A stretch of 64,000 nucleotides of DNA, taken from NCBI GenBank assembly GCA_963727445.1, contig CAVSGI010000008.1, positions 128,001 through 192,000 on the forward strand, written 5' to 3'. This DNA comes from an uncultured delta proteobacterium (GTDB lineage: Bacteria; Myxococcota_A; Polyangia; Polyangiales; B10-G4). Of the stretch, positions 1-64,000 are shown in pieces (position 1 is the first letter of the stretch; each line of letters begins with the position of its first letter). Below the pieces are notes generated by a model. It worked only from the letters and a program-made list of their open reading frames with translations. It was not told the DNA's origin and searched no databases. The position numbers and the translations under genes were made by a program.

Positions 1-2107
1 TGGTGGTGCGGCCGTCGAGGCTGGACATGTCGGCGCTCGACAGGCTCACGGCGGCCCCGAAGACGACGTCGTGAAATTCGGTGGCGAGGTGTGCGGCCGG
101 GTCGATCGGCTCCGGCGGGTCCTTCGGCTCCGGCGCCTCCTCACCCTCCTCCGGCGCCGCCTCCGCGATCGCGTCCTGCTCCTCTTGCCAGGAGGCCAGC
201 GCCTCCTCGTACTGGCGGTCGAGCTCGGCCGGGTCGACCGATGCGCAGCGGATTTGCGCGCCCTGCGCCGACAGGAGACAGGCGCGCACCTGGGTGCCCT
301 CGTCGCTGACGCGCACCTCGAATCCGGCCTCGTCGTCGAAGCGCGGCGAGCGCTCGATCATGTCGCCCACGTCGTGCGCGAGGCCCGACGAGCCGCTGAC
401 CGTCACCCGCGCCGGGATCGACAGACCCATCCGTCGGATCGCGCCGCCATCCACTGCGATGGCCTCTTCGAGATAAGCGACGCGATCGCTGTTGCGGCCC
501 TGCATCCCGGCTGCCTCGGCCGCGACCACCGACACCCGCGCCCTCAGCAGCGCCTCGCTGGGCGGCAGGGACTCGAGCGCCCGCGTCGCGTACGAATAGG
601 CCTCGTCCTCGTCGCCGCGCACGAGCGAGATCTCGGCGTCCATCGCGTCGTAGTACGACTCGAGTGGTGAGCCCGCCTCGACCGCGCGCGCGAGACGCAC
701 GCCCACCGCCGCCACGCCAGGACCCACCACCTCGATCAGATCCCCGAGCAGCCACGGCGGCACGGGCTCGAGGCCGCCGTTGACGTACATGCGGAAGGTG
801 TGGAGGAGACGCCGGTCGTCCGCGAGGGCGCTGCGGATGCGCTCCTCGTCGCGGGTGAGCGCGAAGGAGTCGGCCCAGCGACCGGGTGCACCGGCCACGT
901 GGGACAGGATGCCGTCGAAGGCGGCGCGCTCCGAGTCTCGCTCGATCTGGGTGCGCACCACCGCGCGCCTGAGCAGCGCGTGCGCGCCCTCGGCCTGCTC
1001 GGCGTCGGAGCTCGTGAGACCGCGCCGGTCGGGCTGGTCGATGGCGCGGTCGACCGCGCCGAGCGCCACATCCGTCTCGCCCGCCACCAACATGACGGTC
1101 GCGAAGACCACGTCGGTCTCCGCCCGATCCTGATCGCGCAGATACGCGGGCTGCCGACGACGCCAGCGCTGCATCTCACGCAGGGCACCCGCGGCGTCGG
1201 TCATGCGGTTCTGATCGAGATACTGGCGCGCCAGGAGGCGCCAGGGGTTCGCCGGCGTGAACTCGAGGCGACGCGCCCCTTCGAGCGCGAGCGCCTCGGC
1301 TTGATCGAAGTCCAGCGTAGAGCGCGCTGCCTGCGCGGCGTTGAAAGCGTGCACCGTGAGCGCACCCTCGTCCTCGGTCCCACGCCGCTCCCGCGCATTT
1401 TCGAGGGCGGCGAGGCACGCCTCGAGCCACTCGTTGCGGAGCCCCGCCTCCCCCTCGACCGCGCAGAGCGCGTTCAGCCCGGCCGAGCGCATCCACGGAT
1501 CGCGACGCGCCTTGGTCGCGCGCACCGCGAAGTCTCGCGCTTCGTCGTAGCGACCGAGCCCCATCAGAGGCCAGGCGTGCTCGGCGAGCAGATCCGGGTC
1601 GTAGAGGTAGTCGTGATAGCCCTGGATCTCGAGCTGGTAGTCGTAGAGCTCCATCTCCCCGGCGAGGCCCTGCACCTGGTAGAGGATGTCGCGGTGGAGC
1701 TCCCAGGGTGCGCCCTCGGGTCGCGCCGACGCCGGCCAGGTGGTCTCGTAGAGCTCGCGCGCCCGCCCGAGGTGATACATGGCGCGCGCCAGCGAGCCCT
1801 CGGCCTCGCGCAACACGACGCCGAGGACGTAGTGGCCGACCAGGCTGTCGGGATCGTCCTCGAGCGCCTCCTCGGCTTTGGTCCGCGCGCCGATGAGCTG
1901 CTCCTCGGAGTAGAGTCGGAGCGCCTCCACCTCGGTCTCGGTCCGCGCCGCCGAGGCGGCTCCGTTCTGCTGCGCCCGCGCGTGCTCCCACACCGTCAGC
2001 GTCAGCGAAATCACCGCGGCCGCGAGCACGAGCGCGAACGCCTTGCGCGAACGCTTCGCCATCACGAAGCGTCGAACACGACCGAGACTGTGCAGAGCGC
2101 GAGTCAT
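1..2107 (-). CDS. Large exported/membrane-anchored TPR-like helical protein (3' end runs off the window start)
   Basis: My translation from ATG 2107 (alternative ATG 2062) reads MTRALHSLGRVRRFVMAKRSRKAFALVLAAAVISLTLTVWEHARAQ, a signal-like segment, followed by TPR-like helices (ARTKAEEALEDDPDSLVGHYVLG). The frame stays open to position 1, so it is missing from the ORF track. It starts 6 bp after the moxR stop. Confidence 0.75.
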   Translation of the reverse strand, partial: MTRALHSLGRVRRFVMAKRSRKAFALVLAAAVISLTLTVWEHARAQQNGAASAARTETEVEALRLYSEEQLIGARTKAEEALEDDPDSLVGHYVLGVVLREAEGSLARAMYHLGRARELYETTWPASARPEGAPWELHRDILYQVQGLAGEMELYDYQLEIQGYHDYLYDPDLLAEHAWPLMGLGRYDEARDFAVRATKARRDPWMRSAGLNALCAVEGEAGLRNEWLEACLAALENARERRGTEDEGALTVHAFNAAQAARSTLDFDQAEALALEGARRLEFTPANPWRLLARQYLDQNRMTDAAGALREMQRWRRRQPAYLRDQDRAETDVVFATVMLVAGETDVALGAVDRAIDQPDRRGLTSSDAEQAEGAHALLRRAVVRTQIERDSERAAFDGILSHVAGAPGRWADSFALTRDEERIRSALADDRRLLHTFRMYVNGGLEPVPPWLLGDLIEVVGPGVAAVGVRLARAVEAGSPLESYYDAMDAEISLVRGDEDEAYSYATRALESLPPSEALLRARVSVVAAEAAGMQGRNSDRVAYLEEAIAVDGGAIRRMGLSIPARVTVSGSSGLAHDVGDMIERSPRFDDEAGFEVRVSDEGTQVRACLLSAQGAQIRCASVDPAELDRQYEEALASWQEEQDAIAEAAPEEGEEAPEPKDPPEPIDPAAHLATEFHDVVFGAAVSLSSADMSSLDGRTT

Positions 2108-2113
2108 CGAAGC

Positions 2114-3151
2114 CTATCTCTGCATGGTGGCGCGGGAGAGCCGCTCGAGAGGCTCCGCCATGCACTCCTGTACCACGGTGTCGAGCGGATCCGAGCCGGG
2201 AGCCAGCTCGAGACGGTGGCCGAAGACGTAGGTGCCGAGGACGTGGATGTCCTCCGCGTTGATGTGATCGCGCACCTGGCTCAAGGCACGTGCCTGAAGC
2301 GCCGGGATCATGAGCACCAGCGCGCGCGTCGACACCCCCTGGAGCACGCGGGGGTCCGAGCGCGTCTTGTTGGCGATATCCACCAGGCACTCGCGGATCG
2401 CGGGATCGACGTAGATGGCGTTTTCCACCACCGCCCGGGCGTCGAGGATCTCGGTGCGGGTGACGCGCGCCAGATCCGCACCGACGCCGTGGCGTCGCTG
2501 CTTGAGGCTGGCGAGCACCTCGAGCTCCGCCTCGCGCGAGATGTGCTTCATCCGGATCTTGAAGAGGAAGCGGTCGAGCTGCGCGCTGGGCAGCGGGAAG
2601 GTACCCGAGAGATCGAGCGGGTTCTGGGTCGCGATGACGAAGAAGAGCGGGTCGAGCGCCCGGGTCCGGTTGTCGACCGTGACCTGCTTCTCACCCATCG
2701 CCTCGAGGAGCGCCGACTGTACCTTCGGCGACGTCCGGTTGATCTCGTCGGCGAGCACGACGTGCGCGAAGACGGGACCCGGCCGAAAGAAGAAGCGGTT
2801 GGTGTTGGGGTCGAAGATCGTCGTGCCCGTGACGTCCGCGGGCAAGAGATCCGGCGTGAACTGGATGCGGCGGATGGTGACGATGTCGTCGTCCGGCAGG
2901 TCGTCGATGATGGAGTCGCCGAGGGCCTTGGCCAGCGTCGTCTTGCCCGAGCCGGGGTAGTCCTCGAGGAGCACGTGGCCATCGGCGAGGATCGCGTTGA
3001 TCACCAACTCGATCACCTCGTCCCGGCCGCGCACGGCCGCCCGCAGCCGGTCTCGAATGCGGGTGACCACGCCGTAGGCCCCGTTGAGATCGTTGATCCG
3101 AGGGGCGGGCTCGTAGGTGATGTGCTCACTCTGTTGGAAGTCGGTTTCCAT
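2114..3151 (-). CDS. moxR: MoxR-family AAA+ ATPase
   Basis: GHVLLEDYPGSGKT (Walker A), RIQFTPDLLPAD, LADEINR (Walker B), ATQNP, LPSAQLDRF. Confidence 0.95.
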   Translation of the reverse strand: METDFQQSEHITYEPAPRINDLNGAYGVVTRIRDRLRAAVRGRDEVIELVINAILADGHVLLEDYPGSGKTTLAKALGDSIIDDLPDDDIVTIRRIQFTPDLLPADVTGTTIFDPNTNRFFFRPGPVFAHVVLADEINRTSPKVQSALLEAMGEKQVTVDNRTRALDPLFFVIATQNPLDLSGTFPLPSAQLDRFLFKIRMKHISREAELEVLASLKQRRHGVGADLARVTRTEILDARAVVENAIYVDPAIRECLVDIANKTRSDPRVLQGVSTRALVLMIPALQARALSQVRDHINAEDIHVLGTYVFGHRLELAPGSDPLDTVVQECMAEPLERLSRATMQR

Positions 3152-3162
3152 TCTGCGCTGTC

Positions 3163-5854
3163 CTATCTGGAGTCCAGGAACGACACGGGATGCAGGACGC
3201 CGAGAAGTCGGCGCCAGAGCTTGATGGTGCTGCGGACCTCTCGCCGCACGGCCCGCCCGAGCTCACGCCAGCTCTTGCGGTCGAGCTCCTCGCGGCTTTC
3301 GGGGTCGGCGGCCGGATTGCCGAGCCGCGCCGCGACGTGGAGGTCCGTCATCTTGGCGAAGGAGGGCGCGACCTTCTCGACGCGCGCGGCGAAGGCTTCT
3401 CTCGTTTCGCCGAACTCTCGACTGAGCCCGACCTCCGCCAATCGGTCGAGGTACGCGCGATAGGCCACACGCGGCAGGCCCTTGTTCGAAGCGAAGAGCG
3501 GGGAGAGCCGCCGCCAGAATCTTGATCAGGTAGAGGATGGTGAGCGCGACGCCGAAGAGGATTAGCGCGATGACCCAGAGCGGCGCCGGCAGCTCGAAAG
3601 GCTCCTGGGGTGGCTCGTCCTGGATTTCGTCCTCGGGGTTCGCGGGATCCTCGCGCGCCATCTCGCCGAGCATGCGCTGCATGTCCTCGTCGAGAGGTTG
3701 CCCCGGATCGTCGAGGTTGCGCTCGGCGGCGATGTCGAGGACCACCCACCCGACGCCCTCGAGGTAGATCTCTGGCCAGGCGTGGGCATCGGCGCTGCGC
3801 ACCAGGATCGAGGAGCCGCCGCGCCGGTTCTCCTCCGGGACCATGTAGCCGGTGCCGACGCGCGCGGGCACACCCGCCGCGCGATAGAGGAAGACTGCGG
3901 TGTGCGCGAAGTGCACGCAGTAGCCGATGCGATTGCCGAAGAGGAAGTCGATGGTCGGGTCCTCCACGCCCGCGTGCCGCTCGCTGGTCGAGTAGATGAG
4001 CTCGCGGTCGAGGTAGAGCTTGGTGGCGAGGGCGCGCGCGAAGGGGTCGTCGGTGAGCGCGGGCGGGATGTCGGACTCGTCCAGGATCTGCGCGGAGAGC
4101 TCCGCGATGCGCGGGTCCGGGTGCTGCGTGAGGTAGAGCTCTCGCACCTCGTCGGACCACTCGGGGTCCCCCGCCGCGCGACCGATGAGCTCGCCGTAGC
4201 CGAGCTGCTGCGCCTGCGAGTCGAACTCGTAGGCGCGCACGAAGCGATCGGGGTTCGGGTTGTCGACGGGCCGGAAGGACGAGGGGGACTCGAGGGCGAA
4301 GGGGTGCTGGTGCTCCACCAGCATGGCGACGCGCCCGCGCACGCGGATCCGCGCATCCTCGGGCGGCCCGTGGACGGTGACGCGCCGCGCGGGGAAGTCC
4401 GAAAGGATGTCGTCGTTGGCCTCCGGGAGCTCCGCGGCGACGAGGCGCGAGCCGTTCCAGAGGCTCCAGGTCTCCTGACGGAAGTAATAGGACTGGGAGG
4501 GCGGCGAGTAGTCGTCATAGAGCACGACCACCGCCATCGGCGCCGGGTTCTGCGACGGGGTGTTGTCGTCCTGCTGCTGCTGCTGTTGCTGCTGCTGTTG
4601 TTGTTGCTGCTGTTGCTGCTGATTCTGGTTCTGGTTCTGGTTCTGGTTCTGCTGATTGGGCGGCACCCAGGCGTCCGGCATCATCGCGTCGAAGGCGCCC
4701 CCACCCGAGTCGCCGGCGTCGCTCGCGCTGCCTCCATCGAGACCGCTGTCCTCGGCCCCGCTGCTGCCGCCATCGGCGCCCGCGTCCGCACCGCCGCTCG
4801 CGCCCCCGTCGGCGCCCGCGTCCGCGCCGCCGCTCGCGCCGCCGTCCGCGCCCGCGTCCGCGCCGCCGCTCACGCCGCCGTCCGCGCCCGCGTCCGCGCC
4901 GCCGCTCACGCCGCCATCGACGCCCGCGTCCGCGCCGCCGCTCGCGCCGCCATCGCCCGCATCGGCGGCGCCGCCGCCCGCGTCGGCGCCCCCGTCGCCC
5001 TGGCCGCCCGCGCCCCCGTCGCGCCCTTCTTCTGGCCGTCCCCCGTCGGCGCCCCCGTCGTGATCCTGACTGCCGTTCGGGTTGTCCGGCGTCTCGTTCG
5101 GCGGCTCGCCCTGCTCTTCGGTGGTGAGGCCGAGCCCGTCTTCGGCCTGTGGCTGCGGCCGGCCCACGACGTCGAGACAGGCCACGGCGAGGAGCGCCAG
5201 GAGCGGCAAGCTCACAAGCGTGGACACCGTGCGCCCGCTCCTGATCTCGAGCACGAGGAGCACCGCGAGGATCACGGCGGCGGCGGCGCCGAGGCTCAGG
5301 AAGATGGTCGCGGGGTCGATCCCCTTTTGCCACGCCCAGTCGCTGATCCACAGGGGGCGCGCGATCACCCCGTCGCGGTGCGCGGCCAGGAGCGCGGCGA
5401 CCGCGACCACCACGGCGCCGAGCTCGACCCCCATCGCCGTCGGGTAGCGGGAGCCGGAGACGCGCAGCGCGCCCACCAGGGCGAACGTCCCGAAGCCCCA
5501 TCTGAGCACCGCGCTCGCGCTGAGCGCGTTCGCCGGCCCCAGCATCCCGGCGAGGGCCTCGGTGCCGGTGGTCGTCCATGCGAGGAGGAAGGCGAAGAGC
5601 CCCACGCCCACGAACGCGCCGATGGCGGCCACGAGCCGCATCCGCGAGCGGCCCAGGAGCTCGCCGAAGATCACGCCCGCGAGGGCGCCGAGGATGGCGG
5701 CCAGGACGCCGCCACTGGTGGTGACGCCCGCGGCGACCGCGGTCGCGGCCAGCGCCATGGCGATCGCGCGGAGCGGATGACGGCCGACCCGAATCAGTCG
5801 GCCGAAGATGCCGTCGTCCGGATAGCGGACTTCCTCTTCGGGGCGACGCTTCAT
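3163..5854 (-). CDS. Multi-pass membrane transglutaminase-like (TgpA-type) protein; +1 frameshift near 3519
   Basis: N-terminal TM helices and a catalytic triad GYCVHFA / AHAWPE / LDIA. The C-terminus continues in ORF 3163..3468 when GAATC at 3517-3521 is read as GATC (LIKIWRRLSPLF...). Confidence 0.85.
4560..5060 (-). repeat. Coding low-complexity repeats: about five 36-bp units encoding GGADAGADGG(A/V/S)S, then an (NQ)n and poly-Q tract
   Basis: Tandem GCCCGCGTCCGCGCCGCCGCTC-containing units at about 4770-4950; (TTCTGG)n and (CTG/TTG)n at about 4571-4655. Confidence 0.9.
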
Positions 5855-7161
5855 CGCGCCCCCATCGCCGTCTGGTGGGCCGCCGAGAAGACCTGTCCCG
5901 CCATCCGGTCGAGGACGATCACCCGAACGCGCCCGCCCCCGAGCCGGCGCACCACCTCCTGCACTTCTTCGGAGCGGGCGGGACCGACGCCGGCCTCGGG
6001 GCCTGGCGGTGGCTTCGGGGAAAAGAGCATGCGCCGAACGCGCCCGGCGCCGCCCTTCGAGCGATCCACCCCGTCGGTGCACACCACGATCTCCACGTCA
6101 CCGACGTTCATCTTCCCGAGTGAGGCCTTCACGCGATCGATCCACGGCCCGGGCCGACCCGGGACGAAGACAAGCGCGCGCCCCATGCCGCCGGGGGTCG
6201 CGGTCTGCAGGAAGTCGGCGAGGCCGGTGCCGCCGACAGGTTCCGGAGCGTCGCCCGAGCGCGACAAGAGCTCGTGAGCGGAGCGCAGATCCTCCGCGTA
6301 GCCGTCGCATCCGTCGGCCCCCAGCACCCAATCACCCCCGAGCGCCCCGGCGTCCACCGCGACCCGCGCCGCCCCCGCCGCCGGCTCGTCGTCCGGAGCC
6401 GTGACCACGTAGGCGACCGTCTGTCGACTGGGACCGATGGCGCGTTCGGGCGTGCGGATCACCACCTCGCGCGAGCGCGCGAAGACCTTCCACAGGATGA
6501 AGCGGATGGGATCGCCCGCGACGTAGTGACGCATGTCCGCGCGCTCGCCGCCGGCCGGCCCGTCCGGATGGCTGATCTGGTCACCGGCGGCGAGCGACTG
6601 GAGCACCCGCATCTGCTTGAGCCGCCCGGTCGTCGGCAGGAAGCGCAGCGTGCGCTGCTCCACCCGTTCGAAGGAGATGCGCGTGAAGCCGAAGGTGTCT
6701 CCCACTTCGAAGCGGCGACGGATCTCCTCGGCGAGCGTCCGCTTCACCGGGATGACCTCTTCGTGGATCTTCAGCCCACGCCGCGTGAGCTTCACGCGGG
6801 CGCGCGGTGAGGTCCACGCCCAGCCCACCCGCAGGAACGGGACGAACCAGGGGGCGCCGAGAACGAAGCCGGTGCGTCGCGGAAATCCGACCTCGAGGCT
6901 CAGCGTGTCCCCTGCGCTCCGCTTGCGCAGCCTCAGGGACAGGACGATGGCCCCGGCGATCGTGAGCACGAGCGACACCGCGACCAGACCGACGGAGACG
7001 AGGCCCACGACCAACAGGACGAGATCGATCCGTCCGTAGCCGTAGTAGAAGAGCGCGAGAGAGCCGAGGGCCGCCACCAGCACGCCGAGCGGCGTCAGCG
7101 GGAAGAGATCCCGGATGAGGCGGAGCCACGGCAGCACCTTGTCGCGGAGTCGTCTCATCAC
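5851..7161 (-). CDS. DUF58-domain membrane protein (MoxR-associated)
   Basis: MRHYVAGDPIRFILWKVFAR matches the DUF58 R.Y..GD....I.WK..AR motif. It has two N-terminal TM helices and overlaps the next gene by 4 bp. Confidence 0.9.
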   Translation of the reverse strand: MMRRLRDKVLPWLRLIRDLFPLTPLGVLVAALGSLALFYYGYGRIDLVLLVVGLVSVGLVAVSLVLTIAGAIVLSLRLRKRSAGDTLSLEVGFPRRTGFVLGAPWFVPFLRVGWAWTSPRARVKLTRRGLKIHEEVIPVKRTLAEEIRRRFEVGDTFGFTRISFERVEQRTLRFLPTTGRLKQMRVLQSLAAGDQISHPDGPAGGERADMRHYVAGDPIRFILWKVFARSREVVIRTPERAIGPSRQTVAYVVTAPDDEPAAGAARVAVDAGALGGDWVLGADGCDGYAEDLRSAHELLSRSGDAPEPVGGTGLADFLQTATPGGMGRALVFVPGRPGPWIDRVKASLGKMNVGDVEIVVCTDGVDRSKGGAGRVRRMLFSPKPPPGPEAGVGPARSEEVQEVVRRLGGGRVRVIVLDRMAGQVFSAAHQTAMGAR

Positions 7162-7165
7162 CGGC

Positions 7166-7816
7166 TCAGAAGAGGGAACAGCCCCGGTGGGTGTCTGGAT
7201 AGAACGGCGGCGGCGTGCTCACCACGTGCGGCGACGGCGGCGCGTCGAGGCAGCGCACACGACGGAAGACCGTGGGATCGTCGACCGCGCGACCACCATC
7301 GTTGTTGACGGACTGGAACTCGAAGATCTCCGGGTCCACCACGCCGGAGAAGTTGTCGAGGTTGTAGCCACCCGGCCCCCAGTTGCAGATCACCTGGTCC
7401 AGTCTCCACTGGCCCACACCGCCGAAGAAGATCCGGCCGTCGGGCGAGATGGTTCCCCGCGCGTCCATCGACACGATCCACTCGCCGCGGCCCGCGCTGC
7501 AGGGCTGCGGCTCCTCGTCCTGGGGGCCCGCATCCCAGCTGTGATTGATGATCGTGCCGACGAGCTCGGAGTCGTTGTCCTCGCTACGGCGGATGTTGAG
7601 CATGAAGATGGTCCAGTCGCCGTAACGCTCGTCGTACTGGTGACTCTTCCACACGCCACTGATCGGGTCCTCGCAACCCTCCGCCGGCGGCGGCAGGCGG
7701 TCGCGCTGTTCCTGGATCGTGGCCGGCGCGCGCGCAGGCACGAAGACGATGGCGAGGAAGCCTCCCGCCACGATCACCCATAGAACAAAGCGCCTTCGCT
7801 TCTGTTTCGCCCCCAC
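7166..7816 (-). CDS. Hypothetical exported protein with several Cys
   Basis: Signal-like RRRFVLWVIVAGGFLAIVFVPARAPA, then a globular domain. GTG start at 7816 is inferred. Confidence 0.7.
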   Translation of the reverse strand: MGAKQKRRRFVLWVIVAGGFLAIVFVPARAPATIQEQRDRLPPPAEGCEDPISGVWKSHQYDERYGDWTIFMLNIRRSEDNDSELVGTIINHSWDAGPQDEEPQPCSAGRGEWIVSMDARGTISPDGRIFFGGVGQWRLDQVICNWGPGGYNLDNFSGVVDPEIFEFQSVNNDGGRAVDDPTVFRRVRCLDAPPSPHVVSTPPPFYPDTHRGCSLF

Positions 7817-7841
7817 GCGCCTCCGAAACGGGCCGCCCCGA

Positions 7842-8279
7842 TCACTCCCCGATGAAGAACTGAGCCACGATGGCCACGACGATGAGCCCGAGAATGACGG
7901 CCACGAAGTAGAGCCCTCCGGACTCCGAGACGTTCTCTCCGTCGGGGCTCGGAATGTTGGCGTCGACCACCACCGGGTCTCCCCCACGCCGCTGCTTGCG
8001 CCGGCCGCGCCCCTTGGGCGCCTTCTTCGGCTTCTTGTCGGAAGACTCGGCTGGCGCAGCCGCCGCCTCCTCCTCCTCGTCGTCCTCGGCCGGCTCCTCG
8101 GAGGACTCCTCCGGCGCTTCGTCGTCGCCGCCGCTCTCGTCGTCCTCGGACGACGCGTCCTCGTCCTCGTCCTCGTCCTGGGCCTCGGCCTCCTCGCCGC
8201 GAGGCGCCTTGCTCTCCGCGACCGCCGCGGCCGAGCGCTTGTGACCCTTCTTCTTGGATCTCGATTTCTTCTTGGCCAT
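7842..8279 (-). CDS. Small hypothetical protein with a basic N-terminus, acidic tract and C-terminal TM helix
   Basis: MAKKKSRSKKKGHKRS...EDEDEDED...GLYFVAVILGLIVVAIVAQFFIGE. Confidence 0.7.
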   Translation of the reverse strand: MAKKKSRSKKKGHKRSAAAVAESKAPRGEEAEAQDEDEDEDASSEDDESGGDDEAPEESSEEPAEDDEEEEAAAAPAESSDKKPKKAPKGRGRRKQRRGGDPVVVDANIPSPDGENVSESGGLYFVAVILGLIVVAIVAQFFIGE

Positions 8280-8389
8280 TTCCGAAGCGATCCATACCAC
8301 GGAGCGGGGGCCACCGGGGTTCGTACGCGCCTGTTTTCGCGCGATCATCCGCTCGAAATCCCACGGCAGGAGGACTAGTCTCCCGCGCC

Positions 8390-8785
8390 ATGGTCGAGAT
8401 TCTGAACCCGGAAACACTGGCTCCCCCGCGGGGGTACAGCAACGGCGTGGCGCTGGGCCCTGGCCGCATTCTCTTCGTGGCGGGCCAGATCGGCTGGGAT
8501 CGCCGAGGAAAGCTGGTCTCGAGCGAGCTGACGGCTCAGTTTCGTCAGGCGCTTCGCAACGTGGTGGACGTGGTCGAAGCCGGCGGCGGTCGGCCCGAGG
8601 ACATCGGACGGCTCACGATCTACGTGACGGACAAGCAGCGCTACATCGCCGAGGGGAAGTCCATCGGCAACGAGTACCGGACGATCATGGGGAAGCACTT
8701 CCCCGCGATGGCCCTGGTTCAGGTCGCCGACCTCCTCGAGGAAGGCGCGCTCGTAGAGATCGAAGCCACGGCGGTGCTGACGTGA
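8390..8785 (+). CDS. Rid (YjgF/YER057c/UK114) family protein
   Basis: PRGYSNG, LFVAGQIG, FPAMALVQV, LVEIEATA. Confidence 0.9.
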   Translation: MVEILNPETLAPPRGYSNGVALGPGRILFVAGQIGWDRRGKLVSSELTAQFRQALRNVVDVVEAGGGRPEDIGRLTIYVTDKQRYIAEGKSIGNEYRTIMGKHFPAMALVQVADLLEEGALVEIEATAVLT

Positions 8786-9579
8786 CCCTCTCTCCCAAGA
8801 CCTTCCGGTACGAAGTCGATGGTGGCGTCGCCACCATCACCCTCGATCGACCCGAGCGCATCAACGCGCTCACCTTCGACATCTACGGCGAGCTGCGGGA
8901 CACCTTCATCGCGCTCCACGACGAGCGCGAAGTCCGCGCCGTCGTGCTCCGTGGCGAAGGACCGCGCGGCTTCTGCTCGGGCGGCGACGTCGAGGACATC
9001 ATCGGCGCGCTCTTCGAGCGCGACATGCGGGGACTCCTCGAGTTCACGCGGATGACCGGCGCTCTGGTTCACGCCATCCGCACCACCCGTCCGCCGGTGG
9101 TCGCCGCGCTCCACAACGTCGTCTGTGGCGCCGGCGCGGTGATCGCGCTCGCCTGCGACATTCGCATCGGCTCTCCCAGCACCCGCATCGCCTACCTCTT
9201 CCCAAAGGTGGGCCTGTCGGGCGCCGACATGGGCGCTGCGTATCTGCTGCCCCGGATCGTCGGCCTGGGCCGCGCCACCGAGCTCCTGCTCAGCGGCGAC
9301 TTCGTCGACGCCGAGCGGGCGGAGCGCATGGGGCTCTTGAACCAGATCGTCGACGAAGAGGATCTACGCGGCGAGGCCCTGGCCTACGCCAAGCGCCTCG
9401 CTGACGGCCCGGCCTTCGCCCACGCGATGACGAAGAAGATGCTCGAATACGAGGGCAACCTGGACTTCACGGCCGCGATCGAGGCCGAGGCACAGGCACA
9501 GGCGATCTGCATGCAGCACCCCGACTTCCGCGAAGCGTACGAGGCCTGGAAGGAAAAGCGGGCGCCGAGGTTCGAGTGA
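8782..9579 (+). CDS. Enoyl-CoA hydratase/isomerase family protein
   Basis: ATITLDRPERINAL, FCSGGDV, GAGAVIALACDIR, LLPRIVGLGRATELL. The GTG start overlaps the Rid stop (GTGA). Confidence 0.92.
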   Translation: MTLSPKTFRYEVDGGVATITLDRPERINALTFDIYGELRDTFIALHDEREVRAVVLRGEGPRGFCSGGDVEDIIGALFERDMRGLLEFTRMTGALVHAIRTTRPPVVAALHNVVCGAGAVIALACDIRIGSPSTRIAYLFPKVGLSGADMGAAYLLPRIVGLGRATELLLSGDFVDAERAERMGLLNQIVDEEDLRGEALAYAKRLADGPAFAHAMTKKMLEYEGNLDFTAAIEAEAQAQAICMQHPDFREAYEAWKEKRAPRFE

Positions 9580-10754
9580 AGCTCTCCTCGGACGTGATCG
9601 AGCGCGCCTTCGTTCCGGCCGACGCCGTCGAAGCCGCCTGGGACGCCGCCGATGCCCTGTCAGAGGAGGCGGCGACCATCGAAGAAGGCGCGCGTGGTCC
9701 GTCGGAGGGCCTCCGCGCGCTGGTCGCGAAGTTCGGCGAGGCCGGTCTCCTCGGTCTCGTGGCCAGGCGCGCCGACGGCGGCACCTTCGACGAGGTCCGC
9801 TCGGTCGCGCTCTGCCTCGCCCGCGAGCGCCTGGGCTTTGCGTCGCCTCTCGCCGACCTCGCCTTCACGATGCAGGGTCTCGGCAGCTCGCCCATCACCC
9901 TGCTCGGGAGCGCGGAGCAGCGCGCGCGGTTTCTTCCTGGCGTGGTTCGCGGAAGCGACGTGGCCGCGCTCGCCCTCACCGAGCCCGAAGCGGGGAGCGA
10001 CCTCGGGAACATCCAGACCACCGCGTCGCGTGACGGCGACGCCTACGTCCTCGACGGCGAGAAGGTCTGGATTTCGAACGCGCCCATCGCCGACGTGATC
10101 ACGGTGCTGGCCGCCACCGCGCCGCCCGGCCAGAAGCGCCGCTTCAGCGCCTTCGTGGTGCGCGGTGACGCAGAGGGCCTCGAGAAGGAAGCGCAGCACG
10201 TGCTGGGGGGCCACCCCATCGGGCGCCTGCGATTTCGCGGCGTCCGCGTGAACGCCGCCGACCGGCTGGGCGAAGAGGGCGACGGAATGCGCGCCGCCCT
10301 CGGCACGCTGCACCGCTTTCGAACCACCGTCGGCGCCGCCGCCGTGGGCTTCGCCGCGCGCGCCCTCGCCGAGAGCGTCGCCCACGTGAAGCGCCGGGTG
10401 CAGTTCGGCGCGCCCCTCGCAGCGCTGCAAGCCGTCCAGATGCGCCTCGCGGACATGGCTTGCGACGTGGACGCGAGCCGGCTCCTGGTCTATCGGGCCG
10501 CCGCCCTCGCCGACGCCGCGGCCGCTCGTGACGCGGTCTCGCGCGCCGGCAGCATGGCCAAGCTGGTGGCGACCGAATCGGCGCAGCGGGTCATCGATCA
10601 CGCGGTCCAGCTTCACGGCGGACGCGGCGTCGACGCCACGTCGGTCGTCGGCCGCCTGTACCAGGAGGTTCGCGCGCTCCGCATCTACGAAGGGACCACC
10701 GACGTCCAGAAGATGCTCGTCGCGCGTGCGCTCCTCGGGTCCGGGGACACGTGA
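9576..10754 (+). CDS. Acyl-CoA dehydrogenase family protein
   Basis: ALALTEPEAGSD, GEKVWISNA, RVQFG, QLHGGRG, IYEGTTDVQK. Confidence 0.95.
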   Translation: MKLSSDVIERAFVPADAVEAAWDAADALSEEAATIEEGARGPSEGLRALVAKFGEAGLLGLVARRADGGTFDEVRSVALCLARERLGFASPLADLAFTMQGLGSSPITLLGSAEQRARFLPGVVRGSDVAALALTEPEAGSDLGNIQTTASRDGDAYVLDGEKVWISNAPIADVITVLAATAPPGQKRRFSAFVVRGDAEGLEKEAQHVLGGHPIGRLRFRGVRVNAADRLGEEGDGMRAALGTLHRFRTTVGAAAVGFAARALAESVAHVKRRVQFGAPLAALQAVQMRLADMACDVDASRLLVYRAAALADAAAARDAVSRAGSMAKLVATESAQRVIDHAVQLHGGRGVDATSVVGRLYQEVRALRIYEGTTDVQKMLVARALLGSGDT

Positions 10755-11909
10755 GCTGGCTCGACGCGCCGAAGCTGGGTCCCCTGGGCGTGGCTACGCG
10801 TGCGCTCGACCCGGATCTGCGCGAAGGGGCCGACGGGCTCCGCCAGCTGCTGGCGCTCGTCGAAGCGCACTGCGAAACCGAAGAGATCGACGAGGACGCA
10901 GATCGGCGCTTCGTCGAAGGGGCAGGCGCGGCGCTCGGCGCGTTGCTCATCACCCACGTCGGCGACGCCGCTCACGTCGAGCGCGACGGGATGCACCGGC
11001 TGCGCCTCGGTCGCTTCGGTTTCTTCGATCCCTTCGCTGCGATGGAGGCCGTCCTCGACGCTCCCGACCCGCAGCGCGCGCTCGCCGAAGCGGTGCGAGC
11101 GGCCGAAGCGGAGGCGAGCGGCGCGGGCCCCCTGTCGCGGGTGATGGTCAGCCTGGCCGACGCGCTCGAGCGGCGCCGCCCTCCCCTCGCCGTCCGCGAG
11201 CACTTCGAGCGCTACGTGAAGCTCTCGGACGAGACCGAGCTCGAATCTCTCGCGTGTGGTCGACGCCACCCGGGATGGGACGAGCGCGGACGTGGCGCGC
11301 TCGGTGGACAAGCTCCTGAGCTTCCTCGGCGAAGACAGACGCACGGTCGCCTGGGGAGACGCGCGCACGCGCCTCTTGCCGCGCCTGTTGCCGCCGAGCT
11401 TCGAAGCCTCGCTCCCCGACGACTCCCCGCGCCGCGGCACCCTCGCCACACGCCCGGTCTGGCAGGACGTGCGCGTCGCGTTGATCCTCGGCTACGAAGG
11501 CCGCTCGCGCTTCGTCCGCGAAGACGAGCTCGAGGACTGGGCGCAATCCTTCGACGACTGTCTGACGGTCGCCGTCGCCAACCTCGCCGCGCGCTCGACC
11601 ACCGCGCGCTTCGCGCGGATCGAGACCGAGGCGGGCCCGTTGGTGGTAGCGCGCACCGGCGACGGCCTCGACGCCGCACGCCTGTTGCTCCCCGGCCTCC
11701 ACGATGTCCTGTCCGCCGAGCTCGGCTCGCCCTTCCTCGCCTCGGTGCCGCATCGCGACACGCTCCTCGCCGGCCCCACATCACCCGAGGCGCTGGTTCA
11801 GGCGCTCCGGCACAAGACCGCGGACGACGCGGCGCGCGCCCCTCACCGCATCAGCGACGCGCTCTTCCTCGTGAGCCCCGAAGGGCTCAGCGTCGCTGCA
11901 GAATCCTGA
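10751..11909 (+). CDS. Hypothetical protein with a C-terminal DUF1444-like domain; +1 frameshift near 11244
   Basis: The frames join when GAATC at 11243-11247 is read as GATC (ETELDLSRVVDAT). The C-terminal DGLDAARLLLP...ASVPHRDTL resembles DUF1444. Confidence 0.65.
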
Positions 11910-13476
11910 AGGTCACGCGCCGATTTTCGTCGGGGGAGCCTTCGCTCACGGGCACGTCGGAGCCCATGCCCACGAAGGTGAGGCGCCCTGCGTCGACGCC
12001 GTTGTGGATCAGGAACTCCATCACCGCTTCGGCGCGCGCCTCGGAGAGACGCAAGGCGCGGTTGGTGTTGCCCTCGTTGGCGGCCGCGTGCCCTTCGACC
12101 TGTACCAGCGCGATCTCCGCGTTGTCGTTGAGGAGCTCGGCGATGAGCGCCAGGGAGGCCTGCACGCCCTCCTCGAGCTGCGCGCGTCGGTGGGCGAAGA
12201 GGATGGGCTCCGTCGTGACGATCTGTGAACCGTCGATGGTCGCTCCGTCCGGGCAGCCGTCGTCGTCGAGATAGTCGTTCACCGTCTCCGGCTGATCCGG
12301 ACAGAAGTCGTCGTTGTCGGGGTTGCCGTCGCCGTCTGCATCCTCTTCGGGGCAGCCGTCGTCGTCGGCGTGACCATCCTGGTCCTCGGCCTGATCGGGG
12401 CAACGGTCGCGGCTGTCGGGGATGCCGTCGCCGTCCCGGTCTTCGCCGCTCGTCTCCTCGGAGCCGTCGCCAACCTCGTCGTCGCCCAGCTCTTCGTCGC
12501 CCTCGCCGCTCCCCTCGGAGGCCAGCGGAATGGCGTAGCCGAGGGTGCCGAGGATCCGAATGGCAGGAACCCCGACGCCCTGAGTCACGCCCGCATCGAG
12601 CGCCAGCCCTGCCGTGAAACCGGAGCCCAGCGCGAAGTGCGCGCCGAGGAGCACCTCGATGGGCACGGCGTCACCGGAGAACGCCTGGCCAGAGGTGACG
12701 GTGGTGGCACCGCGAAGCTCGGCTTCGACGCGCACCGGATCGAGGTAGAGGTGGGCGCCGACCCCGAAGAGGAGCTCCGAGCCGGGGCGCGCGAGGATCG
12801 GACTGGTGAGGCCCTGCGGGATGTACTCCGACTCTGGCCGGTAGGCGAAACCGAGGTTGACGATCGGCGTGATGATCGCGCTGGCGAGCGCGAGGGTGGC
12901 GATCGCGCGAACGCCCACGCCGCCGTCTCCCGTGAGCGACGACTGGACCCCACTCGGCAGAAGGAGCGCCGCGGCCAGGCCGAGGCCCACGTCGATACCG
13001 TCGGTCGGTCGCTGCCGCTCGCCGACGAGCTTGGCGCGAAGACCGAGGGTGAAGTCGCCAGCAGCAGGCCCCTGGACCGGCACCAGGCCGGGAAGCTCGG
13101 TGCTGAGGTCGGTGCCGGACTGCACCCAGGTCACGGGCAGGCTGACGAAGGCCCCCAGGAAGTCGGCCAATCCGAGCGAGAGCGCGAAGTGGGTGGTGAA
13201 GCTGTTCTCGACCAGGTAGCCGTCGCGGTCGCGCCCGTCGGCGGTGGTGGTGCTCACCGCGAGGGGGCCATAGGCGTAGTCGACGGCGAGGCGCGCATCG
13301 AGTGTGAGGTGCGCCGGCGGGGCCGGCAGGAAGAGCCCGAAGCCGTCGGTCGACGAGGGCGGCATGTAGTAGCGGTTCAGCGCGAAGCCCTGCGCTTCAC
13401 CCACGCTCGGACAGAGCGCGAAGAGCGCCGCCGCCAGCGCGAGGACTGCGAGGAAGAAAGAGCTTCGGAGACGCAT
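11887..13476 (-). CDS. OmpA-family outer-membrane protein with thrombospondin type-3 (Ca-binding) repeats
   Basis: Signal peptide and barrel-like region, then DRDGDGIPDSRDRCP / DDDGCP repeats and a C-terminal OmpA domain (VEGHA, LSEARAEAV, NRRVTF). Confidence 0.9.
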   Translation of the reverse strand: MRLRSSFFLAVLALAAALFALCPSVGEAQGFALNRYYMPPSSTDGFGLFLPAPPAHLTLDARLAVDYAYGPLAVSTTTADGRDRDGYLVENSFTTHFALSLGLADFLGAFVSLPVTWVQSGTDLSTELPGLVPVQGPAAGDFTLGLRAKLVGERQRPTDGIDVGLGLAAALLLPSGVQSSLTGDGGVGVRAIATLALASAIITPIVNLGFAYRPESEYIPQGLTSPILARPGSELLFGVGAHLYLDPVRVEAELRGATTVTSGQAFSGDAVPIEVLLGAHFALGSGFTAGLALDAGVTQGVGVPAIRILGTLGYAIPLASEGSGEGDEELGDDEVGDGSEETSGEDRDGDGIPDSRDRCPDQAEDQDGHADDDGCPEEDADGDGNPDNDDFCPDQPETVNDYLDDDGCPDGATIDGSQIVTTEPILFAHRRAQLEEGVQASLALIAELLNDNAEIALVQVEGHAAANEGNTNRALRLSEARAEAVMEFLIHNGVDAGRLTFVGMGSDVPVSEGSPDENRRVTFRILQRR

Positions 13477-13498
13477 CGAGGGGGCCGAGAGACCAGTG

Positions 13499-15880
13499 TC
13501 AGCGTGTGAGCGGGAGGAATGCGCGCGATTCGCCACTGGGGCGAACTCGAACCGATCGGATGTGATCTGTACCGTCCGGAGTCACCAACCTGAGCCGCAC
13601 GGTACCGACCGGAAGCCTCGCGCGCAATGGTGTGCGTCCGAGGGCCGTTCTGCCGAAGAAGACCCGGGTTCCGCTGGGCTGGGTGTCGAGAACGAGCGTT
13701 CCCTGCGGGGGCGGAGCCCTCCGCTGCATCTGTGGGGGCGGCTGGGAGGGGGTTTGGGGCTGCTCGGCGGGGCGATCCTCCTCCAAGGTGAGGGTCACCT
13801 CGGCGGGGCTGCCCGCTTCGACCACGACCTGTTGCTGGGCGGTGATCCGGCCGTTCATGGTCGCCACGACCGAATACGTGCCTGCCTCGACCTCTTCCCA
13901 GGTGACGGGAGACTCGCCCTCGCGATCGCCCATGCGAATCGCGGCGCCCGGTGGCTCGGTGGTGACCGTCACCGCCGCCGTGGTGGGCGCCGGAGTCTGT
14001 GGCTCCTCGTTCCCTGTGCCGGCCGCGACCTCGTTCGACCCGGCGGTGCCTTCGTCACCCTGGGCGGCGGTCTCCTCGTCGCCTTCGGCGGTGGCTCCCT
14101 CGGCAGCGCCCTCCGGGTTGCCTTCGGGCTGCTCCCCGGACTCGCTCACGCTCGTCCCGTCGCCCGACACCTCTTCTTCGTCATCGCCGCCAGTGGTCAC
14201 CCAGACCACCGCCACCGTGACGAGCGCCGCCGCGAAGAGCGCGAGGAGCACCACGGCCACACGCAAGAGGGTCGAGGGGCCGCGCTGCGGTGGAGCTTCC
14301 GGAATGAAGCTCGCCGGCTGTGAGAAGGGATCAGCCACCGCCGCGGGCGGTGGCCCCGCCGGGTCTCTGGGCTGCAGCGGCGCGCCAGTCGCGGGGTCGA
14401 GCGCGGCCGTCGGTGCCGTGAAGATCTCCGGAACGCCCGCGGATGGGTCGGGGTTGTGGACGTTGGTGGTGGTGTCGTCCGCCGCGCCCCCTTGCAGCCG
14501 CTTCACCACCGATGGGATTCGCTCGCCGCTCCACGTCTCCGTGGGCAGCTCCTCGTCCTCCTGCATCGGCTCGCCGACGTCGATGTCGAAGCCGACCGGT
14601 GAAATCAGGTTGTCGATGGTGTCGAGATCGGGATCGGAGCTCTCCTCGGGCTGCTTGTTCTTGTCGGACTTGGTGCGGCCGCCCGCGGGGCGAGACCCGG
14701 ACTCGAGCTGAAGCGCCTTTTGAGAGGGACTGCTGCCCGGTCCGAAAGGTCCGCGCGAAGCCGCGTCCGGGATCATCGTCTCGATGGCGTTCGCGATGTG
14801 CATCGCGTGGACGAACTCGCCCTGTTCCGCGAGGAAGCGCTCGAGCGCCACGTACATCTCGCCGGCGGTCTGGAAACGCTGTCCCGGATCCTTGGCCAGG
14901 GCCTTGCGGAGGATGGCATCGAGGCGGGGCGGTACGTCGCCGCGCACGAGACGAGCCGAGGGCACCGGCTCGTGGACGATGGCGCGCATGGTGTCGAGAT
15001 CGCTCGCTCGCCGGAAGGCGGGCTTGCCGGTCAGCGCCTCGTAGAGGCAAGCGCCGATGGCGAAGATGTCCGAGCGCGCGTCGAGCGGCTTGCCGAGACA
15101 CTGCTCCGGCGACATGTACGAGAACTTCCCTTTGACGATGCCGGCTTCGGTCTGACTCGTCTGCGTGGCCGCCTTGGCGATACCGAAGTCGAGCAGCTTC
15201 ACCACGCCGTCGAAGCGCACCATGACGTTCTGGGGGCTCACGTCGCGGTGCACGATGTTGAGCGGGCGCCCGACGCCGTCGCGCGCCTGGTGCGCGTAGT
15301 TCAAAGCATCGGCGACGTGCGCCATGATCTTGACCGCGATGGTGATGGGCAAGCCGCCCTTGTCGCGCGCCCGCGCGATCAGCTTGCCGAAGGGCACGCC
15401 GTTCACCCACTCCATCGCGATGAAATAAGTGTCTTCCAGCTCCCCGATGTCGTAGATGTGGCAGATGTTCGGATGGTTGAGACGCATGGCCAGGCGCGCC
15501 TCGTCCAGGAACATCTCGACGAAGGTGTCGTCATCCGCGATCTGCGGAAGGATGCGCTTGACCGCGACGTGCCGGCCGGCGCCGTGGCTCGCCATCTCGC
15601 GCGCGAGGAAGACCTCCGCCATGCCGCCCACCGCGAGGCGGCCGAGGATCTCGTACTTGCCGTAGGTGTCGATGGCCGGATAGTCGGGCGCGAGTGGATG
15701 CGCGTTCTCCCCAGGGGCGGGCGCAACGTTCGCTTCGATCATCGTTTCGTCGTCGAAATCGATCCCGTCCGAAACACTGGGCTGCACTCCGGATCTGGGT
15801 TCTCGATCCGGCCGAAGCGGCGATGTCGTGGGTTCGTCCACGTCCGGAGAATCTGGACGACGAGGGGCCATTCTGACCAT
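13499..15880 (-). CDS. Membrane Ser/Thr protein kinase with an extracytoplasmic PEGA-like domain
   Basis: LAVGGMAEV, VAVK, HRDVSPQN, DFGIAK, YMSPE, a TM helix, then VTTEPPGAAI (PEGA-like). Confidence 0.93.
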   Translation of the reverse strand: MVRMAPRRPDSPDVDEPTTSPLRPDREPRSGVQPSVSDGIDFDDETMIEANVAPAPGENAHPLAPDYPAIDTYGKYEILGRLAVGGMAEVFLAREMASHGAGRHVAVKRILPQIADDDTFVEMFLDEARLAMRLNHPNICHIYDIGELEDTYFIAMEWVNGVPFGKLIARARDKGGLPITIAVKIMAHVADALNYAHQARDGVGRPLNIVHRDVSPQNVMVRFDGVVKLLDFGIAKAATQTSQTEAGIVKGKFSYMSPEQCLGKPLDARSDIFAIGACLYEALTGKPAFRRASDLDTMRAIVHEPVPSARLVRGDVPPRLDAILRKALAKDPGQRFQTAGEMYVALERFLAEQGEFVHAMHIANAIETMIPDAASRGPFGPGSSPSQKALQLESGSRPAGGRTKSDKNKQPEESSDPDLDTIDNLISPVGFDIDVGEPMQEDEELPTETWSGERIPSVVKRLQGGAADDTTTNVHNPDPSAGVPEIFTAPTAALDPATGAPLQPRDPAGPPPAAVADPFSQPASFIPEAPPQRGPSTLLRVAVVLLALFAAALVTVAVVWVTTGGDDEEEVSGDGTSVSESGEQPEGNPEGAAEGATAEGDEETAAQGDEGTAGSNEVAAGTGNEEPQTPAPTTAAVTVTTEPPGAAIRMGDREGESPVTWEEVEAGTYSVVATMNGRITAQQQVVVEAGSPAEVTLTLEEDRPAEQPQTPSQPPPQMQRRAPPPQGTLVLDTQPSGTRVFFGRTALGRTPLRARLPVGTVRLRLVTPDGTDHIRSVRVRPSGESRAFLPLTR

Positions 15881-16047
15881 TGGAAGTATACAGTGAGGCG
15901 CCGTGCACTTGCCACTGCTGTGCAGCCACAATGCATCGAAGTTTCAATGGCCTGCGCCGACACGGCCATGGGATCTGTGCTCGCCCACGTAGATCCACCC
16001 ACATCGACCGACGTCACGCCCACCAACGTACTTGAGCGACGATCTCG

Positions 16048-17208
16048 TCAGGGGTCGTACCAGTCGTCCGGCTCTTCGTCGTCGTTCGGCATGGGACGTA
16101 CGCCACTTTCAGCCCGATCGAGCCCGATCCCGAAGTGCGACGGGTCGAGTGGTTGGGCGCCGATGTCGTACTCGATGCCACCTGCGACGCTCACGAACGC
16201 GTCGAGCTCGCTCACCAGCGCGTCGAGGCCGCTGCGTGGCGCCGGCTCGGCGCGCCCGCCGGCCAGGTGCAGCCCGACCAGGAGCGAGACGTCTCGAGCG
16301 CCCACGCGCGGATCGAGTGACGCCAGCACCGCGTCCACCTCTTCGACCAACGCCGCCGCGCTGGGGATGCGGCGTTCTGGATTCCGGTCGAGCACCCGTG
16401 CCACGAGCGCGTCCACGTCGTTGGTGACCGACGAGTTGTACTTCGACACCGGCTCGACGTTCTTGCGGACGACGTTGCGCACGGTGACTGCGTCGACCTC
16501 TTCTTGGAAGAGCCGCCGCCCAGCGAGCATCTCCCACATCACGATGCCCGCGGCGAAGATGTCGACGCGGTGGTCGCTCGGCTTCTGAAGCACGGTCTCG
16601 GGAGCGAGGTAGCCGAGCTTGCCGCCGACCAACGCGTCGGTTCGCATCGTCTGATGCACGCTCGCGTTGGCGAGCCCGAAGTCAGCGAGCTTGACCGCGC
16701 CGCTACGGCTGAGGAGCACGTTATGAGGCGATACGTCGCGATGAATGATCCCCAGGTGATTGCCTTCCCGATCCGCCGCGCAATGCGCGTAATCGAGGCC
16801 CGCGGCGAGCTGACGCATCACGTGAAGCGCCGCCGCCACCGGCATGCACGCGCCCCGCTGGTGCGCCCGATCGAGGAGCGACTTGAGCGACGTCCCGTCG
16901 ACCAGCTCCATCACCATCAGGAACGTGCCACCGACCTCGCGCGCGTCGTAGACACGAACCACGTTGGGGTGCCTCAGAAGCCGCCCGAGCCGCGCCTCGT
17001 CTTCGAACATCGATCGATAGAGATCCTGCTTCGCGAGATGCGGCAGCACTCGCTTGACCGCGACGTAGTAGCTCTCGCCCGTCTCGAGGATGGCGCGCGC
17101 TTTCCACACCTCGGCCATGCCCCCCGACGCGAGACGGCGCACCGGCTCGTAGCGCGTGGGCGCTCGTCGCAATTTCGCCGAAAGGCGTGTCGGACGCGAC
17201 TTCGCCAT
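16048..17208 (-). CDS. Cytoplasmic Ser/Thr protein kinase
   Basis: LASGGMAEV, VAVK, HRDVSPHN, DFGLA, YLAPE; no TM segment. Confidence 0.93.
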   Translation of the reverse strand: MAKSRPTRLSAKLRRAPTRYEPVRRLASGGMAEVWKARAILETGESYYVAVKRVLPHLAKQDLYRSMFEDEARLGRLLRHPNVVRVYDAREVGGTFLMVMELVDGTSLKSLLDRAHQRGACMPVAAALHVMRQLAAGLDYAHCAADREGNHLGIIHRDVSPHNVLLSRSGAVKLADFGLANASVHQTMRTDALVGGKLGYLAPETVLQKPSDHRVDIFAAGIVMWEMLAGRRLFQEEVDAVTVRNVVRKNVEPVSKYNSSVTNDVDALVARVLDRNPERRIPSAAALVEEVDAVLASLDPRVGARDVSLLVGLHLAGGRAEPAPRSGLDALVSELDAFVSVAGGIEYDIGAQPLDPSHFGIGLDRAESGVRPMPNDDEEPDDWYDP

Positions 17209-17242
17209 CAACTCATGAGCGTCGCAAACGGTCCAGCGAGGG

Positions 17243-19090
17243 TCAATCGCCGTCGAGGATCGAGCGTACGATCGCCGTCGCGTCGTCCACCGCGCGCGCG
17301 AGCGCTTCGGACTCGACTTCGTGATGTCCCACCGACACCGGATCACTCGCACCCACCCCGGCACCAAAGGCTGACGCCAGCGCACGACCCACGGCCACCG
17401 CACGCGCAAAGGACTCGGCGTCGGCGGGGGGTGGGATGCGGGGATAGGAAAGCCGCAGAAAACGATCGTAACGCTGGCGGTAGTCGGCGGAGGCGAGCAC
17501 GGCGAGGGCGTAGTGCAGAACATCCCCAGCGCTCGCGCGCTCGCCGCATCCCGCCATCAGCATCGCGGCGCCTTCGGGATCGAGGTTGTCTCCTCCGTCG
17601 GGATCGTGGGCGACGAAGGCCCGGGTGCGACACGAGGAACGGCTCGACAGGTAGCAGTTGTCGGGGATGGCCGAGACCGCGCCGAAGTGCGCCCAGGGAC
17701 GCTTGCCGCGGTCCTTGCGCACCGTCACCACGATGGGCCCGCCGTGCGCGATCGCGCGGGCGAGTCGTGGCCGCGGCCGATGACAGAAGGGGGCGACGGG
17801 CACGAAGTAACGGTCGTCGAAGGGGCGATAGGCGATCGGCTGCACGACCGCCGCCGCATCGACGGCCATGGCGTCCGACAGACGCTTTCGCGCGGTCTCG
17901 GGGTCGTAGTGCCCACTCTTCACCCAGGCCTTGGCGAGCGCGTCGTCCTTCGCGCCCCTCAAAAACGCCTCGACGCGAGCGCGGAGGCGCGCGGCATCCG
18001 CGTCGATCACCGCGTCGTCGCGGTTGGTCTGCACGCCCTCGGCGTGGAATCGGAAGATCTGGTCCATGGAGGGCCAGCTCTCGTAGAGGGCGTCGCGCGG
18101 CGCCGGGACGAAGAGAAAGGAAGGCGCCGACGCCTTCACCCGCTCGAGCCCGAGTCGGCCGACGCCGAGCTTCTTCAGCTTGTCGTCGCGTCCGCCGCGC
18201 AGCGCGGCGTGTCGCACCCTGGCGCGTCGAACGTTCGGGAGCGCCGGCATGCGAAAGGCCACCGTGAGCGCCACCGATGGACGCACGCCGAAGACGTTCT
18301 CGTCCTTCTCTCCGTCGCTCGACAGCAGCGCGCTGCCGCCGACGTCCACCACGTCGACTCCGTCGAGCCATCGCACCAGCGCCCCACGCATGCCCGCATG
18401 AACGGGACCATCCAGGAAGGAGCCATTGGTCGCGAGACCCAGCACGCCTCCCCCCGGTGACAGGCGCACCACCTCGGTCGCCCAGCGGAAGAAGCGCACG
18501 TAGTCGTCCGAGAGCACGCCGATCTTTCGCTCGGCGAGGCGCCTGCCCTCCGCGTCACGACGGAAGTCCTCGAGGAGGTCCGCCGTGGCCGCGTCCTTGT
18601 TGGCGCTCTTCGACGCCCAGGGTGGGTTGCCGAGGATGACGGTGATGGCGTCGGGGGCGAGCTCGGCGCCGAAGGGCGTCAGATCGGCGAGGGTGTCGGT
18701 GGTGCGGAGCTCGAGGGGAAAGCCGGCCCGCGCCGCCGGCTCCGACAGAAGGCGTCCCGCCTCCCCTACGACCTCCTCGTCGAGATCGATCCCGACGAAG
18801 CGGCCGGGCGCGCCGCTGCGCTCCGAGGCGAGCCCGAGCGCCGCCGCCAGAAAGGCCCCCGGTCCACACGCGGGATCGAGGATCGCCACCCGGCGATCGG
18901 CGAGGCCCCCCCTGAGGCCGAAGCGACGCTTCAGCACCTGGTCGACCTGGAGCACGAGGTAGCGCGCGACCTCGGTGGGGGTGTGGACGACCCCACGAAC
19001 GCGCCAGCCCTCGCCCTCGCTTCGCAAGCGCTGGTCGCGCCGGGCCCCCGCCTCGGCGACCGCTTCCTCCACCGCGCTCAGCTGGGGCAC
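17243..19090 (-). CDS. N6-adenine DNA methyltransferase with a Type ISP-like C-terminal specificity domain
   Basis: GVVHTP, ILDPACGPGAFL (motif I), ILGNPPW (motif IV), DDYVRFFRWA, DENVF, GVQTNRD, IAYRPFD. The start is uncertain (GTG 19090). Confidence 0.85.
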   Translation of the reverse strand: MPQLSAVEEAVAEAGARRDQRLRSEGEGWRVRGVVHTPTEVARYLVLQVDQVLKRRFGLRGGLADRRVAILDPACGPGAFLAAALGLASERSGAPGRFVGIDLDEEVVGEAGRLLSEPAARAGFPLELRTTDTLADLTPFGAELAPDAITVILGNPPWASKSANKDAATADLLEDFRRDAEGRRLAERKIGVLSDDYVRFFRWATEVVRLSPGGGVLGLATNGSFLDGPVHAGMRGALVRWLDGVDVVDVGGSALLSSDGEKDENVFGVRPSVALTVAFRMPALPNVRRARVRHAALRGGRDDKLKKLGVGRLGLERVKASAPSFLFVPAPRDALYESWPSMDQIFRFHAEGVQTNRDDAVIDADAARLRARVEAFLRGAKDDALAKAWVKSGHYDPETARKRLSDAMAVDAAAVVQPIAYRPFDDRYFVPVAPFCHRPRPRLARAIAHGGPIVVTVRKDRGKRPWAHFGAVSAIPDNCYLSSRSSCRTRAFVAHDPDGGDNLDPEGAAMLMAGCGERASAGDVLHYALAVLASADYRQRYDRFLRLSYPRIPPPADAESFARAVAVGRALASAFGAGVGASDPVSVGHHEVESEALARAVDDATAIVRSILDGD

Positions 19091-19358
19091 GCGCGGGAGA
19101 ATAGCCTCTTTTGAGCCAGCGCCGTCCGGAGGGGTCGCTGCGGCGACCCTCCCCTTCTCCGGACCCCCGCTCCGCTCGCTTGTGAGACCTCTCAAAGGGT
19201 CCGGCGCAGGTAGCGGTATTTCCCAAGTTAATCGGGTGGGTCTGTGCTACAGCGGCGCGCGAATCGGCAGGGGAGGAATGGGTTGTCCCACCGTAGTACG
19301 CCCTGAACGAGGACCCGAATATGGGTCCCCCAAGATATTTTTTCTGGAGGCTTTCGAG

Positions 19359-20351
19359 ATGAACGCGAAGACGACGACCGCCATTTTGACCGCCCTGGCG
19401 GTGCTCGCGATCGGCGCGCCGGCCAGCGCCCAGAACTGGGGCGACCCCGAGGGCGGTGATTGGGGCACGGATCAGAACAACCAGCAGCAGCAGACGGATC
19501 AGAATCAGCAGCAGCAGACGCAGCAGACCGATCCGAACCAGCAGCAGACGCAGCAGACCCAGACCAACACCTGGCAGACGCAGCAGAACCAGCAGACGCA
19601 GCAGCAGCAGCAGACGTATCAGCAGCAGCCGCAAGGCAACGAGCAGCCGCCGGCCTGGGGCGGGGGCGAAGAGCCCGTCGAAGGCGACGAGGGCGCCACC
19701 GGAGACGACCACATGGACGTCGCCGTGGGCCACCTCGGTGTGGGCTTCCTCGGTCTCGCGAGCGTCCCGGTGGGTGCGACCTTCGCCGGCCTCGCTGAGC
19801 CGGTCGCGGTCTCGGCGCCGACCATCGGCGTTCGATACTGGCTCTCAGAGATGATCGGTCTCGATGTCGGCATCGGCTTCGGCTTCACGCAGAACAGCGC
19901 GACCCTCGATTCGCCCGACGTGCTCGTCAGCGGCAACACCAGCCAGGCTTTCGCCCTCTCCGTGCACGGCGGTCTGCCCATCGCGATCTTCCACGCGAAG
20001 CACTACAAGTTCAACATCATCCCCGAGCTGAACCTCGGTTACGGCACCGGCACCCTCTTCGGCGCCACGCCCAACGATGACATCGAGCTCAGCGGCTTCG
20101 CCCTCGACGTCGGCGCCCGCGCCGCGTGCGAAATCCACTTCGGCTTCATCGGCATTCCCGAGCTCGCCCTTCAGGCCGGCGTCGGGCTCAGCCTGAAGTT
20201 CTCCTCGCGCAACTCGGAGCACACCTTCGGTGACCCGCGTGGCTCGACCATCAACAGCGAGAGCTCCCTCGACCTCGGCACCCGTTACAACTTCGACGAG
20301 CCCTGGGATATCTTCATCGGCAGCCTGACCGCGCTCTACTACTTCCGCTGA
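19359..20351 (+). CDS. Secreted outer-membrane beta-barrel-like protein with a Gln/Thr-rich N-terminal tract
   Basis: GGAGG RBS, signal peptide ending ASA, a QQQQT-rich region, alternating beta-strand pattern, and C-terminal ALYYFR. Confidence 0.8.
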   Translation: MNAKTTTAILTALAVLAIGAPASAQNWGDPEGGDWGTDQNNQQQQTDQNQQQQTQQTDPNQQQTQQTQTNTWQTQQNQQTQQQQQTYQQQPQGNEQPPAWGGGEEPVEGDEGATGDDHMDVAVGHLGVGFLGLASVPVGATFAGLAEPVAVSAPTIGVRYWLSEMIGLDVGIGFGFTQNSATLDSPDVLVSGNTSQAFALSVHGGLPIAIFHAKHYKFNIIPELNLGYGTGTLFGATPNDDIELSGFALDVGARAACEIHFGFIGIPELALQAGVGLSLKFSSRNSEHTFGDPRGSTINSESSLDLGTRYNFDEPWDIFIGSLTALYYFR

Positions 20352-20458
20352 AGGCGGCGCCCAGGCACGGCATCTGGGCGGCTTTCCTCCTCGACGCCTC
20401 CCTGCGAAATGCCTTTGGCATTCCTCAGTCGGGGCCTGCGGGGGCGCTCGCCCAGGCA

Positions 20459-20669
20459 CGCACCTGACCGCCGCCTTCCCGTTGGGGGGCGCTTGTTAGC
20501 TGCCGCACCTGACCGCCGCCTTCCCGTTGGGGGGCGCTTGTTAGCCGCCGCACCTGACCGCCGCCTTCCCGTTGGGGGGCGCTTGTTAGCCGCCGCACCT
20601 GACCGCCGCCTTCCTGTTGGGGGGCGCTTGTCAGCCGCCGCACCTGACCGCCGCCTTCCCGTTGGGGGG
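20459..20669. repeat. Intergenic tandem repeat with a 45-bp unit, about 4.7 copies
   Basis: Unit CGCACCTGACCGCCGCCTTCCCGTTGGGGGGCGCTTGTTAGCCGC starts at 20459, 20504, 20549, 20594 and 20639, with a few substitutions and no spacers. Confidence 0.95.
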
Positions 20670-20673
20670 TCTT

Positions 20674-20712
20674 GGAGAACCGGGCTCTTTCGAGTCCGGT
20701 TTTCTTCGTTGT
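20674..20712 (+). terminator. Intrinsic terminator-like hairpin
   Basis: GGAGAACCGGGCTC-TTTC-GAGTCCGGTTTTCT stem-loop followed by a T-rich tail. Confidence 0.6.
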
Positions 20713-20759
20713 TGCGCTGAGTTGACAGAGCGGGGGGCGCGACTCAGAACGAGGCCTCC

Positions 20760-23564
<2,805 letters not shown>

Positions 23565-23568
23565 GCCC

Positions 23569-24189
23569 ATGGGCGACCGCTCCGACTATCTGAAGAGCCT
23601 GGTGAAGCGCGCCGCCGACCGCGCCGGCGCCCGCGTGACGAAGCTCGGTCCCGTCGCTGCCATCCGTCGCTTCGCGCGGGATGCAGCGCGGCGGCGCACG
23701 GTGATCGATGATCGAATGCTCTCCTCGGCGGTAGCCCGCCTCGACGGCGTCGACGGAGCGAGCGTGGCGACGCGCCGCGGGGTGGTCCGCATCGACGCCA
23801 CCTTCGAGAGCGGCGATCACGTCGCCCTCGGCCTGGTGCCGGCAGGCGCCACCTTCGCTCCGCGCGGCGCCAAAGAGCTCCGCTTCCGCGTCGTGCCCCC
23901 CGAAGCCGCCACCCAGCGCCACGCCTCCGACGTCGTCGGCGCCGTCGCGGGCGAAGTCGCGCGCGTCCTCTGGGCCCTCTTCCTCCGCGACGAAGACGAT
24001 CTCGGCGGCGCCATCGTCGACCGCGATCGCGATCTGTTCCGCATCGACCTCCGCACCATCCCCGCCGTGCGCAACCAGGGCCAATCCGGCCCGCTGGCCA
24101 TGATGATGGACGCCCTCGAACCAGGAACGCTCGAAGCCGTCGACGGCGCCCTCGAAGTCCAGCTCAGGTTGCCGAACCTGCCGCTCTGA
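23569..24189 (+). CDS. Hypothetical protein
   Basis: A 206-aa ORF starting 4 bp after the radical SAM gene, with normal coding-like codon pattern. Confidence 0.7.
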   Translation: MGDRSDYLKSLVKRAADRAGARVTKLGPVAAIRRFARDAARRRTVIDDRMLSSAVARLDGVDGASVATRRGVVRIDATFESGDHVALGLVPAGATFAPRGAKELRFRVVPPEAATQRHASDVVGAVAGEVARVLWALFLRDEDDLGGAIVDRDRDLFRIDLRTIPAVRNQGQSGPLAMMMDALEPGTLEAVDGALEVQLRLPNLPL

Positions 24190-24444
24190 GAGCTAACGGG
24201 GACGGTCTACACTTTTCAACTTTCCGAACCTGCCGCTCTGAGAGCTAACGGGGACGGTCTACACTTTTCAACTTTCGGCTGGGCCGCGCCCCTGCGGAAC
24301 CCGGCCGTGCGTGACGAAAGTTGAAAAGTGTAGACCGTCCCCATCAGGCCGTGCGTGACGAAAGTTGAAAAGTGTAGACCGTCCCCATCAGGCCGTCGCC
24401 ATCAGGCCGTGCGTGACGAAAGTTGAAAAGTGTAGACCGTCCCC
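24173..24444. repeat. REP/REPIN-like cluster: 27-bp core, 2 forward and 3 inverted copies
   Basis: GGGGACGGTCTACACTTTTCAACTTTC at 24198-24224 and 24250-24276; its reverse complement at 24316-24342, 24360-24386 and 24418-24444. Confidence 0.95.
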
Positions 24445-24597
24445 ATGGCCCCACGTTCTGCGACCCCGCAAGCGCGTGCGCGCAGCGAAGCGCGCTTATC
24501 GCCCACCACCGCCTCGCCAAGAGCCCGCACAACCAACCGCGCTCGCGACGCGAGCCGCGCGCGCCCACCACCCCGCATCGCCCTGACCGCCCCCCCC

Positions 24598-26142
24598 TCA
24601 CTCCGACAGCTTCCGCGTGATCGTATTGCGGCCGATCCCCAACCGCCGCGCCGCTTCCGTGCGGTTGCCGCCGCACTCTTCGACGGTGGCGACGATGTAG
24701 CGGCGCTCGACCTCCTCGAGGGTCAGGCCCTTCGGCACCACCAGCCCGCCGCCCACCGGACCGGTCGGCGAGCCGGGCGGAGCCTGCGCCACGTGATCGC
24801 CGCGGAGCACGTCGTCCTTCGACAGCACGACCGCGCTCTCCACCCAGTGCTCGAGCTCGCGCACGTTGCCCGGCCAGTCGTGGCCGCGCAAAGTCGCGAG
24901 CGCTTCGTCGCTGAAGTGCGGGCGCGGGCGGCCGTAGCGGCGCGCGTAGAGGTCCGCGAAGTGGCGCGCCAACGTCTCGATCTCGTCCGGACCTCGGTCG
25001 CGGAGCGGCGGCACGTCGATCTCCACCACCTTGATCCGATAGAAGAGATCTTCGCGAAAGCGTCCCGCCTTCACTTCGGCTTCGAGGTCGCGGTGCGTCG
25101 CACAGACGATGCGCACGTCGGCGGAGAGCGTCTCGCGCCCGCCCACGCGGTTGAACTCGCGCTCCTGCAGGAAGCGCAGGAGCTTGCCCTGCATCTCGAG
25201 GGGCAGGTCGCCGATCTCGTCGAGGAAGAGCGTGCCCCCCTCGGCGAGCTCCACCCTTCCCTTCACGCGCCTGTCGGCGCCGGTGAAAGCGCCGCGCTCG
25301 TGGCCGAAGAGCTCGCTCTCCACCAGCTGCCGCGGCAGCGTCGTGCAGTCCACCGTCACGAAGGGCCCGGCCTGCCGCGCCGAGTTCACGTGGATGGCGC
25401 GCGCCAGCAGGCTCTTCCCGGTGCCGGTCTCCCCGCGGAGCAGAACCGCCGCATCGGCGCGCGCCGCGAGGCCCACGCGCTCGTAGACGGCGTCCATCGC
25501 GTCGCTTCGCCCAACGATGCGGTTGAAGGGCCCGCGCATCACGACCCCCGGCCCCGATTCGTCATCGGCGCGGAGCGTGGTCATCGCGAGCGCACGGCCG
25601 AGCTGGATGGCGAGGGTGGCGAGATAGCGCTCGTCCTCTGCGTCGAAGGCGCCGTCCTCACGATTGAGCACCTGCACCACCCCGCGCACCGGGCCCTTGC
25701 CGTCCTCGCGGATGGGAACCGCCAGGATCGACCGCGTCACGTACCCGGTCTGCTCGTCGGCCGATCGATCGAAGCGCGGGTCGGCGCTCGCGTCCTCGAT
25801 CCGCACCGACTCGCCCTTCTGCGCCACCCAACCCGCGATGCCCTGACCGAGAGGCAGGCGCAGCGACGGCACCTCGGGGAGCACCGCCACCCGCGTCGAC
25901 AGATCGCCCTTCTCCGCGTCCACCAGCCAGATGGCCGCGCGGTCGGCGCGGAGCGCATCCGCCATGCGCTCGCACGCCGCCTCGAGCAGAGAGTCCAGAT
26001 CGACCTCGCGGCTGAGGAGGCTCGCGAGGTCCATGAGGAGGCTGAGGCGAGTCATCGGGAGCGGCCCGCGCACAGCATAGAGAGGATCGACGAGGGTGTC
26101 GCGCTCGACCCTCTCCGTCGGGATCACCGACTCAAGCCGCAC
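24598..26142 (-). CDS. GAF-domain sigma-54-dependent enhancer-binding protein with a Fis-type HTH
   Basis: GAF region ([21 protein letters not shown]), [32 protein letters not shown]-terminal HTH. An alternative start is ATG 26055. Confidence 0.95.
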
Positions 26143-26992
26143 AGGGCTGCTCGGTTTCGTCCGCGCTGAGGCTCAGGGTCATCCCCTCCCGGGCGGCCAC
26201 CGTCGAGGCGAATCGCGCGCGGGTCAGGCGCTCCACTTCGGCGACGCCCTCGTCGGTGCGCTGCGGATCGTGGTGGAAGAGCACCAGCTCGCCGACGCCC
26301 GCCTCTTCGGCCAGGGTCGCCGCCGCTTCCCAGGTCGAGTGCCCCCAACCCACCTTCGAGCGGCCGACGAGGCCCGCGTACTCCTCGGGGGTGTACTGCG
26401 CATCGTAGATCAGTACGTCAGCGCCGCGGGCGAGCGCGAGGAGCGAGGGGTCGACGCAGCTGTAGTGCTCGGTGTCGGTCGCATAGACCACCGACCGGCC
26501 GCCGTACTCGATGCGGTAGGCGGTGACGCCGCCCGGGTGGTTGCCCTGCGCAGCCCGCACCACCGACCGGCCGACGTGCGTCGCCTGGCCGGGCGAGACG
26601 TGATGAAAGCCCACCTCCGCGCCGAGGTCCCCGAAGCGCACCGGAAAGTGCGGCGCCTTCATCTGATCTTCGAGCGCCTCGCGCAGCGACATCTCCGCCG
26701 TCGGTCGGCCGATCACCGCGATGCGATTGCCGGGCACGTAGGCGGGCAGGAAGAAGGGCAGCCCCTGGATGTGATCCCAGTGCAGGTGCGAGAGCAGGAG
26801 GGTCATCTCGCTCGGCCCCTCCTGCACCAGGCGCTCGCCGAGGCGCCGCATGCCGGTGCCGGCGTCGCAGATCAGCCGCGTGTCACCGGCGACGATCTCG
26901 ACGCAGCTGGTGTTGCCGCCGACGCCAGCGGTCTCCTTGCCCGGCGATGCAATGCTCCCGCGAACGCCCCAGAATCGAATCTTCATGCTCAT
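26132..26992 (-). CDS. MBL-fold metallo-hydrolase (phosphodiesterase-like)
   Basis: FWGVRGS, GGNTSC, DAGTG, SHLHWDHIQG, YATDTE, GWGHS, LFHHDP. Confidence 0.92.
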   Translation of the reverse strand: MSMKIRFWGVRGSIASPGKETAGVGGNTSCVEIVAGDTRLICDAGTGMRRLGERLVQEGPSEMTLLLSHLHWDHIQGLPFFLPAYVPGNRIAVIGRPTAEMSLREALEDQMKAPHFPVRFGDLGAEVGFHHVSPGQATHVGRSVVRAAQGNHPGGVTAYRIEYGGRSVVYATDTEHYSCVDPSLLALARGADVLIYDAQYTPEEYAGLVGRSKVGWGHSTWEAAATLAEEAGVGELVLFHHDPQRTDEGVAEVERLTRARFASTVAAREGMTLSLSADETEQPCAA

Positions 26993-27017
26993 GTCGTGTC
27001 CTCCGAGGCGGGGACTG

Positions 27018-27033
27018 AGCGAAGAGCGTGCCG
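27018..27033 (-). promoter_or_regulatory. Putative sigma-54 -24/-12 promoter
   Basis: The minus strand reads CGGCACGCTCTTCGCT (GG-N10-GC), about 25 bp upstream of the MBL start. Confidence 0.6.
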
Positions 27034-27096
27034 CCGGCGCCACCCACGATTTCATGGGAAAATCCGCGCTCGAACCTGGGAGTCGCACCCTTTTGG

Positions 27097-27113
27097 TGCA
27101 CCAAATTGGTGCA
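27097..27113. promoter_or_regulatory. NtrC-type enhancer palindrome
   Basis: TGCACCA-AAT-TGGTGCA is a perfect TGCACCA-N3-TGGTGCA box about 65 bp upstream of the -24 element. Confidence 0.7.
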
Positions 27114-27117
27114 CCGC

Positions 27118-27738
27118 TCAGGCGACGGGCGCCCTCAAATAGCCCTGAGCCTCGAGCCAGTCGACCACCGCCTGGGCGCATTCGTCCACCGACGCGAGGT
27201 GGGTGTCGACCCGCAGCTCGGGCGCTTCGGGCGCCTCGTAGGGCGCGCTGATGCCGGTGAAGTCGGCGATCTCTCCGGCACGCGCACGCACGTAGAGACC
27301 TTTGGGGTCGCGCGCTTCGCAGACCTCGAGGGGCGCGGTGACGTGGACCTCGACGAAGTCTCCGCCCGCGAGCAGCCCCCGCACGCGCGCGCGATCCGCG
27401 CGGTAGGGCGAGATGAAGGCGGCGAGGGTGAGGATGCCCGCGTCGGTGAAGAGCTTGGCCACCTCGCCGATGCGGCGAATGTTCTCTTTGCGCTCCTCGG
27501 GGCCGAAGCCCAGATCGGCGTTGAGCCCGTGACGAACGTTGTCTCCGTCGAGGACGTAGACAGCGCGGCCCTTCTGGACCAGGAGCTCTTCGACACGCCG
27601 GGCGACCGTGCTCTTGCCCGCACCGCTCAGACCGGTGAACCAGAGCGTCGCTCCGCGCTGGCGAAGGATGGCCTCGCGGTCCTTCCGCCCGACGTGGCCG
27701 CCGTGCCAGGTGACGTTGGTCGCTTTGTTCTCCGCCAT
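27118..27738 (-). CDS. cysC: Adenylyl-sulfate kinase
   Basis: [48 protein letters not shown]. Confidence 0.96.
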
Positions 27739-27822
27739 CGCGCGAGAAGATACGCGGTGGGTCGCCAGGCGCAACCACCGCGCGCGTTGACGGGCGAGAG
27801 CCCCGGCACCAGGATCGGTCGC

Positions 27823-28410
27823 ATGACGTGGCAAGACGCGTGGCGCGAAGGAAGAACCGGCTGGGACGCCGGCCAATCGCCGCCCATCCTCGAGCGTCTG
27901 GTCCGCGAGGACACCCTCCCTTCGGGCCTGGCCGTGGTCCCGGGCTGCGGGAGCGGCTACGACGTCTTCACCCTCGCCTCGGAGCAGCGCCCCGTGATCG
28001 GCATCGACATCGCGCCAGTCGCCGCGAAGCGCTTCGAGGCGCTCCGCGAGGAGCGGGGCATCCCAGCCGAGCAGGCGCGCATCCACGTGGGCGACTTCTT
28101 CGCCTTCGATCCGGGGGAGCCGGCGAAGCTCTTCTGGGACTACACCTTCTTCTGCGCCATCGCGCCCGAGCGCCGCACCGACTGGGGCGCCAAAGTCGAC
28201 TCTCTCCTCGCCGGCGACGGCGAGCTCCTGACGCTGATCTTTCCGACGGCCAACATCGGCAACCCGGACGGCCCCCCCTATACCGTCGCGCTCTCCCTCT
28301 ACCAGAACGCCCTCGGCCCGGGCTGGGAGCCGACCGTGGTCGAGCCCGTCGAAAGCACCCACCCCGGACGCGAGGGGCTCGAGACCCTCGCGCGCTGGAA
28401 GCGCATCTGA
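27823..28410 (+). CDS. TPMT / thiol-halide S-methyltransferase family protein
   Basis: [32 protein letters not shown]. Confidence 0.88.
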
Positions 28411-28424
28411 GTGTCGGCGCTCCG

Positions 28425-29388
28425 TCACTCGCGCGACGTGATCTGCTCGGCGATCCCGCGGATGGTGAGCGGGCTCGAATCCCTCGGCCTTGTTGTTCGC
28501 GATCACGTAGGTCTCGATGCCGCGCTCCCCCGCTTCGCGAATCAGCCGCGTGACATCGTCACGCATGTCCTGTCGAACCTCGTGGATCCGATCGAAGGGC
28601 GCATAGGCCTCCTTCATCTCCTCGTACTTGCGCCCCGGCGGGATCATCAGACGGGCGACCGCGAAGGGACCGACGAGCGCACCCTCGCGGTCGAGCTGCT
28701 CGCCAATCGTGGGCATGCGCGACCAGAAGTTGAAGAGATGGGTCGCGCCGCGCCGCGCGAGGATCTCGAGGTAGCTCGGCGACAGGAGCCGGCGATCCCG
28801 GAGCTCCACGGCGATTCGGAAGTCCGGCCCGACGTCTGCGAGGAACGCGTCGAGGGCGCGCTCGAAGGCCTGCCGATCGAAGGGCCCGGCGTCGGGCGGG
28901 ATCTCCAGGATGAAAGGCCCGAGGTGCTCGCCGAGCCCGGCCACGGCGGAGGCCGCCTGCGCCTCGAGAAAGAGCGTCGCGTCGAGAAAGTCGGGGTTGG
29001 GCTTGCCAGCCCGCTCCCCGTAGCGCTCGAGCTTCGGAAAGTAGCGGGTGGCGACGCGCGACCATACCTTCGACAGCAGCACGAAACCTTCCGGTAGCTG
29101 CTCCGCGTACGCCCGCAGCTCCTCCTCCGACACCGGCGCGTAGTAGCTGCGATCGACGCCGGCACAGCCGAAGAGCGGATACTTGGCGTACTCGCGGAGA
29201 GATTCGCGGGTGAAGGCCTTCTGGCTCGGATAAGCGCGGCGATAGACGAGCCCCTTCCAGCCTTCGAAGGTCCAGCTGCTGGTCCCGAAGCGCACGTGCG
29301 ACGGCAGCGCGTCGGCGAGGCGCGCGAGCGCGGGATCCGGGGGCGGGCCGCCCTCGTCGCCCTTGAAGAGGCCGAGTTGATCGCTCAT
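28425..29388 (-). CDS. DUF72-domain protein; +1 frameshift near 28479
   Basis: [23 protein letters not shown]. Reading GAATC at 28477-28481 as GATC gives NNKAEGSSPLTI...SRE*. Confidence 0.88.
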
Positions 29389-30449
29389 CTCAAGAAGCGC
29401 TCCACGGCCGCGTCGTGCTCGGCGAGAGTGCGGCTGAAGTGATGGCGCCGGTGGCCGCTCGCCACGAAGAAGAAGAACTCGTGCTCCTCGGCTTCGAGCA
29501 CGCTCCGCACCGCGTCCGCGCCAGGGTTGGCGATCGGACCGGGCGGCAGGCCCTCGATGAGATACGTGTTGTAGGGATTTTCCGGGTCGCGAACCATGGC
29601 CGCGCTCGGCGCGCCGCCCTCGTACGCGCGACAGGGCTCGCTCATGTCGGGATCGACCAGGCAGCCGTAGCTCACCGTCGGATCGGCCTGCAGGCGATGC
29701 GGGCGGAAGGCGTCGGAGCGGATGCGATTGATGAACACGCCGGCGATGCGCGGTCGTTCGTCCGCGACCGCCGCCTCCTTTTCGACGATGGAGGCGAGGG
29801 TGAGCACCTCGCGCTCGCCCCAGCCGAGCTCGCGCTCGAGCGCCGCGGCGCGGTCGTGGCTCGCCGCGAAGAGGGGATCGACCCGGCGATGAAAGGTCCC
29901 CACCATGCGCTCCACGACCTCGGCTGCCTCGGTATCGGTGCGGAAGCGGTAGGTGTCGGGAAAGAGGTACCCCTCGGCGCTCGGCCCTTCGATGCCCAGC
30001 GAGTCGAGGAGCGCGCGGTCCTCGGTGGCCGCGATGAAGTCCTCGGCTGAGCAGATGCCGTAGTGGGCGAGTCGCTCGGCGATGGCGTAGCGGTTCACGC
30101 CCTCGGGGAAGGTGACGCGACTCTTGCCACGGCCGAAGCCTACCGCCACTGCCGCGGCGAGCTGCTCCGGCGTCATCGAATCGTCGAGCTGTACCCGACC
30201 GGTACGCATCCGCTCCCCAGCACCGTGAAGCCTCAAAAAGAGCGTGAAGACGCGCGGGCTACGGACCAGCTGCTCCTCCTCCAAGAACGCGTAGAGAGCG
30301 CCCGCGTCCTCGAAGTCCGAGAGCGTCACCTCGACGTGGTGTCCAGCGCCGGGTCCGGCGGTGGTGGGGTAGACGAGCAGAAGCCAGCCGACGAAGACGT
30401 CGGCGGCGACCACCAGCGCGAGGGTCAGGATGGTGATGGTGCGGATCAC
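29385..30449 (-). CDS. mltG: Endolytic transglycosylase MltG
   Basis: [44 protein letters not shown]. Confidence 0.95.
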
Positions 30450-30868
30450 GACGCGTCCTTCTGTCGCCCGTCGAGGTAGCCCTGCAAGAGCACCGCCGCC
30501 GCCGCCTGATCGACGACCTCTCGCCTCTTCTTGCCGCGCACCCCCGCCTCGCCGAGCGCCCGATGGGCGATGACGGTGGTGAAACGCTCGTCGACGTACT
30601 CCACTTCCATCTTGGCTTCGGCCGCGATGGCGTCGCCCAGAGCGCGCGCCCGCTTGGCCTCCGGCCCCTCGGTGCCGTCAGAGCGTAGCGGCAGGCCCAC
30701 GATGAGCCGCTCGGCCTCGGCCTCGCGCAGCGCCGCCGCCACATCCGCCACCGCCTGCGCGCGGCTCGTGCGCTTCACCGTCGACAGGGGCGACGCCAGC
30801 GACTCGCCCTCGTCCGAGATCGCGAGTCCGATGCGGCGAGTGCCGGGATCGATGGCGGCGATGCGCAC
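30446..30868 (-). CDS. ruvX: Holliday junction resolvase-like / pre-16S rRNA nuclease RuvX (YqgF)
   Basis: IDPGTRRIGLAISD, VGLP, DERFTT, VDQAAAAVLLQGYLD. Confidence 0.95.
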   Translation of the reverse strand: MRIAAIDPGTRRIGLAISDEGESLASPLSTVKRTSRAQAVADVAAALREAEAERLIVGLPLRSDGTEGPEAKRARALGDAIAAEAKMEVEYVDERFTTVIAHRALGEAGVRGKKRREVVDQAAAAVLLQGYLDGRQKDAS

Positions 30869-30892
30869 GGCCGGATGTTTACCACGCCGCGG

Positions 30893-32722
30893 CTACTTGT
30901 ACCCCTCGGCTTGGAGCGAGAAGAGGCGCGCGTAGCGGCCGTCCCGGGCGATGAGCTCTTCGTGAGAGCCCATCTCCTCGACGCGCCCCTCCTCGAGGAC
31001 GGCGATCCGGTCCGCCATCCGCACCGTGGAGAAGCGGTGCGAGATGAGGATCGCCATCCGCTCCTTGGTGAGGTCCTTGAAGCGTTGGAAGATCGTCGCC
31101 TCGGCTTCGGCGTCCATCGCCGAGGTCGGCTCGTCGAGCACCAGGATGTCCGCTTGCTCGCGCATGAATGCGCGCGCGAGGGCGATCTTCTGCCACTGGC
31201 CGCCGCTGAGCTCGACGCCACCTTTGAACCAGCGTCCGAGCTGTGTGTCGTAGGACTCGGGGAGCCGCTCGATCACCGCGTCCGCCATCCCCTTCTCCGC
31301 GGCCTCGTGCCAGCGCTCGCGATCGTCGAAGTCCTCGACGTCACCCGCGCCGATGTTCTCGCCGACGAGCAGCTGATAGCGGACGAAGTCCTGGAAGATG
31401 ACCCCGATGCGCCGCCGGAGCGCGTGGGGATCCCACTGCCGAAGGTCGAGCCCATCGAGGAGAATTCGCCCGGAGCTCGGCGTGTAGAGGCGGCTGATCA
31501 GCTTGATGAGCGTCGTCTTGCCAGCCCCGTTCTCGCCTACGAGCGCGATCTTTTCGCCGGGCGGCAGGTGCAGCGTGATGCCGTCGATGGCCGGACGGTC
31601 GGCTCCCGGATACACGAATGAAACGTTCTCGAGACGAAGCCCATCGGCCGGGTCCGGCCCCTCGGTGGCGCTGCCGCCCTCGGCCGTGCCCTCGTGCTCG
31701 AGGAACTCGTAGAGGTTCGACAGGTAGAGGTTGTCTTCGTACATCCCGCCGATGGAGCTCAGGATCGACGCGAGCGCCGACTGGCCCTGCTTGAAGAGCA
31801 GGAAGTACATCGTCATGTCGCCGAGGGTGATGGCCCGCGCGATGGCGGAGAGCGCGATCCAACCGTAGGCGGCGTAGAGGGTGACGGTGCTGACGAGCCC
31901 CAGCAGAAATCCCCAGATGCCGCGCCGGAGCGTCAGCGCGCGGTCCTCGGCGAAGACGTCCTCGAAGATCGCGTGGTAACGCGCGAGGAGCAGCGGGCCG
32001 AGCTCGAAGAGCTTCACCTCCTTGGCGTGGTCCTCACGGGCGAGCACCGTCTCCAGGTACATCTGCTTGCGCGCCTCGGGAGCCCGCCAGCGGAAGAGTC
32101 GAAACGCGTCGTTGCTGAAGCGGGTCTCGACGATGAAGGCGGGAACGGCGGCGAGGGCGAGGATGAGCAGGGCGAGCGGCGAGAACGCGAAGATGAGGCC
32201 GCCGTACGCAGCGAGGGAGATGCCGTTCTGCAAGAGGCCGAAGGCGCGCCGCACCAGTGAGAGGGGCCGGCTCGACGCTTCGCGCCGGGCGCGCGTCATG
32301 CGGTCGTAGAACTCCGAGTCCTCGAAGTCCGCGAGCGAGAGCGTGAGCGCCTTGTCGAGGATGAGCTCGTTCACCTTCTGGCCGAGGAGCGCGCGGAGCA
32401 GGCTCTGGCTCACCTCGAGGCCGCGCTGGCAGAGCGCGAGCCCCGCGACCAGGGCGAGCTCGGCGGCGACGTAGAGCAGCACGCGCTTCTGGTCGGTCGC
32501 GGCGGTGGTGGAGATGGCGCGGACCACACCGTCCACGATCAGCTTGCCCACGAAGGCCACCCCCGCAGGCAACAGGCCCGCGAGGAGGCTCAAGATCCCG
32601 AGCCAGATCGACAGGGGACGACTGGTTTCCCAGACGAGGGCGAAGGCTCGCCCGGTGTAACGAAAGACACCGAGAAACCTGCGGGCTCCCGAGATTTCCG
32701 CGGTGGGGGTGACGCTGGCCAT
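30893..32722 (-). CDS. ABC transporter, fused permease/ATP-binding protein
   Basis: TM region, GENGAGKT, LSGGQWQK, LDEPT, ISHR; start ATG 32722. Confidence 0.93.
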   Translation of the reverse strand: MASVTPTAEISGARRFLGVFRYTGRAFALVWETSRPLSIWLGILSLLAGLLPAGVAFVGKLIVDGVVRAISTTAATDQKRVLLYVAAELALVAGLALCQRGLEVSQSLLRALLGQKVNELILDKALTLSLADFEDSEFYDRMTRARREASSRPLSLVRRAFGLLQNGISLAAYGGLIFAFSPLALLILALAAVPAFIVETRFSNDAFRLFRWRAPEARKQMYLETVLAREDHAKEVKLFELGPLLLARYHAIFEDVFAEDRALTLRRGIWGFLLGLVSTVTLYAAYGWIALSAIARAITLGDMTMYFLLFKQGQSALASILSSIGGMYEDNLYLSNLYEFLEHEGTAEGGSATEGPDPADGLRLENVSFVYPGADRPAIDGITLHLPPGEKIALVGENGAGKTTLIKLISRLYTPSSGRILLDGLDLRQWDPHALRRRIGVIFQDFVRYQLLVGENIGAGDVEDFDDRERWHEAAEKGMADAVIERLPESYDTQLGRWFKGGVELSGGQWQKIALARAFMREQADILVLDEPTSAMDAEAEATIFQRFKDLTKERMAILISHRFSTVRMADRIAVLEEGRVEEMGSHEELIARDGRYARLFSLQAEGYK

Positions 32723-32782
32723 GGCCCGACTGTAGAGCGGGTGAGTGCCGACCGGGATTGCGATTCGTGTTATCTCAGCCGG

Positions 32783-33751
32783 GTGAGGTACCTGGCTGGC
32801 GATGTCGGCGGGACGAAGACGCTCCTCGCCCTCTACGAAGGACAGAGAGGCGCGCTCGAAGAGCTGCGGAGCGAGCGCGTCCCCTCCAAGGACTACGGCT
32901 CCCTCGAGGAGCTGGCCCGCGCCTTCTTGGGCGACACCGACGCGGACGTCGACCGGGCCGCCTTCGCCGTGGCGGGCCCCGTCGCCGACGGACGCTGTAC
33001 CGCCACCAACCTCCCCTGGCAGATCGACGAGCGGCACCTCGAGGAGCAGCTCCAGATCGATTCGGTCACGCTCCTCAACGACTTCGCGGCGATCGCCCAC
33101 GCCGTGCCCCATCTGGGCGCGAACCAGGAGGTGGTCCTTCAGGAGGCGGAGGTCGATCCGAAGGGTCCGATCGCGATCATCGGCGCGGGCACCGGCCTCG
33201 GAGAGGCGATCGCTGTGCCGACCTCGGACGCGCTGATCGTCATCCCCACCGAGGGCGGTCACACCGACTTCGCGCCGCGCGACGACCTCGAGATCAATCT
33301 GTTGCGCTTCCTCCTGGAACGTCACGACCGCGTCTCGGTGGAGCGCGTCGTTTCCGGGATGGGCTTGCCGGCGATCTACGAGTTCGTGGTGAGCCGGCGC
33401 GTGACGTCAGAGAGCCCGGCGGTGCGCGAGCGCATCGAAGCAGAGGATCCCGGCGCGGTGATCGGCGAGCTCGCCCTCGCCGGCAGCGATCCCGCCTGCG
33501 TGCGCACCATGGAGATCTTCCTCTCCCTCTACGGCGCCGAGGCCGGCAACCTGGCGCTCAAAGTGCTGCCGAGCGGCGGGCTCTTCGTCGCGGGCGGTAT
33601 CGCCGCGAAGATCCTGCCGCTGATGAAGAACGGCCGCTTCATGCACGCCTTCACGCACAAAGGGCGCATGTCTCCGCTCCTGAAGAAGCTCCGCGTCTCG
33701 GTGATCACCGAGCCCGAGGTCGGCCTCATGGGCGCCCGCGCCTGCCTGTAG
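32783..33751 (+). CDS. glk: Glucokinase
   Basis: LAGDVGGTKT, AVAGPV, TNLPW, LNDF, GAGTGLG, EGGH, GGIAAK. Confidence 0.95.
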   Translation: MRYLAGDVGGTKTLLALYEGQRGALEELRSERVPSKDYGSLEELARAFLGDTDADVDRAAFAVAGPVADGRCTATNLPWQIDERHLEEQLQIDSVTLLNDFAAIAHAVPHLGANQEVVLQEAEVDPKGPIAIIGAGTGLGEAIAVPTSDALIVIPTEGGHTDFAPRDDLEINLLRFLLERHDRVSVERVVSGMGLPAIYEFVVSRRVTSESPAVRERIEAEDPGAVIGELALAGSDPACVRTMEIFLSLYGAEAGNLALKVLPSGGLFVAGGIAAKILPLMKNGRFMHAFTHKGRMSPLLKKLRVSVITEPEVGLMGARACL

Positions 33752-33765
33752 CCCGGCCGGGAAAT

Positions 33766-35125
33766 TCAGCGCTGAGGGGCGAAGACGAAGGGGTAGCTGA
33801 AGTCGACGCTGCCGCCGACGGGACCGGAGCGGAAGCGCATGCGGTCGATGATCCCGCCCACGCACTGGGCGAGGGGCGCGCTGCCTGTGGTGTTCAGAAC
33901 GGTCGTCACGTTGGTCACCGTGCCCGACTCCAGGATGGTGAACTTGGTCGTCACCTTCCCCGCGAGGGTCGGATCGTGGCGGAGCTCGGTCTCGTAGCAG
34001 CGGCGGATACCCGCCATGTAGGAGCGAACGCGCGCGGTCACGACGCGCCCGTCGAGCTCGCCCGAGCCGCCCTCGTCGAGGGGCCGCTCGGGACGCACCC
34101 AGGCGGTGATGACCCGCTCGTCGATCGGCGCCGTCGCGATCGCCTCGTGACCATGGTGCGCGATGGAGATGGCGCCGATCCCGGTGCCGCTCGGCGTTCC
34201 GCTGGCGCCGCCCCGCTCGTGTAGGACGTCATCGGCGCTCGCGCTGCTCGACGCCGCGTCCACCGTCGCCAGGATCCCCGCCGCGTCCGAGACAACCGCC
34301 CCGTCGACCAGGCGGTCCAGAGACGTGGGAACGCCGTCCGACGAAAGGAGCGTCCCGATCTCGAGGAGCGCCGCGGTGCGGATTCTGCTCTGCGTCGGCG
34401 ATGGTCGGCCGTTCGTCGCTGCTGGGCCGCGCATGGCCGTGCGACGGCTCCGCCGGCGTGTCGTTCGCATCGGCGACCTGATCGCTGGGCGCGTCCGCGC
34501 TGTCGCCATCGAGGGCCTCGGGCACTACCGGCTCGGGCGGCGGCTCGGGCTCTTGGAGCAGGAGCGTCGCGAACTCGTCGGGCAGGATCGCCACCGACTG
34601 GGGCATCGGGAAGTCGGCGCTCTCGAGGAAGACCATGAAGGAGAGGAACGCGACGAAGGACATCGTGACGAAGCCTGTGAAGCGCCAATCGATGGAGCGG
34701 ACGAAGCCGCCGCGCACCGCCGCGGGGAGCTGCGGCTTGGGCATCGCCGGCGGCGCATGCACCATCTGCAGGAGCACCACCGTGTCGCCGACGACGACCT
34801 TGCCCCGGGCCTGATCGTCGAGCGCGATCTTCTTCACGCCCTGTCGCACGGCCGCCTCGAGGTCGCGCATCCCGTCCGCGCCGCTGACCCGGCCCGTCAT
34901 ATCCGGCCGCAGGTGCAGCCAGATCCGCCCATCCGGCGCCGGCGAGAAGAGCACACCCCGGGTCACGGGAAGGACGAGATCGCATCGCTCGTCGGGCCCG
35001 ATGGTGATCTTTTCGCGCTCGCGCACCAGGCGCTCGGAGACGATTCGCCCCTGCTCCACCACGCCCAGGCGGAGAACGCGGGCCGCGCCCTTCGTCGTGC
35101 GCGCGGCGCGCATCGCCATGGTCAT
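33766..35125 (-). CDS. AgmX/PglI-C-terminal (TonB-C-like, GltG-type) membrane protein; +1 frameshift near 34383
   Basis: N-terminal VLRLGVVEQGRIVSERLV, a single TM, a Pro-rich linker, and C-terminal IRRCYETELR..P.LAGKV...YPFVF. The frames join at GATTC 34381-34385. Confidence 0.8.
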
Positions 35126-35225
35126 CGCGCCAACGCGCGGTCGTTCGGGGGAAGAAGGAGAAGTGGCTCGCATGATGTCTAGACACCAGCGGCCCGGCCG
35201 GGTTCCACCGAAAATCGTGGGGCCT

Positions 35226-36636
35226 TCAGGCCACGTTCTCGGCCTCGGCCCGCTGCCGGGTGCGCTCCGCCAGGAGCGGGAGAACGTAGGGAAAACCGAC
35301 CGATAGCGTGTCCAGGTCGGGATCGATCTGGCCGACCAGCCAGAAGGCGAGGACGCTCGCGCGCTCGACGTAGAACCAACCATCCGGGTAGTGGATGGAG
35401 CGCATGAGCTCGCGCAGCTCGGCGCGGGCGACCTCGGGGTCGGCGAGCTCCTCCAGCTCCTCGCGCCGCGCACGCATCAGCGCGCCCGCGGTCCGGTCCT
35501 CGACCGCGAGGAGCTTTCGGAAATAGGTCAGCACGGTGCGCTCGACGAGAGCGCGATTCCCCGACTCGGCCACGAAGCCGATGTTGTCGAAGCCGCGGAG
35601 CACCAGCGCGTCGTTCTGCTCGAAGAAGCCCTGAAGCACGTCGACCATGCCGTCGATCATCGAGTCCGAAACCTCGCTGATGGCGCCGAAGTCGAGGATG
35701 ACCAGGCGGAAGGCGCCCTCGCTCCTCCCCCGGGTCGATCAGGAAGTTCCCCGGGTGGGGATCGGCGTGGAAGAAGCGGTGCACGAAGAGCTGCTCGTAG
35801 AAGGACTCGGTGAGCCGCGTCGCCACGTCGCGGCGCGCGATCCCCAGACGGTCCATCTCCTCCAGATCGGTGATCTTGAATCCCTCCATGAAGGTCATGG
35901 TCAGGACCTCACCGGTGCTGAGCTCGTCGATGACGTCGGGGATGGCGATGTCCGGCTGCCCCTCGAAGTTCTCCTTCATCCGGCGCATGCACGCGGCTTC
36001 GTGCACGTAGTCGGTCTCCCGCCGCAACAGATCGACCAGCGCGTCGTAGACGGAGGCGATGTTGTCGATGGGCATGAACCACTCGTAGACCCGAAGGGCC
36101 AGACGAATGACCCGCATGTCGGTGCGGATGACGCCCCGGATGCCCGGATAGAGGAACTTCACCGCCACGTGCGTTCCGTCGTCGAGCCAGGCCTCGTGTA
36201 CCTGCCCCAGAGACGCGGCTGCCAGCGGCGCGTGCTCGATCTTCGAGAAGCGCTCGTCGGGCTCGGCGTCGAAGCTCGCGCGGAAGCGCTCCTCGAGCGC
36301 GGAGTAAGGCATCGGCGGCACCGCGTCCTGCAGCACCTTGAGCTTCTCGCCGTACACGTGCGGCAGGAACCCGCCCATGATCGACAGCACCTGACCGAGC
36401 TTGATGTAGACGCCGCGCAACCGAAGGATCGCGTCGAGGAGCCGGTCGGCGTTCTTGTCGTCCACCTCGCGGCCGCGCCGCTCGAGCCCGGGCGGGACGA
36501 TGATGTCCTCCTCGCCGGTGACGGGATCATCCACGTGGGCGCGGAAGAGCCACGTGAGCGCGAGCTGCGTCATGTAGCTCGAAAAGATGATCCCGAAGAC
36601 CCACAGGGCCCTCGCCAGCCGGACGTAGAGCTCCAT
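35226..36636 (-). CDS. ABC1/UbiB/AarF-family atypical kinase; +1 frameshift near 35725
   Basis: YIKLGQ, LQD, AAASLGQVH, VAVK, HADPHPGN; LDFG follows in the next frame after a G-run (C-run on the + strand). Confidence 0.9.
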
Positions 36637-36700
36637 CGGAGGTGGGGAATCCTACGGGAAGCGGGCGCGCACGAAAACGGATTCGCGTCGCGGAGGCGGA

Positions 36701-37297
36701 CTATTCCTCGTCTTCGCTCTCGTGGACCATGCGGGAGATGCCCCGAATGATCTCGCGGCGCTCCGAGAGGCTGAAGCCCTCACGCTCGCGGACGATACGG
36801 CCGTTCTTGCCGATCCAGATGCTGAAAGGCGCGGCGCGGCGGGGGTTCAGCCGGGTGGTGACAGCCGTGTCGAGATCGCTGACCACGTCGTAGGAGAGGC
36901 CCAGACGGCGGGCCAGGGGACCCGCATTCGGCAGGGTGTTGGCGCTGTCCATGCTGATCGCGACCACCTCGAGGCCGTCGTCGTGGAAGCGCTCGTACAA
37001 GGCGTTGTAGAGGGGCAGCTCCTGGCGGCAGGGCGTGCACCAGGTCGCCCAGAAGCAGATCGCCACCGGCTTCTCCCCGAGGAAATCGCCCAGATCGAAG
37101 CGGCGGGTGCTCGGGCCACCGGGGACGGCGGGAAGCTCGAAGGCCTGTGGGCGGCCGCCCACGCGCGCGAAGGCCGGAGCGGCGTCGAGGAGCGCAGTGC
37201 CCCCCAGGCCAACGCCCAGCGCGCCGAGCGCGGCGTTTCGAAGGAAAGGACGGCGGTGCATGGGGCGATGGACGGTCATGGGGTCTCCCGGATTCAT
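36701..37297 (-). CDS. TlpA-type thioredoxin-like protein with a probable Tat signal
   Basis: MHRRPFLRNAALGALG twin-Arg-like leader; FWATWCTPC. Confidence 0.88.
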   Translation of the reverse strand: MNPGDPMTVHRPMHRRPFLRNAALGALGVGLGGTALLDAAPAFARVGGRPQAFELPAVPGGPSTRRFDLGDFLGEKPVAICFWATWCTPCRQELPLYNALYERFHDDGLEVVAISMDSANTLPNAGPLARRLGLSYDVVSDLDTAVTTRLNPRRAAPFSIWIGKNGRIVREREGFSLSERREIIRGISRMVHESEDEE

Positions 37298-37307
37298 CGA
37301 AAAGGCT

Positions 37308-39290
37308 TCAGATACGTACCACGAGCTCGAACTGCCCGCCTTCGAAGGGGGGGACGTCGCGACAGACGCCGCCCGAGCAGAGCAGCCCCCCCGGGTTCGC
37401 GCCCACGCGCAGGCGGACGTGGGTGCCGCGGATGAACTCCCACTTCACTTCCCCGCTGGGGAAGAACGGGCCCTGGTTCGGTCGCTCGGAGTTCCATTGG
37501 AGGTTGAAGCTGAGGTGGAGGCGGCCGGCGAAGGACCAGGTCAGGTAGACACCTCCGCGCACGTACTGGTTGTAGGTGGCGTTGCAGTTGATGCCCTGAC
37601 AGTTGGGGTCGACCGTGATCGGAAAGGGCCGCCGGCGGCGCTCGAAGCGGGGCTCCGCGCGAAAATCGAAGCTGTGGGCGCCGTAGCCGATGTTGAGGTC
37701 GATGATGGCGTGTCCCACCTCCCAGTCGAGCTCGCCGGCATTCGCGCTGACGAAGGAGGTGTCGCTCATGTAGACCTCGCGGCGGTAGCCGCCGCTGAGG
37801 TCGAGCGTGTAGCCGAGCTCCTGGTCGGTGGTGGAGTCGTTCAGCTTGCTGAGGGTGAGCAGGCCGTGGCCGGCGAAGATCCCGCTCCAGGGATCGACGT
37901 GCGGATCCTCGGTGTGGCCGTAACCGACGCCCGTGAACCGCATCGCCCAGGGTGAGGGGTTGAAGGTGTAGGTGATCTCGAGCTGACCGCCGCGGCTGTT
38001 GGGGATGCCCCGGTAACGCTCGGTGTCGAAGTCGAGGCTCGGCGCCGCACTGTAGACGCGGTACTGATCGAGGTTGCCGATCGGCTCGAGGATGTAGTCC
38101 TTGTAGTCCTTCCACTGGGCGAGGACCGAAGTGTTGCCGCGCGTGACCTGCGCCGAGCCGTAGACCGCGCGGCCCCAACGCCGCTCCTGCTCGCCCTCGG
38201 GGTTCGTGTCCTCCCGGCGCATCGCGTCGACCTCGGCGTAGAGCGCCACCGTCCCGCCCAAGAGGGACGGCATCGCCGCGTGCCATCCGCCGACGAGGCC
38301 GTCGGTCTGGGTGGGCGACAGCTCGAGCTGCTGAAACCACGCGTTGACCGCGTGGAAGCCGACCTCGAGGTCCTCGTTCGGACCGACCCGGAAGCCGGCC
38401 TCGCCGCCGGCGAAGACATCGATGGGATCCTGATGGATCTGCAGCGTGAGGGGGTCGAGGTTCTGCGGGTTGCCGAGGCCGCCCAGAGCCTTGAAGTAGA
38501 AGTCGCCCCCGTCGTATTGCGCGTAGCCGCCGCGCACGGTGGTGTCGATCCCCAGCTGATCGATCTTGCGCATGCTGATCGCGATGCCGCGCCCGAGCAC
38601 CGCGTGGGCATCACCGATCTGAACGCTCCAGTCCGTGTTCGGCGTCCACAGGATGTTCATGCGCTCGGGGCGCAGGTCCCAGCTCAGGTTGCACAGGATG
38701 GTGCTGGGCGTGGGGCAGGCGCTCATCTTCGGGCTGGTGAAGGGCACGAAGGCGTCGATGCGGAGCTCGGCGCGGAGCTCTTCCCCCTGCAGGATGAGCT
38801 GCATGCGCTCGACCAGGGTCGAAGCGAGGGTGGCGCCGCGCATGAACTGGCCGTCCGCGAAGTCGTTGCTGCGAAGCTCGGCAATGGTGGTGTTGACCAC
38901 CGAGAAGGTGCTCTCGCCGAAGAGCGGCAGCCTGAACCCGACGCCCCCCTCCCCGCCGAGGGCCTCACCGAGGGAGTCGAAGCCGAGGGAGTCGGCCGGC
39001 CCGAAGTCCTCTTCGTTGTCGCCCGTCTCCTCGCCGCCGATCCCGAGGTCCTCCTCCTCGTCGAGCATCATCGAGATGAGGTCCTCGTCCGACATCTCGG
39101 ACTCGTCGACCTCCTCCTCCTCGGAGTCCCCCTCCTCTTCGGCGAGCATCTGGTCGATCAGCTCCTCGTCGGAGAGCTCGGATTCGTCGTCTCCCTGCGC
39201 ATCCTGGGCGTACGAATGCAAGGGAGCGACCCAAACGAGGGCCGCTCCCGAGAAGAGTGCGATCAGCGCGCGTGTCCGCGCTCCGTCCAA
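37308..39290 (-). CDS. DUF6029-like outer-membrane beta-barrel protein
   Basis: Signal peptide, an acidic duplicated N-terminal tract, beta-strand pattern, and C-terminal GGLLCSGGVCRDVPPFEG, which I recall as DUF6029-like. Confidence 0.7.
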   Translation of the reverse strand: MDGARTRALIALFSGAALVWVAPLHSYAQDAQGDDESELSDEELIDQMLAEEEGDSEEEEVDESEMSDEDLISMMLDEEEDLGIGGEETGDNEEDFGPADSLGFDSLGEALGGEGGVGFRLPLFGESTFSVVNTTIAELRSNDFADGQFMRGATLASTLVERMQLILQGEELRAELRIDAFVPFTSPKMSACPTPSTILCNLSWDLRPERMNILWTPNTDWSVQIGDAHAVLGRGIAISMRKIDQLGIDTTVRGGYAQYDGGDFYFKALGGLGNPQNLDPLTLQIHQDPIDVFAGGEAGFRVGPNEDLEVGFHAVNAWFQQLELSPTQTDGLVGGWHAAMPSLLGGTVALYAEVDAMRREDTNPEGEQERRWGRAVYGSAQVTRGNTSVLAQWKDYKDYILEPIGNLDQYRVYSAAPSLDFDTERYRGIPNSRGGQLEITYTFNPSPWAMRFTGVGYGHTEDPHVDPWSGIFAGHGLLTLSKLNDSTTDQELGYTLDLSGGYRREVYMSDTSFVSANAGELDWEVGHAIIDLNIGYGAHSFDFRAEPRFERRRRPFPITVDPNCQGINCNATYNQYVRGGVYLTWSFAGRLHLSFNLQWNSERPNQGPFFPSGEVKWEFIRGTHVRLRVGANPGGLLCSGGVCRDVPPFEGGQFELVVRI

Positions 39291-39293
39291 CGA

Positions 39294-39944
39294 TTAGCTG
39301 CCGAGGAGCTCGTCGAGCTTGGTGGCGAGGCTGCCCAGCATGGAGCCGCTGTATCCGTACTCGCGGAAGACGATCACGCCATTGCTATCGACGATGAGGG
39401 TCGCCGGCAGCGCGTTGCCCGGGAAGTACACGCCGGTGATCTGCGCTGGGTCGACGAGCTCCACGTTCGTCAGGCCGTAGTTCGTGGTCCAGCCCTGGCA
39501 GTACGCGCTATCCGGAGCGGCGTAGTCCTCGGTCTGGGTGAGGATCTGGATGACCCGGACGCCCTGGGGTCCGTACACGGCGTTGATGGCGTCCTCGAGG
39601 ACGCTGCTCTCCATGTTGCAGGGGCCGCACCAGCCAGCCGCGATGCTCACCACGGTGTAGCGAGCCGAGCAGAAGTCGTCGCCATAGAAGTCGTAGGGGT
39701 TGCCGCTGCAGTCGTTGAGCGTGAACGGCTCGAAGTTGCGGCCAATCTCCACGCCGTAGGGAGCGTCCGGAGCCGAGCAGGTCGCGCCGGTGTCGCCGCC
39801 ACCGCCGTCCGGTGTCGAGGCGTCGGGCGCCGACGAGTCGACGGTGGTCGACGAGTCGGGGGGGGTGGTGCGGCTGTCGTCACCGCAGCCGAGGAGGGCC
39901 GCGCTGGCGGCAAGGGCAATCAAGAACGAGTGCATACGCTTCAT
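39294..39944 (-). CDS. Thioredoxin-like (TlpA/redoxin) lipoprotein
   Basis: Lipobox LLGC, a Ser/Thr/Asp linker, AGWCGPC, and cis-Pro-like ALPAT. Confidence 0.88.
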   Translation of the reverse strand: MKRMHSFLIALAASAALLGCGDDSRTTPPDSSTTVDSSAPDASTPDGGGGDTGATCSAPDAPYGVEIGRNFEPFTLNDCSGNPYDFYGDDFCSARYTVVSIAAGWCGPCNMESSVLEDAINAVYGPQGVRVIQILTQTEDYAAPDSAYCQGWTTNYGLTNVELVDPAQITGVYFPGNALPATLIVDSNGVIVFREYGYSGSMLGSLATKLDELLGS

Positions 39945-39954
39945 TTTCAGTTCC

Positions 39955-40980
39955 TCACATACTCGCGCACACGGAGATGGTTCCGCTGGTGGTTCGGACG
40001 TCCTGGCAGGTGTACCCAGTCGGGCACGGAGTCGCGCTGCAATCGATGGGGAAGCAGGCGCCGGTCGGGAAGCTGTAGGTGCCGCTGCCCGTCTGGTAGT
40101 CCTTGCGGCAGTAGTACCCCTGGTCGGCGCGGCAGTCGCTGTCGGTGGTGCAACCCTCGAGGCACAGGCCCTGGTCACCGCGGTTCAGCGAGCCGTTGGG
40201 GAAGCAGACGTCGCCGTCGGGGCAGGTCGCCTGCGGCAGGCCCGGCCCGCCACCGGCGTCGGTGTAGAAGCTGCTGCTGTTGTAACCGATGGGCAGGATG
40301 CACACGCCGAGGCAGTAGCCGCTGTTCCACCCCGTGGGCGAGCCCATGTTCGACTCCTGAATGCAGTTGTTGCTGATGCACTGGGAGTCGACGTCGCACT
40401 CGCCGCCGTTCTCCGAGCCGGTGGGCAGCGTCCCCGCGGCGATGCAGCGCCCGGTGTAGCGGTTGCACTCCGCGCCGGCGCCGCACTCCTCGTCGGTGCT
40501 GCAGACGGGAACGCAGATGCCGGCGTCGCCGAGACCGAACTGGCCCTGGCCGACGCAGGTCCATCCGTCGCGCACGCAGTCGGCGCCGTTGAGGCAGCGC
40601 TCCTCGCATGTCGGCTCCTCTCCGTCGAACTGCCAGCAGACGTGGAAGATCATCTCCGCGGGCTCCTCGCAGTTCGTGCGATCCGGAGCGCCGGAAGCCG
40701 TGATCGAGCAACGACGCACGCACTGTCCGCCGGGGACACCGTCGTCGATCGCCGTGCGGCAGTACGCGTCGGGGCCGGGACACTGGTCGTCGGTCATGCA
40801 CGGACCGAAGAGGGTGCTGGGGCCGGTGTCGGCGCCGGTGTCGGCCGGGCCGGTGTCGGCCATGCCGCTGTCCATCATGGCGTCGGTGCCCGCGCCGGTG
40901 TCGGTGGGGCGGGTGTCGTCCCCGCACGCCGCGCACACGAGCAGCACCGAAATGAAGCAAATCGAAGTTACGAGTTTCAT
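39955..40980 (-). CDS. Cys-rich repeat lipoprotein
   Basis: Lipobox CAAC-GDD and a DTG linker. I count 32 Cys after the lipid Cys, in C-x2-D-x2-C modules. Confidence 0.85.
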   Translation of the reverse strand: MKLVTSICFISVLLVCAACGDDTRPTDTGAGTDAMMDSGMADTGPADTGADTGPSTLFGPCMTDDQCPGPDAYCRTAIDDGVPGGQCVRRCSITASGAPDRTNCEEPAEMIFHVCWQFDGEEPTCEERCLNGADCVRDGWTCVGQGQFGLGDAGICVPVCSTDEECGAGAECNRYTGRCIAAGTLPTGSENGGECDVDSQCISNNCIQESNMGSPTGWNSGYCLGVCILPIGYNSSSFYTDAGGGPGLPQATCPDGDVCFPNGSLNRGDQGLCLEGCTTDSDCRADQGYYCRKDYQTGSGTYSFPTGACFPIDCSATPCPTGYTCQDVRTTSGTISVCASM

Positions 40981-41116
40981 GATTCCTGCGCTAAACGAAG
41001 AGGGGTCCTTCGCCGGCGAGGAAGAGCCCCCGAGAGCCCTCGCCGGGTCGCGCGACCGTCGGCGTTTTCCTAGTCTGTTCGGCCACAAGGCGCAACAGGA
41101 CCGGGCCGCTGAATCC

Positions 41117-42124
41117 ATGGAATCCCCGCACATTTCCATCCTCGTCCCCTACCGGGACGCCCAGAGCACGCTGCTGGAAGCGCTTACGAGCGTTCTGGGC
41201 GACGAGGAGCCGCCGATCGAGGTGCTGGCCGTCAACGATCGGTCCACAGATGGCGGGCCGACCCTCGTCGAGGCGCTCGCCGCGAAGGACCCACGCGTCC
41301 GTTCTTTGCACAGTTCGGCGCCGGGGATCGTCGGTGCGCTCCGTACGGCGGCGGCCGCTGCCCGCGCGCCGATCCTGGCGCGGATGGACGCCGACGACGT
41401 CTCGCTGCCGGGGCGCCTGTGGCGCCAGCTCGCCTTCCTCGAGGCCCATCCCGAGATCGCGGTCCTGGGCACGCGGGTGGAAAACCTCGCCGATGCGCCC
41501 GTGGGCGAGGGGCTGACGCGCTACGTGGCCTGGCAGAACGAAGTGCTCACCCCGGAGGATCACGATCGCGCCCTCTTCGTCGAGTCGCCGCTCTGCCACC
41601 CCTCGGTGATGATGAGGCGCAGCGCCTACGACGCGGTCGGGGGGTATCGCGACGCACGGTGGTTCGAGGACTACGACCTGTGGCTTCGCCTCTGGGCCGC
41701 CGGCTTCCGCCTGGCGAAGCTCGACGAGGTGCTCCTGAGGTGGCGCCATCGCGAGGGCCGCCTGACGCTCAACGATCCGCGCGCGTCGGAAGAGGCGTTC
41801 CGCCAAGCGAAGGCGGCCTACCTCGCGCCCTGGATCGCTGCGCGCGGGCGACCCCTCACCCTCTGGGGCGCCGGCAAGATGGGCCGGCGCTTCGCGCGCG
41901 CCCTCGAGGCACACGGCGTCTTCGCGTCCCGCTTCGTCGACATCGACCCGAAGAAGATCGGCGGCGTCGCGCGCGGCGTGCCCATCGTCGCCGCGAGCGC
42001 GCTCCGCGCGGGCGAGGAGACGGTGCTCGGCTGCGTGGGGAGCCTGGGCGCGCGCGCGCTGATCCGTGAGGCGCTCGACGCGCGCGGCTTCGTCGAGACC
42101 GTCGACTATCGCATGGTGGCGTAG
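41117..42124 (+). CDS. Glycosyltransferase family 2
   Basis: ISILVPYRD, VNDRSTD, ARMDADD, HPSVMMR, EDYDLWLR. Confidence 0.93.
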   Translation: MESPHISILVPYRDAQSTLLEALTSVLGDEEPPIEVLAVNDRSTDGGPTLVEALAAKDPRVRSLHSSAPGIVGALRTAAAAARAPILARMDADDVSLPGRLWRQLAFLEAHPEIAVLGTRVENLADAPVGEGLTRYVAWQNEVLTPEDHDRALFVESPLCHPSVMMRRSAYDAVGGYRDARWFEDYDLWLRLWAAGFRLAKLDEVLLRWRHREGRLTLNDPRASEEAFRQAKAAYLAPWIAARGRPLTLWGAGKMGRRFARALEAHGVFASRFVDIDPKKIGGVARGVPIVAASALRAGEETVLGCVGSLGARALIREALDARGFVETVDYRMVA

Positions 42125-42134
42125 CGAGGCGACG

Positions 42135-45100
42135 TCAGTCGCGGCCGTGGCAGAGCCACACGTAGCCGCAGGCGATCGCGCGGCACTCCGGCTCCGGGCG
42201 CCCCTGTTCGAACCCACTCTGCCGCGCTTCGAGGAGCGCCTCGCCGAGCGCCGGCAGCCTCTCGGAGACGTCGGGCGCGGTCGCCACGACGGGCAGCCGC
42301 GCCTTTCCATCGAGGAACTGGATCAGGGGCTTCACCGGCACTTCCCCGCCGGTCCGGCGCCGCACCGCCTCCCGATACGCGGCGAGCTGAAACTGATGCG
42401 GCGCGGTGGGATCGGAGCCGCGCGGCGAGGTGACCTTGTAGTCGACCAGCTCGATCTCGTCGCCGCGATCGACGAGGAGATCGATCTGCCCTTCGATCAC
42501 GAGGGTCGCCGGGCCCGCGTCGACGGCCAGGCTGAAGGGGAGCTCGCGCGAGAGGCGTTCGGGCTCGAGCTCGCCGAGGCCGCGCGCATAGTCGCCGGAG
42601 ACGAAGGGCGACAGGCGCCCGACCAGATCGGTGCTCGCCGGCGCGCCCGCGGCGTCCATGGCGCGGGCGAGGGCCTTCGCCGGCTCGTCCTTCGCCCGGC
42701 GGAAGTCGATCCGCTCGAGCACCGCGTGCGCGAGGGTGCCGCGCCGCCGTGGATCGCTCGCCACGTCCCCGTCGATCTCGGGCGAAGGAGGCGTACGCGG
42801 CTCGGGGAACTCCGGGAGCCGGAGGATGTTCCGCGCCCGAAAGCGCCGCGGACAGAGCGCGAAGTCCTCGAGCTGAGTGACGGGCACCTCGAGGAGCGCG
42901 ATCGCGGGCCGCGCCGGGCGCGCGCGTCGCAACGAGGCTTCGAGCGCCTCGGCCGCCGGAAGCGGTGGCGCTTTGGCCTCGCCGGCGGCCCAGCCCTCCT
43001 CCCCCAACGACACCTCGCGGAGCAGCCCGGCCGAAGCGAGCGCCTCCCGCTCGGCGAGCACCACCTCGTTCAGGATGCTCCCTCGCTTCTCGACGCCGGC
43101 GAGGATCAGCCGGTCCCGCGCGCGCGTGGTCTGCACGTAGAAGAGGCGCATGCGCTCTGCGCGCTCGCGCCGCTCGCGGATCGCGTGCACCCGTTCGTGG
43201 TGTGGGCCGTAGAGCCATTGTCCCCACGGCGCCCGGACCCCGATCGCCAGCCCCGCCTCGGGATGGCGGTCGTGCTCGATCGGCCGGCCCTGAACCTTCA
43301 GCTGGCGCCCGAGATCCGCCGCCACCACGATCGGAAACTGCAAGCCCTTCGACTGGTGCACCGTCATCACCCGGATGACGTCCGCACCCTCGGTGGCGAC
43401 GTCGGCCTCGCGATCGGCGTCGTTCACCGAGCGCTTCGCGAGCTCGTGGAGCACCGCCCTGCCGTCTTCACCCCGGCGCTCGCGGTCGGCGATCTCCCCG
43501 ACGATGCGGTCGACGTTCGCCATCCGCTGCCGGCCCGAAGGCAGCCCGCCGAGGATCGCGGCGTAGCCCGTGCGCTCGAGCGCGACGCTCAGCGCCTCGG
43601 AGAGCCCGATGCGGTCGACGCTCTCGCGGAGCCGGCGAAGGAGGGTTGCCGACCGCACGTAGCGCTCGGCCTCTTCGGCGTCCGGTACCACCGACCCCGG
43701 CGGCGGGCTCGACAGCAGCGTCCTCAGGCCCCCCTCGCTCGCGCGCGTGAGGGCCACCAGGGCGTCGTCCGACAGGCCCACCATCGGCCCGCGCAGGACG
43801 GCGGCGAGGCCGCGCCCGTCGTCCTCGGCCGCGACCACCCGGGCCAGCGACAGAACGTCCCGCGCCTCGACCGTCGACAACAGCCCGCGGCCCTTGATCA
43901 CCACATAGGGCAGGCCGACCTCCTCGAAGGCGCGGAGGAACGCATCGACGTGGGTGAAGCGCGGCAACAGGAGCGCGACGTCCGAGGGCCGGGCGGCGCG
44001 CACCGTCCCGTCCGTCTCGTCGCGCACCACGTGGCTCCCGCTCGAGAGCACGGTGGCGAGATGCCGCGCGATGGCTGTCGCTTCGTCGACCGCAGTGCCC
44101 GTTTCGAGCGCGATGAGCTCGGTCGCCGGCTCCTCGCAGAATCGCTTCGTGCACGTGGTCGAGGGCCTCGGCCTCGTCGAAGCCATGCTCGAAATCCGAA
44201 GCCACCGAATCCGCTGTCTCGCCGGGCACGGACTCCCGCGCCCCTTCGGTGTCCTCGTCCTTTCGCTGAAGGCTCGCCCTCGCGAGGTGATTGAGCGCCT
44301 CGACCAGGGGCGCGACGCTGCGGAAGCTGCGCCCGAGGGACAGCTCCATCCCCCCGTGCGCGACCACGTCGGCCGCGACCGCTTCGAAGACGGCGACATC
44401 GGCGTTGCGAAAGCCGTAGATCGACTGCTTGCGGTCACCGACCACGAAGAGCCCTCGCGACTCGAGCTGACTCGCGCGCGGGACGCCCCGCCCCACCCCG
44501 CCCCGCGCGTGCAGGAGATAGACCAGGTCGCGCTGCACCGCGTTCGTGTCCTGGAACTCGTCGACGAGGAGCGCGTCGATCCCCGCCGTGAGCTCTCGGC
44601 GGAGCTCGGGTTGCGACGCCAGGAGATCGCGCGCGCGCCGGCCGAGATCGGCGAAATCGAGGACGCCCAGGCGCTCCTTTTCGCGACGATAGCGCCGCTC
44701 AATCTCGCCCACGAGGGAGACCAGTGCCTCGGCGCGGGCGCGGCGCCGCGGAAGTGCCCAGAGCTCGAGGGCGGCGTCGCGCACCTCCTGCCCGTCCGGG
44801 ATCTTCCAGGCCGAGCTCTTGTTCCCGCTGTCCGTGCGGAGCGCGAGAATCGAGACGGCGCACGGCGCTCTGGAGCGCGTCGTCGTCGTCCGTGCCGAAG
44901 AAGGGCTCCTCGCGCAGCGCCTGGGCCACCGCGACCGCTTCGGCGAGACGCTCCCGCGTCTGTTTGCGAAGCCCGGGCTGCGAAGCGATGCGCTCGTGGA
45001 CCCCGACGAGCGTCTCGAAGGCGCGCCCCACCTTGCCGAGGCGTGCATCGGCCGGGGTGACACCCGCGACGCGACATGCCGCGGAGAGCGCGTAGTCGTA

Positions 45101-45808
45101 GCCCGCGTCTTCGTAGGGCGTGCCCTCGAGGAGCGAAGCGGGCGCGCGCCCGCTCTCCGCGAGCTCGACGTGCAGTGACAAGAGCGTCGGCACGAGCCCC
45201 CCGGAAGCGCCGAAGAGGCCGCCCATGTCGCGCACCAGGTCGCGCACTGCCTCCTCACCCCTCGCGAGGCGACCCTGCACGGCGAGCGCCGCGGCCTCCT
45301 CGGCCAGCTCCCGGGCCCGCCGATCGTCGAGCACCTCGAAAGCCGGGTCGAGGCGCGCTTCCACCGCGTGGCGCCGGAGCAGGCTCGCGCCGAAGGCATG
45401 GATGGTGGTGATGCGCGCGGAGGAGAGCGCCGCGAGCGCGGCCGCGTAGTCGGGCGCCGCCGCCGCGAGGCCGCGCGCCGCGAGGCTCTCCTCGAGCACC
45501 TTCGCGATCCGCGGGGCACCTTCGCTCTGCCCCGAGGCGAGGAAGCGCAGGACGCTGCCGATGCGCTCGCGCATCTCGCCCGCGGCCTTCTCGGTGAAGG
45601 TCATGGCCACGATGCGATCGGGGCTCACCGGCCGGCCGATCTCCGTCGCGCCCGCGACGAGGTGCACGTAGAGGGAGGTGAGCAGCTCCGTCTTGCCCGT
45701 GCCCGCGCCGGCGCGCACCACCAGGTTGCGCGCGAAGGCGTGCACCCGTGCCTCTACCGTCTTGGGCGCGCTGGTGAAGAGGAGGTCGAGCTGTCCCGCG
45801 TCGCTCAC
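42135..45808 (-). CDS. addA: UvrD-type helicase-nuclease, AddA-like; two +1 frameshifts (about 44849 and 44141)
   Basis: AGAGTGKT, TFTEKAA, TTIHAF, VDEFQDTN, VGDRKQSIYGFR, MTVHQSKGLQF, YVQTTRA, and a C-terminal GQIDL..VDYK nuclease. Confidence 0.85.
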
Positions 45809-48800
45809 GCTCCGTCCTCCACATCCTCGGCGTCGGGCGCGCCGCGCGGCAGGCGACAGATGGCGGCGAAGTCGCAGTACTGACACGCGCCCTTGGCCGG
45901 CCGAACCTCGAAGTCGCCGGCCGCGATGCGCCCCGTGATCTCGCGGATCCGCGCGCCGAGCGCGGTATCGGAGCCGTCGTCGTGGACGACGGCGAAGAGA
46001 TCGTCGTCGCTGCGCGCGTCATTGCGCCAGGCGCCGCGCGTCGACGCGCGCTTGTCGGCGACGCTGCGCGTCGGCGCTCCGTCCTTCAGGCTGAGATAGC
46101 GCGCGTCGATGCTGCGGGCATCGGTCGCCTGCTTCGCCGCGGCCGCGTAGATGGGGAGCTGAAGCTCCGAGACGCCCAGCGCGTCCGGGGCGAGCTTGCG
46201 TTCGAGGGTCGTGCCGCGTCCGGACTTCAGGTCGGTGACGCGCACGGCGTCCCCTCGTCGCTCGACCAGGTCGATGCGCCCGTGGAGCTCGAGCTCGCCC
46301 ACCGGGACCGCAGGCCACCCCCCCTTGCCGCCGAAGATCTGCTCGACGGCAGCCGGCGCGTATCCGTCGCCCGACTCGTAGAGCGCGCGCACCACCGCCA
46401 CCACCCGCTCGACCACGTCGTCGCGCGCGAGGTCAGCGACGTGCGCGTCGATGGGTAGCGCGAAGAAGCGCGGCGTCGCCACGGCCGTCGCCGCCTCGCG
46501 GGCCAGCGCCATCGCCTCTTCGCTGCGCGAAGCCACGTAAGGAACGAAGCCGCCGTCGCGCAGCGCCTCGATCGCTGCTTCGAAGCACGCGTGGGCGACG
46601 TTGCCCTTCTGCCGCGCGTCGGGATCGTCCTCGCCCACGTGTTCCGGCTCGATGCGCAGCACGCGCTTCGCGAAATACTGAAACGGACAGCGCGCGAAGT
46701 CTTCGAGCGCCGAGGCGCTGGTGCGGGCGGGGGCGCTCCTCTGTGCGGGGCTGAGCTTTCCGGCGAATGCGCCCACGTCGGGCCCCGGCGCGGCCAGCAT
46801 CGTCGCGAGGCGGGCGCGCTCGACGAAGAGGCGATCGAGCAACGGGCGCACCCCGAGCGCGTCGTCACCGAGGGGCGCCTGTCGGGGATCGATGGCCGCG
46901 GCCGCAGCCGAGGTGGTGGCCGCATCGAGCTCCGCGAAGGCGCGGACCCACGCACGGCGGGCGTCCTCGACCGAGGCGGCGCGGTCGAGCGCGGGCGCGG
47001 GCTCGATGGGCGGAGCGTCCTGTCGAATGCGCGCGCCCGCACGTTCGAGAGACGCGAGGGCCCCGTCGAGGATCTGCGAAGGCACCACCGGCCGCCCGTC
47101 GTCGTCCGTGCACGCGTGCGAAAGGACGAGGTGCGCGCGGGGGCTCGCCGCGGCGAGATAGAAGAGGAGCGGGTCCACCTCACGGCTGGTCGCGAAGGCC
47201 ACCGCCCCCGCCTGGGTCTCCTCCGCGACGTCGAAGGTGTAGCGCGGCCCGTCGGCGCGCTGCGCGAGGGCCCGGCCCACCGCGTGTCGGTCCGAGACGG
47301 AGAGGAGCGGGTCGTCGGCGGCAGGCGCGGGAAGCTCGCCGTCGCGCAGGCCGCACAGAAACGCCACCTCCAGCGAGAGCCCGCCCAGGCCCTGAAGCGA
47401 GATCAGCCGCACCGCGCCCCCACGAAGCCCACCGGCGGCGACCGCGTGTGGGCCGATCGCGTCACGCAGGAGGCCCTGCGCCTCGGCTGGCTCGAAGCGC
47501 ACGCTCAGGTGCAGGCGCTCGGCCGCTTCTTCGAGCTCCGTGAGCGCGAGCTCGAGCACGTCGAGGGCGGCCTGGTCGCGACCGAAGGCGCGCGCCTCGG
47601 CCTCGGCCAGGGCGTCGCTGGCGTCGCCGCGGATGAGCTCGCGCAAGCTCGTGGACGGTTGGCTCACCGCGTCAGCGAGCCCCGACACCTCGACGAAGCG
47701 CCGGACGCGCGCAACCAGCTCCCCCACCGTCGCCGGCTCGCCGAGCGGCGACGCGCGTTCGGCGAAGTCCGCCACGGCGCTGCGCACGGAGGCGAGCGCG
47801 TCCGGCGCGTCCTTCGCCCCGGCGTAGCGGTCGAGGGCCGAGAGGAGCGCTTCGGCCGGGCGCGCCCCCGGCGCGCTCCGCGCCCCCACTTCGCGAAGCA
47901 CGCGGCCCAGCTCCGCCGCGTGGCCTCGACTCTCGGACCAGCGCGGCGCGTATCCGCTCGCCACGAGACGCAGCACCGACTCCTTCGGCAGGCCCTGGCT
48001 CGCCGCCACCATGGTGTCGAGGAGGAAGCGCAAAGGCGGCGTCTCCTCGGCAGGCGTCCCCCGCCCCTCGTGAACCGGCACGCCCGCGGCCCGAAGCGCA
48101 GCGCCGAGCGGCCCGGCGTGGGCGCCGAGATCGCGCGCAGCGATGGCGATCCGTTCGGGCGCCACCCCCGCATCGACGAAGTCCCGCACGCGGCGCGCGA
48201 TGAGCGCGTGCTCCGCCGCCGCCGAGGGCGCGCGGAGGACCTCGATCTCCGCCGTGCGCTCGGGCGGGCGCCCGGCGAGAACCTCCGCGACGTAGCCGCC
48301 GACACCGCGCGCCCACGTCGCGGGCGGCGTGGGCAGGAGCGTGAGGCTCGCCGCCGCGCCCGCGGCTTCGGCGCGGCGCAGGGTGCGCTCGGTCGCACGG
48401 AACCAGGTCGTGCCCGCCGCGCGCTCCTGCTCGTCGTGGGGGAGCTCGATGGTGAGATCCGCCACGCGCGACGCGAGGGCGTCGAAGAAAGCGAGGTGCG
48501 AGGGCGGCAGCTCGTGCACGTGACGCACGACGATGCGCGAGGAACCGTGGATGCCGGTCGGCAGGGGCGCGCCACCGCGAAGGGCCGCGGCCACCCGAAA
48601 GAAGGCGCCCTCGGCGTCGACCGCGCCGAGGCGCGCGTGGACGGCATCCACTTCGGCGACGAGCGCGGCCACGTCCAGGACCCTCTCGGCCACGGCGCGC
48701 GGAAGACTGCCGGTCACGGCGCGGAGCTGCGCCGCCGTGACCCCCGCCTTCCGGCAGGCCGCGATCGTCGCGCCGAGCGCCGACACGAAGCCGGGGGTTT

Positions 48801-49050
48801 GGGCGACGCGCGCGAAGCGACCGTGCGCGGCGGCCTCGGAGGCGGCGGCGAGGCGAAGGACCAGCCGCTCCTCGAGATGCCCCAGCACCCGCGTCGCCGG
48901 CAGGGCCGTGGAGGTCACCGCGGCGACGAGCTCCGACAGGGTCATGATCCCGCGCCCCATGAAGACCCGGCGGTCGTGCCCCTGCGCCTCCTCTGCGCGC
49001 GCGAAGGCCGCGTGGGCATGGGTGGGAACGACGATGAGCTGGGCGGTCAC
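45805..49050 (-). CDS. addB: AddB-like inactive helicase with a PD-(D/E)xK nuclease and Fe-S staple
   Basis: SASALEDFARCPFQYF, GRIDLVE, TDLKSG, LQLPIY, CQYCDFAAIC; directly upstream of the addA-like gene. Confidence 0.85.
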   Translation of the reverse strand: MTAQLIVVPTHAHAAFARAEEAQGHDRRVFMGRGIMTLSELVAAVTSTALPATRVLGHLEERLVLRLAAASEAAAHGRFARVAQTPGFVSALGATIAACRKAGVTAAQLRAVTGSLPRAVAERVLDVAALVAEVDAVHARLGAVDAEGAFFRVAAALRGGAPLPTGIHGSSRIVVRHVHELPPSHLAFFDALASRVADLTIELPHDEQERAAGTTWFRATERTLRRAEAAGAAASLTLLPTPPATWARGVGGYVAEVLAGRPPERTAEIEVLRAPSAAAEHALIARRVRDFVDAGVAPERIAIAARDLGAHAGPLGAALRAAGVPVHEGRGTPAEETPPLRFLLDTMVAASQGLPKESVLRLVASGYAPRWSESRGHAAELGRVLREVGARSAPGARPAEALLSALDRYAGAKDAPDALASVRSAVADFAERASPLGEPATVGELVARVRRFVEVSGLADAVSQPSTSLRELIRGDASDALAEAEARAFGRDQAALDVLELALTELEEAAERLHLSVRFEPAEAQGLLRDAIGPHAVAAGGLRGGAVRLISLQGLGGLSLEVAFLCGLRDGELPAPAADDPLLSVSDRHAVGRALAQRADGPRYTFDVAEETQAGAVAFATSREVDPLLFYLAAASPRAHLVLSHACTDDDGRPVVPSQILDGALASLERAGARIRQDAPPIEPAPALDRAASVEDARRAWVRAFAELDAATTSAAAAAIDPRQAPLGDDALGVRPLLDRLFVERARLATMLAAPGPDVGAFAGKLSPAQRSAPARTSASALEDFARCPFQYFAKRVLRIEPEHVGEDDPDARQKGNVAHACFEAAIEALRDGGFVPYVASRSEEAMALAREAATAVATPRFFALPIDAHVADLARDDVVERVVAVVRALYESGDGYAPAAVEQIFGGKGGWPAVPVGELELHGRIDLVERRGDAVRVTDLKSGRGTTLERKLAPDALGVSELQLPIYAAAAKQATDARSIDARYLSLKDGAPTRSVADKRASTRGAWRNDARSDDDLFAVVHDDGSDTALGARIREITGRIAAGDFEVRPAKGACQYCDFAAICRLPRGAPDAEDVEDGA

Positions 49051-49161
49051 GGGAGCAGTGCCTTATCACGTGCAAGACGGGCGGGAAGGCCCCGGACTGA
49101 CAGGCCCCGAAAATGCTTCGTCTTGTAGCCCAGCCGGCTTTCGCGCTATAGGGAGGCCACC

Positions 49162-49419
49162 ATGGCCCACGAATCCGAGACCCCCTACGGCGGCGAGTTT
49201 CCCGACGTCCGAGACGAAGCCGCGGCTTCGCCCAAGTGGCTGCCGGGCCTCGGCTTCGCGATCCTCTGTGTCTTCGCCCTGTTCCTGGCGCTGCGCGCGG
49301 CGTCGGCGCACGAAGAGGCGAACGTCACGGCCGAGGAAGTGATCGTCGAAGCGCCGACCGAAGCTGCCGCGGCCCCCGCGCCTGCCCCCGCCCCGGCGGA
49401 GGCGCCTCCTCAGAACTGA
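49162..49419 (+). CDS. Small membrane protein
   Basis: GGAGG RBS, one TM helix and an Ala/Pro tail. Confidence 0.65.
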   Translation: MAHESETPYGGEFPDVRDEAAASPKWLPGLGFAILCVFALFLALRAASAHEEANVTAEEVIVEAPTEAAAAPAPAPAPAEAPPQN

Positions 49420-49429
49420 AGCCGCGACG

Positions 49430-50869
49430 ATGCGAGGCGTCGTCGCCGCAGGCAATCCGCACACCGCGGAGGCTGCCGCCGAGATCCTCCGCGCGGGGGG
49501 CAATGCGATCGACGCCGCCTGCGCGGCCGCTCTCGCTACCTTCAGCGCCGAGCCACTCCTGTCGTCGGCGGGCGGGGCCGGGCTGGCCCTCATCGCCAAG
49601 AAGGGCGAAGCGCCGAGGCTCGTGGACTTCTTCTCGCGATCGCCCGGGCTCGGGGGCACCGCGCCGGCGAAGGCCGACTTCGAGGCGGTGGAGATCGACT
49701 TCGGCAGCGCGCTCCAGACCTTCCACGTCGGGCGCGGCTCGGCGGCGATGCCGCTCGCGCTGCCAGGCATCGCCAGCGCCGTCCAGCACTTCGGCGCGCT
49801 CCCGCTCGCCCACGTGGTCGCGCCCGCGGCGCGGATGGCGAAGGAAGGCGTGCCGCTGACCCGCGAGGGCGCGGACGTCTTCGCGCTCCTGTGGCCGATC
49901 CTGGTGCGCGACGCCGACACCGTGGCGCTCTACTCCGACGACAATCGCCCTCCCCCGGCGGGCCGCCTCATGGTCAACGCGGACCTCGGCGACACGCTCG
50001 TGGAATTCGGCGCGTCGGGCGGACTGCCCGCGCGCGCGAAGGCGGGCCTCCTCTCGGCCTTCGGTCCGAGCCGCGGGGGCCTCATCACCGAAGCCGATGT
50101 GGCCGCTGCGGAGGAGATCGCGATCGTGGCGCCGCTTTCGGCGCGTATCGGCGAGCTCGAGGCGTTCACCTCGCCGCGCATCGGCGGTCGCCTGGTGATG
50201 GAGATCTCGACAAGCCTCGGCGCGCTCGGCGACGAAGACGAGGTCGCGCAGATGCGGGGACTCGCGCGTGCGTCTCAGAAGGCGCACCTCGCGCACGTCG
50301 GCCTCGAGGCGCCGGGCAGCACCACGCACATCAGCGTCCTCGACGCCGAGGGCAACGCCGCTGCCATCACACTGACCAACGGCGAAGGCTGTGGACACCT
50401 GATCGAAGGCACGGGCATCCAGGTCAACAACTTCCTCGGCGAAGAGGATCTGAACCCCGACGGCTTCCACCTGCACCCCGCCGGCGCCCGCCTTCCCACC
50501 ATGGTCGCGCCCACCATCGCGCTGCGCGACGGCCAGCCGGTGCTCGCGGTGGGGAGCGGCGGCGCCAACCGCATTCGCAGCTCCGTGAGTCAGGTCCTCT
50601 ATCGCATCGCCCTGCGCGGCCGTTCGCTCGAAGAGGCGGTGATGGCGCCGCGGGTTCACGCGGAGACCGACGCGGCGTGGTTCGAGCGGGGCGGCCTCGC
50701 CGATCCCGAGGCCGTGCTTCGCGCCCTCCGCGAGGACTTCGGCCGCGTCTTTCCCTTTCCCGATCGCGCCTTCTTCTTCGGCGGTGTTCACTCGGTGATG
50801 CGCGGACGAGATGGGAGCGCGAGCGCCTTCGGCGATCCGCGCCGCGGTGGCGTCGGGATCGTCGTCTGA
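49430..50869 (+). CDS. ggt: Gamma-glutamyltransferase family protein
   Basis: GGNAIDAA, nucleophile [28 protein letters not shown]. Confidence 0.9.
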
Positions 50870-50943
50870 CGCGGCGGAGCGACCGGAGCACCCCTCCGAC
50901 GCGGGTTGGCCGGGGCGCTCGCCGGGACTACCCTTCGCCCGCC

Positions 50944-52275
50944 ATGAACTACAGCGCGAGCTTCCGTTGCGTCGCGGGATGCGAGGGCCGCTACCCCCTC
51001 GACCAGGTCATCTACGAGTGCCCGAGCTGCGGCGAGCTCCTCGAGGTCGGTCACGACGTCGACGCCCTGCGCGACCGGAGCGCCGCGGCGTGGATGAAGC
51101 TCTTCGACGACCGCTGGATGACTACCCAGTGGCCGTACGGCAGCGGCGTCTGGGGCAAGAAGGAGTGGGTGATGCCCGGCGTGCGCGACGAGCACGTCGT
51201 GTCGATGGCGGAGGGCGGCACCAACCTCTTCTGGGCCGAGCGCTACGGCAAGAGCCGCCTCGGTCACGAGGACGTGTGGATCAAGAACTGCGGCAACAGC
51301 CACACCGGCTCCTTCAAGGACCTGGGGATGACGGTGCTGGTGAGCGTGGTCAATCAGATGATCGCGGACGGCAAGGAGATCCGTGCCATCGCCTGCGCTT
51401 CCACCGGCGACACATCGGCGGCGCTGGCTGCGTACTGCGCGTCGGCAGGCATCCGCAGCGTCGTCTTGTTGCCGAAGGGCAAGGTGACCACGGCGCAGCT
51501 GGTGCAGCCGCTGGCCAACGGAGCGGTGGTGTGCGCGGTCGACACGGACTTCGACGGGTGCATGGCGATCGTGAAGCGCCTGGCGAAAGAGCCGGGGGTG
51601 TATCTCGCGAACTCGATGAACTCGCTGCGCCTCGAAGGCCAGAAGACGGTGGGCATCGAGGTGGTGCAGCAGTTCGACTGGCGGGTGCCGGACTGGTTCG
51701 TGATCCCGGGGGGCAACCTCGGCAACGTGGCGGCGCTCGGGGCCGGGCTCGACCTGCTCCTCGAGCTCGGGGTGATACAGAAGCGGCCGCGGATCTGCGT
51801 CGCGCAGGCGGCGAAGGCCAACCCGCTCTATCGGGCCTACCAGGACGGCTGGGACGCGTTCACGCCCATGACCGCGGAGAAGACCGAGGCGAGCGCGATC
51901 CGCATCGGCAACCCGGTGTCGATCAAGCGCGCGGTGCGGGCGCTGACGCGATTCGATGGCGTGGTGGAGCAGGCGACGGAGGAGGAGCTGGCCGAGGCTT
52001 CGGCCGCGGCGGACCGCTCGGGGGCCTACACCTGCCCGCATACGGGGGTCGCCCTCGCGGCGCTCGAGAAGCTGGTGGCGCAGAAGAAGGTGAAGAAGGA
52101 CGAGCGTGTGGTCGTGATCTCCACGGCGAACGGGCTCAAGTTCACCGACTTCAAGGTGCGTTACCACGAGGGCAGCATCGAAGGCGTCTCCAGCAAGAAC
52201 CGAAACACCCCGGTCGAGGTCGCGAACGACTACGAGGCGGTGAAGAAGGCCGTCCTCGGCGCGATCGAGTCATGA
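50944..52275 (+). CDS. thrC: Threonine synthase
   Basis: [14 protein letters not shown] (PLP Lys), [30 protein letters not shown]. Confidence 0.95.
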
Positions 52276-53868
52276 ACGAAGGGCGCGAGCGTAGTCACTG
52301 GGGCTGGGGCTGGGCCGACAAGTGGCTCGCGCGCGACGCGCGCGTGGCGATGGGCGCGCAGGTGGGCGCCATGCTGGGCTTCGAAGGGCTGACGCCAGAG
52401 GAGCCGGTAGCGCTCGCGGAGGTGGAGCTCGCGGCGCCGCGGGTGAGCGCGCCAGACATCGGAGTGTCGATCAGCGAGGCGAAGGCGGCGCGCGTTCGTC
52501 ACACCTACGGCAAGAGCTACCGCGACCTGGTGCGCGGCTTTTCGGGAGACTTCGGGCCTGCGCCGGATTCTGGTCGCGCTGCCCGAGAGCGAGGAGGAGG
52601 TCGCGCGCGTCCTCGAGTGGGCGAGCGAGCGGCGCGTGGCGGTGATCCCCTTCGGCGGCGGGACCAGCGTTGTCGGGGGAGTGGAGGCACAGCTCGAAGG
52701 CGACTACGCGGGCGCGCTGAGCCTGGACCTGACGCGCCTCGACCGCGTGCTCGAGATCGAAGAGCGCTCGCTGTCGGCGCGCATTCAGGCGGGCGCCAGC
52801 GGGCCGCGGCTCGAAAAGCAGCTCGCCGAGCGCGGGCTCACGCTGCGCTTCTTCCCGCAATCCTTCGAGCACTCGACCCTCGGCGGTTGGATTGCGACGC
52901 GCGCGGGGGGCCACTTCGCCACGGCCTACACCCACGTCGACGACCTGACGCTCTCGACGCGGATGCTCACGCCGCGCGGGGTGATGGAGTCGCGCCGACT
53001 ACCGAGCTCGGGCGCGGGTCCGAGCCCAGACCGCATGGTGCTCGGTTCCGAGGGGACGCTGGGCGTCATCACCGAAGCGTGGATGCAGGTGCGGCCGCGG
53101 CCGACTTTTCGCGCGACCGCGAGCGTGCGCTTCGACGACTACTCGAGGGCGGTGGATGCGGTTCGTGCGCTCGCGCAGTCGGGCCTGCAGCCGTCGAACT
53201 GCCGACTTCTCGACAGCCGCGAAGCCGCGCTGAACTTCGTCGCCAACGACGGATCGTCGGTGTTGGTGATCGGCTTCGAGTCGGCCGACCACCCGCTCGA
53301 GGCGTGGATGGAGCGAGCCCTCGTGCTGGCGAAGGATCACGGCGGTGTGTGTCCAAAGGGCGCGACCTATCGCAGCGCGGGTGCGAAGGCAGACGGTGGC
53401 GCCGCAAGCACCTGGAAGCAGGCCTTCATCGAGGCGCCCTACCTACAGAACACGATGGTCAGCCTCGGCGTGATCGCCGACACCTTCGAGACCGCAATTC
53501 CCTGGGATCGCTTCGAGGAGCTCCACACCGCCGTGATCCGAAACGTGCGCGACGCGATGAAGCGCGCTTGCGGCAAGGGCACCATCAGCTGTCGCTTCAC
53601 CCACGTCTACCCCTCGGGCCCCGCCCCGTACTACACCTTCCTCGCCCCCGCGAAGCGCGGCGCCGAGCTCGAGCAGTGGGCCGAGATCAAGAAGGCCGCG
53701 AGCGACACCCTCCTCGCCCACGGCGCCACCATCACCCATCACCACGCCATCGGCCGCACCCACCGCCCCTGGTACGGCCAACAACGCCCCGCCCTCTTCG
53801 CCCAAGCCCTCGCCGCCGCCAAACACACCCTGGACCCCGCCGCCATCCTCAACCCCGGCTGCCTCTGA
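52272..53868 (+). CDS. FAD-linked oxidase, alkyl-DHAP-synthase-like; +1 frameshift near 52568
   Basis: [52 protein letters not shown]. The frames join at GATTC 52566-52570. Confidence 0.88.
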
Positions 53869-53869
53869 C

Positions 53870-53963
53870 GGGGACGGTCTACACTTTTCAACTTTCTCGC
53901 CGACCGCGGGGCCGACCCCGCTGGCTGCAAGCGGACAGAAGTTGAAAAGTCTAGACCGTCCCC
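53870..53963. repeat. REPIN-like inverted pair from the same 27-bp family
   Basis: An exact core at 53870-53896 and an inverted copy with 3 mismatches at 53937-53963, separated by a 40-bp spacer. Confidence 0.92.
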
Positions 53964-54226
53964 TGAGCGCCGAGGGCTTGTTGGAGGCGGTCTTTGGTGG
54001 GGCGGCTGAGGTTGACGAGGCGGAGGCGGACGGTGAAGCGGGCGTCGTCGCGCTTCTTGCTTTGGATGGTGCGGCCCTCGAGGGAGAGGGAGGCGTCGTC
54101 GATGAGCGCTTCGAAGCGGATGGGCTGACCGGGGGCGAAGGCCTTGGGGGAGATGACCTCGAGGCGTTCGCCATCGAGGGCCACGACTTCCCCTTCGCCG
54201 CCGTCGAAGCGCGCGACGACGCTCAC
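53951..54226 (-). CDS. Small PilZ-like/hypothetical protein
   Basis: A 91-aa beta-rich ORF overlapping the smpB stop (GTGA). The PilZ resemblance is weak. Confidence 0.6.
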   Translation of the reverse strand: MSVVARFDGGEGEVVALDGERLEVISPKAFAPGQPIRFEALIDDASLSLEGRTIQSKKRDDARFTVRLRLVNLSRPTKDRLQQALGAQGTV

Positions 54227-54714
54227 CGCTTCCCCCGACCGCGACCCATCGCGCGCCTCGCCTCGTCGAGCGCGGCCTTGCGCTTGAGGTCCTCGCGCCG
54301 GTCGCCTACGTCCTTGCCCTTCGCGAGCCCGAGCTCGACCTTCGCCCAGCCGTCCTTGAAGTAGACGCGCAGCGGGATCAGCGTGAAGCCGCGCACCGAG
54401 AGCTTGCCCTCGAGACGCTCGAGCTCGTGCTTCTTCACGAGCAGCTTTCGCTTGTCCTTCTCCTCGTGCCCGAAGACTCCCGCCTGCTCGTAGGGCCCGA
54501 TGAACATCTTGTTGAGCCAGAGCTCCCCCCGTTCGAGGCTCGCGTAGGCCCCCTCGAGGTCCGCGCGCTTGGCCCGAAGCGACTTCACCTCCGAGCCCTT
54601 GAGCACCATCCCGGCCTCGAGGCGCTCCTGGATGTCGTAGCGCTTCGACGCCTTGCGGTTCGTACAGACGAGGAGCTCGCCCGGCACGTCGTTCTTCTTG
54701 CTCTTCTTACCCAC
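54223..54714 (-). CDS. smpB: SsrA-binding protein SmpB
   Basis: NRKA, EAGMVLKGSEVKSLR, RKLLV, GLAKGK..DRRE. Confidence 0.96.
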   Translation of the reverse strand: MGKKSKKNDVPGELLVCTNRKASKRYDIQERLEAGMVLKGSEVKSLRAKRADLEGAYASLERGELWLNKMFIGPYEQAGVFGHEEKDKRKLLVKKHELERLEGKLSVRGFTLIPLRVYFKDGWAKVELGLAKGKDVGDRREDLKRKAALDEARRAMGRGRGKR

Positions 54715-54732
54715 GGCGGAGCCGACCGGACC

Positions 54733-54897
54733 AGGGGGTGTCCCCCGTCTTCGGACCGAGAAGCCCGGGTAGATCGTGGTTTGCGGGGCGGTTCCCCGGC
54801 GACGAAGCGATGCCGAGTATCGGGCAGGAGCTGGGGGACGGACCGCGAGCCGCGAGATGCCTGGGATTCGACGGGAGCAAAACTGGGGACACCCCCT
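54733..54897. repeat. Second inverted-repeat pair (AGGGGGTGTCCCC ... GGGGACACCCCCT)
   Basis: Perfect 13-bp inverted repeats at 54733-54745 and 54885-54897, extendable with mismatches. Confidence 0.7.
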
Positions 54898-55801
54898 AAT
54901 CCTGTCCCGCCTCCGAGTCAACGTCCTGTCCGAGCTCCGGCTCCGGCCAGCCCCCGGCGATGTGCGCGCGCGCCGCCGCCACCCCGCGCGCCTGCGCCTC
55001 GCTCAGCACCAGCCCCGAAAGCGCCTCGTCGAAGGCCCGCACCTGCCGATTCGTCGACAATCCCCGCTCGCGCGCCATCGCCGCCAGCTCCACCGCTGCC
55101 CGATACGCTCCCTCCACGTCGAGCCCACGACGCGCCGCCACGAGCTCCTCCCGCACCCGCGCCTCCTCCGCGGCCCAATACGCTCCGTACGCGCTCGGTG
55201 ACGCCGGGCTGTACCCCGGCGGCCGCCGCGCGAGCAGCGCCGCCACCGTCGGCGTCCGTCCCCGCGACAGCGCGTAGAGCCGCACCCGCGTCACCAACTC
55301 CGGCTCCCCGTCCCCGTCGACGTCCACCACCTCCTCGACGCACGCGTCCACCCCGAAGCGCCCGAGCTCGAGCGGCACCTGAGTGACGCGCCCATCCGAC
55401 TCCACCCGCAAGAGCACCAGACACGTTCGCTCCTGCGCGGGATCCGCGCGCGCCACGATCAGCGCGTCGACGCCCTCCGCACGTCGCAGCGAGATCGCTT
55501 GCGCCACCTCCGTCTCCGGCACCTCCAGCGCCGCGGCGATCCCGCGCTCGGTGATCACCCGGATCGCGGTCCGTCCGTCATCAGGTCGCCGCGCATCGAA
55601 GGCGACCCAGCCCTCCCCTTCGAGCTCCTCACCGATCGTCCAGCCGCTCTCCGCGAGCCCAGCCCGGACCTCTGCCGCCTCAGTCCGCGGATCGACGCCC
55701 GCGCGAAAGGTCGCGATGTCGTGCGCGATCGCCGCGTTCTGCGCCTCGCCTCCGCAACCGAGCACGAGCGACAAGAGCATGGTCCACGAGGCCCGGTGCA
55801 C
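54896..55801 (-). CDS. Hypothetical lipoprotein
   Basis: LLSLVLGC lipobox and a DVDGDGEPEL Ca-binding-like motif. Confidence 0.65.
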   Translation of the reverse strand: MHRASWTMLLSLVLGCGGEAQNAAIAHDIATFRAGVDPRTEAAEVRAGLAESGWTIGEELEGEGWVAFDARRPDDGRTAIRVITERGIAAALEVPETEVAQAISLRRAEGVDALIVARADPAQERTCLVLLRVESDGRVTQVPLELGRFGVDACVEEVVDVDGDGEPELVTRVRLYALSRGRTPTVAALLARRPPGYSPASPSAYGAYWAAEEARVREELVAARRGLDVEGAYRAAVELAAMARERGLSTNRQVRAFDEALSGLVLSEAQARGVAAARAHIAGGWPEPELGQDVDSEAGQD

Positions 55802-55819
55802 GGCCGACAGTAGAGCACA

Positions 55820-56447
55820 TCAAGCGGCCGGCGCCCGCGCGAGCGTCAACGTCCGCACCTCCGCCCCCGCCTCCCGCAGGACCCGCGCCGCCTCCGCCAA
55901 CGTCGCCCCCGTGGTCCGCACGTCGTCCACCAGCAGCACCCGCCCCCCCACCGCGCGCCGGAGCCGAAACGCCCCGCGCACGTTGTCCTTGCGTGCGTCG
56001 GCGTCGAGCCCCACCTGCGGCCGCGTCGGCCGCACCCGCGAGAGCCGTCCCGCCACGAGCGGAACCCCCAGCGCCCGCGAAAGCGGCCGCGCCAGAAGCG
56101 CCGCCTGATTGAAGCCGCGCGACGCGAGGCGCGCGCGATGGAGCGGCACCGGCACCACCACGTCGACGAGCCCGCCGTACGCTGGCGCCGCCGCGACCAT
56201 CCGCTCCGAGAGCGCCGGCAACAGATCCAGCCGGCCGTCGTACTTCAGGCGTCGGATCGCGTCCGCCAGCGGGCCCGCGAAGACGTGCAGGCTCGCGCCC
56301 CGCGCCGGCGGACGCACCCCCTGTGGCGCATGGTCGACGAGGATCCCGCACCCACCACAGAAACCCTCCTCGTCCCCGACCAGCACCTCGTCACACGCCG
56401 CACAGCGATGAGGCGCGATCGAGATCGAGGAGCCCCTCGAAGACCAT
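55820..56447 (-). CDS. comF: ComF-family phosphoribosyltransferase-like protein; +1 frameshift near 56421
   Basis: MVFEGLLDL/IAPHRCAACD...CGGC zinc ribbon, VPVPLH, RGFNQA, LLVDDVRTTGATL. Confidence 0.88.
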
Positions 56448-56496
56448 CCGCGGCGAGAGCACCCCCCGTTATCGGCGCCGCCCGCCCCGAGTTGCG

Positions 56497-56949
56497 TCAG
56501 TGGTCGTAGGGCTCGCCACGCAGGATGGAAAACGCCCGGTAGAGCTGCTCCACCACGAAGAGCCGGCAGAGCCGATGCGGCAGCGTCATCTTCGACAGGC
56601 TCAGGCGCAGGTCCGCCGCTTTGCTCGTCTCCTTCGGCAGCCCGTACGCCCCGCCGATCAACAAGCAGAGCTCCGAGACGCCCTCCCCCTCGCAGCGCCC
56701 GACGTATTCCGCGAGCCCCGCGCTCGACAGCGCCTTGCCTTCGACCTCGAGCGCCACCACCCGGCTCCGCTCACCGATGGCCTTTTCGAAGCGCGCGCGC
56801 ACCTCGTCCTCGCTCCCATCCTTGAGCTCGACCTCTTCGAAGCGCGCGTGCCGCCCGATGCGCTTTTCGTAGTCGTCGATCGCCTCGCGGATGCCGCGCT
56901 CCTTCACGCGACCCACCGCGATCACGCGCACCCGCAGAGACCCGGCCAC
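56497..56949 (-). CDS. rlmH: 23S rRNA (pseudouridine1915-N3)-methyltransferase
   Basis: IAVGR, LIGGAYGL, LSLSKMTLPH, EQLYRAFSIL.GEPY. Confidence 0.95.
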   Translation of the reverse strand: MAGSLRVRVIAVGRVKERGIREAIDDYEKRIGRHARFEEVELKDGSEDEVRARFEKAIGERSRVVALEVEGKALSSAGLAEYVGRCEGEGVSELCLLIGGAYGLPKETSKAADLRLSLSKMTLPHRLCRLFVVEQLYRAFSILRGEPYDH

Positions 56950-56963
56950 GCCTCAGCTCACGC

Positions 56964-57401
56964 TCACGCGGAGCGCTGCTCTTCTTCTTCGAAGTTCACG
57001 CGCGCGGCGTCGATCCACAGCGACTCGAGGTCGTAGTAGCCGCGCGTGTCCTGATGGAAGATGTGAACGATCGCTTCGCCGAAGTCCATGAGCACCCACG
57101 TGCCCTGCGGAAGACCTTCGACGCCGAGGGCATGCACCCCGTGCGCCTTCTTCATGTCTTCCTCGATCCCCTTCGCGATGGCGTTCACCTGACGGTCGCT
57201 CCGACCGCTCATCACCACCACGTAGTCCGCGTAGTCGACCTTGCCGCGCACGTCGATGATCTCGACGTTGAGCGCTTTCTTGTCGAGGCCCGCGCCCGCG
57301 ATCGCGAGCGCCAGCCCCTGGCCCGAAAGCTCGGGTGCGTCCTTGTTGCCCCCCTTCGGCTTCTTCTTGGTCTTGGACTTCCCGGCTTTGGCTTTGGTCA
57401 A
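56964..57401 (-). CDS. rsfS: Ribosome silencing factor
   Basis: DKKA, DYVVVMSG.S.RQV.AI, WVLMDFG..IVHIF, R.YYDLE.LW. TTG start is inferred. Confidence 0.93.
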   Translation of the reverse strand: MTKAKAGKSKTKKKPKGGNKDAPELSGQGLALAIAGAGLDKKALNVEIIDVRGKVDYADYVVVMSGRSDRQVNAIAKGIEEDMKKAHGVHALGVEGLPQGTWVLMDFGEAIVHIFHQDTRGYYDLESLWIDAARVNFEEEEQRSA

Positions 57402-57415
57402 ATGCGATCTCCCAT

Positions 57416-58694
57416 CTAGGAACCACCCCTGGTCTGCCCACTGCCGTAGGCAACCCACTTCTCTGCACAGAGCTCCTCGAGGCCCATCGGGCCGTACGCG
57501 TGGAGCTTCGTGGTCGATATCCCGATCTCGGCGCCGAGCCCCAGCTCCCCGCCGTCGTTGAAACGCGTCGAGGCGTTGGCCAGCACCAGGCTCGCGTCGA
57601 CTTCGCGCACGAAGCGCCGCGCCTTGTCGTAGCTCGAGGTCACGATGGCTTCGGTGTGATTCGAGCCGTGCTTCGCGATGTGTTCGAGTGCGCCTTCGAT
57701 ACCGTCGACGATACCGACGGAAAGGATCAGGTCCAAGTACTCAGTGTCCCAATCCTCCTCGGTCGCCTCGGCGCAATCCGGGGTCAGCGCCCGGACCCGA
57801 ACATCGCCTCGTAGGCTCACACCCTTGTCGCGCAAGGCCGCCACCACACGTGGCACGAATTCTGCGGCGCAGGCCTCGTCCACCAGGAGCGTCTCCATCG
57901 CGTTGCACACCCCGGGCCGGTGCGTCTTGGCATCGAGAGCGATCGCCACCGCCCGGTCGAGGTCCGCGTCCCCGTCGACGTAGACGTGGCAGACCCCTTT
58001 GTAGTGCTGGATCACCGGCACCCGTGCGTTGTCCGCCACGAAGCGAATCAGCGACTCACCGCCGCGCGGGATGATCAGGTCGACGATCCCCTCGAGGCCG
58101 ATCATCACAAGCGTCGCTTCCCGATCCGTCGTCGGCAGCAGCGTCACCGACGCCGCCGGCAGCCCCTCGGCCTCGAGCGCCGCGCTGAAGACCTGCGCGA
58201 TGGCCTGGTTGCTCCGGAACGCTTCCTTGCCGCCGCGGAGCAGCGTCGCGTTGCCGCTCTTCAGGCAGAGCGCCGCCGCGTCGGCGGTCACGTTCGGGCG
58301 CGACTCGTAGATGATGCCGATCACGCCGAGGGGCACCTTCATCCGGCCGACCGAGAGGCCGCTCTCGAGGGTGCGCATCTCGCGCACCCTGCCCACCGGG
58401 TCGTCGAGTCGCGCCACGTGCTCCACCGCGTCGGCGACTGCATCGAGGCGCTCCGAGGTGAGCGTCAATCGAATCAATCATCGCCTTCGACAGGCCGTCC
58501 TTCACCGCCGCTTCGACGTCGCTCTCGTTGGCGTCGAGGATGGTCGGCTTCGCCTCGCCGCGGAGCGTCGCCGCCACCCGCCTGAGCACCGCGTTCTTCC
58601 GCGCCGGCGTGAGGCTCCCGAGCACCCGTGACGCGGCCTTCGCCTCGCTGGCCAGCGTCGTCACCTGACGCCGGATGTCCGAACTCTCGCTCAC
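57416..58694 (-). CDS. proA: Gamma-glutamyl phosphate reductase; +1 frameshift near 58473
   Basis: VPLGVIGIIYESRPNVT, GVCNAMETLL, NASTRFNDG, EIGISTTKLHAYGP. The frames join at GAATC 58471-58475 (MIDRLTLT). Confidence 0.95.
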
Positions 58695-58719
58695 GTGCCT
58701 CGATGGAAGCTTAGCAGAT

Positions 58720-59817
58720 TCAGGTGACGACCATGTCGTTGCGGTGAACGATCTCCTCACCGCCGAAGCGCCCGATCCGCGCCTCGATCTCGTCGCTCTT
58801 CGCCCCCGCGAGACGCGCCACGTCCTTGGTCGAGTACCGCGAAAGCCCCCGGGCGAGCTCCTTGCCGTCGGCGTCCACCACCAGCACCGCGTCTCCGGCG
58901 TCGAAGTCGCCCCGCACCCCGATGACCCCTGCCGGCAAGAGGCTCTTCTGCTTGTCGGTCAGCGCCCGCGCCGCCCCGCCGTCCACCACGATGGTCCCCC
59001 GCGGCTTGAGCGTGTAGGCGATCCAATGCTTGCGGCTGGCGAGCTTGGCGCCCGCCGGCAGGAAGAGCGTCCCCACCTCCTCGCCGCGCAGGATCGCCGC
59101 GAGCGTCGTCTCGTCGCGCGCGTCGCCTATCACCACCGGCACACCCCGCTTGGTCGCGCGCCGCGCCGCGTCCACCTTCGAGCCCATGCCGCCTCGCCCG
59201 TGCCCGCTCTTTTCGGGACGCACGTGGTCCTCGGCGCGGTCGCCGTCGGCCACCACCGGCACGACCTCCCCCGCGTCGTCGAGGAGCCCCTCGACGTCGG
59301 TCATCAGCACCAGGAGGTCCGCTCCCACCAGCGTCGCCACCATCGCGGCCAGCTGATCGTTGTCGCCGAAGCGGATCTCCTCCACCGCCACCGTGTCGTT
59401 CTCGTTGATCACCGGGATGGCGCCGGTGCTGAGCAAGGCCTCGAGCGCCGCGCGCGCATTCAAGTAACGGTCGCGATCGGAGAGATCGGCGTGCGTCAGG
59501 AGCACCTGCGCGAGCGGCGCCTTCACCTCGTCCGCGCCGAAGGCACGCTCCCATGCGTGCATCAGCGACGACTGCCCCGCCGCCGCCGCCGCCTGAAGCA
59601 GCGCGATCGACCGCGTCTTGGGATCGATGCCCAGGCGATCGAGCCCGCGCGCGATCGCGCCGCTCGACACCAGCACCACCTGACGACCGTCCCTGCGCGC
59701 CGCCGCGATGGCGTGCGCGAGCGAGACGAAGCGCTCGTCGCCCTTCGCGAGTGTGGTGCTCCCCACCTTCACCACGACGCGCTTGACCTCGCGGAGCGCC
59801 TTGCGCGCGTCGCTCAC
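58720..59817 (-). CDS. proB: Glutamate 5-kinase
   Basis: VVKVGS, VSSGAI, NENDTV, FGDND, GGMGSK, C-terminal PUA domain. Confidence 0.96.
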   Translation of the reverse strand: MSDARKALREVKRVVVKVGSTTLAKGDERFVSLAHAIAAARRDGRQVVLVSSGAIARGLDRLGIDPKTRSIALLQAAAAAGQSSLMHAWERAFGADEVKAPLAQVLLTHADLSDRDRYLNARAALEALLSTGAIPVINENDTVAVEEIRFGDNDQLAAMVATLVGADLLVLMTDVEGLLDDAGEVVPVVADGDRAEDHVRPEKSGHGRGGMGSKVDAARRATKRGVPVVIGDARDETTLAAILRGEEVGTLFLPAGAKLASRKHWIAYTLKPRGTIVVDGGAARALTDKQKSLLPAGVIGVRGDFDAGDAVLVVDADGKELARGLSRYSTKDVARLAGAKSDEIEARIGRFGGEEIVHRNDMVVT

Positions 59818-60503
59818 GGCTGCCCCTCCGCCTGCAGCGCCCGATCGAAGGCCGCCCGGAGGCGCGCGAGGATCGACTCCGGCGAATCCGCCGCCGCGTC
59901 GAGGAGCGTGTCGACCGCGCGCTCGATCGGGCTCCGGTCCTCGTCGTCGAGGCCGGCGGCCGCGCGCAGCGCCTCGCCGAACGTCTTGAACACGCCGCCA
60001 GGCGCGAGGCGCAGCGCCTCGAGCACCGCGTCCACTTCCGCCGAGTCCATCGCATGCCGGATGCGGATCGCCTCGTCCCGACTCAGGGCCGCACCCTTCG
60101 GCCGCTCGGCGACCGTGAGGTGATGGTCGAGGAGGATGGCGGCTGCCCAGGTCGAGACGGCGTCGTCGACCCGCGACGCGATGCGCAGGGGCGCGAAGGC
60201 GCTCGCCACCGCCGAGCGCAGCCAACGCCCCTTCGGATCGCGGTTCACCCGCCCGCCGGACAGAACGTCACGCGCACCCCGGCTCAACCGGACATCGTGT
60301 CGCCTGGCCACCCGCCGGAGCGCCGCACCCCGCGCGAGCCCCGACAGGAGGCGGTCGGCGAAAGGCACGGGGACCGCCGTCGCCAGCCCCGCCGCCGCCG
60401 CGTAGATGCCCACCCGCGGCGCCGTTTCAGGCTCCGCTTCCTCCGACAAGTCGTCGGGCGCATCGGTCGCGAGGTCGGACCCACCTTCCATCGGCGGCAT
60501 CAT
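59814..60503 (-). CDS. Hypothetical protein
   Basis: An ORF translationally coupled to proB; it contains AVPVPFAD. Confidence 0.65.
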   Translation of the reverse strand: MMPPMEGGSDLATDAPDDLSEEAEPETAPRVGIYAAAAGLATAVPVPFADRLLSGLARGAALRRVARRHDVRLSRGARDVLSGGRVNRDPKGRWLRSAVASAFAPLRIASRVDDAVSTWAAAILLDHHLTVAERPKGAALSRDEAIRIRHAMDSAEVDAVLEALRLAPGGVFKTFGEALRAAAGLDDEDRSPIERAVDTLLDAAADSPESILARLRAAFDRALQAEGQP

Positions 60504-60574
60504 AAACCCTCTGTGGCTTTTCGCCGCTCGCGGAAATGTCCGAGCGGAGCGCGGTGTGTTCTAGAGTGCGTCTG

Positions 60575-61565
60575 ATGCTGGCCTCCGACATCCCGCCCTG
60601 GCTCGTGCGCGTCTTCGCGTTCGCCTTCGGCGCGGTCTGGGGCAGCTTCTTCAACGTCGCCATCTACAGGTGGCCTCGTGAGATGAGCGTGGTGACGCCG
60701 CCCAGCCACTGCCCGGCCTGCGGCGAGCCGATCCCGATGACGAAGAACGTGCCCATCTTCGGCTGGCTGGCGCTTCGCGGCAAAGCCGCCTGCTGCGGCG
60801 CGCCCATCAACCCGCGCTATCCGCTGGTGGAGCTCGTCAGCGCCATGCTCGCGGTCGCCCTCACCGAGCGCTTCATCGTGAACGCCGCCCCCGAGATGGA
60901 GCTCTGGGCCGCCGGCGTTCGAGCGGCCGTCTACTTCGTCTTCGTCGGCGGCCTGGTGGTGGCGAGCTTCGTCGACCTCGACTTCATGGAGATCCCGGAC
61001 GAGGTCTCACTGCCTGGCACGGCGCTCGGTCTTGTCACCGTGACCTTCCGCGAGTTTCCGGGCCCGGTGGACGCGGCCATCGGCGCCGGCGCCGGCTACC
61101 TCCTCGTGCAGGTCGTCTTCGTGTGGTCGTACGAACGCCTCGCCGGGCGTCGCGGGATGGGCGAGGGCGACTCGAAGCTGCTGATGATGATCGGCGCCTT
61201 CCTCGGTTGGCAGGGCGCGCTCGCCGCCCTGGTCCTCGGCGCCTTTCAGGGTCTCGCCATCGCGGCCATCTTCCTCGCCGCCGGCAAGCGCTACGAGCCC
61301 CCGGGGCTCGCCGAGTGGGAGGCGGCGGAGGCCGCGCGGGAGAAGGCGGCGCGCGGGAACGAGAACGAGAGCGGGAACGGGAACGGGAACGAGGAACGGG
61401 AACGGGAACGGGAACGAGGACGTGGACGGGGACGCTGACGAGGACGAGGAGATGCCTGTTGGACGGCTCAAGATCCCCTACGGCCCGTTCCTCGCCCTCG
61501 GCGCCTTCGAGTTCCTCTTCTTCGGCGACTACCTGGTCGACAAGTACGTGTCGCTCTTCTTCTGA
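60575..61565 (+). CDS. pilD: Prepilin peptidase/N-methyltransferase; +1 frameshift in a (GGGAAC)n tract near 61392
   Basis: GSFFNVAIYRWP, SHCPAC, GKAACC, MGEGDSKL. The conserved IPYGPFLA lies in the next frame and ends at TGA 61563-61565. Confidence 0.9.
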
Positions 61566-61571
61566 AGCCGC

Positions 61572-63581
61572 TCAGCGAACCGCGATCACGCGGCGAACGA
61601 TCACGTCGCCTTGATCCCCGCTCGGCGCCTCGTCGATGGCCGTCTTGTCCGGGCTGGCCTCGGCGAACTCGTCCTCGGCCGGCGACTCGGCGTCGATGGC
61701 GGCGACGATCTGCCGAACTTCGTCCTTGCGCATGTCCATCGTCGTCAGGTCTTCGTCGACGTCGTCGTCCGGCACCGACTCGCCCACGATGGTGGGCTCC
61801 TCCTCGTCCTCCCAGAGCGGCGCCTCCGCCGCGGCCTCGCGCGCGGATACCTCGGCCTCGGCCTTCTTTCGGAGGTACGCGTGGTCTGCCGTGGCTGGGA
61901 GCGACGGCCCGAAGTCGATGGGGATGTCCTCTTCCATCGGCGGCGCCAGCGCGTCGATCGCCGCGCCCGCGGCCGGAACACGTGGGTCCGCCATCATCCC
62001 CCCGTCGTCCATCGTGCTCATCACGCTGTCCGCCGGCTCGTCCGGAGTGGACAGGACGTCCTCGCCCGGCATGGTCTTGATCTGCGGCACGGCCCCGCTG
62101 TCGATGAGGTCGCGGATCTCGCCGGCACGACGCGCATAGCGCTCGCGGTCGGGGTAGACGCGCGCGAGGCGCTCGTAGATCCGCAGCGCCCGCTCGGCGT
62201 AGCCCTGCTTGAGCATGAGCTCGGCCATCTTGTCCGGGTCGCCGATCTCGGTGGACACCTCTTCCCAATCCGAGGCCTTCGCCTTGTTGTCGGCGCCCCA
62301 CCCGTCCGCCGATGGACGGCCGGACTTCTTGAGGAGGTTGGGCGAGGTGATGGGCTTCTTCTTCCTGCCCGGTACCTTGACCGACAGCTCGCGCGTGTGG
62401 TCCTCGAAGGTCTGATCGGGATAGGGCCCCGAGGGAGCCGTGCCGGGGATCAAAGGCTCGTTCGGGACAGACGCCTCGGGCTCGCTGAGCCGCGCCACCT
62501 GCGCGCGCAGCTCGTTGGCGTTCACGCGACGCGTGGGCTCTTCGAGGATCGGCGCACCCGGCACCGGCACCGCCTCGGGCCGGAGGTTGCGCGTCGCCTC
62601 CGCCGGGAGGTCGTCCGCGTGAGCCTTGGCGGTCTGGCGCAGCGGATCCACCGAGGAGCGGTCCGGCACGTGCGTCGCCGGCTCGTCGACGACCGCGCCG
62701 AGCGCCTTCTTCACCGTCTGCACGTCGTCCAGATACGCACGCGCCCGCTCGTTCATCGGATCGGAGATGACGAGCTTGCGGAACATCCGCTCGGCCACGT
62801 CGAAGTTGCACATCCGCACTTGAAAGAGCGCGACGTTGATGCCGGTCATCGGCTGAGTGCGCATCGCCGCGGTGTTCACCTCGGCGTTGATCCGGCCCAT
62901 CGCGTCGACGATGCGGCCGAGGGCCACGATCACCGCGTGGGCATTCGAATCGCGCGGATGCGCATCGAAGTACCGCTTCGCCACCTCGAGGGCGCCCGGG
63001 AGATCGCGCGCCCGGAGCTGCTCCTGCATGGCCTCCCCGACCGCCGTCATCGCATGGATCTCGGCGCTCGGGCGAGCGGAGGGCGCCGCGTCCAACAGGA
63101 GCTGGGACAGGAGGTGATGGCGGCGCTCGGCCCAGGCCGGCAGCCCGCGTCCCGTCGCCACGTACTCGTCGAAGGTCATCAGCGCCACCGATGCGGCGCC
63201 ACGGCGGATCTCCTCGTCGGCGTCCCTGAGGTCCGCGGGCGCGTCCTCGGGGATGGGGCCGAGGATCTCGTAGAGCTCGTTGGCGAGATCGCGTCCCGAC
63301 GACAGCTGCGTGAGGCGCGCCCCTTCGAGCAGGCAGATCGCCTCGATGATCCAGCCGCGCCGCGCGTAGGTGCGCGCCATCGAGACGTTGAGGTCCATGT
63401 CGGGACCGTAGACCGACGAGTCGGGCCGGGCCTCCACCGCCTTGAGGAGCGCTGCGCAGGCCATCTCCCCCGGGTCCCGTGTCACCGCCGCCCGGAGCAG
63501 ATTGAGCGCGGCGTCGCGCGCGCCCATCTTCAAGAGGACGCGCGCCACGTGGTCCGTCGGGGGCAGCTCGCTCTGGTTCAT
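61572..63581 (-). CDS. Hypothetical TPR-like protein with an acidic low-complexity C-terminus
   Basis: Helical repeats (FDVAERMFRKLVISDPMNERA; AELMLKQGYAERALRIYERL). The start is uncertain (63581 or 63611). Confidence 0.7.
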   Translation of the reverse strand: MNQSELPPTDHVARVLLKMGARDAALNLLRAAVTRDPGEMACAALLKAVEARPDSSVYGPDMDLNVSMARTYARRGWIIEAICLLEGARLTQLSSGRDLANELYEILGPIPEDAPADLRDADEEIRRGAASVALMTFDEYVATGRGLPAWAERRHHLLSQLLLDAAPSARPSAEIHAMTAVGEAMQEQLRARDLPGALEVAKRYFDAHPRDSNAHAVIVALGRIVDAMGRINAEVNTAAMRTQPMTGINVALFQVRMCNFDVAERMFRKLVISDPMNERARAYLDDVQTVKKALGAVVDEPATHVPDRSSVDPLRQTAKAHADDLPAEATRNLRPEAVPVPGAPILEEPTRRVNANELRAQVARLSEPEASVPNEPLIPGTAPSGPYPDQTFEDHTRELSVKVPGRKKKPITSPNLLKKSGRPSADGWGADNKAKASDWEEVSTEIGDPDKMAELMLKQGYAERALRIYERLARVYPDRERYARRAGEIRDLIDSGAVPQIKTMPGEDVLSTPDEPADSVMSTMDDGGMMADPRVPAAGAAIDALAPPMEEDIPIDFGPSLPATADHAYLRKKAEAEVSAREAAAEAPLWEDEEEPTIVGESVPDDDVDEDLTTMDMRKDEVRQIVAAIDAESPAEDEFAEASPDKTAIDEAPSGDQGDVIVRRVIAVR

Positions 63582-63624
63582 CCGATCGGCTCGCTCGGGG
63601 ACGATCCCCAACGAACCGACGGTA

Positions 63625-64000
63625 TCACACGGTCGGCAGCGGCCGGAACCAGCGGAACATCAGCCAGAGGTTGATGAGCACGAAGGCGACACAGAGGAAG
63701 GCCAGAACCAGCGCCCAGCCGTAGGTCCCGGGCGCCTCGTCGGTGAGCAGGAGGAAGGACTCGCTCGACACCGGCACGTCCATCTGGCCGTCGAGGTAGC
63801 GACGGACCTCCCCGAAGCGACCCCCGAGCTGACCGAAGGTGACCAGGCGTCCCGAGAACTCCCGCCGGGAGAGGTTCCGCTCGTCGCGGGGCCCCGCGAG
63901 AGGGATCTGGACGAAGACGTTCCTCTGCCCCGCCAGCGGGAAGACCGCGTAGGTCGAGCCCGAGACCAGCCGGCTGTAGCGGACCATCTTCGAGGCCATC
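63625..64000 (-). CDS. Hypothetical membrane protein (5' end outside the window)
   Basis: Open frame to the window end, with C-terminal TM GWALVLAFLCVAFVLINLWLMF. Confidence 0.65.
   Translation of the reverse strand, partial: MASKMVRYSRLVSGSTYAVFPLAGQRNVFVQIPLAGPRDERNLSRREFSGRLVTFGQLGGRFGEVRRYLDGQMDVPVSSESFLLLTDEAPGTYGWALVLAFLCVAFVLINLWLMFRWFRPLPTV

Follow-up and report, generated by a model that had tools for sequence, protein, structure and literature searches.

Frameshifted genes in the analysed window

The window, by which we mean the whole analysed stretch of 64 kb, carries a series of protein-coding genes whose reading frames are broken, in the assembled sequence, by an extra base. Frameshifts were called with a self-trained coding HMM that has no knowledge of sequence motifs, and its ten calls in the window are all of the +1 type, as the first-pass annotation had assumed. 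That annotation had placed eight breaks at a GAATC or GATTC (hereafter GAWTC); all eight motifs are indeed present at the positions listed below, and the HMM re-found every one of these breaks, seven within 5 nt and the eighth 12 nt away. GAWTC occurs 54 times in the window, which gives a random site a chance of about 2% of having one no more than 10 nt away.

3517..3521 (+), gene on the minus strand: GAATC in a transglutaminase/DUF4129 gene; HMM +1 at 3518, Pfam matches in pieces, same-genus homolog one base shorter at this point
11243..11247 (+), gene on the plus strand: GAATC in a gene of unconfirmed family; HMM +1 at 11245, same-genus homolog one base shorter
28477..28481 (+), gene on the minus strand: GAATC in a DUF72 gene, close to its 3′ end; HMM +1 at 28473, DUF72 match ending at profile position 205/217
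34381..34385 (−), gene on the minus strand: GATTC on the plus strand (GAATC on the minus strand) in a gene whose C-terminal domain is of the AgmX/PglI/GltG type; HMM +1 at 34382, NCBIfam myxo_SS_tail in the downstream piece
35715..35735 (−): +1 beside a G-run in an ABC1 kinase gene, not at GAWTC; HMM +1 at 35721, ABC1 match stopping at profile position 202/244
44139..44143 (+), gene on the minus strand: GAATC in an addA/recB-like helicase-nuclease gene; HMM +1 at 44140, AddA matches in pieces, contig of sequencing run X1 lacking one base at 44140
44847..44851 (+): GAATC, second extra base of the same addA-like gene; HMM +1 at 44849, UvrD-helicase profile divided between two pieces
52566..52570 (−), gene on the plus strand: GATTC on the plus strand (GAATC on the minus strand) in a FAD-linked oxidase gene; HMM +1 at 52554, 12 nt upstream, FAD_binding_4 starting directly after the motif
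56417..56426 (+), gene on the minus strand: GATC-GA-GATC in comF, second error class (GAGATC); supported by the sequence and by a downstream frame matching ComF
58471..58475 (+), gene on the minus strand: GAATC in proA; HMM +1 at 58476, pieces matching profile positions 7–67 and 70–417, four relatives one base shorter at the motif
61355..61400 (+): +1 in pilD (prepilin peptidase), within the hexamer-repeat tract at its 3′ end and not at GATC; HMM +1 at 61377, A24 domains upstream

The +1 shift proposed for comF between two GATC sites is borne out by the sequence and by the downstream frame, which matches ComF; it has no HMM call, and the 5′ piece of the gene is only nine codons long. The ABC1 kinase and pilD genes had been set apart, and their shifts do lie elsewhere, beside the G-run and in the hexamer repeat. 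Homolog alignments, named earlier as a possible refutation, were tried at ten sites. At three of them (3517, 11243 and 58471) they place a single extra base in the motif; for six no alignment could be used, and the one at 35721 was ambiguous. As to the family labels, the supposed DUF1444 gene at 11243 has no Pfam match, and the GltG-like assignment at 34381 is backed by the C-terminal domain and by nothing beyond it. The remark that the doubled base is always the adenine of GATC on one strand is correct but automatic for any GAWTC, and hence no independent evidence.

Genome-wide enrichment at GATC

A GAWTC lies within 6 nt of 200 of the 1162 confident +1 shifts in the genome, against a background of 0.72% and compared with only 4 of 363 confident −1 shifts, so that the suggested enrichment test came out positive. 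Counted as GAWTC are 241 of the 1162 +1 shifts. The claim that almost every frameshift falls at this motif thus holds in the window but not across the genome; the window has the joint highest number of GAWTC shifts (six under strict criteria, versus a mean of 1.67 over 135 windows). Outside 107 noisy blocks GATC accounts for about half of the +1 shifts, and within them 5 GAWTC were found among 559 +1 shifts (8.5 expected). The GAWTC errors are distributed evenly, with a spacing CV of 1.01, occur on most contigs and are no denser near noisy blocks. Low coverage was rejected as their cause, since the rate shows no rise near these blocks and GAWTC is not in excess inside them.

An extra base affects 0.48% of the coding GATC sites, mostly those preceded by A, and up to about 5–8% of the sites in the worst 9-mers. 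A precedes the motif at 154 of the 241 GAWTC sites, the 5′ context of +1 shifts at GATC being graded with A first, then C or G, and the hit rate varies smoothly with the flanking bases (AUC 0.84 in cross-validation). Recognition of a longer site, for example RGATCY, was discarded, as the rates are graded and AGATCG was hit 59 times. The second class, GAGATC, is likewise enriched genome-wide (53/367 versus 8.2 expected). Among 4- to 7-mers the only words that stand out hold, or derive from, the Dam palindrome; CAATC, GAATG, GACTC and GAGTC do not, and no other motif reached a comparable enrichment at the genome-wide +1 shifts. Apparent enrichments of CAAG and CGCAG faded against spike-in backgrounds, where GACCGAC kept a small excess (7 versus 0.8). 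The errors show a twofold excess on the template strand which persists after context matching; detection bias was excluded as its source by spike-ins, of which 249/300 GAATC and 264/300 GATTC were placed within 10 nt. Counts of k-mers alone display no GAWTC excess (observed/expected 0.96), because real GAWTC exceed the errors by about 27 to 1.

A Dam-type methyltransferase

The genome encodes a Dam-type methyltransferase at G000:C4:221978-222877, with 300 amino acids in an intact frame without stops. It scores 290.6 bits against TIGR00571 (cut-off 114.85), and its best PDB matches are DpnM (E 8e-66) and E. coli Dam (E 7e-44). Alignment to both indicates that the DPPY motif and the target-recognition segment, which we take to be the part reading GATC, are conserved, and homology suggests GATC specificity. 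Its full-length match to the Dam/DpnM family (TIGR00571; PDB 2dpm, 2g1p), above the cut-off and with conserved catalytic and target-recognition segments, supports its membership. Flanking open reading frames, read by eye, look ABC-ATPase-like, aminotransferase-like or of no assigned family. Like E. coli Dam it is an orphan, no partner nuclease having been found; it differs in being nearer to DpnM, in its host from a myxobacterial order and in failing the enterobacterial Dam equivalog (181 of 441 bits), its activity and role here being predicted only.

The gene search proposed at the outset thus succeeded for a dam-type enzyme and was negative for the others: in the 85.6%-complete genome we detected neither a DpnII-type GATC endonuclease (PF04556) nor DndB, DndC/SspD or DndD, nor the DpdA transglycosylase (NF041059), nor a C5 cytosine methyltransferase (PF00145; Sau3AI-type 5mC). 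Two PAPS-reductase matches are CysD and CysH, and three further N6/N4 methylase-like proteins have no assigned targets. Within the order, Dam relatives occur in 55 of the 61 genomes searched and were found in none of the five genomes of one family; a literature search yielded no paper on this conserved orphan Dam.

Independent and related sequences

A 220-nt contig of sequencing run X1, 97% identical to the addA-like region, lacks the extra base at 44140. It differs in six other letters at a depth of 2.8 and stems from a related strain, and this is the one site with read-level support, the other GAWTC sites of the stretch compared having yielded no X1 sequence; only one sequencing run was found, with a small share (0.10) of the words. 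Over 1.34 Mb of coding DNA, which includes 6717 coding GATC sites, the same-genus genome G001, which encodes the same Dam, contains one +1 shift and no GAWTC shift, where about 32 GAWTC shifts would be expected at the rate of the studied genome. Two genomes of other families, each in few contigs, bear the signature: in 200 kb each, GAWTC accounts for 6–13 of 31–36 +1 shifts in G023 (chance 0.63) and for 11–13 of 36–47 in G002 (chance 0.42). It accompanies noisy, insertion-rich assemblies. Among Dam-positive genomes, G014 has GAWTC in 0 of 6–7 +1 shifts, and the signature is absent from G036 and G047. In the 232 kb examined of the Dam-negative G048 (0/3 or 1/2), G057 (0/0) and G032 (0/1), too few +1 shifts occur for a firm comparison, and their error styles seem to be other than that of the studied assembly.

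Origin of the extra bases

Most likely the extra bases are absent from the DNA itself and are artefacts. In our reading they are, very probably, long-read consensus errors that would arise from N6-methyladenine (6mA) placed on GATC by the predicted Dam; we infer both the methylation and the platform. This upholds the earlier suggestion that long-read sequencing errs systematically at modified GATC, supported by the enrichment, the X1 contig, the clean G001 assembly, the signature in G023 and G002 and the Dam gene. From the modifications then considered, 6mA is favoured: the genome has an orphan Dam, and the searches for Dnd, DpdA, DpnII and a C5 methylase in the 85.6%-complete sequence were negative, which leaves the machinery for 5mC and phosphorothioate undetected. 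Against this reading weigh the Dam-positive genomes that lack the signature, the twofold template-strand excess, for which it does not account, and the three further methylase-like proteins.

Mechanistically, the Dam encoded here is predicted to methylate the adenine of GATC. Nearly all GATC sites would be modified, the error appearing only where the context leaves the signal ambiguous. In a further step, to which we would give about an even chance, reads of the methylated strand would miscall the G beside the methylated A as A, reads of the other strand would retain G, and the consensus would write both letters in series, producing GAATC, or GAGATC if the letters come in another order or the other purine is involved. 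At the read level, an alternative route might be stuttering of the polymerase opposite 6mA in PacBio sequencing. Strain-mixed blocks of this assembly likewise seem to contain both alleles one after the other: among 87 unambiguous insertions of the noisy blocks, 4 are duplications (null 288/1296) and 54 synonymous two-letter pairs (null 562/1296), the synonymous excess being modest among non-duplications (54/83 versus 56%). For R10 nanopore data, the accessible part of one report (bioRxiv 10.64898/2026.01.14.699587) names G-to-A as the error that rises most within methylated motif units. If the two-allele step is right, silent G-to-A changes should occur as well, but codon use shows none, in a test that is weak at a rate of 1% (ATT 3.9–4.7% after G versus 3.6–4.1% after other bases; CAA before ATC 3.7% versus 5.5%).

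That the error is an artefact of a different mark on GATC, namely 4mC set by another methylase, a G-A phosphorothioate or a modified guanine, appears improbable. The GAGATC class would put the disturbed position at the G or ahead of it, the three methylase-like proteins have no assigned targets, about 14% of the genome is missing, and the 0.48% of sites hit could mean partial modification; against this stand the intact GATC-type Dam, the negative searches for DndB, DndC, DndD, DpdA and a C5 methylase, and the smooth flank dependence, as expected of a signal-context effect. Very improbable, in our judgement, is a weakness of basecaller or polisher at AGATC and neighbouring words that is independent of methylation. 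The strong preference for a preceding A would suit it, and the Dam-negative genomes, with few +1 shifts and no matching pipeline, leave it room, but the confinement of the effect to Dam-palindrome words speaks against it, as do published native-versus-amplified comparisons, which in their accessible parts link such motif errors to methylation.

Real mutations by a site-specific process, for instance the blunt GA^TC cut with one-base repair proposed earlier, can be given hardly any credence. The precise motif, the invariable +1 event and the template-strand bias, which a transcription-linked process could produce, would fit. However, some 240–300 fresh breaks in about 7900 genes, two of them in a single addA and with long open frames downstream, are difficult to reconcile with such a process, as are the X1 contig and the clean G001 with the same Dam. 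The signature moreover recurs in unrelated families together with noisy assemblies, no DpnII-type nuclease was found, and the blunt-cut model cannot yield GAGATC.

The preferred explanation, a consensus error at methylated GATC, resembles methylation-induced Oxford Nanopore errors described for bacterial reads and assemblies (PMC11610603, PMC11610573, PMC12392509, bioRxiv 10.64898/2026.01.14.699587). According to the accessible parts of these reports, those errors also cluster at methylated motifs, GATC included, hit a subset of motif copies, persist into the consensus and centre on G/A purine ambiguity; they are mainly substitutions, whereas here a one-base insertion shifts the frame and the platform is only inferred. 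Indel frameshifts in long-read metagenome assemblies are the subject of proovframe (bioRxiv 10.1101/2021.08.23.457338), where, as far as its accessible part goes, gene calls are similarly disrupted by small indels when low-abundance members are represented by long-read contigs; the present case differs in that one class is motif-specific, evenly spread and apart from noisy blocks. Judged by titles and the beginnings of abstracts, no publication was found on GATC read as GAATC or GATTC, and subscription journals or supplements may hold one.

Implications

About 240–300 genes (ca. 3–4% of the genome) appear to be broken solely through a motif-specific error, and two relatives are alike in this respect. 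Wherever such an assembly suggests a pseudogene or a gap in a pathway, the break should be inspected for GAATC, GATTC or GAGATC. Conversely, the GAWTC signature provides a cheap hint of GATC methylation where the raw signal is not public. The one biological lead is the orphan Dam, which is conserved within this order of myxobacteria, most of them uncultured. Dam activity throughout the order, as predicted, is likely but of modest interest. A bolder and rather unlikely possibility is that the vertically inherited orphan Dam constitutes an order-wide Dam-like regulatory system outside the Gammaproteobacteria, whose marks would be readable from the frameshift spectrum of public assemblies and in which the template-strand excess would reflect a transcription-linked methylation asymmetry.

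Frameshifts in the window

A coding-sequence HMM with frameshift transitions, trained on the genome under study (G000) and given no knowledge of any motif, recovered 1380 of 1500 random insertions in a spike-in test, 1175 of them placed within 10 nt. In the window (C8:128001-192000 of G000) it called ten shifts, all +1, of which seven lie within 5 nt of a GAATC or GATTC (GAWTC, i.e. GATC with one extra A or T) and one lies 12 nt from that at 52566; the other two fall in the ABC1 kinase and pilD genes. The eight motifs at which the first-pass annotation had placed frameshifts (3517, 11243, 28477, 34381, 44139, 44847, 52566 and 58471) are all present at these coordinates, among 54 GAWTC and 511 GATC in the window. 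The comF shift is likewise supported by the sequence and a ComF match, although the HMM missed it because the 5' piece comprises only 9 codons. Homolog alignments placed a single surplus base at the motif in three cases, 3517 (transglutaminase), 11243 and 58471 (proA, whose pieces meet at profile positions 67 and 70); 35721 in the ABC1 kinase gene was ambiguous, and six sites gave no usable alignment. One broken gene bears a myxobacterial AgmX/PglI tail. Hexamer repeat tracts of the GGGAAC/GGGAGC type also attract frameshift calls (window 61355-61400, C10:1170824, C27:258205). The impression that almost every frameshift sits at GAWTC holds locally and fails genome-wide: with 6 GAWTC shifts versus a mean of 1.67, the window is joint highest of 135 windows, and the impression is therefore a local one.

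Genome-wide pattern

The few large contigs and moderate completeness of G000 (9.47 Mb in 27 contigs, ca. 69% GC, completeness 85.6%) suggest a long-read metagenome assembly. The HMM called 1402 +1 and 491 -1 shifts, 1162 and 363 of which are flanked on each side by 150 or more coding bases. Of these, 200 of the 1162 +1 shifts but only 4 of the 363 -1 shifts are accompanied by a GAWTC no more than 6 nt away (background 0.72%). At a limit of 10 nt, 241 GAWTC accompany a +1 shift, 183 of them at offsets of -2 to 0. The affected fraction amounts to 0.48% of 50,489 scoreable coding GATC; no shift was called at 6561 coding GAWTC. In the GAATC orientation (n=241) the 5' neighbour is A in 154 cases and T in 3, versus 43 expected for each; the insertion rate is graded by context, reaching 5-8% in the worst 9-mers, and flanking bases predict affected sites with an AUC of 0.84. 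The sites are evenly spread (spacing CV 1.01).

Non-GAWTC shifts mostly fall within 107 noisy blocks, each 2-12 kb long with indels a few hundred bases apart and together covering 243 kb (559 +1, 222 -1, only 5 GAWTC), for example:

C15:86864-89273, noisy block
C20:629707-636938, noisy block

When block insertions were aligned to the same-genus genome G001, 54 were synonymous two-letter pairs and 4 were duplications, while 29 fell into neither class and 24 were ambiguous; the corresponding counts in a random-insertion control were 562, 288, 446 and 289; C/G made up 49 of 80 two-letter pairs. These counts, with a modest synonymous excess among non-duplications, suggest that, at positions of read disagreement, both alleles end up one after the other in the consensus. 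The disagreement probably stems from strain mixture or collapsed strain variation, and genes inside blocks resemble decayed pseudogenes but probably are none.

Outside the blocks, GAWTC accounts for 236 of 603 +1 shifts. Among the other 367, a second class with GAGATC/GATCTC within 12 nt, to which comF (GAGATC) belongs, numbers 53 (8.2 expected), and any GATC lies within 12 nt of 121 (60.6 expected). On these counts, GATC-linked events make up roughly half of the +1 shifts outside the blocks.

Predicted methylation genes

The following genes are candidates for base modification in G000:

C4:221978-222877, intact Dam-family protein, 300 aa (TIGR00571, 290.6 bits)
C8:492304-493086, type II N6/N4 methylase-like gene
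C5:78446-79162, type II N6/N4 methylase-like gene
C13:236218-236424, type II N6/N4 methylase-like gene

The best solved relatives of the Dam protein are DpnM and E. coli Dam, and alignment shows conservation of the catalytic and target-recognition segments. Its closest relatives are titled Deltaproteobacteria, Myxococcota and Polyangiales, among others; together with the AgmX/PglI tail mentioned above, this points to G000 being a myxobacterium. The Dam gene appears to be an orphan, no DpnII nuclease having been found in the 85.6% complete genome. Of 61 genomes searched in the order, 55 carry a Dam relative (E up to 1e-30), mostly at 55-79% identity; at that threshold none was found in the five genomes of one family (f16), and a Dam-family search in four of these and in G048 gave no match. 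An aminotransferase-like neighbour is common to three of seven Dam loci compared. A second, 5'-truncated Dam copy (C11:17488-17895; 89% DNA identity to the intact copy) adjoins ORFs that by eye appear transposase-like. GATC observed/expected is 0.78-0.96 in eight of nine Dam genomes (G036, 1.08) versus 1.02-1.09 in three of three without, in small samples of non-independent kin.

The alternative marks considered in the first-pass annotation, 5mC and phosphorothioate, fared worse: C5 methylase, DndB, DndC and DndD were not found in G000 at 85.6% completeness, nor was DpdA, and the PAPS-reductase matches are CysD and CysH. CTAG is strongly avoided (observed/expected 0.19), although no C5 methylase was found there. 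No second error motif could be matched to the three further methylase-like genes; a slight enrichment close to shifts was seen for GACCGAC (7 versus 0.8).

Artefact or mutation

Independent sequence and relatives argue against real insertions. A 220-nt contig from a public sequencing run, spanning 44051-44271, differs in 6 other letters and has one base fewer at 44140, albeit as a single contig of depth 2.8 from a related strain at one site. In G001 (1.56 of 7.1 Mb, 590 contigs) the HMM found 1 +1 shift, 8 -1 shifts and no GAWTC shift over 6717 coding GATC, where ca. 32 would be expected at the G000 rate. Among the matches listed from a direct alignment of both genomes, G000 differs by a single base at 218 +1 and 53 -1 positions, the former comprising 17 at GAWTC, 22 near GATC and 179 others. 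In two relatives from other families, depending on the model, GAWTC accounts for 13/36, 11/35 or 6/31 +1 shifts in G023 (200 kb; chance 0.63) and 12/47, 13/46 or 11/36 in G002 (200 kb; chance 0.42). G037 and G031 each have a single +1 shift, in both cases at GAWTC; the signature was absent from the sampled G014 (0/6-7), G036 (0/1-2) and G047 (0/0). This spread therefore tracks assembly style, not kinship. Genomes without a Dam match (232 kb) form a weak control, with 0/3 or 1/2 in the deletion-dominated G048, 0/0 in G057 and 0/1 in G032. The GAWTC pattern is most likely an artefact. The first-pass annotation thus recognized the GATC-insertion pattern correctly, and the cause it named, a systematic long-read error at modified GATC, is most likely the right one.

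Mechanistically, Dam is predicted most likely to methylate both adenines of GATC, and this mark most likely disturbs the surrounding long-read signal so that an additional base enters the consensus in some purine contexts. There is about an even chance that a G/A disagreement between strands is written in series, yielding both GAATC and GAGATC. This step fits the two classes and the block behaviour; against it counts that the plain G-to-A outcome shows no excess in codon use, a weak test. PacBio stutter opposite 6mA would yield GAATC, but not readily GAGATC. In nanopore R10 data, three reports link strand-specific G/A ambiguity with motifs that are methylated (PMC11610603; PMC11610573; bioRxiv 10.64898/2026.01.14.699587), and another describes that only some copies of methylated motifs, including GATC, are affected (PMC12392509).

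Genome-wide, the coding strand carries 156 GATTC versus 85 GAATC, a twofold excess of doubled A on the template strand, which persists when sites are matched on flanking sequence (four bases; odds ratio 1.97, p 3e-7), as it does in a logistic model (p 2e-6). Spike-ins revealed no detection bias matching this asymmetry. G023 leans in the same direction (5 to 1), G002 does not (6 to 5). The dull explanation is a sequence prior learned by the software, the interesting one strand-biased methylation.

Motif-linked long-read errors and Dam itself are already known; a search of the accessible literature turned up no description of the GATC error in its insertion form or of Dam in this order. The probable GATC insertion artefact is of small practical use, and beside it stands one modest biological lead.
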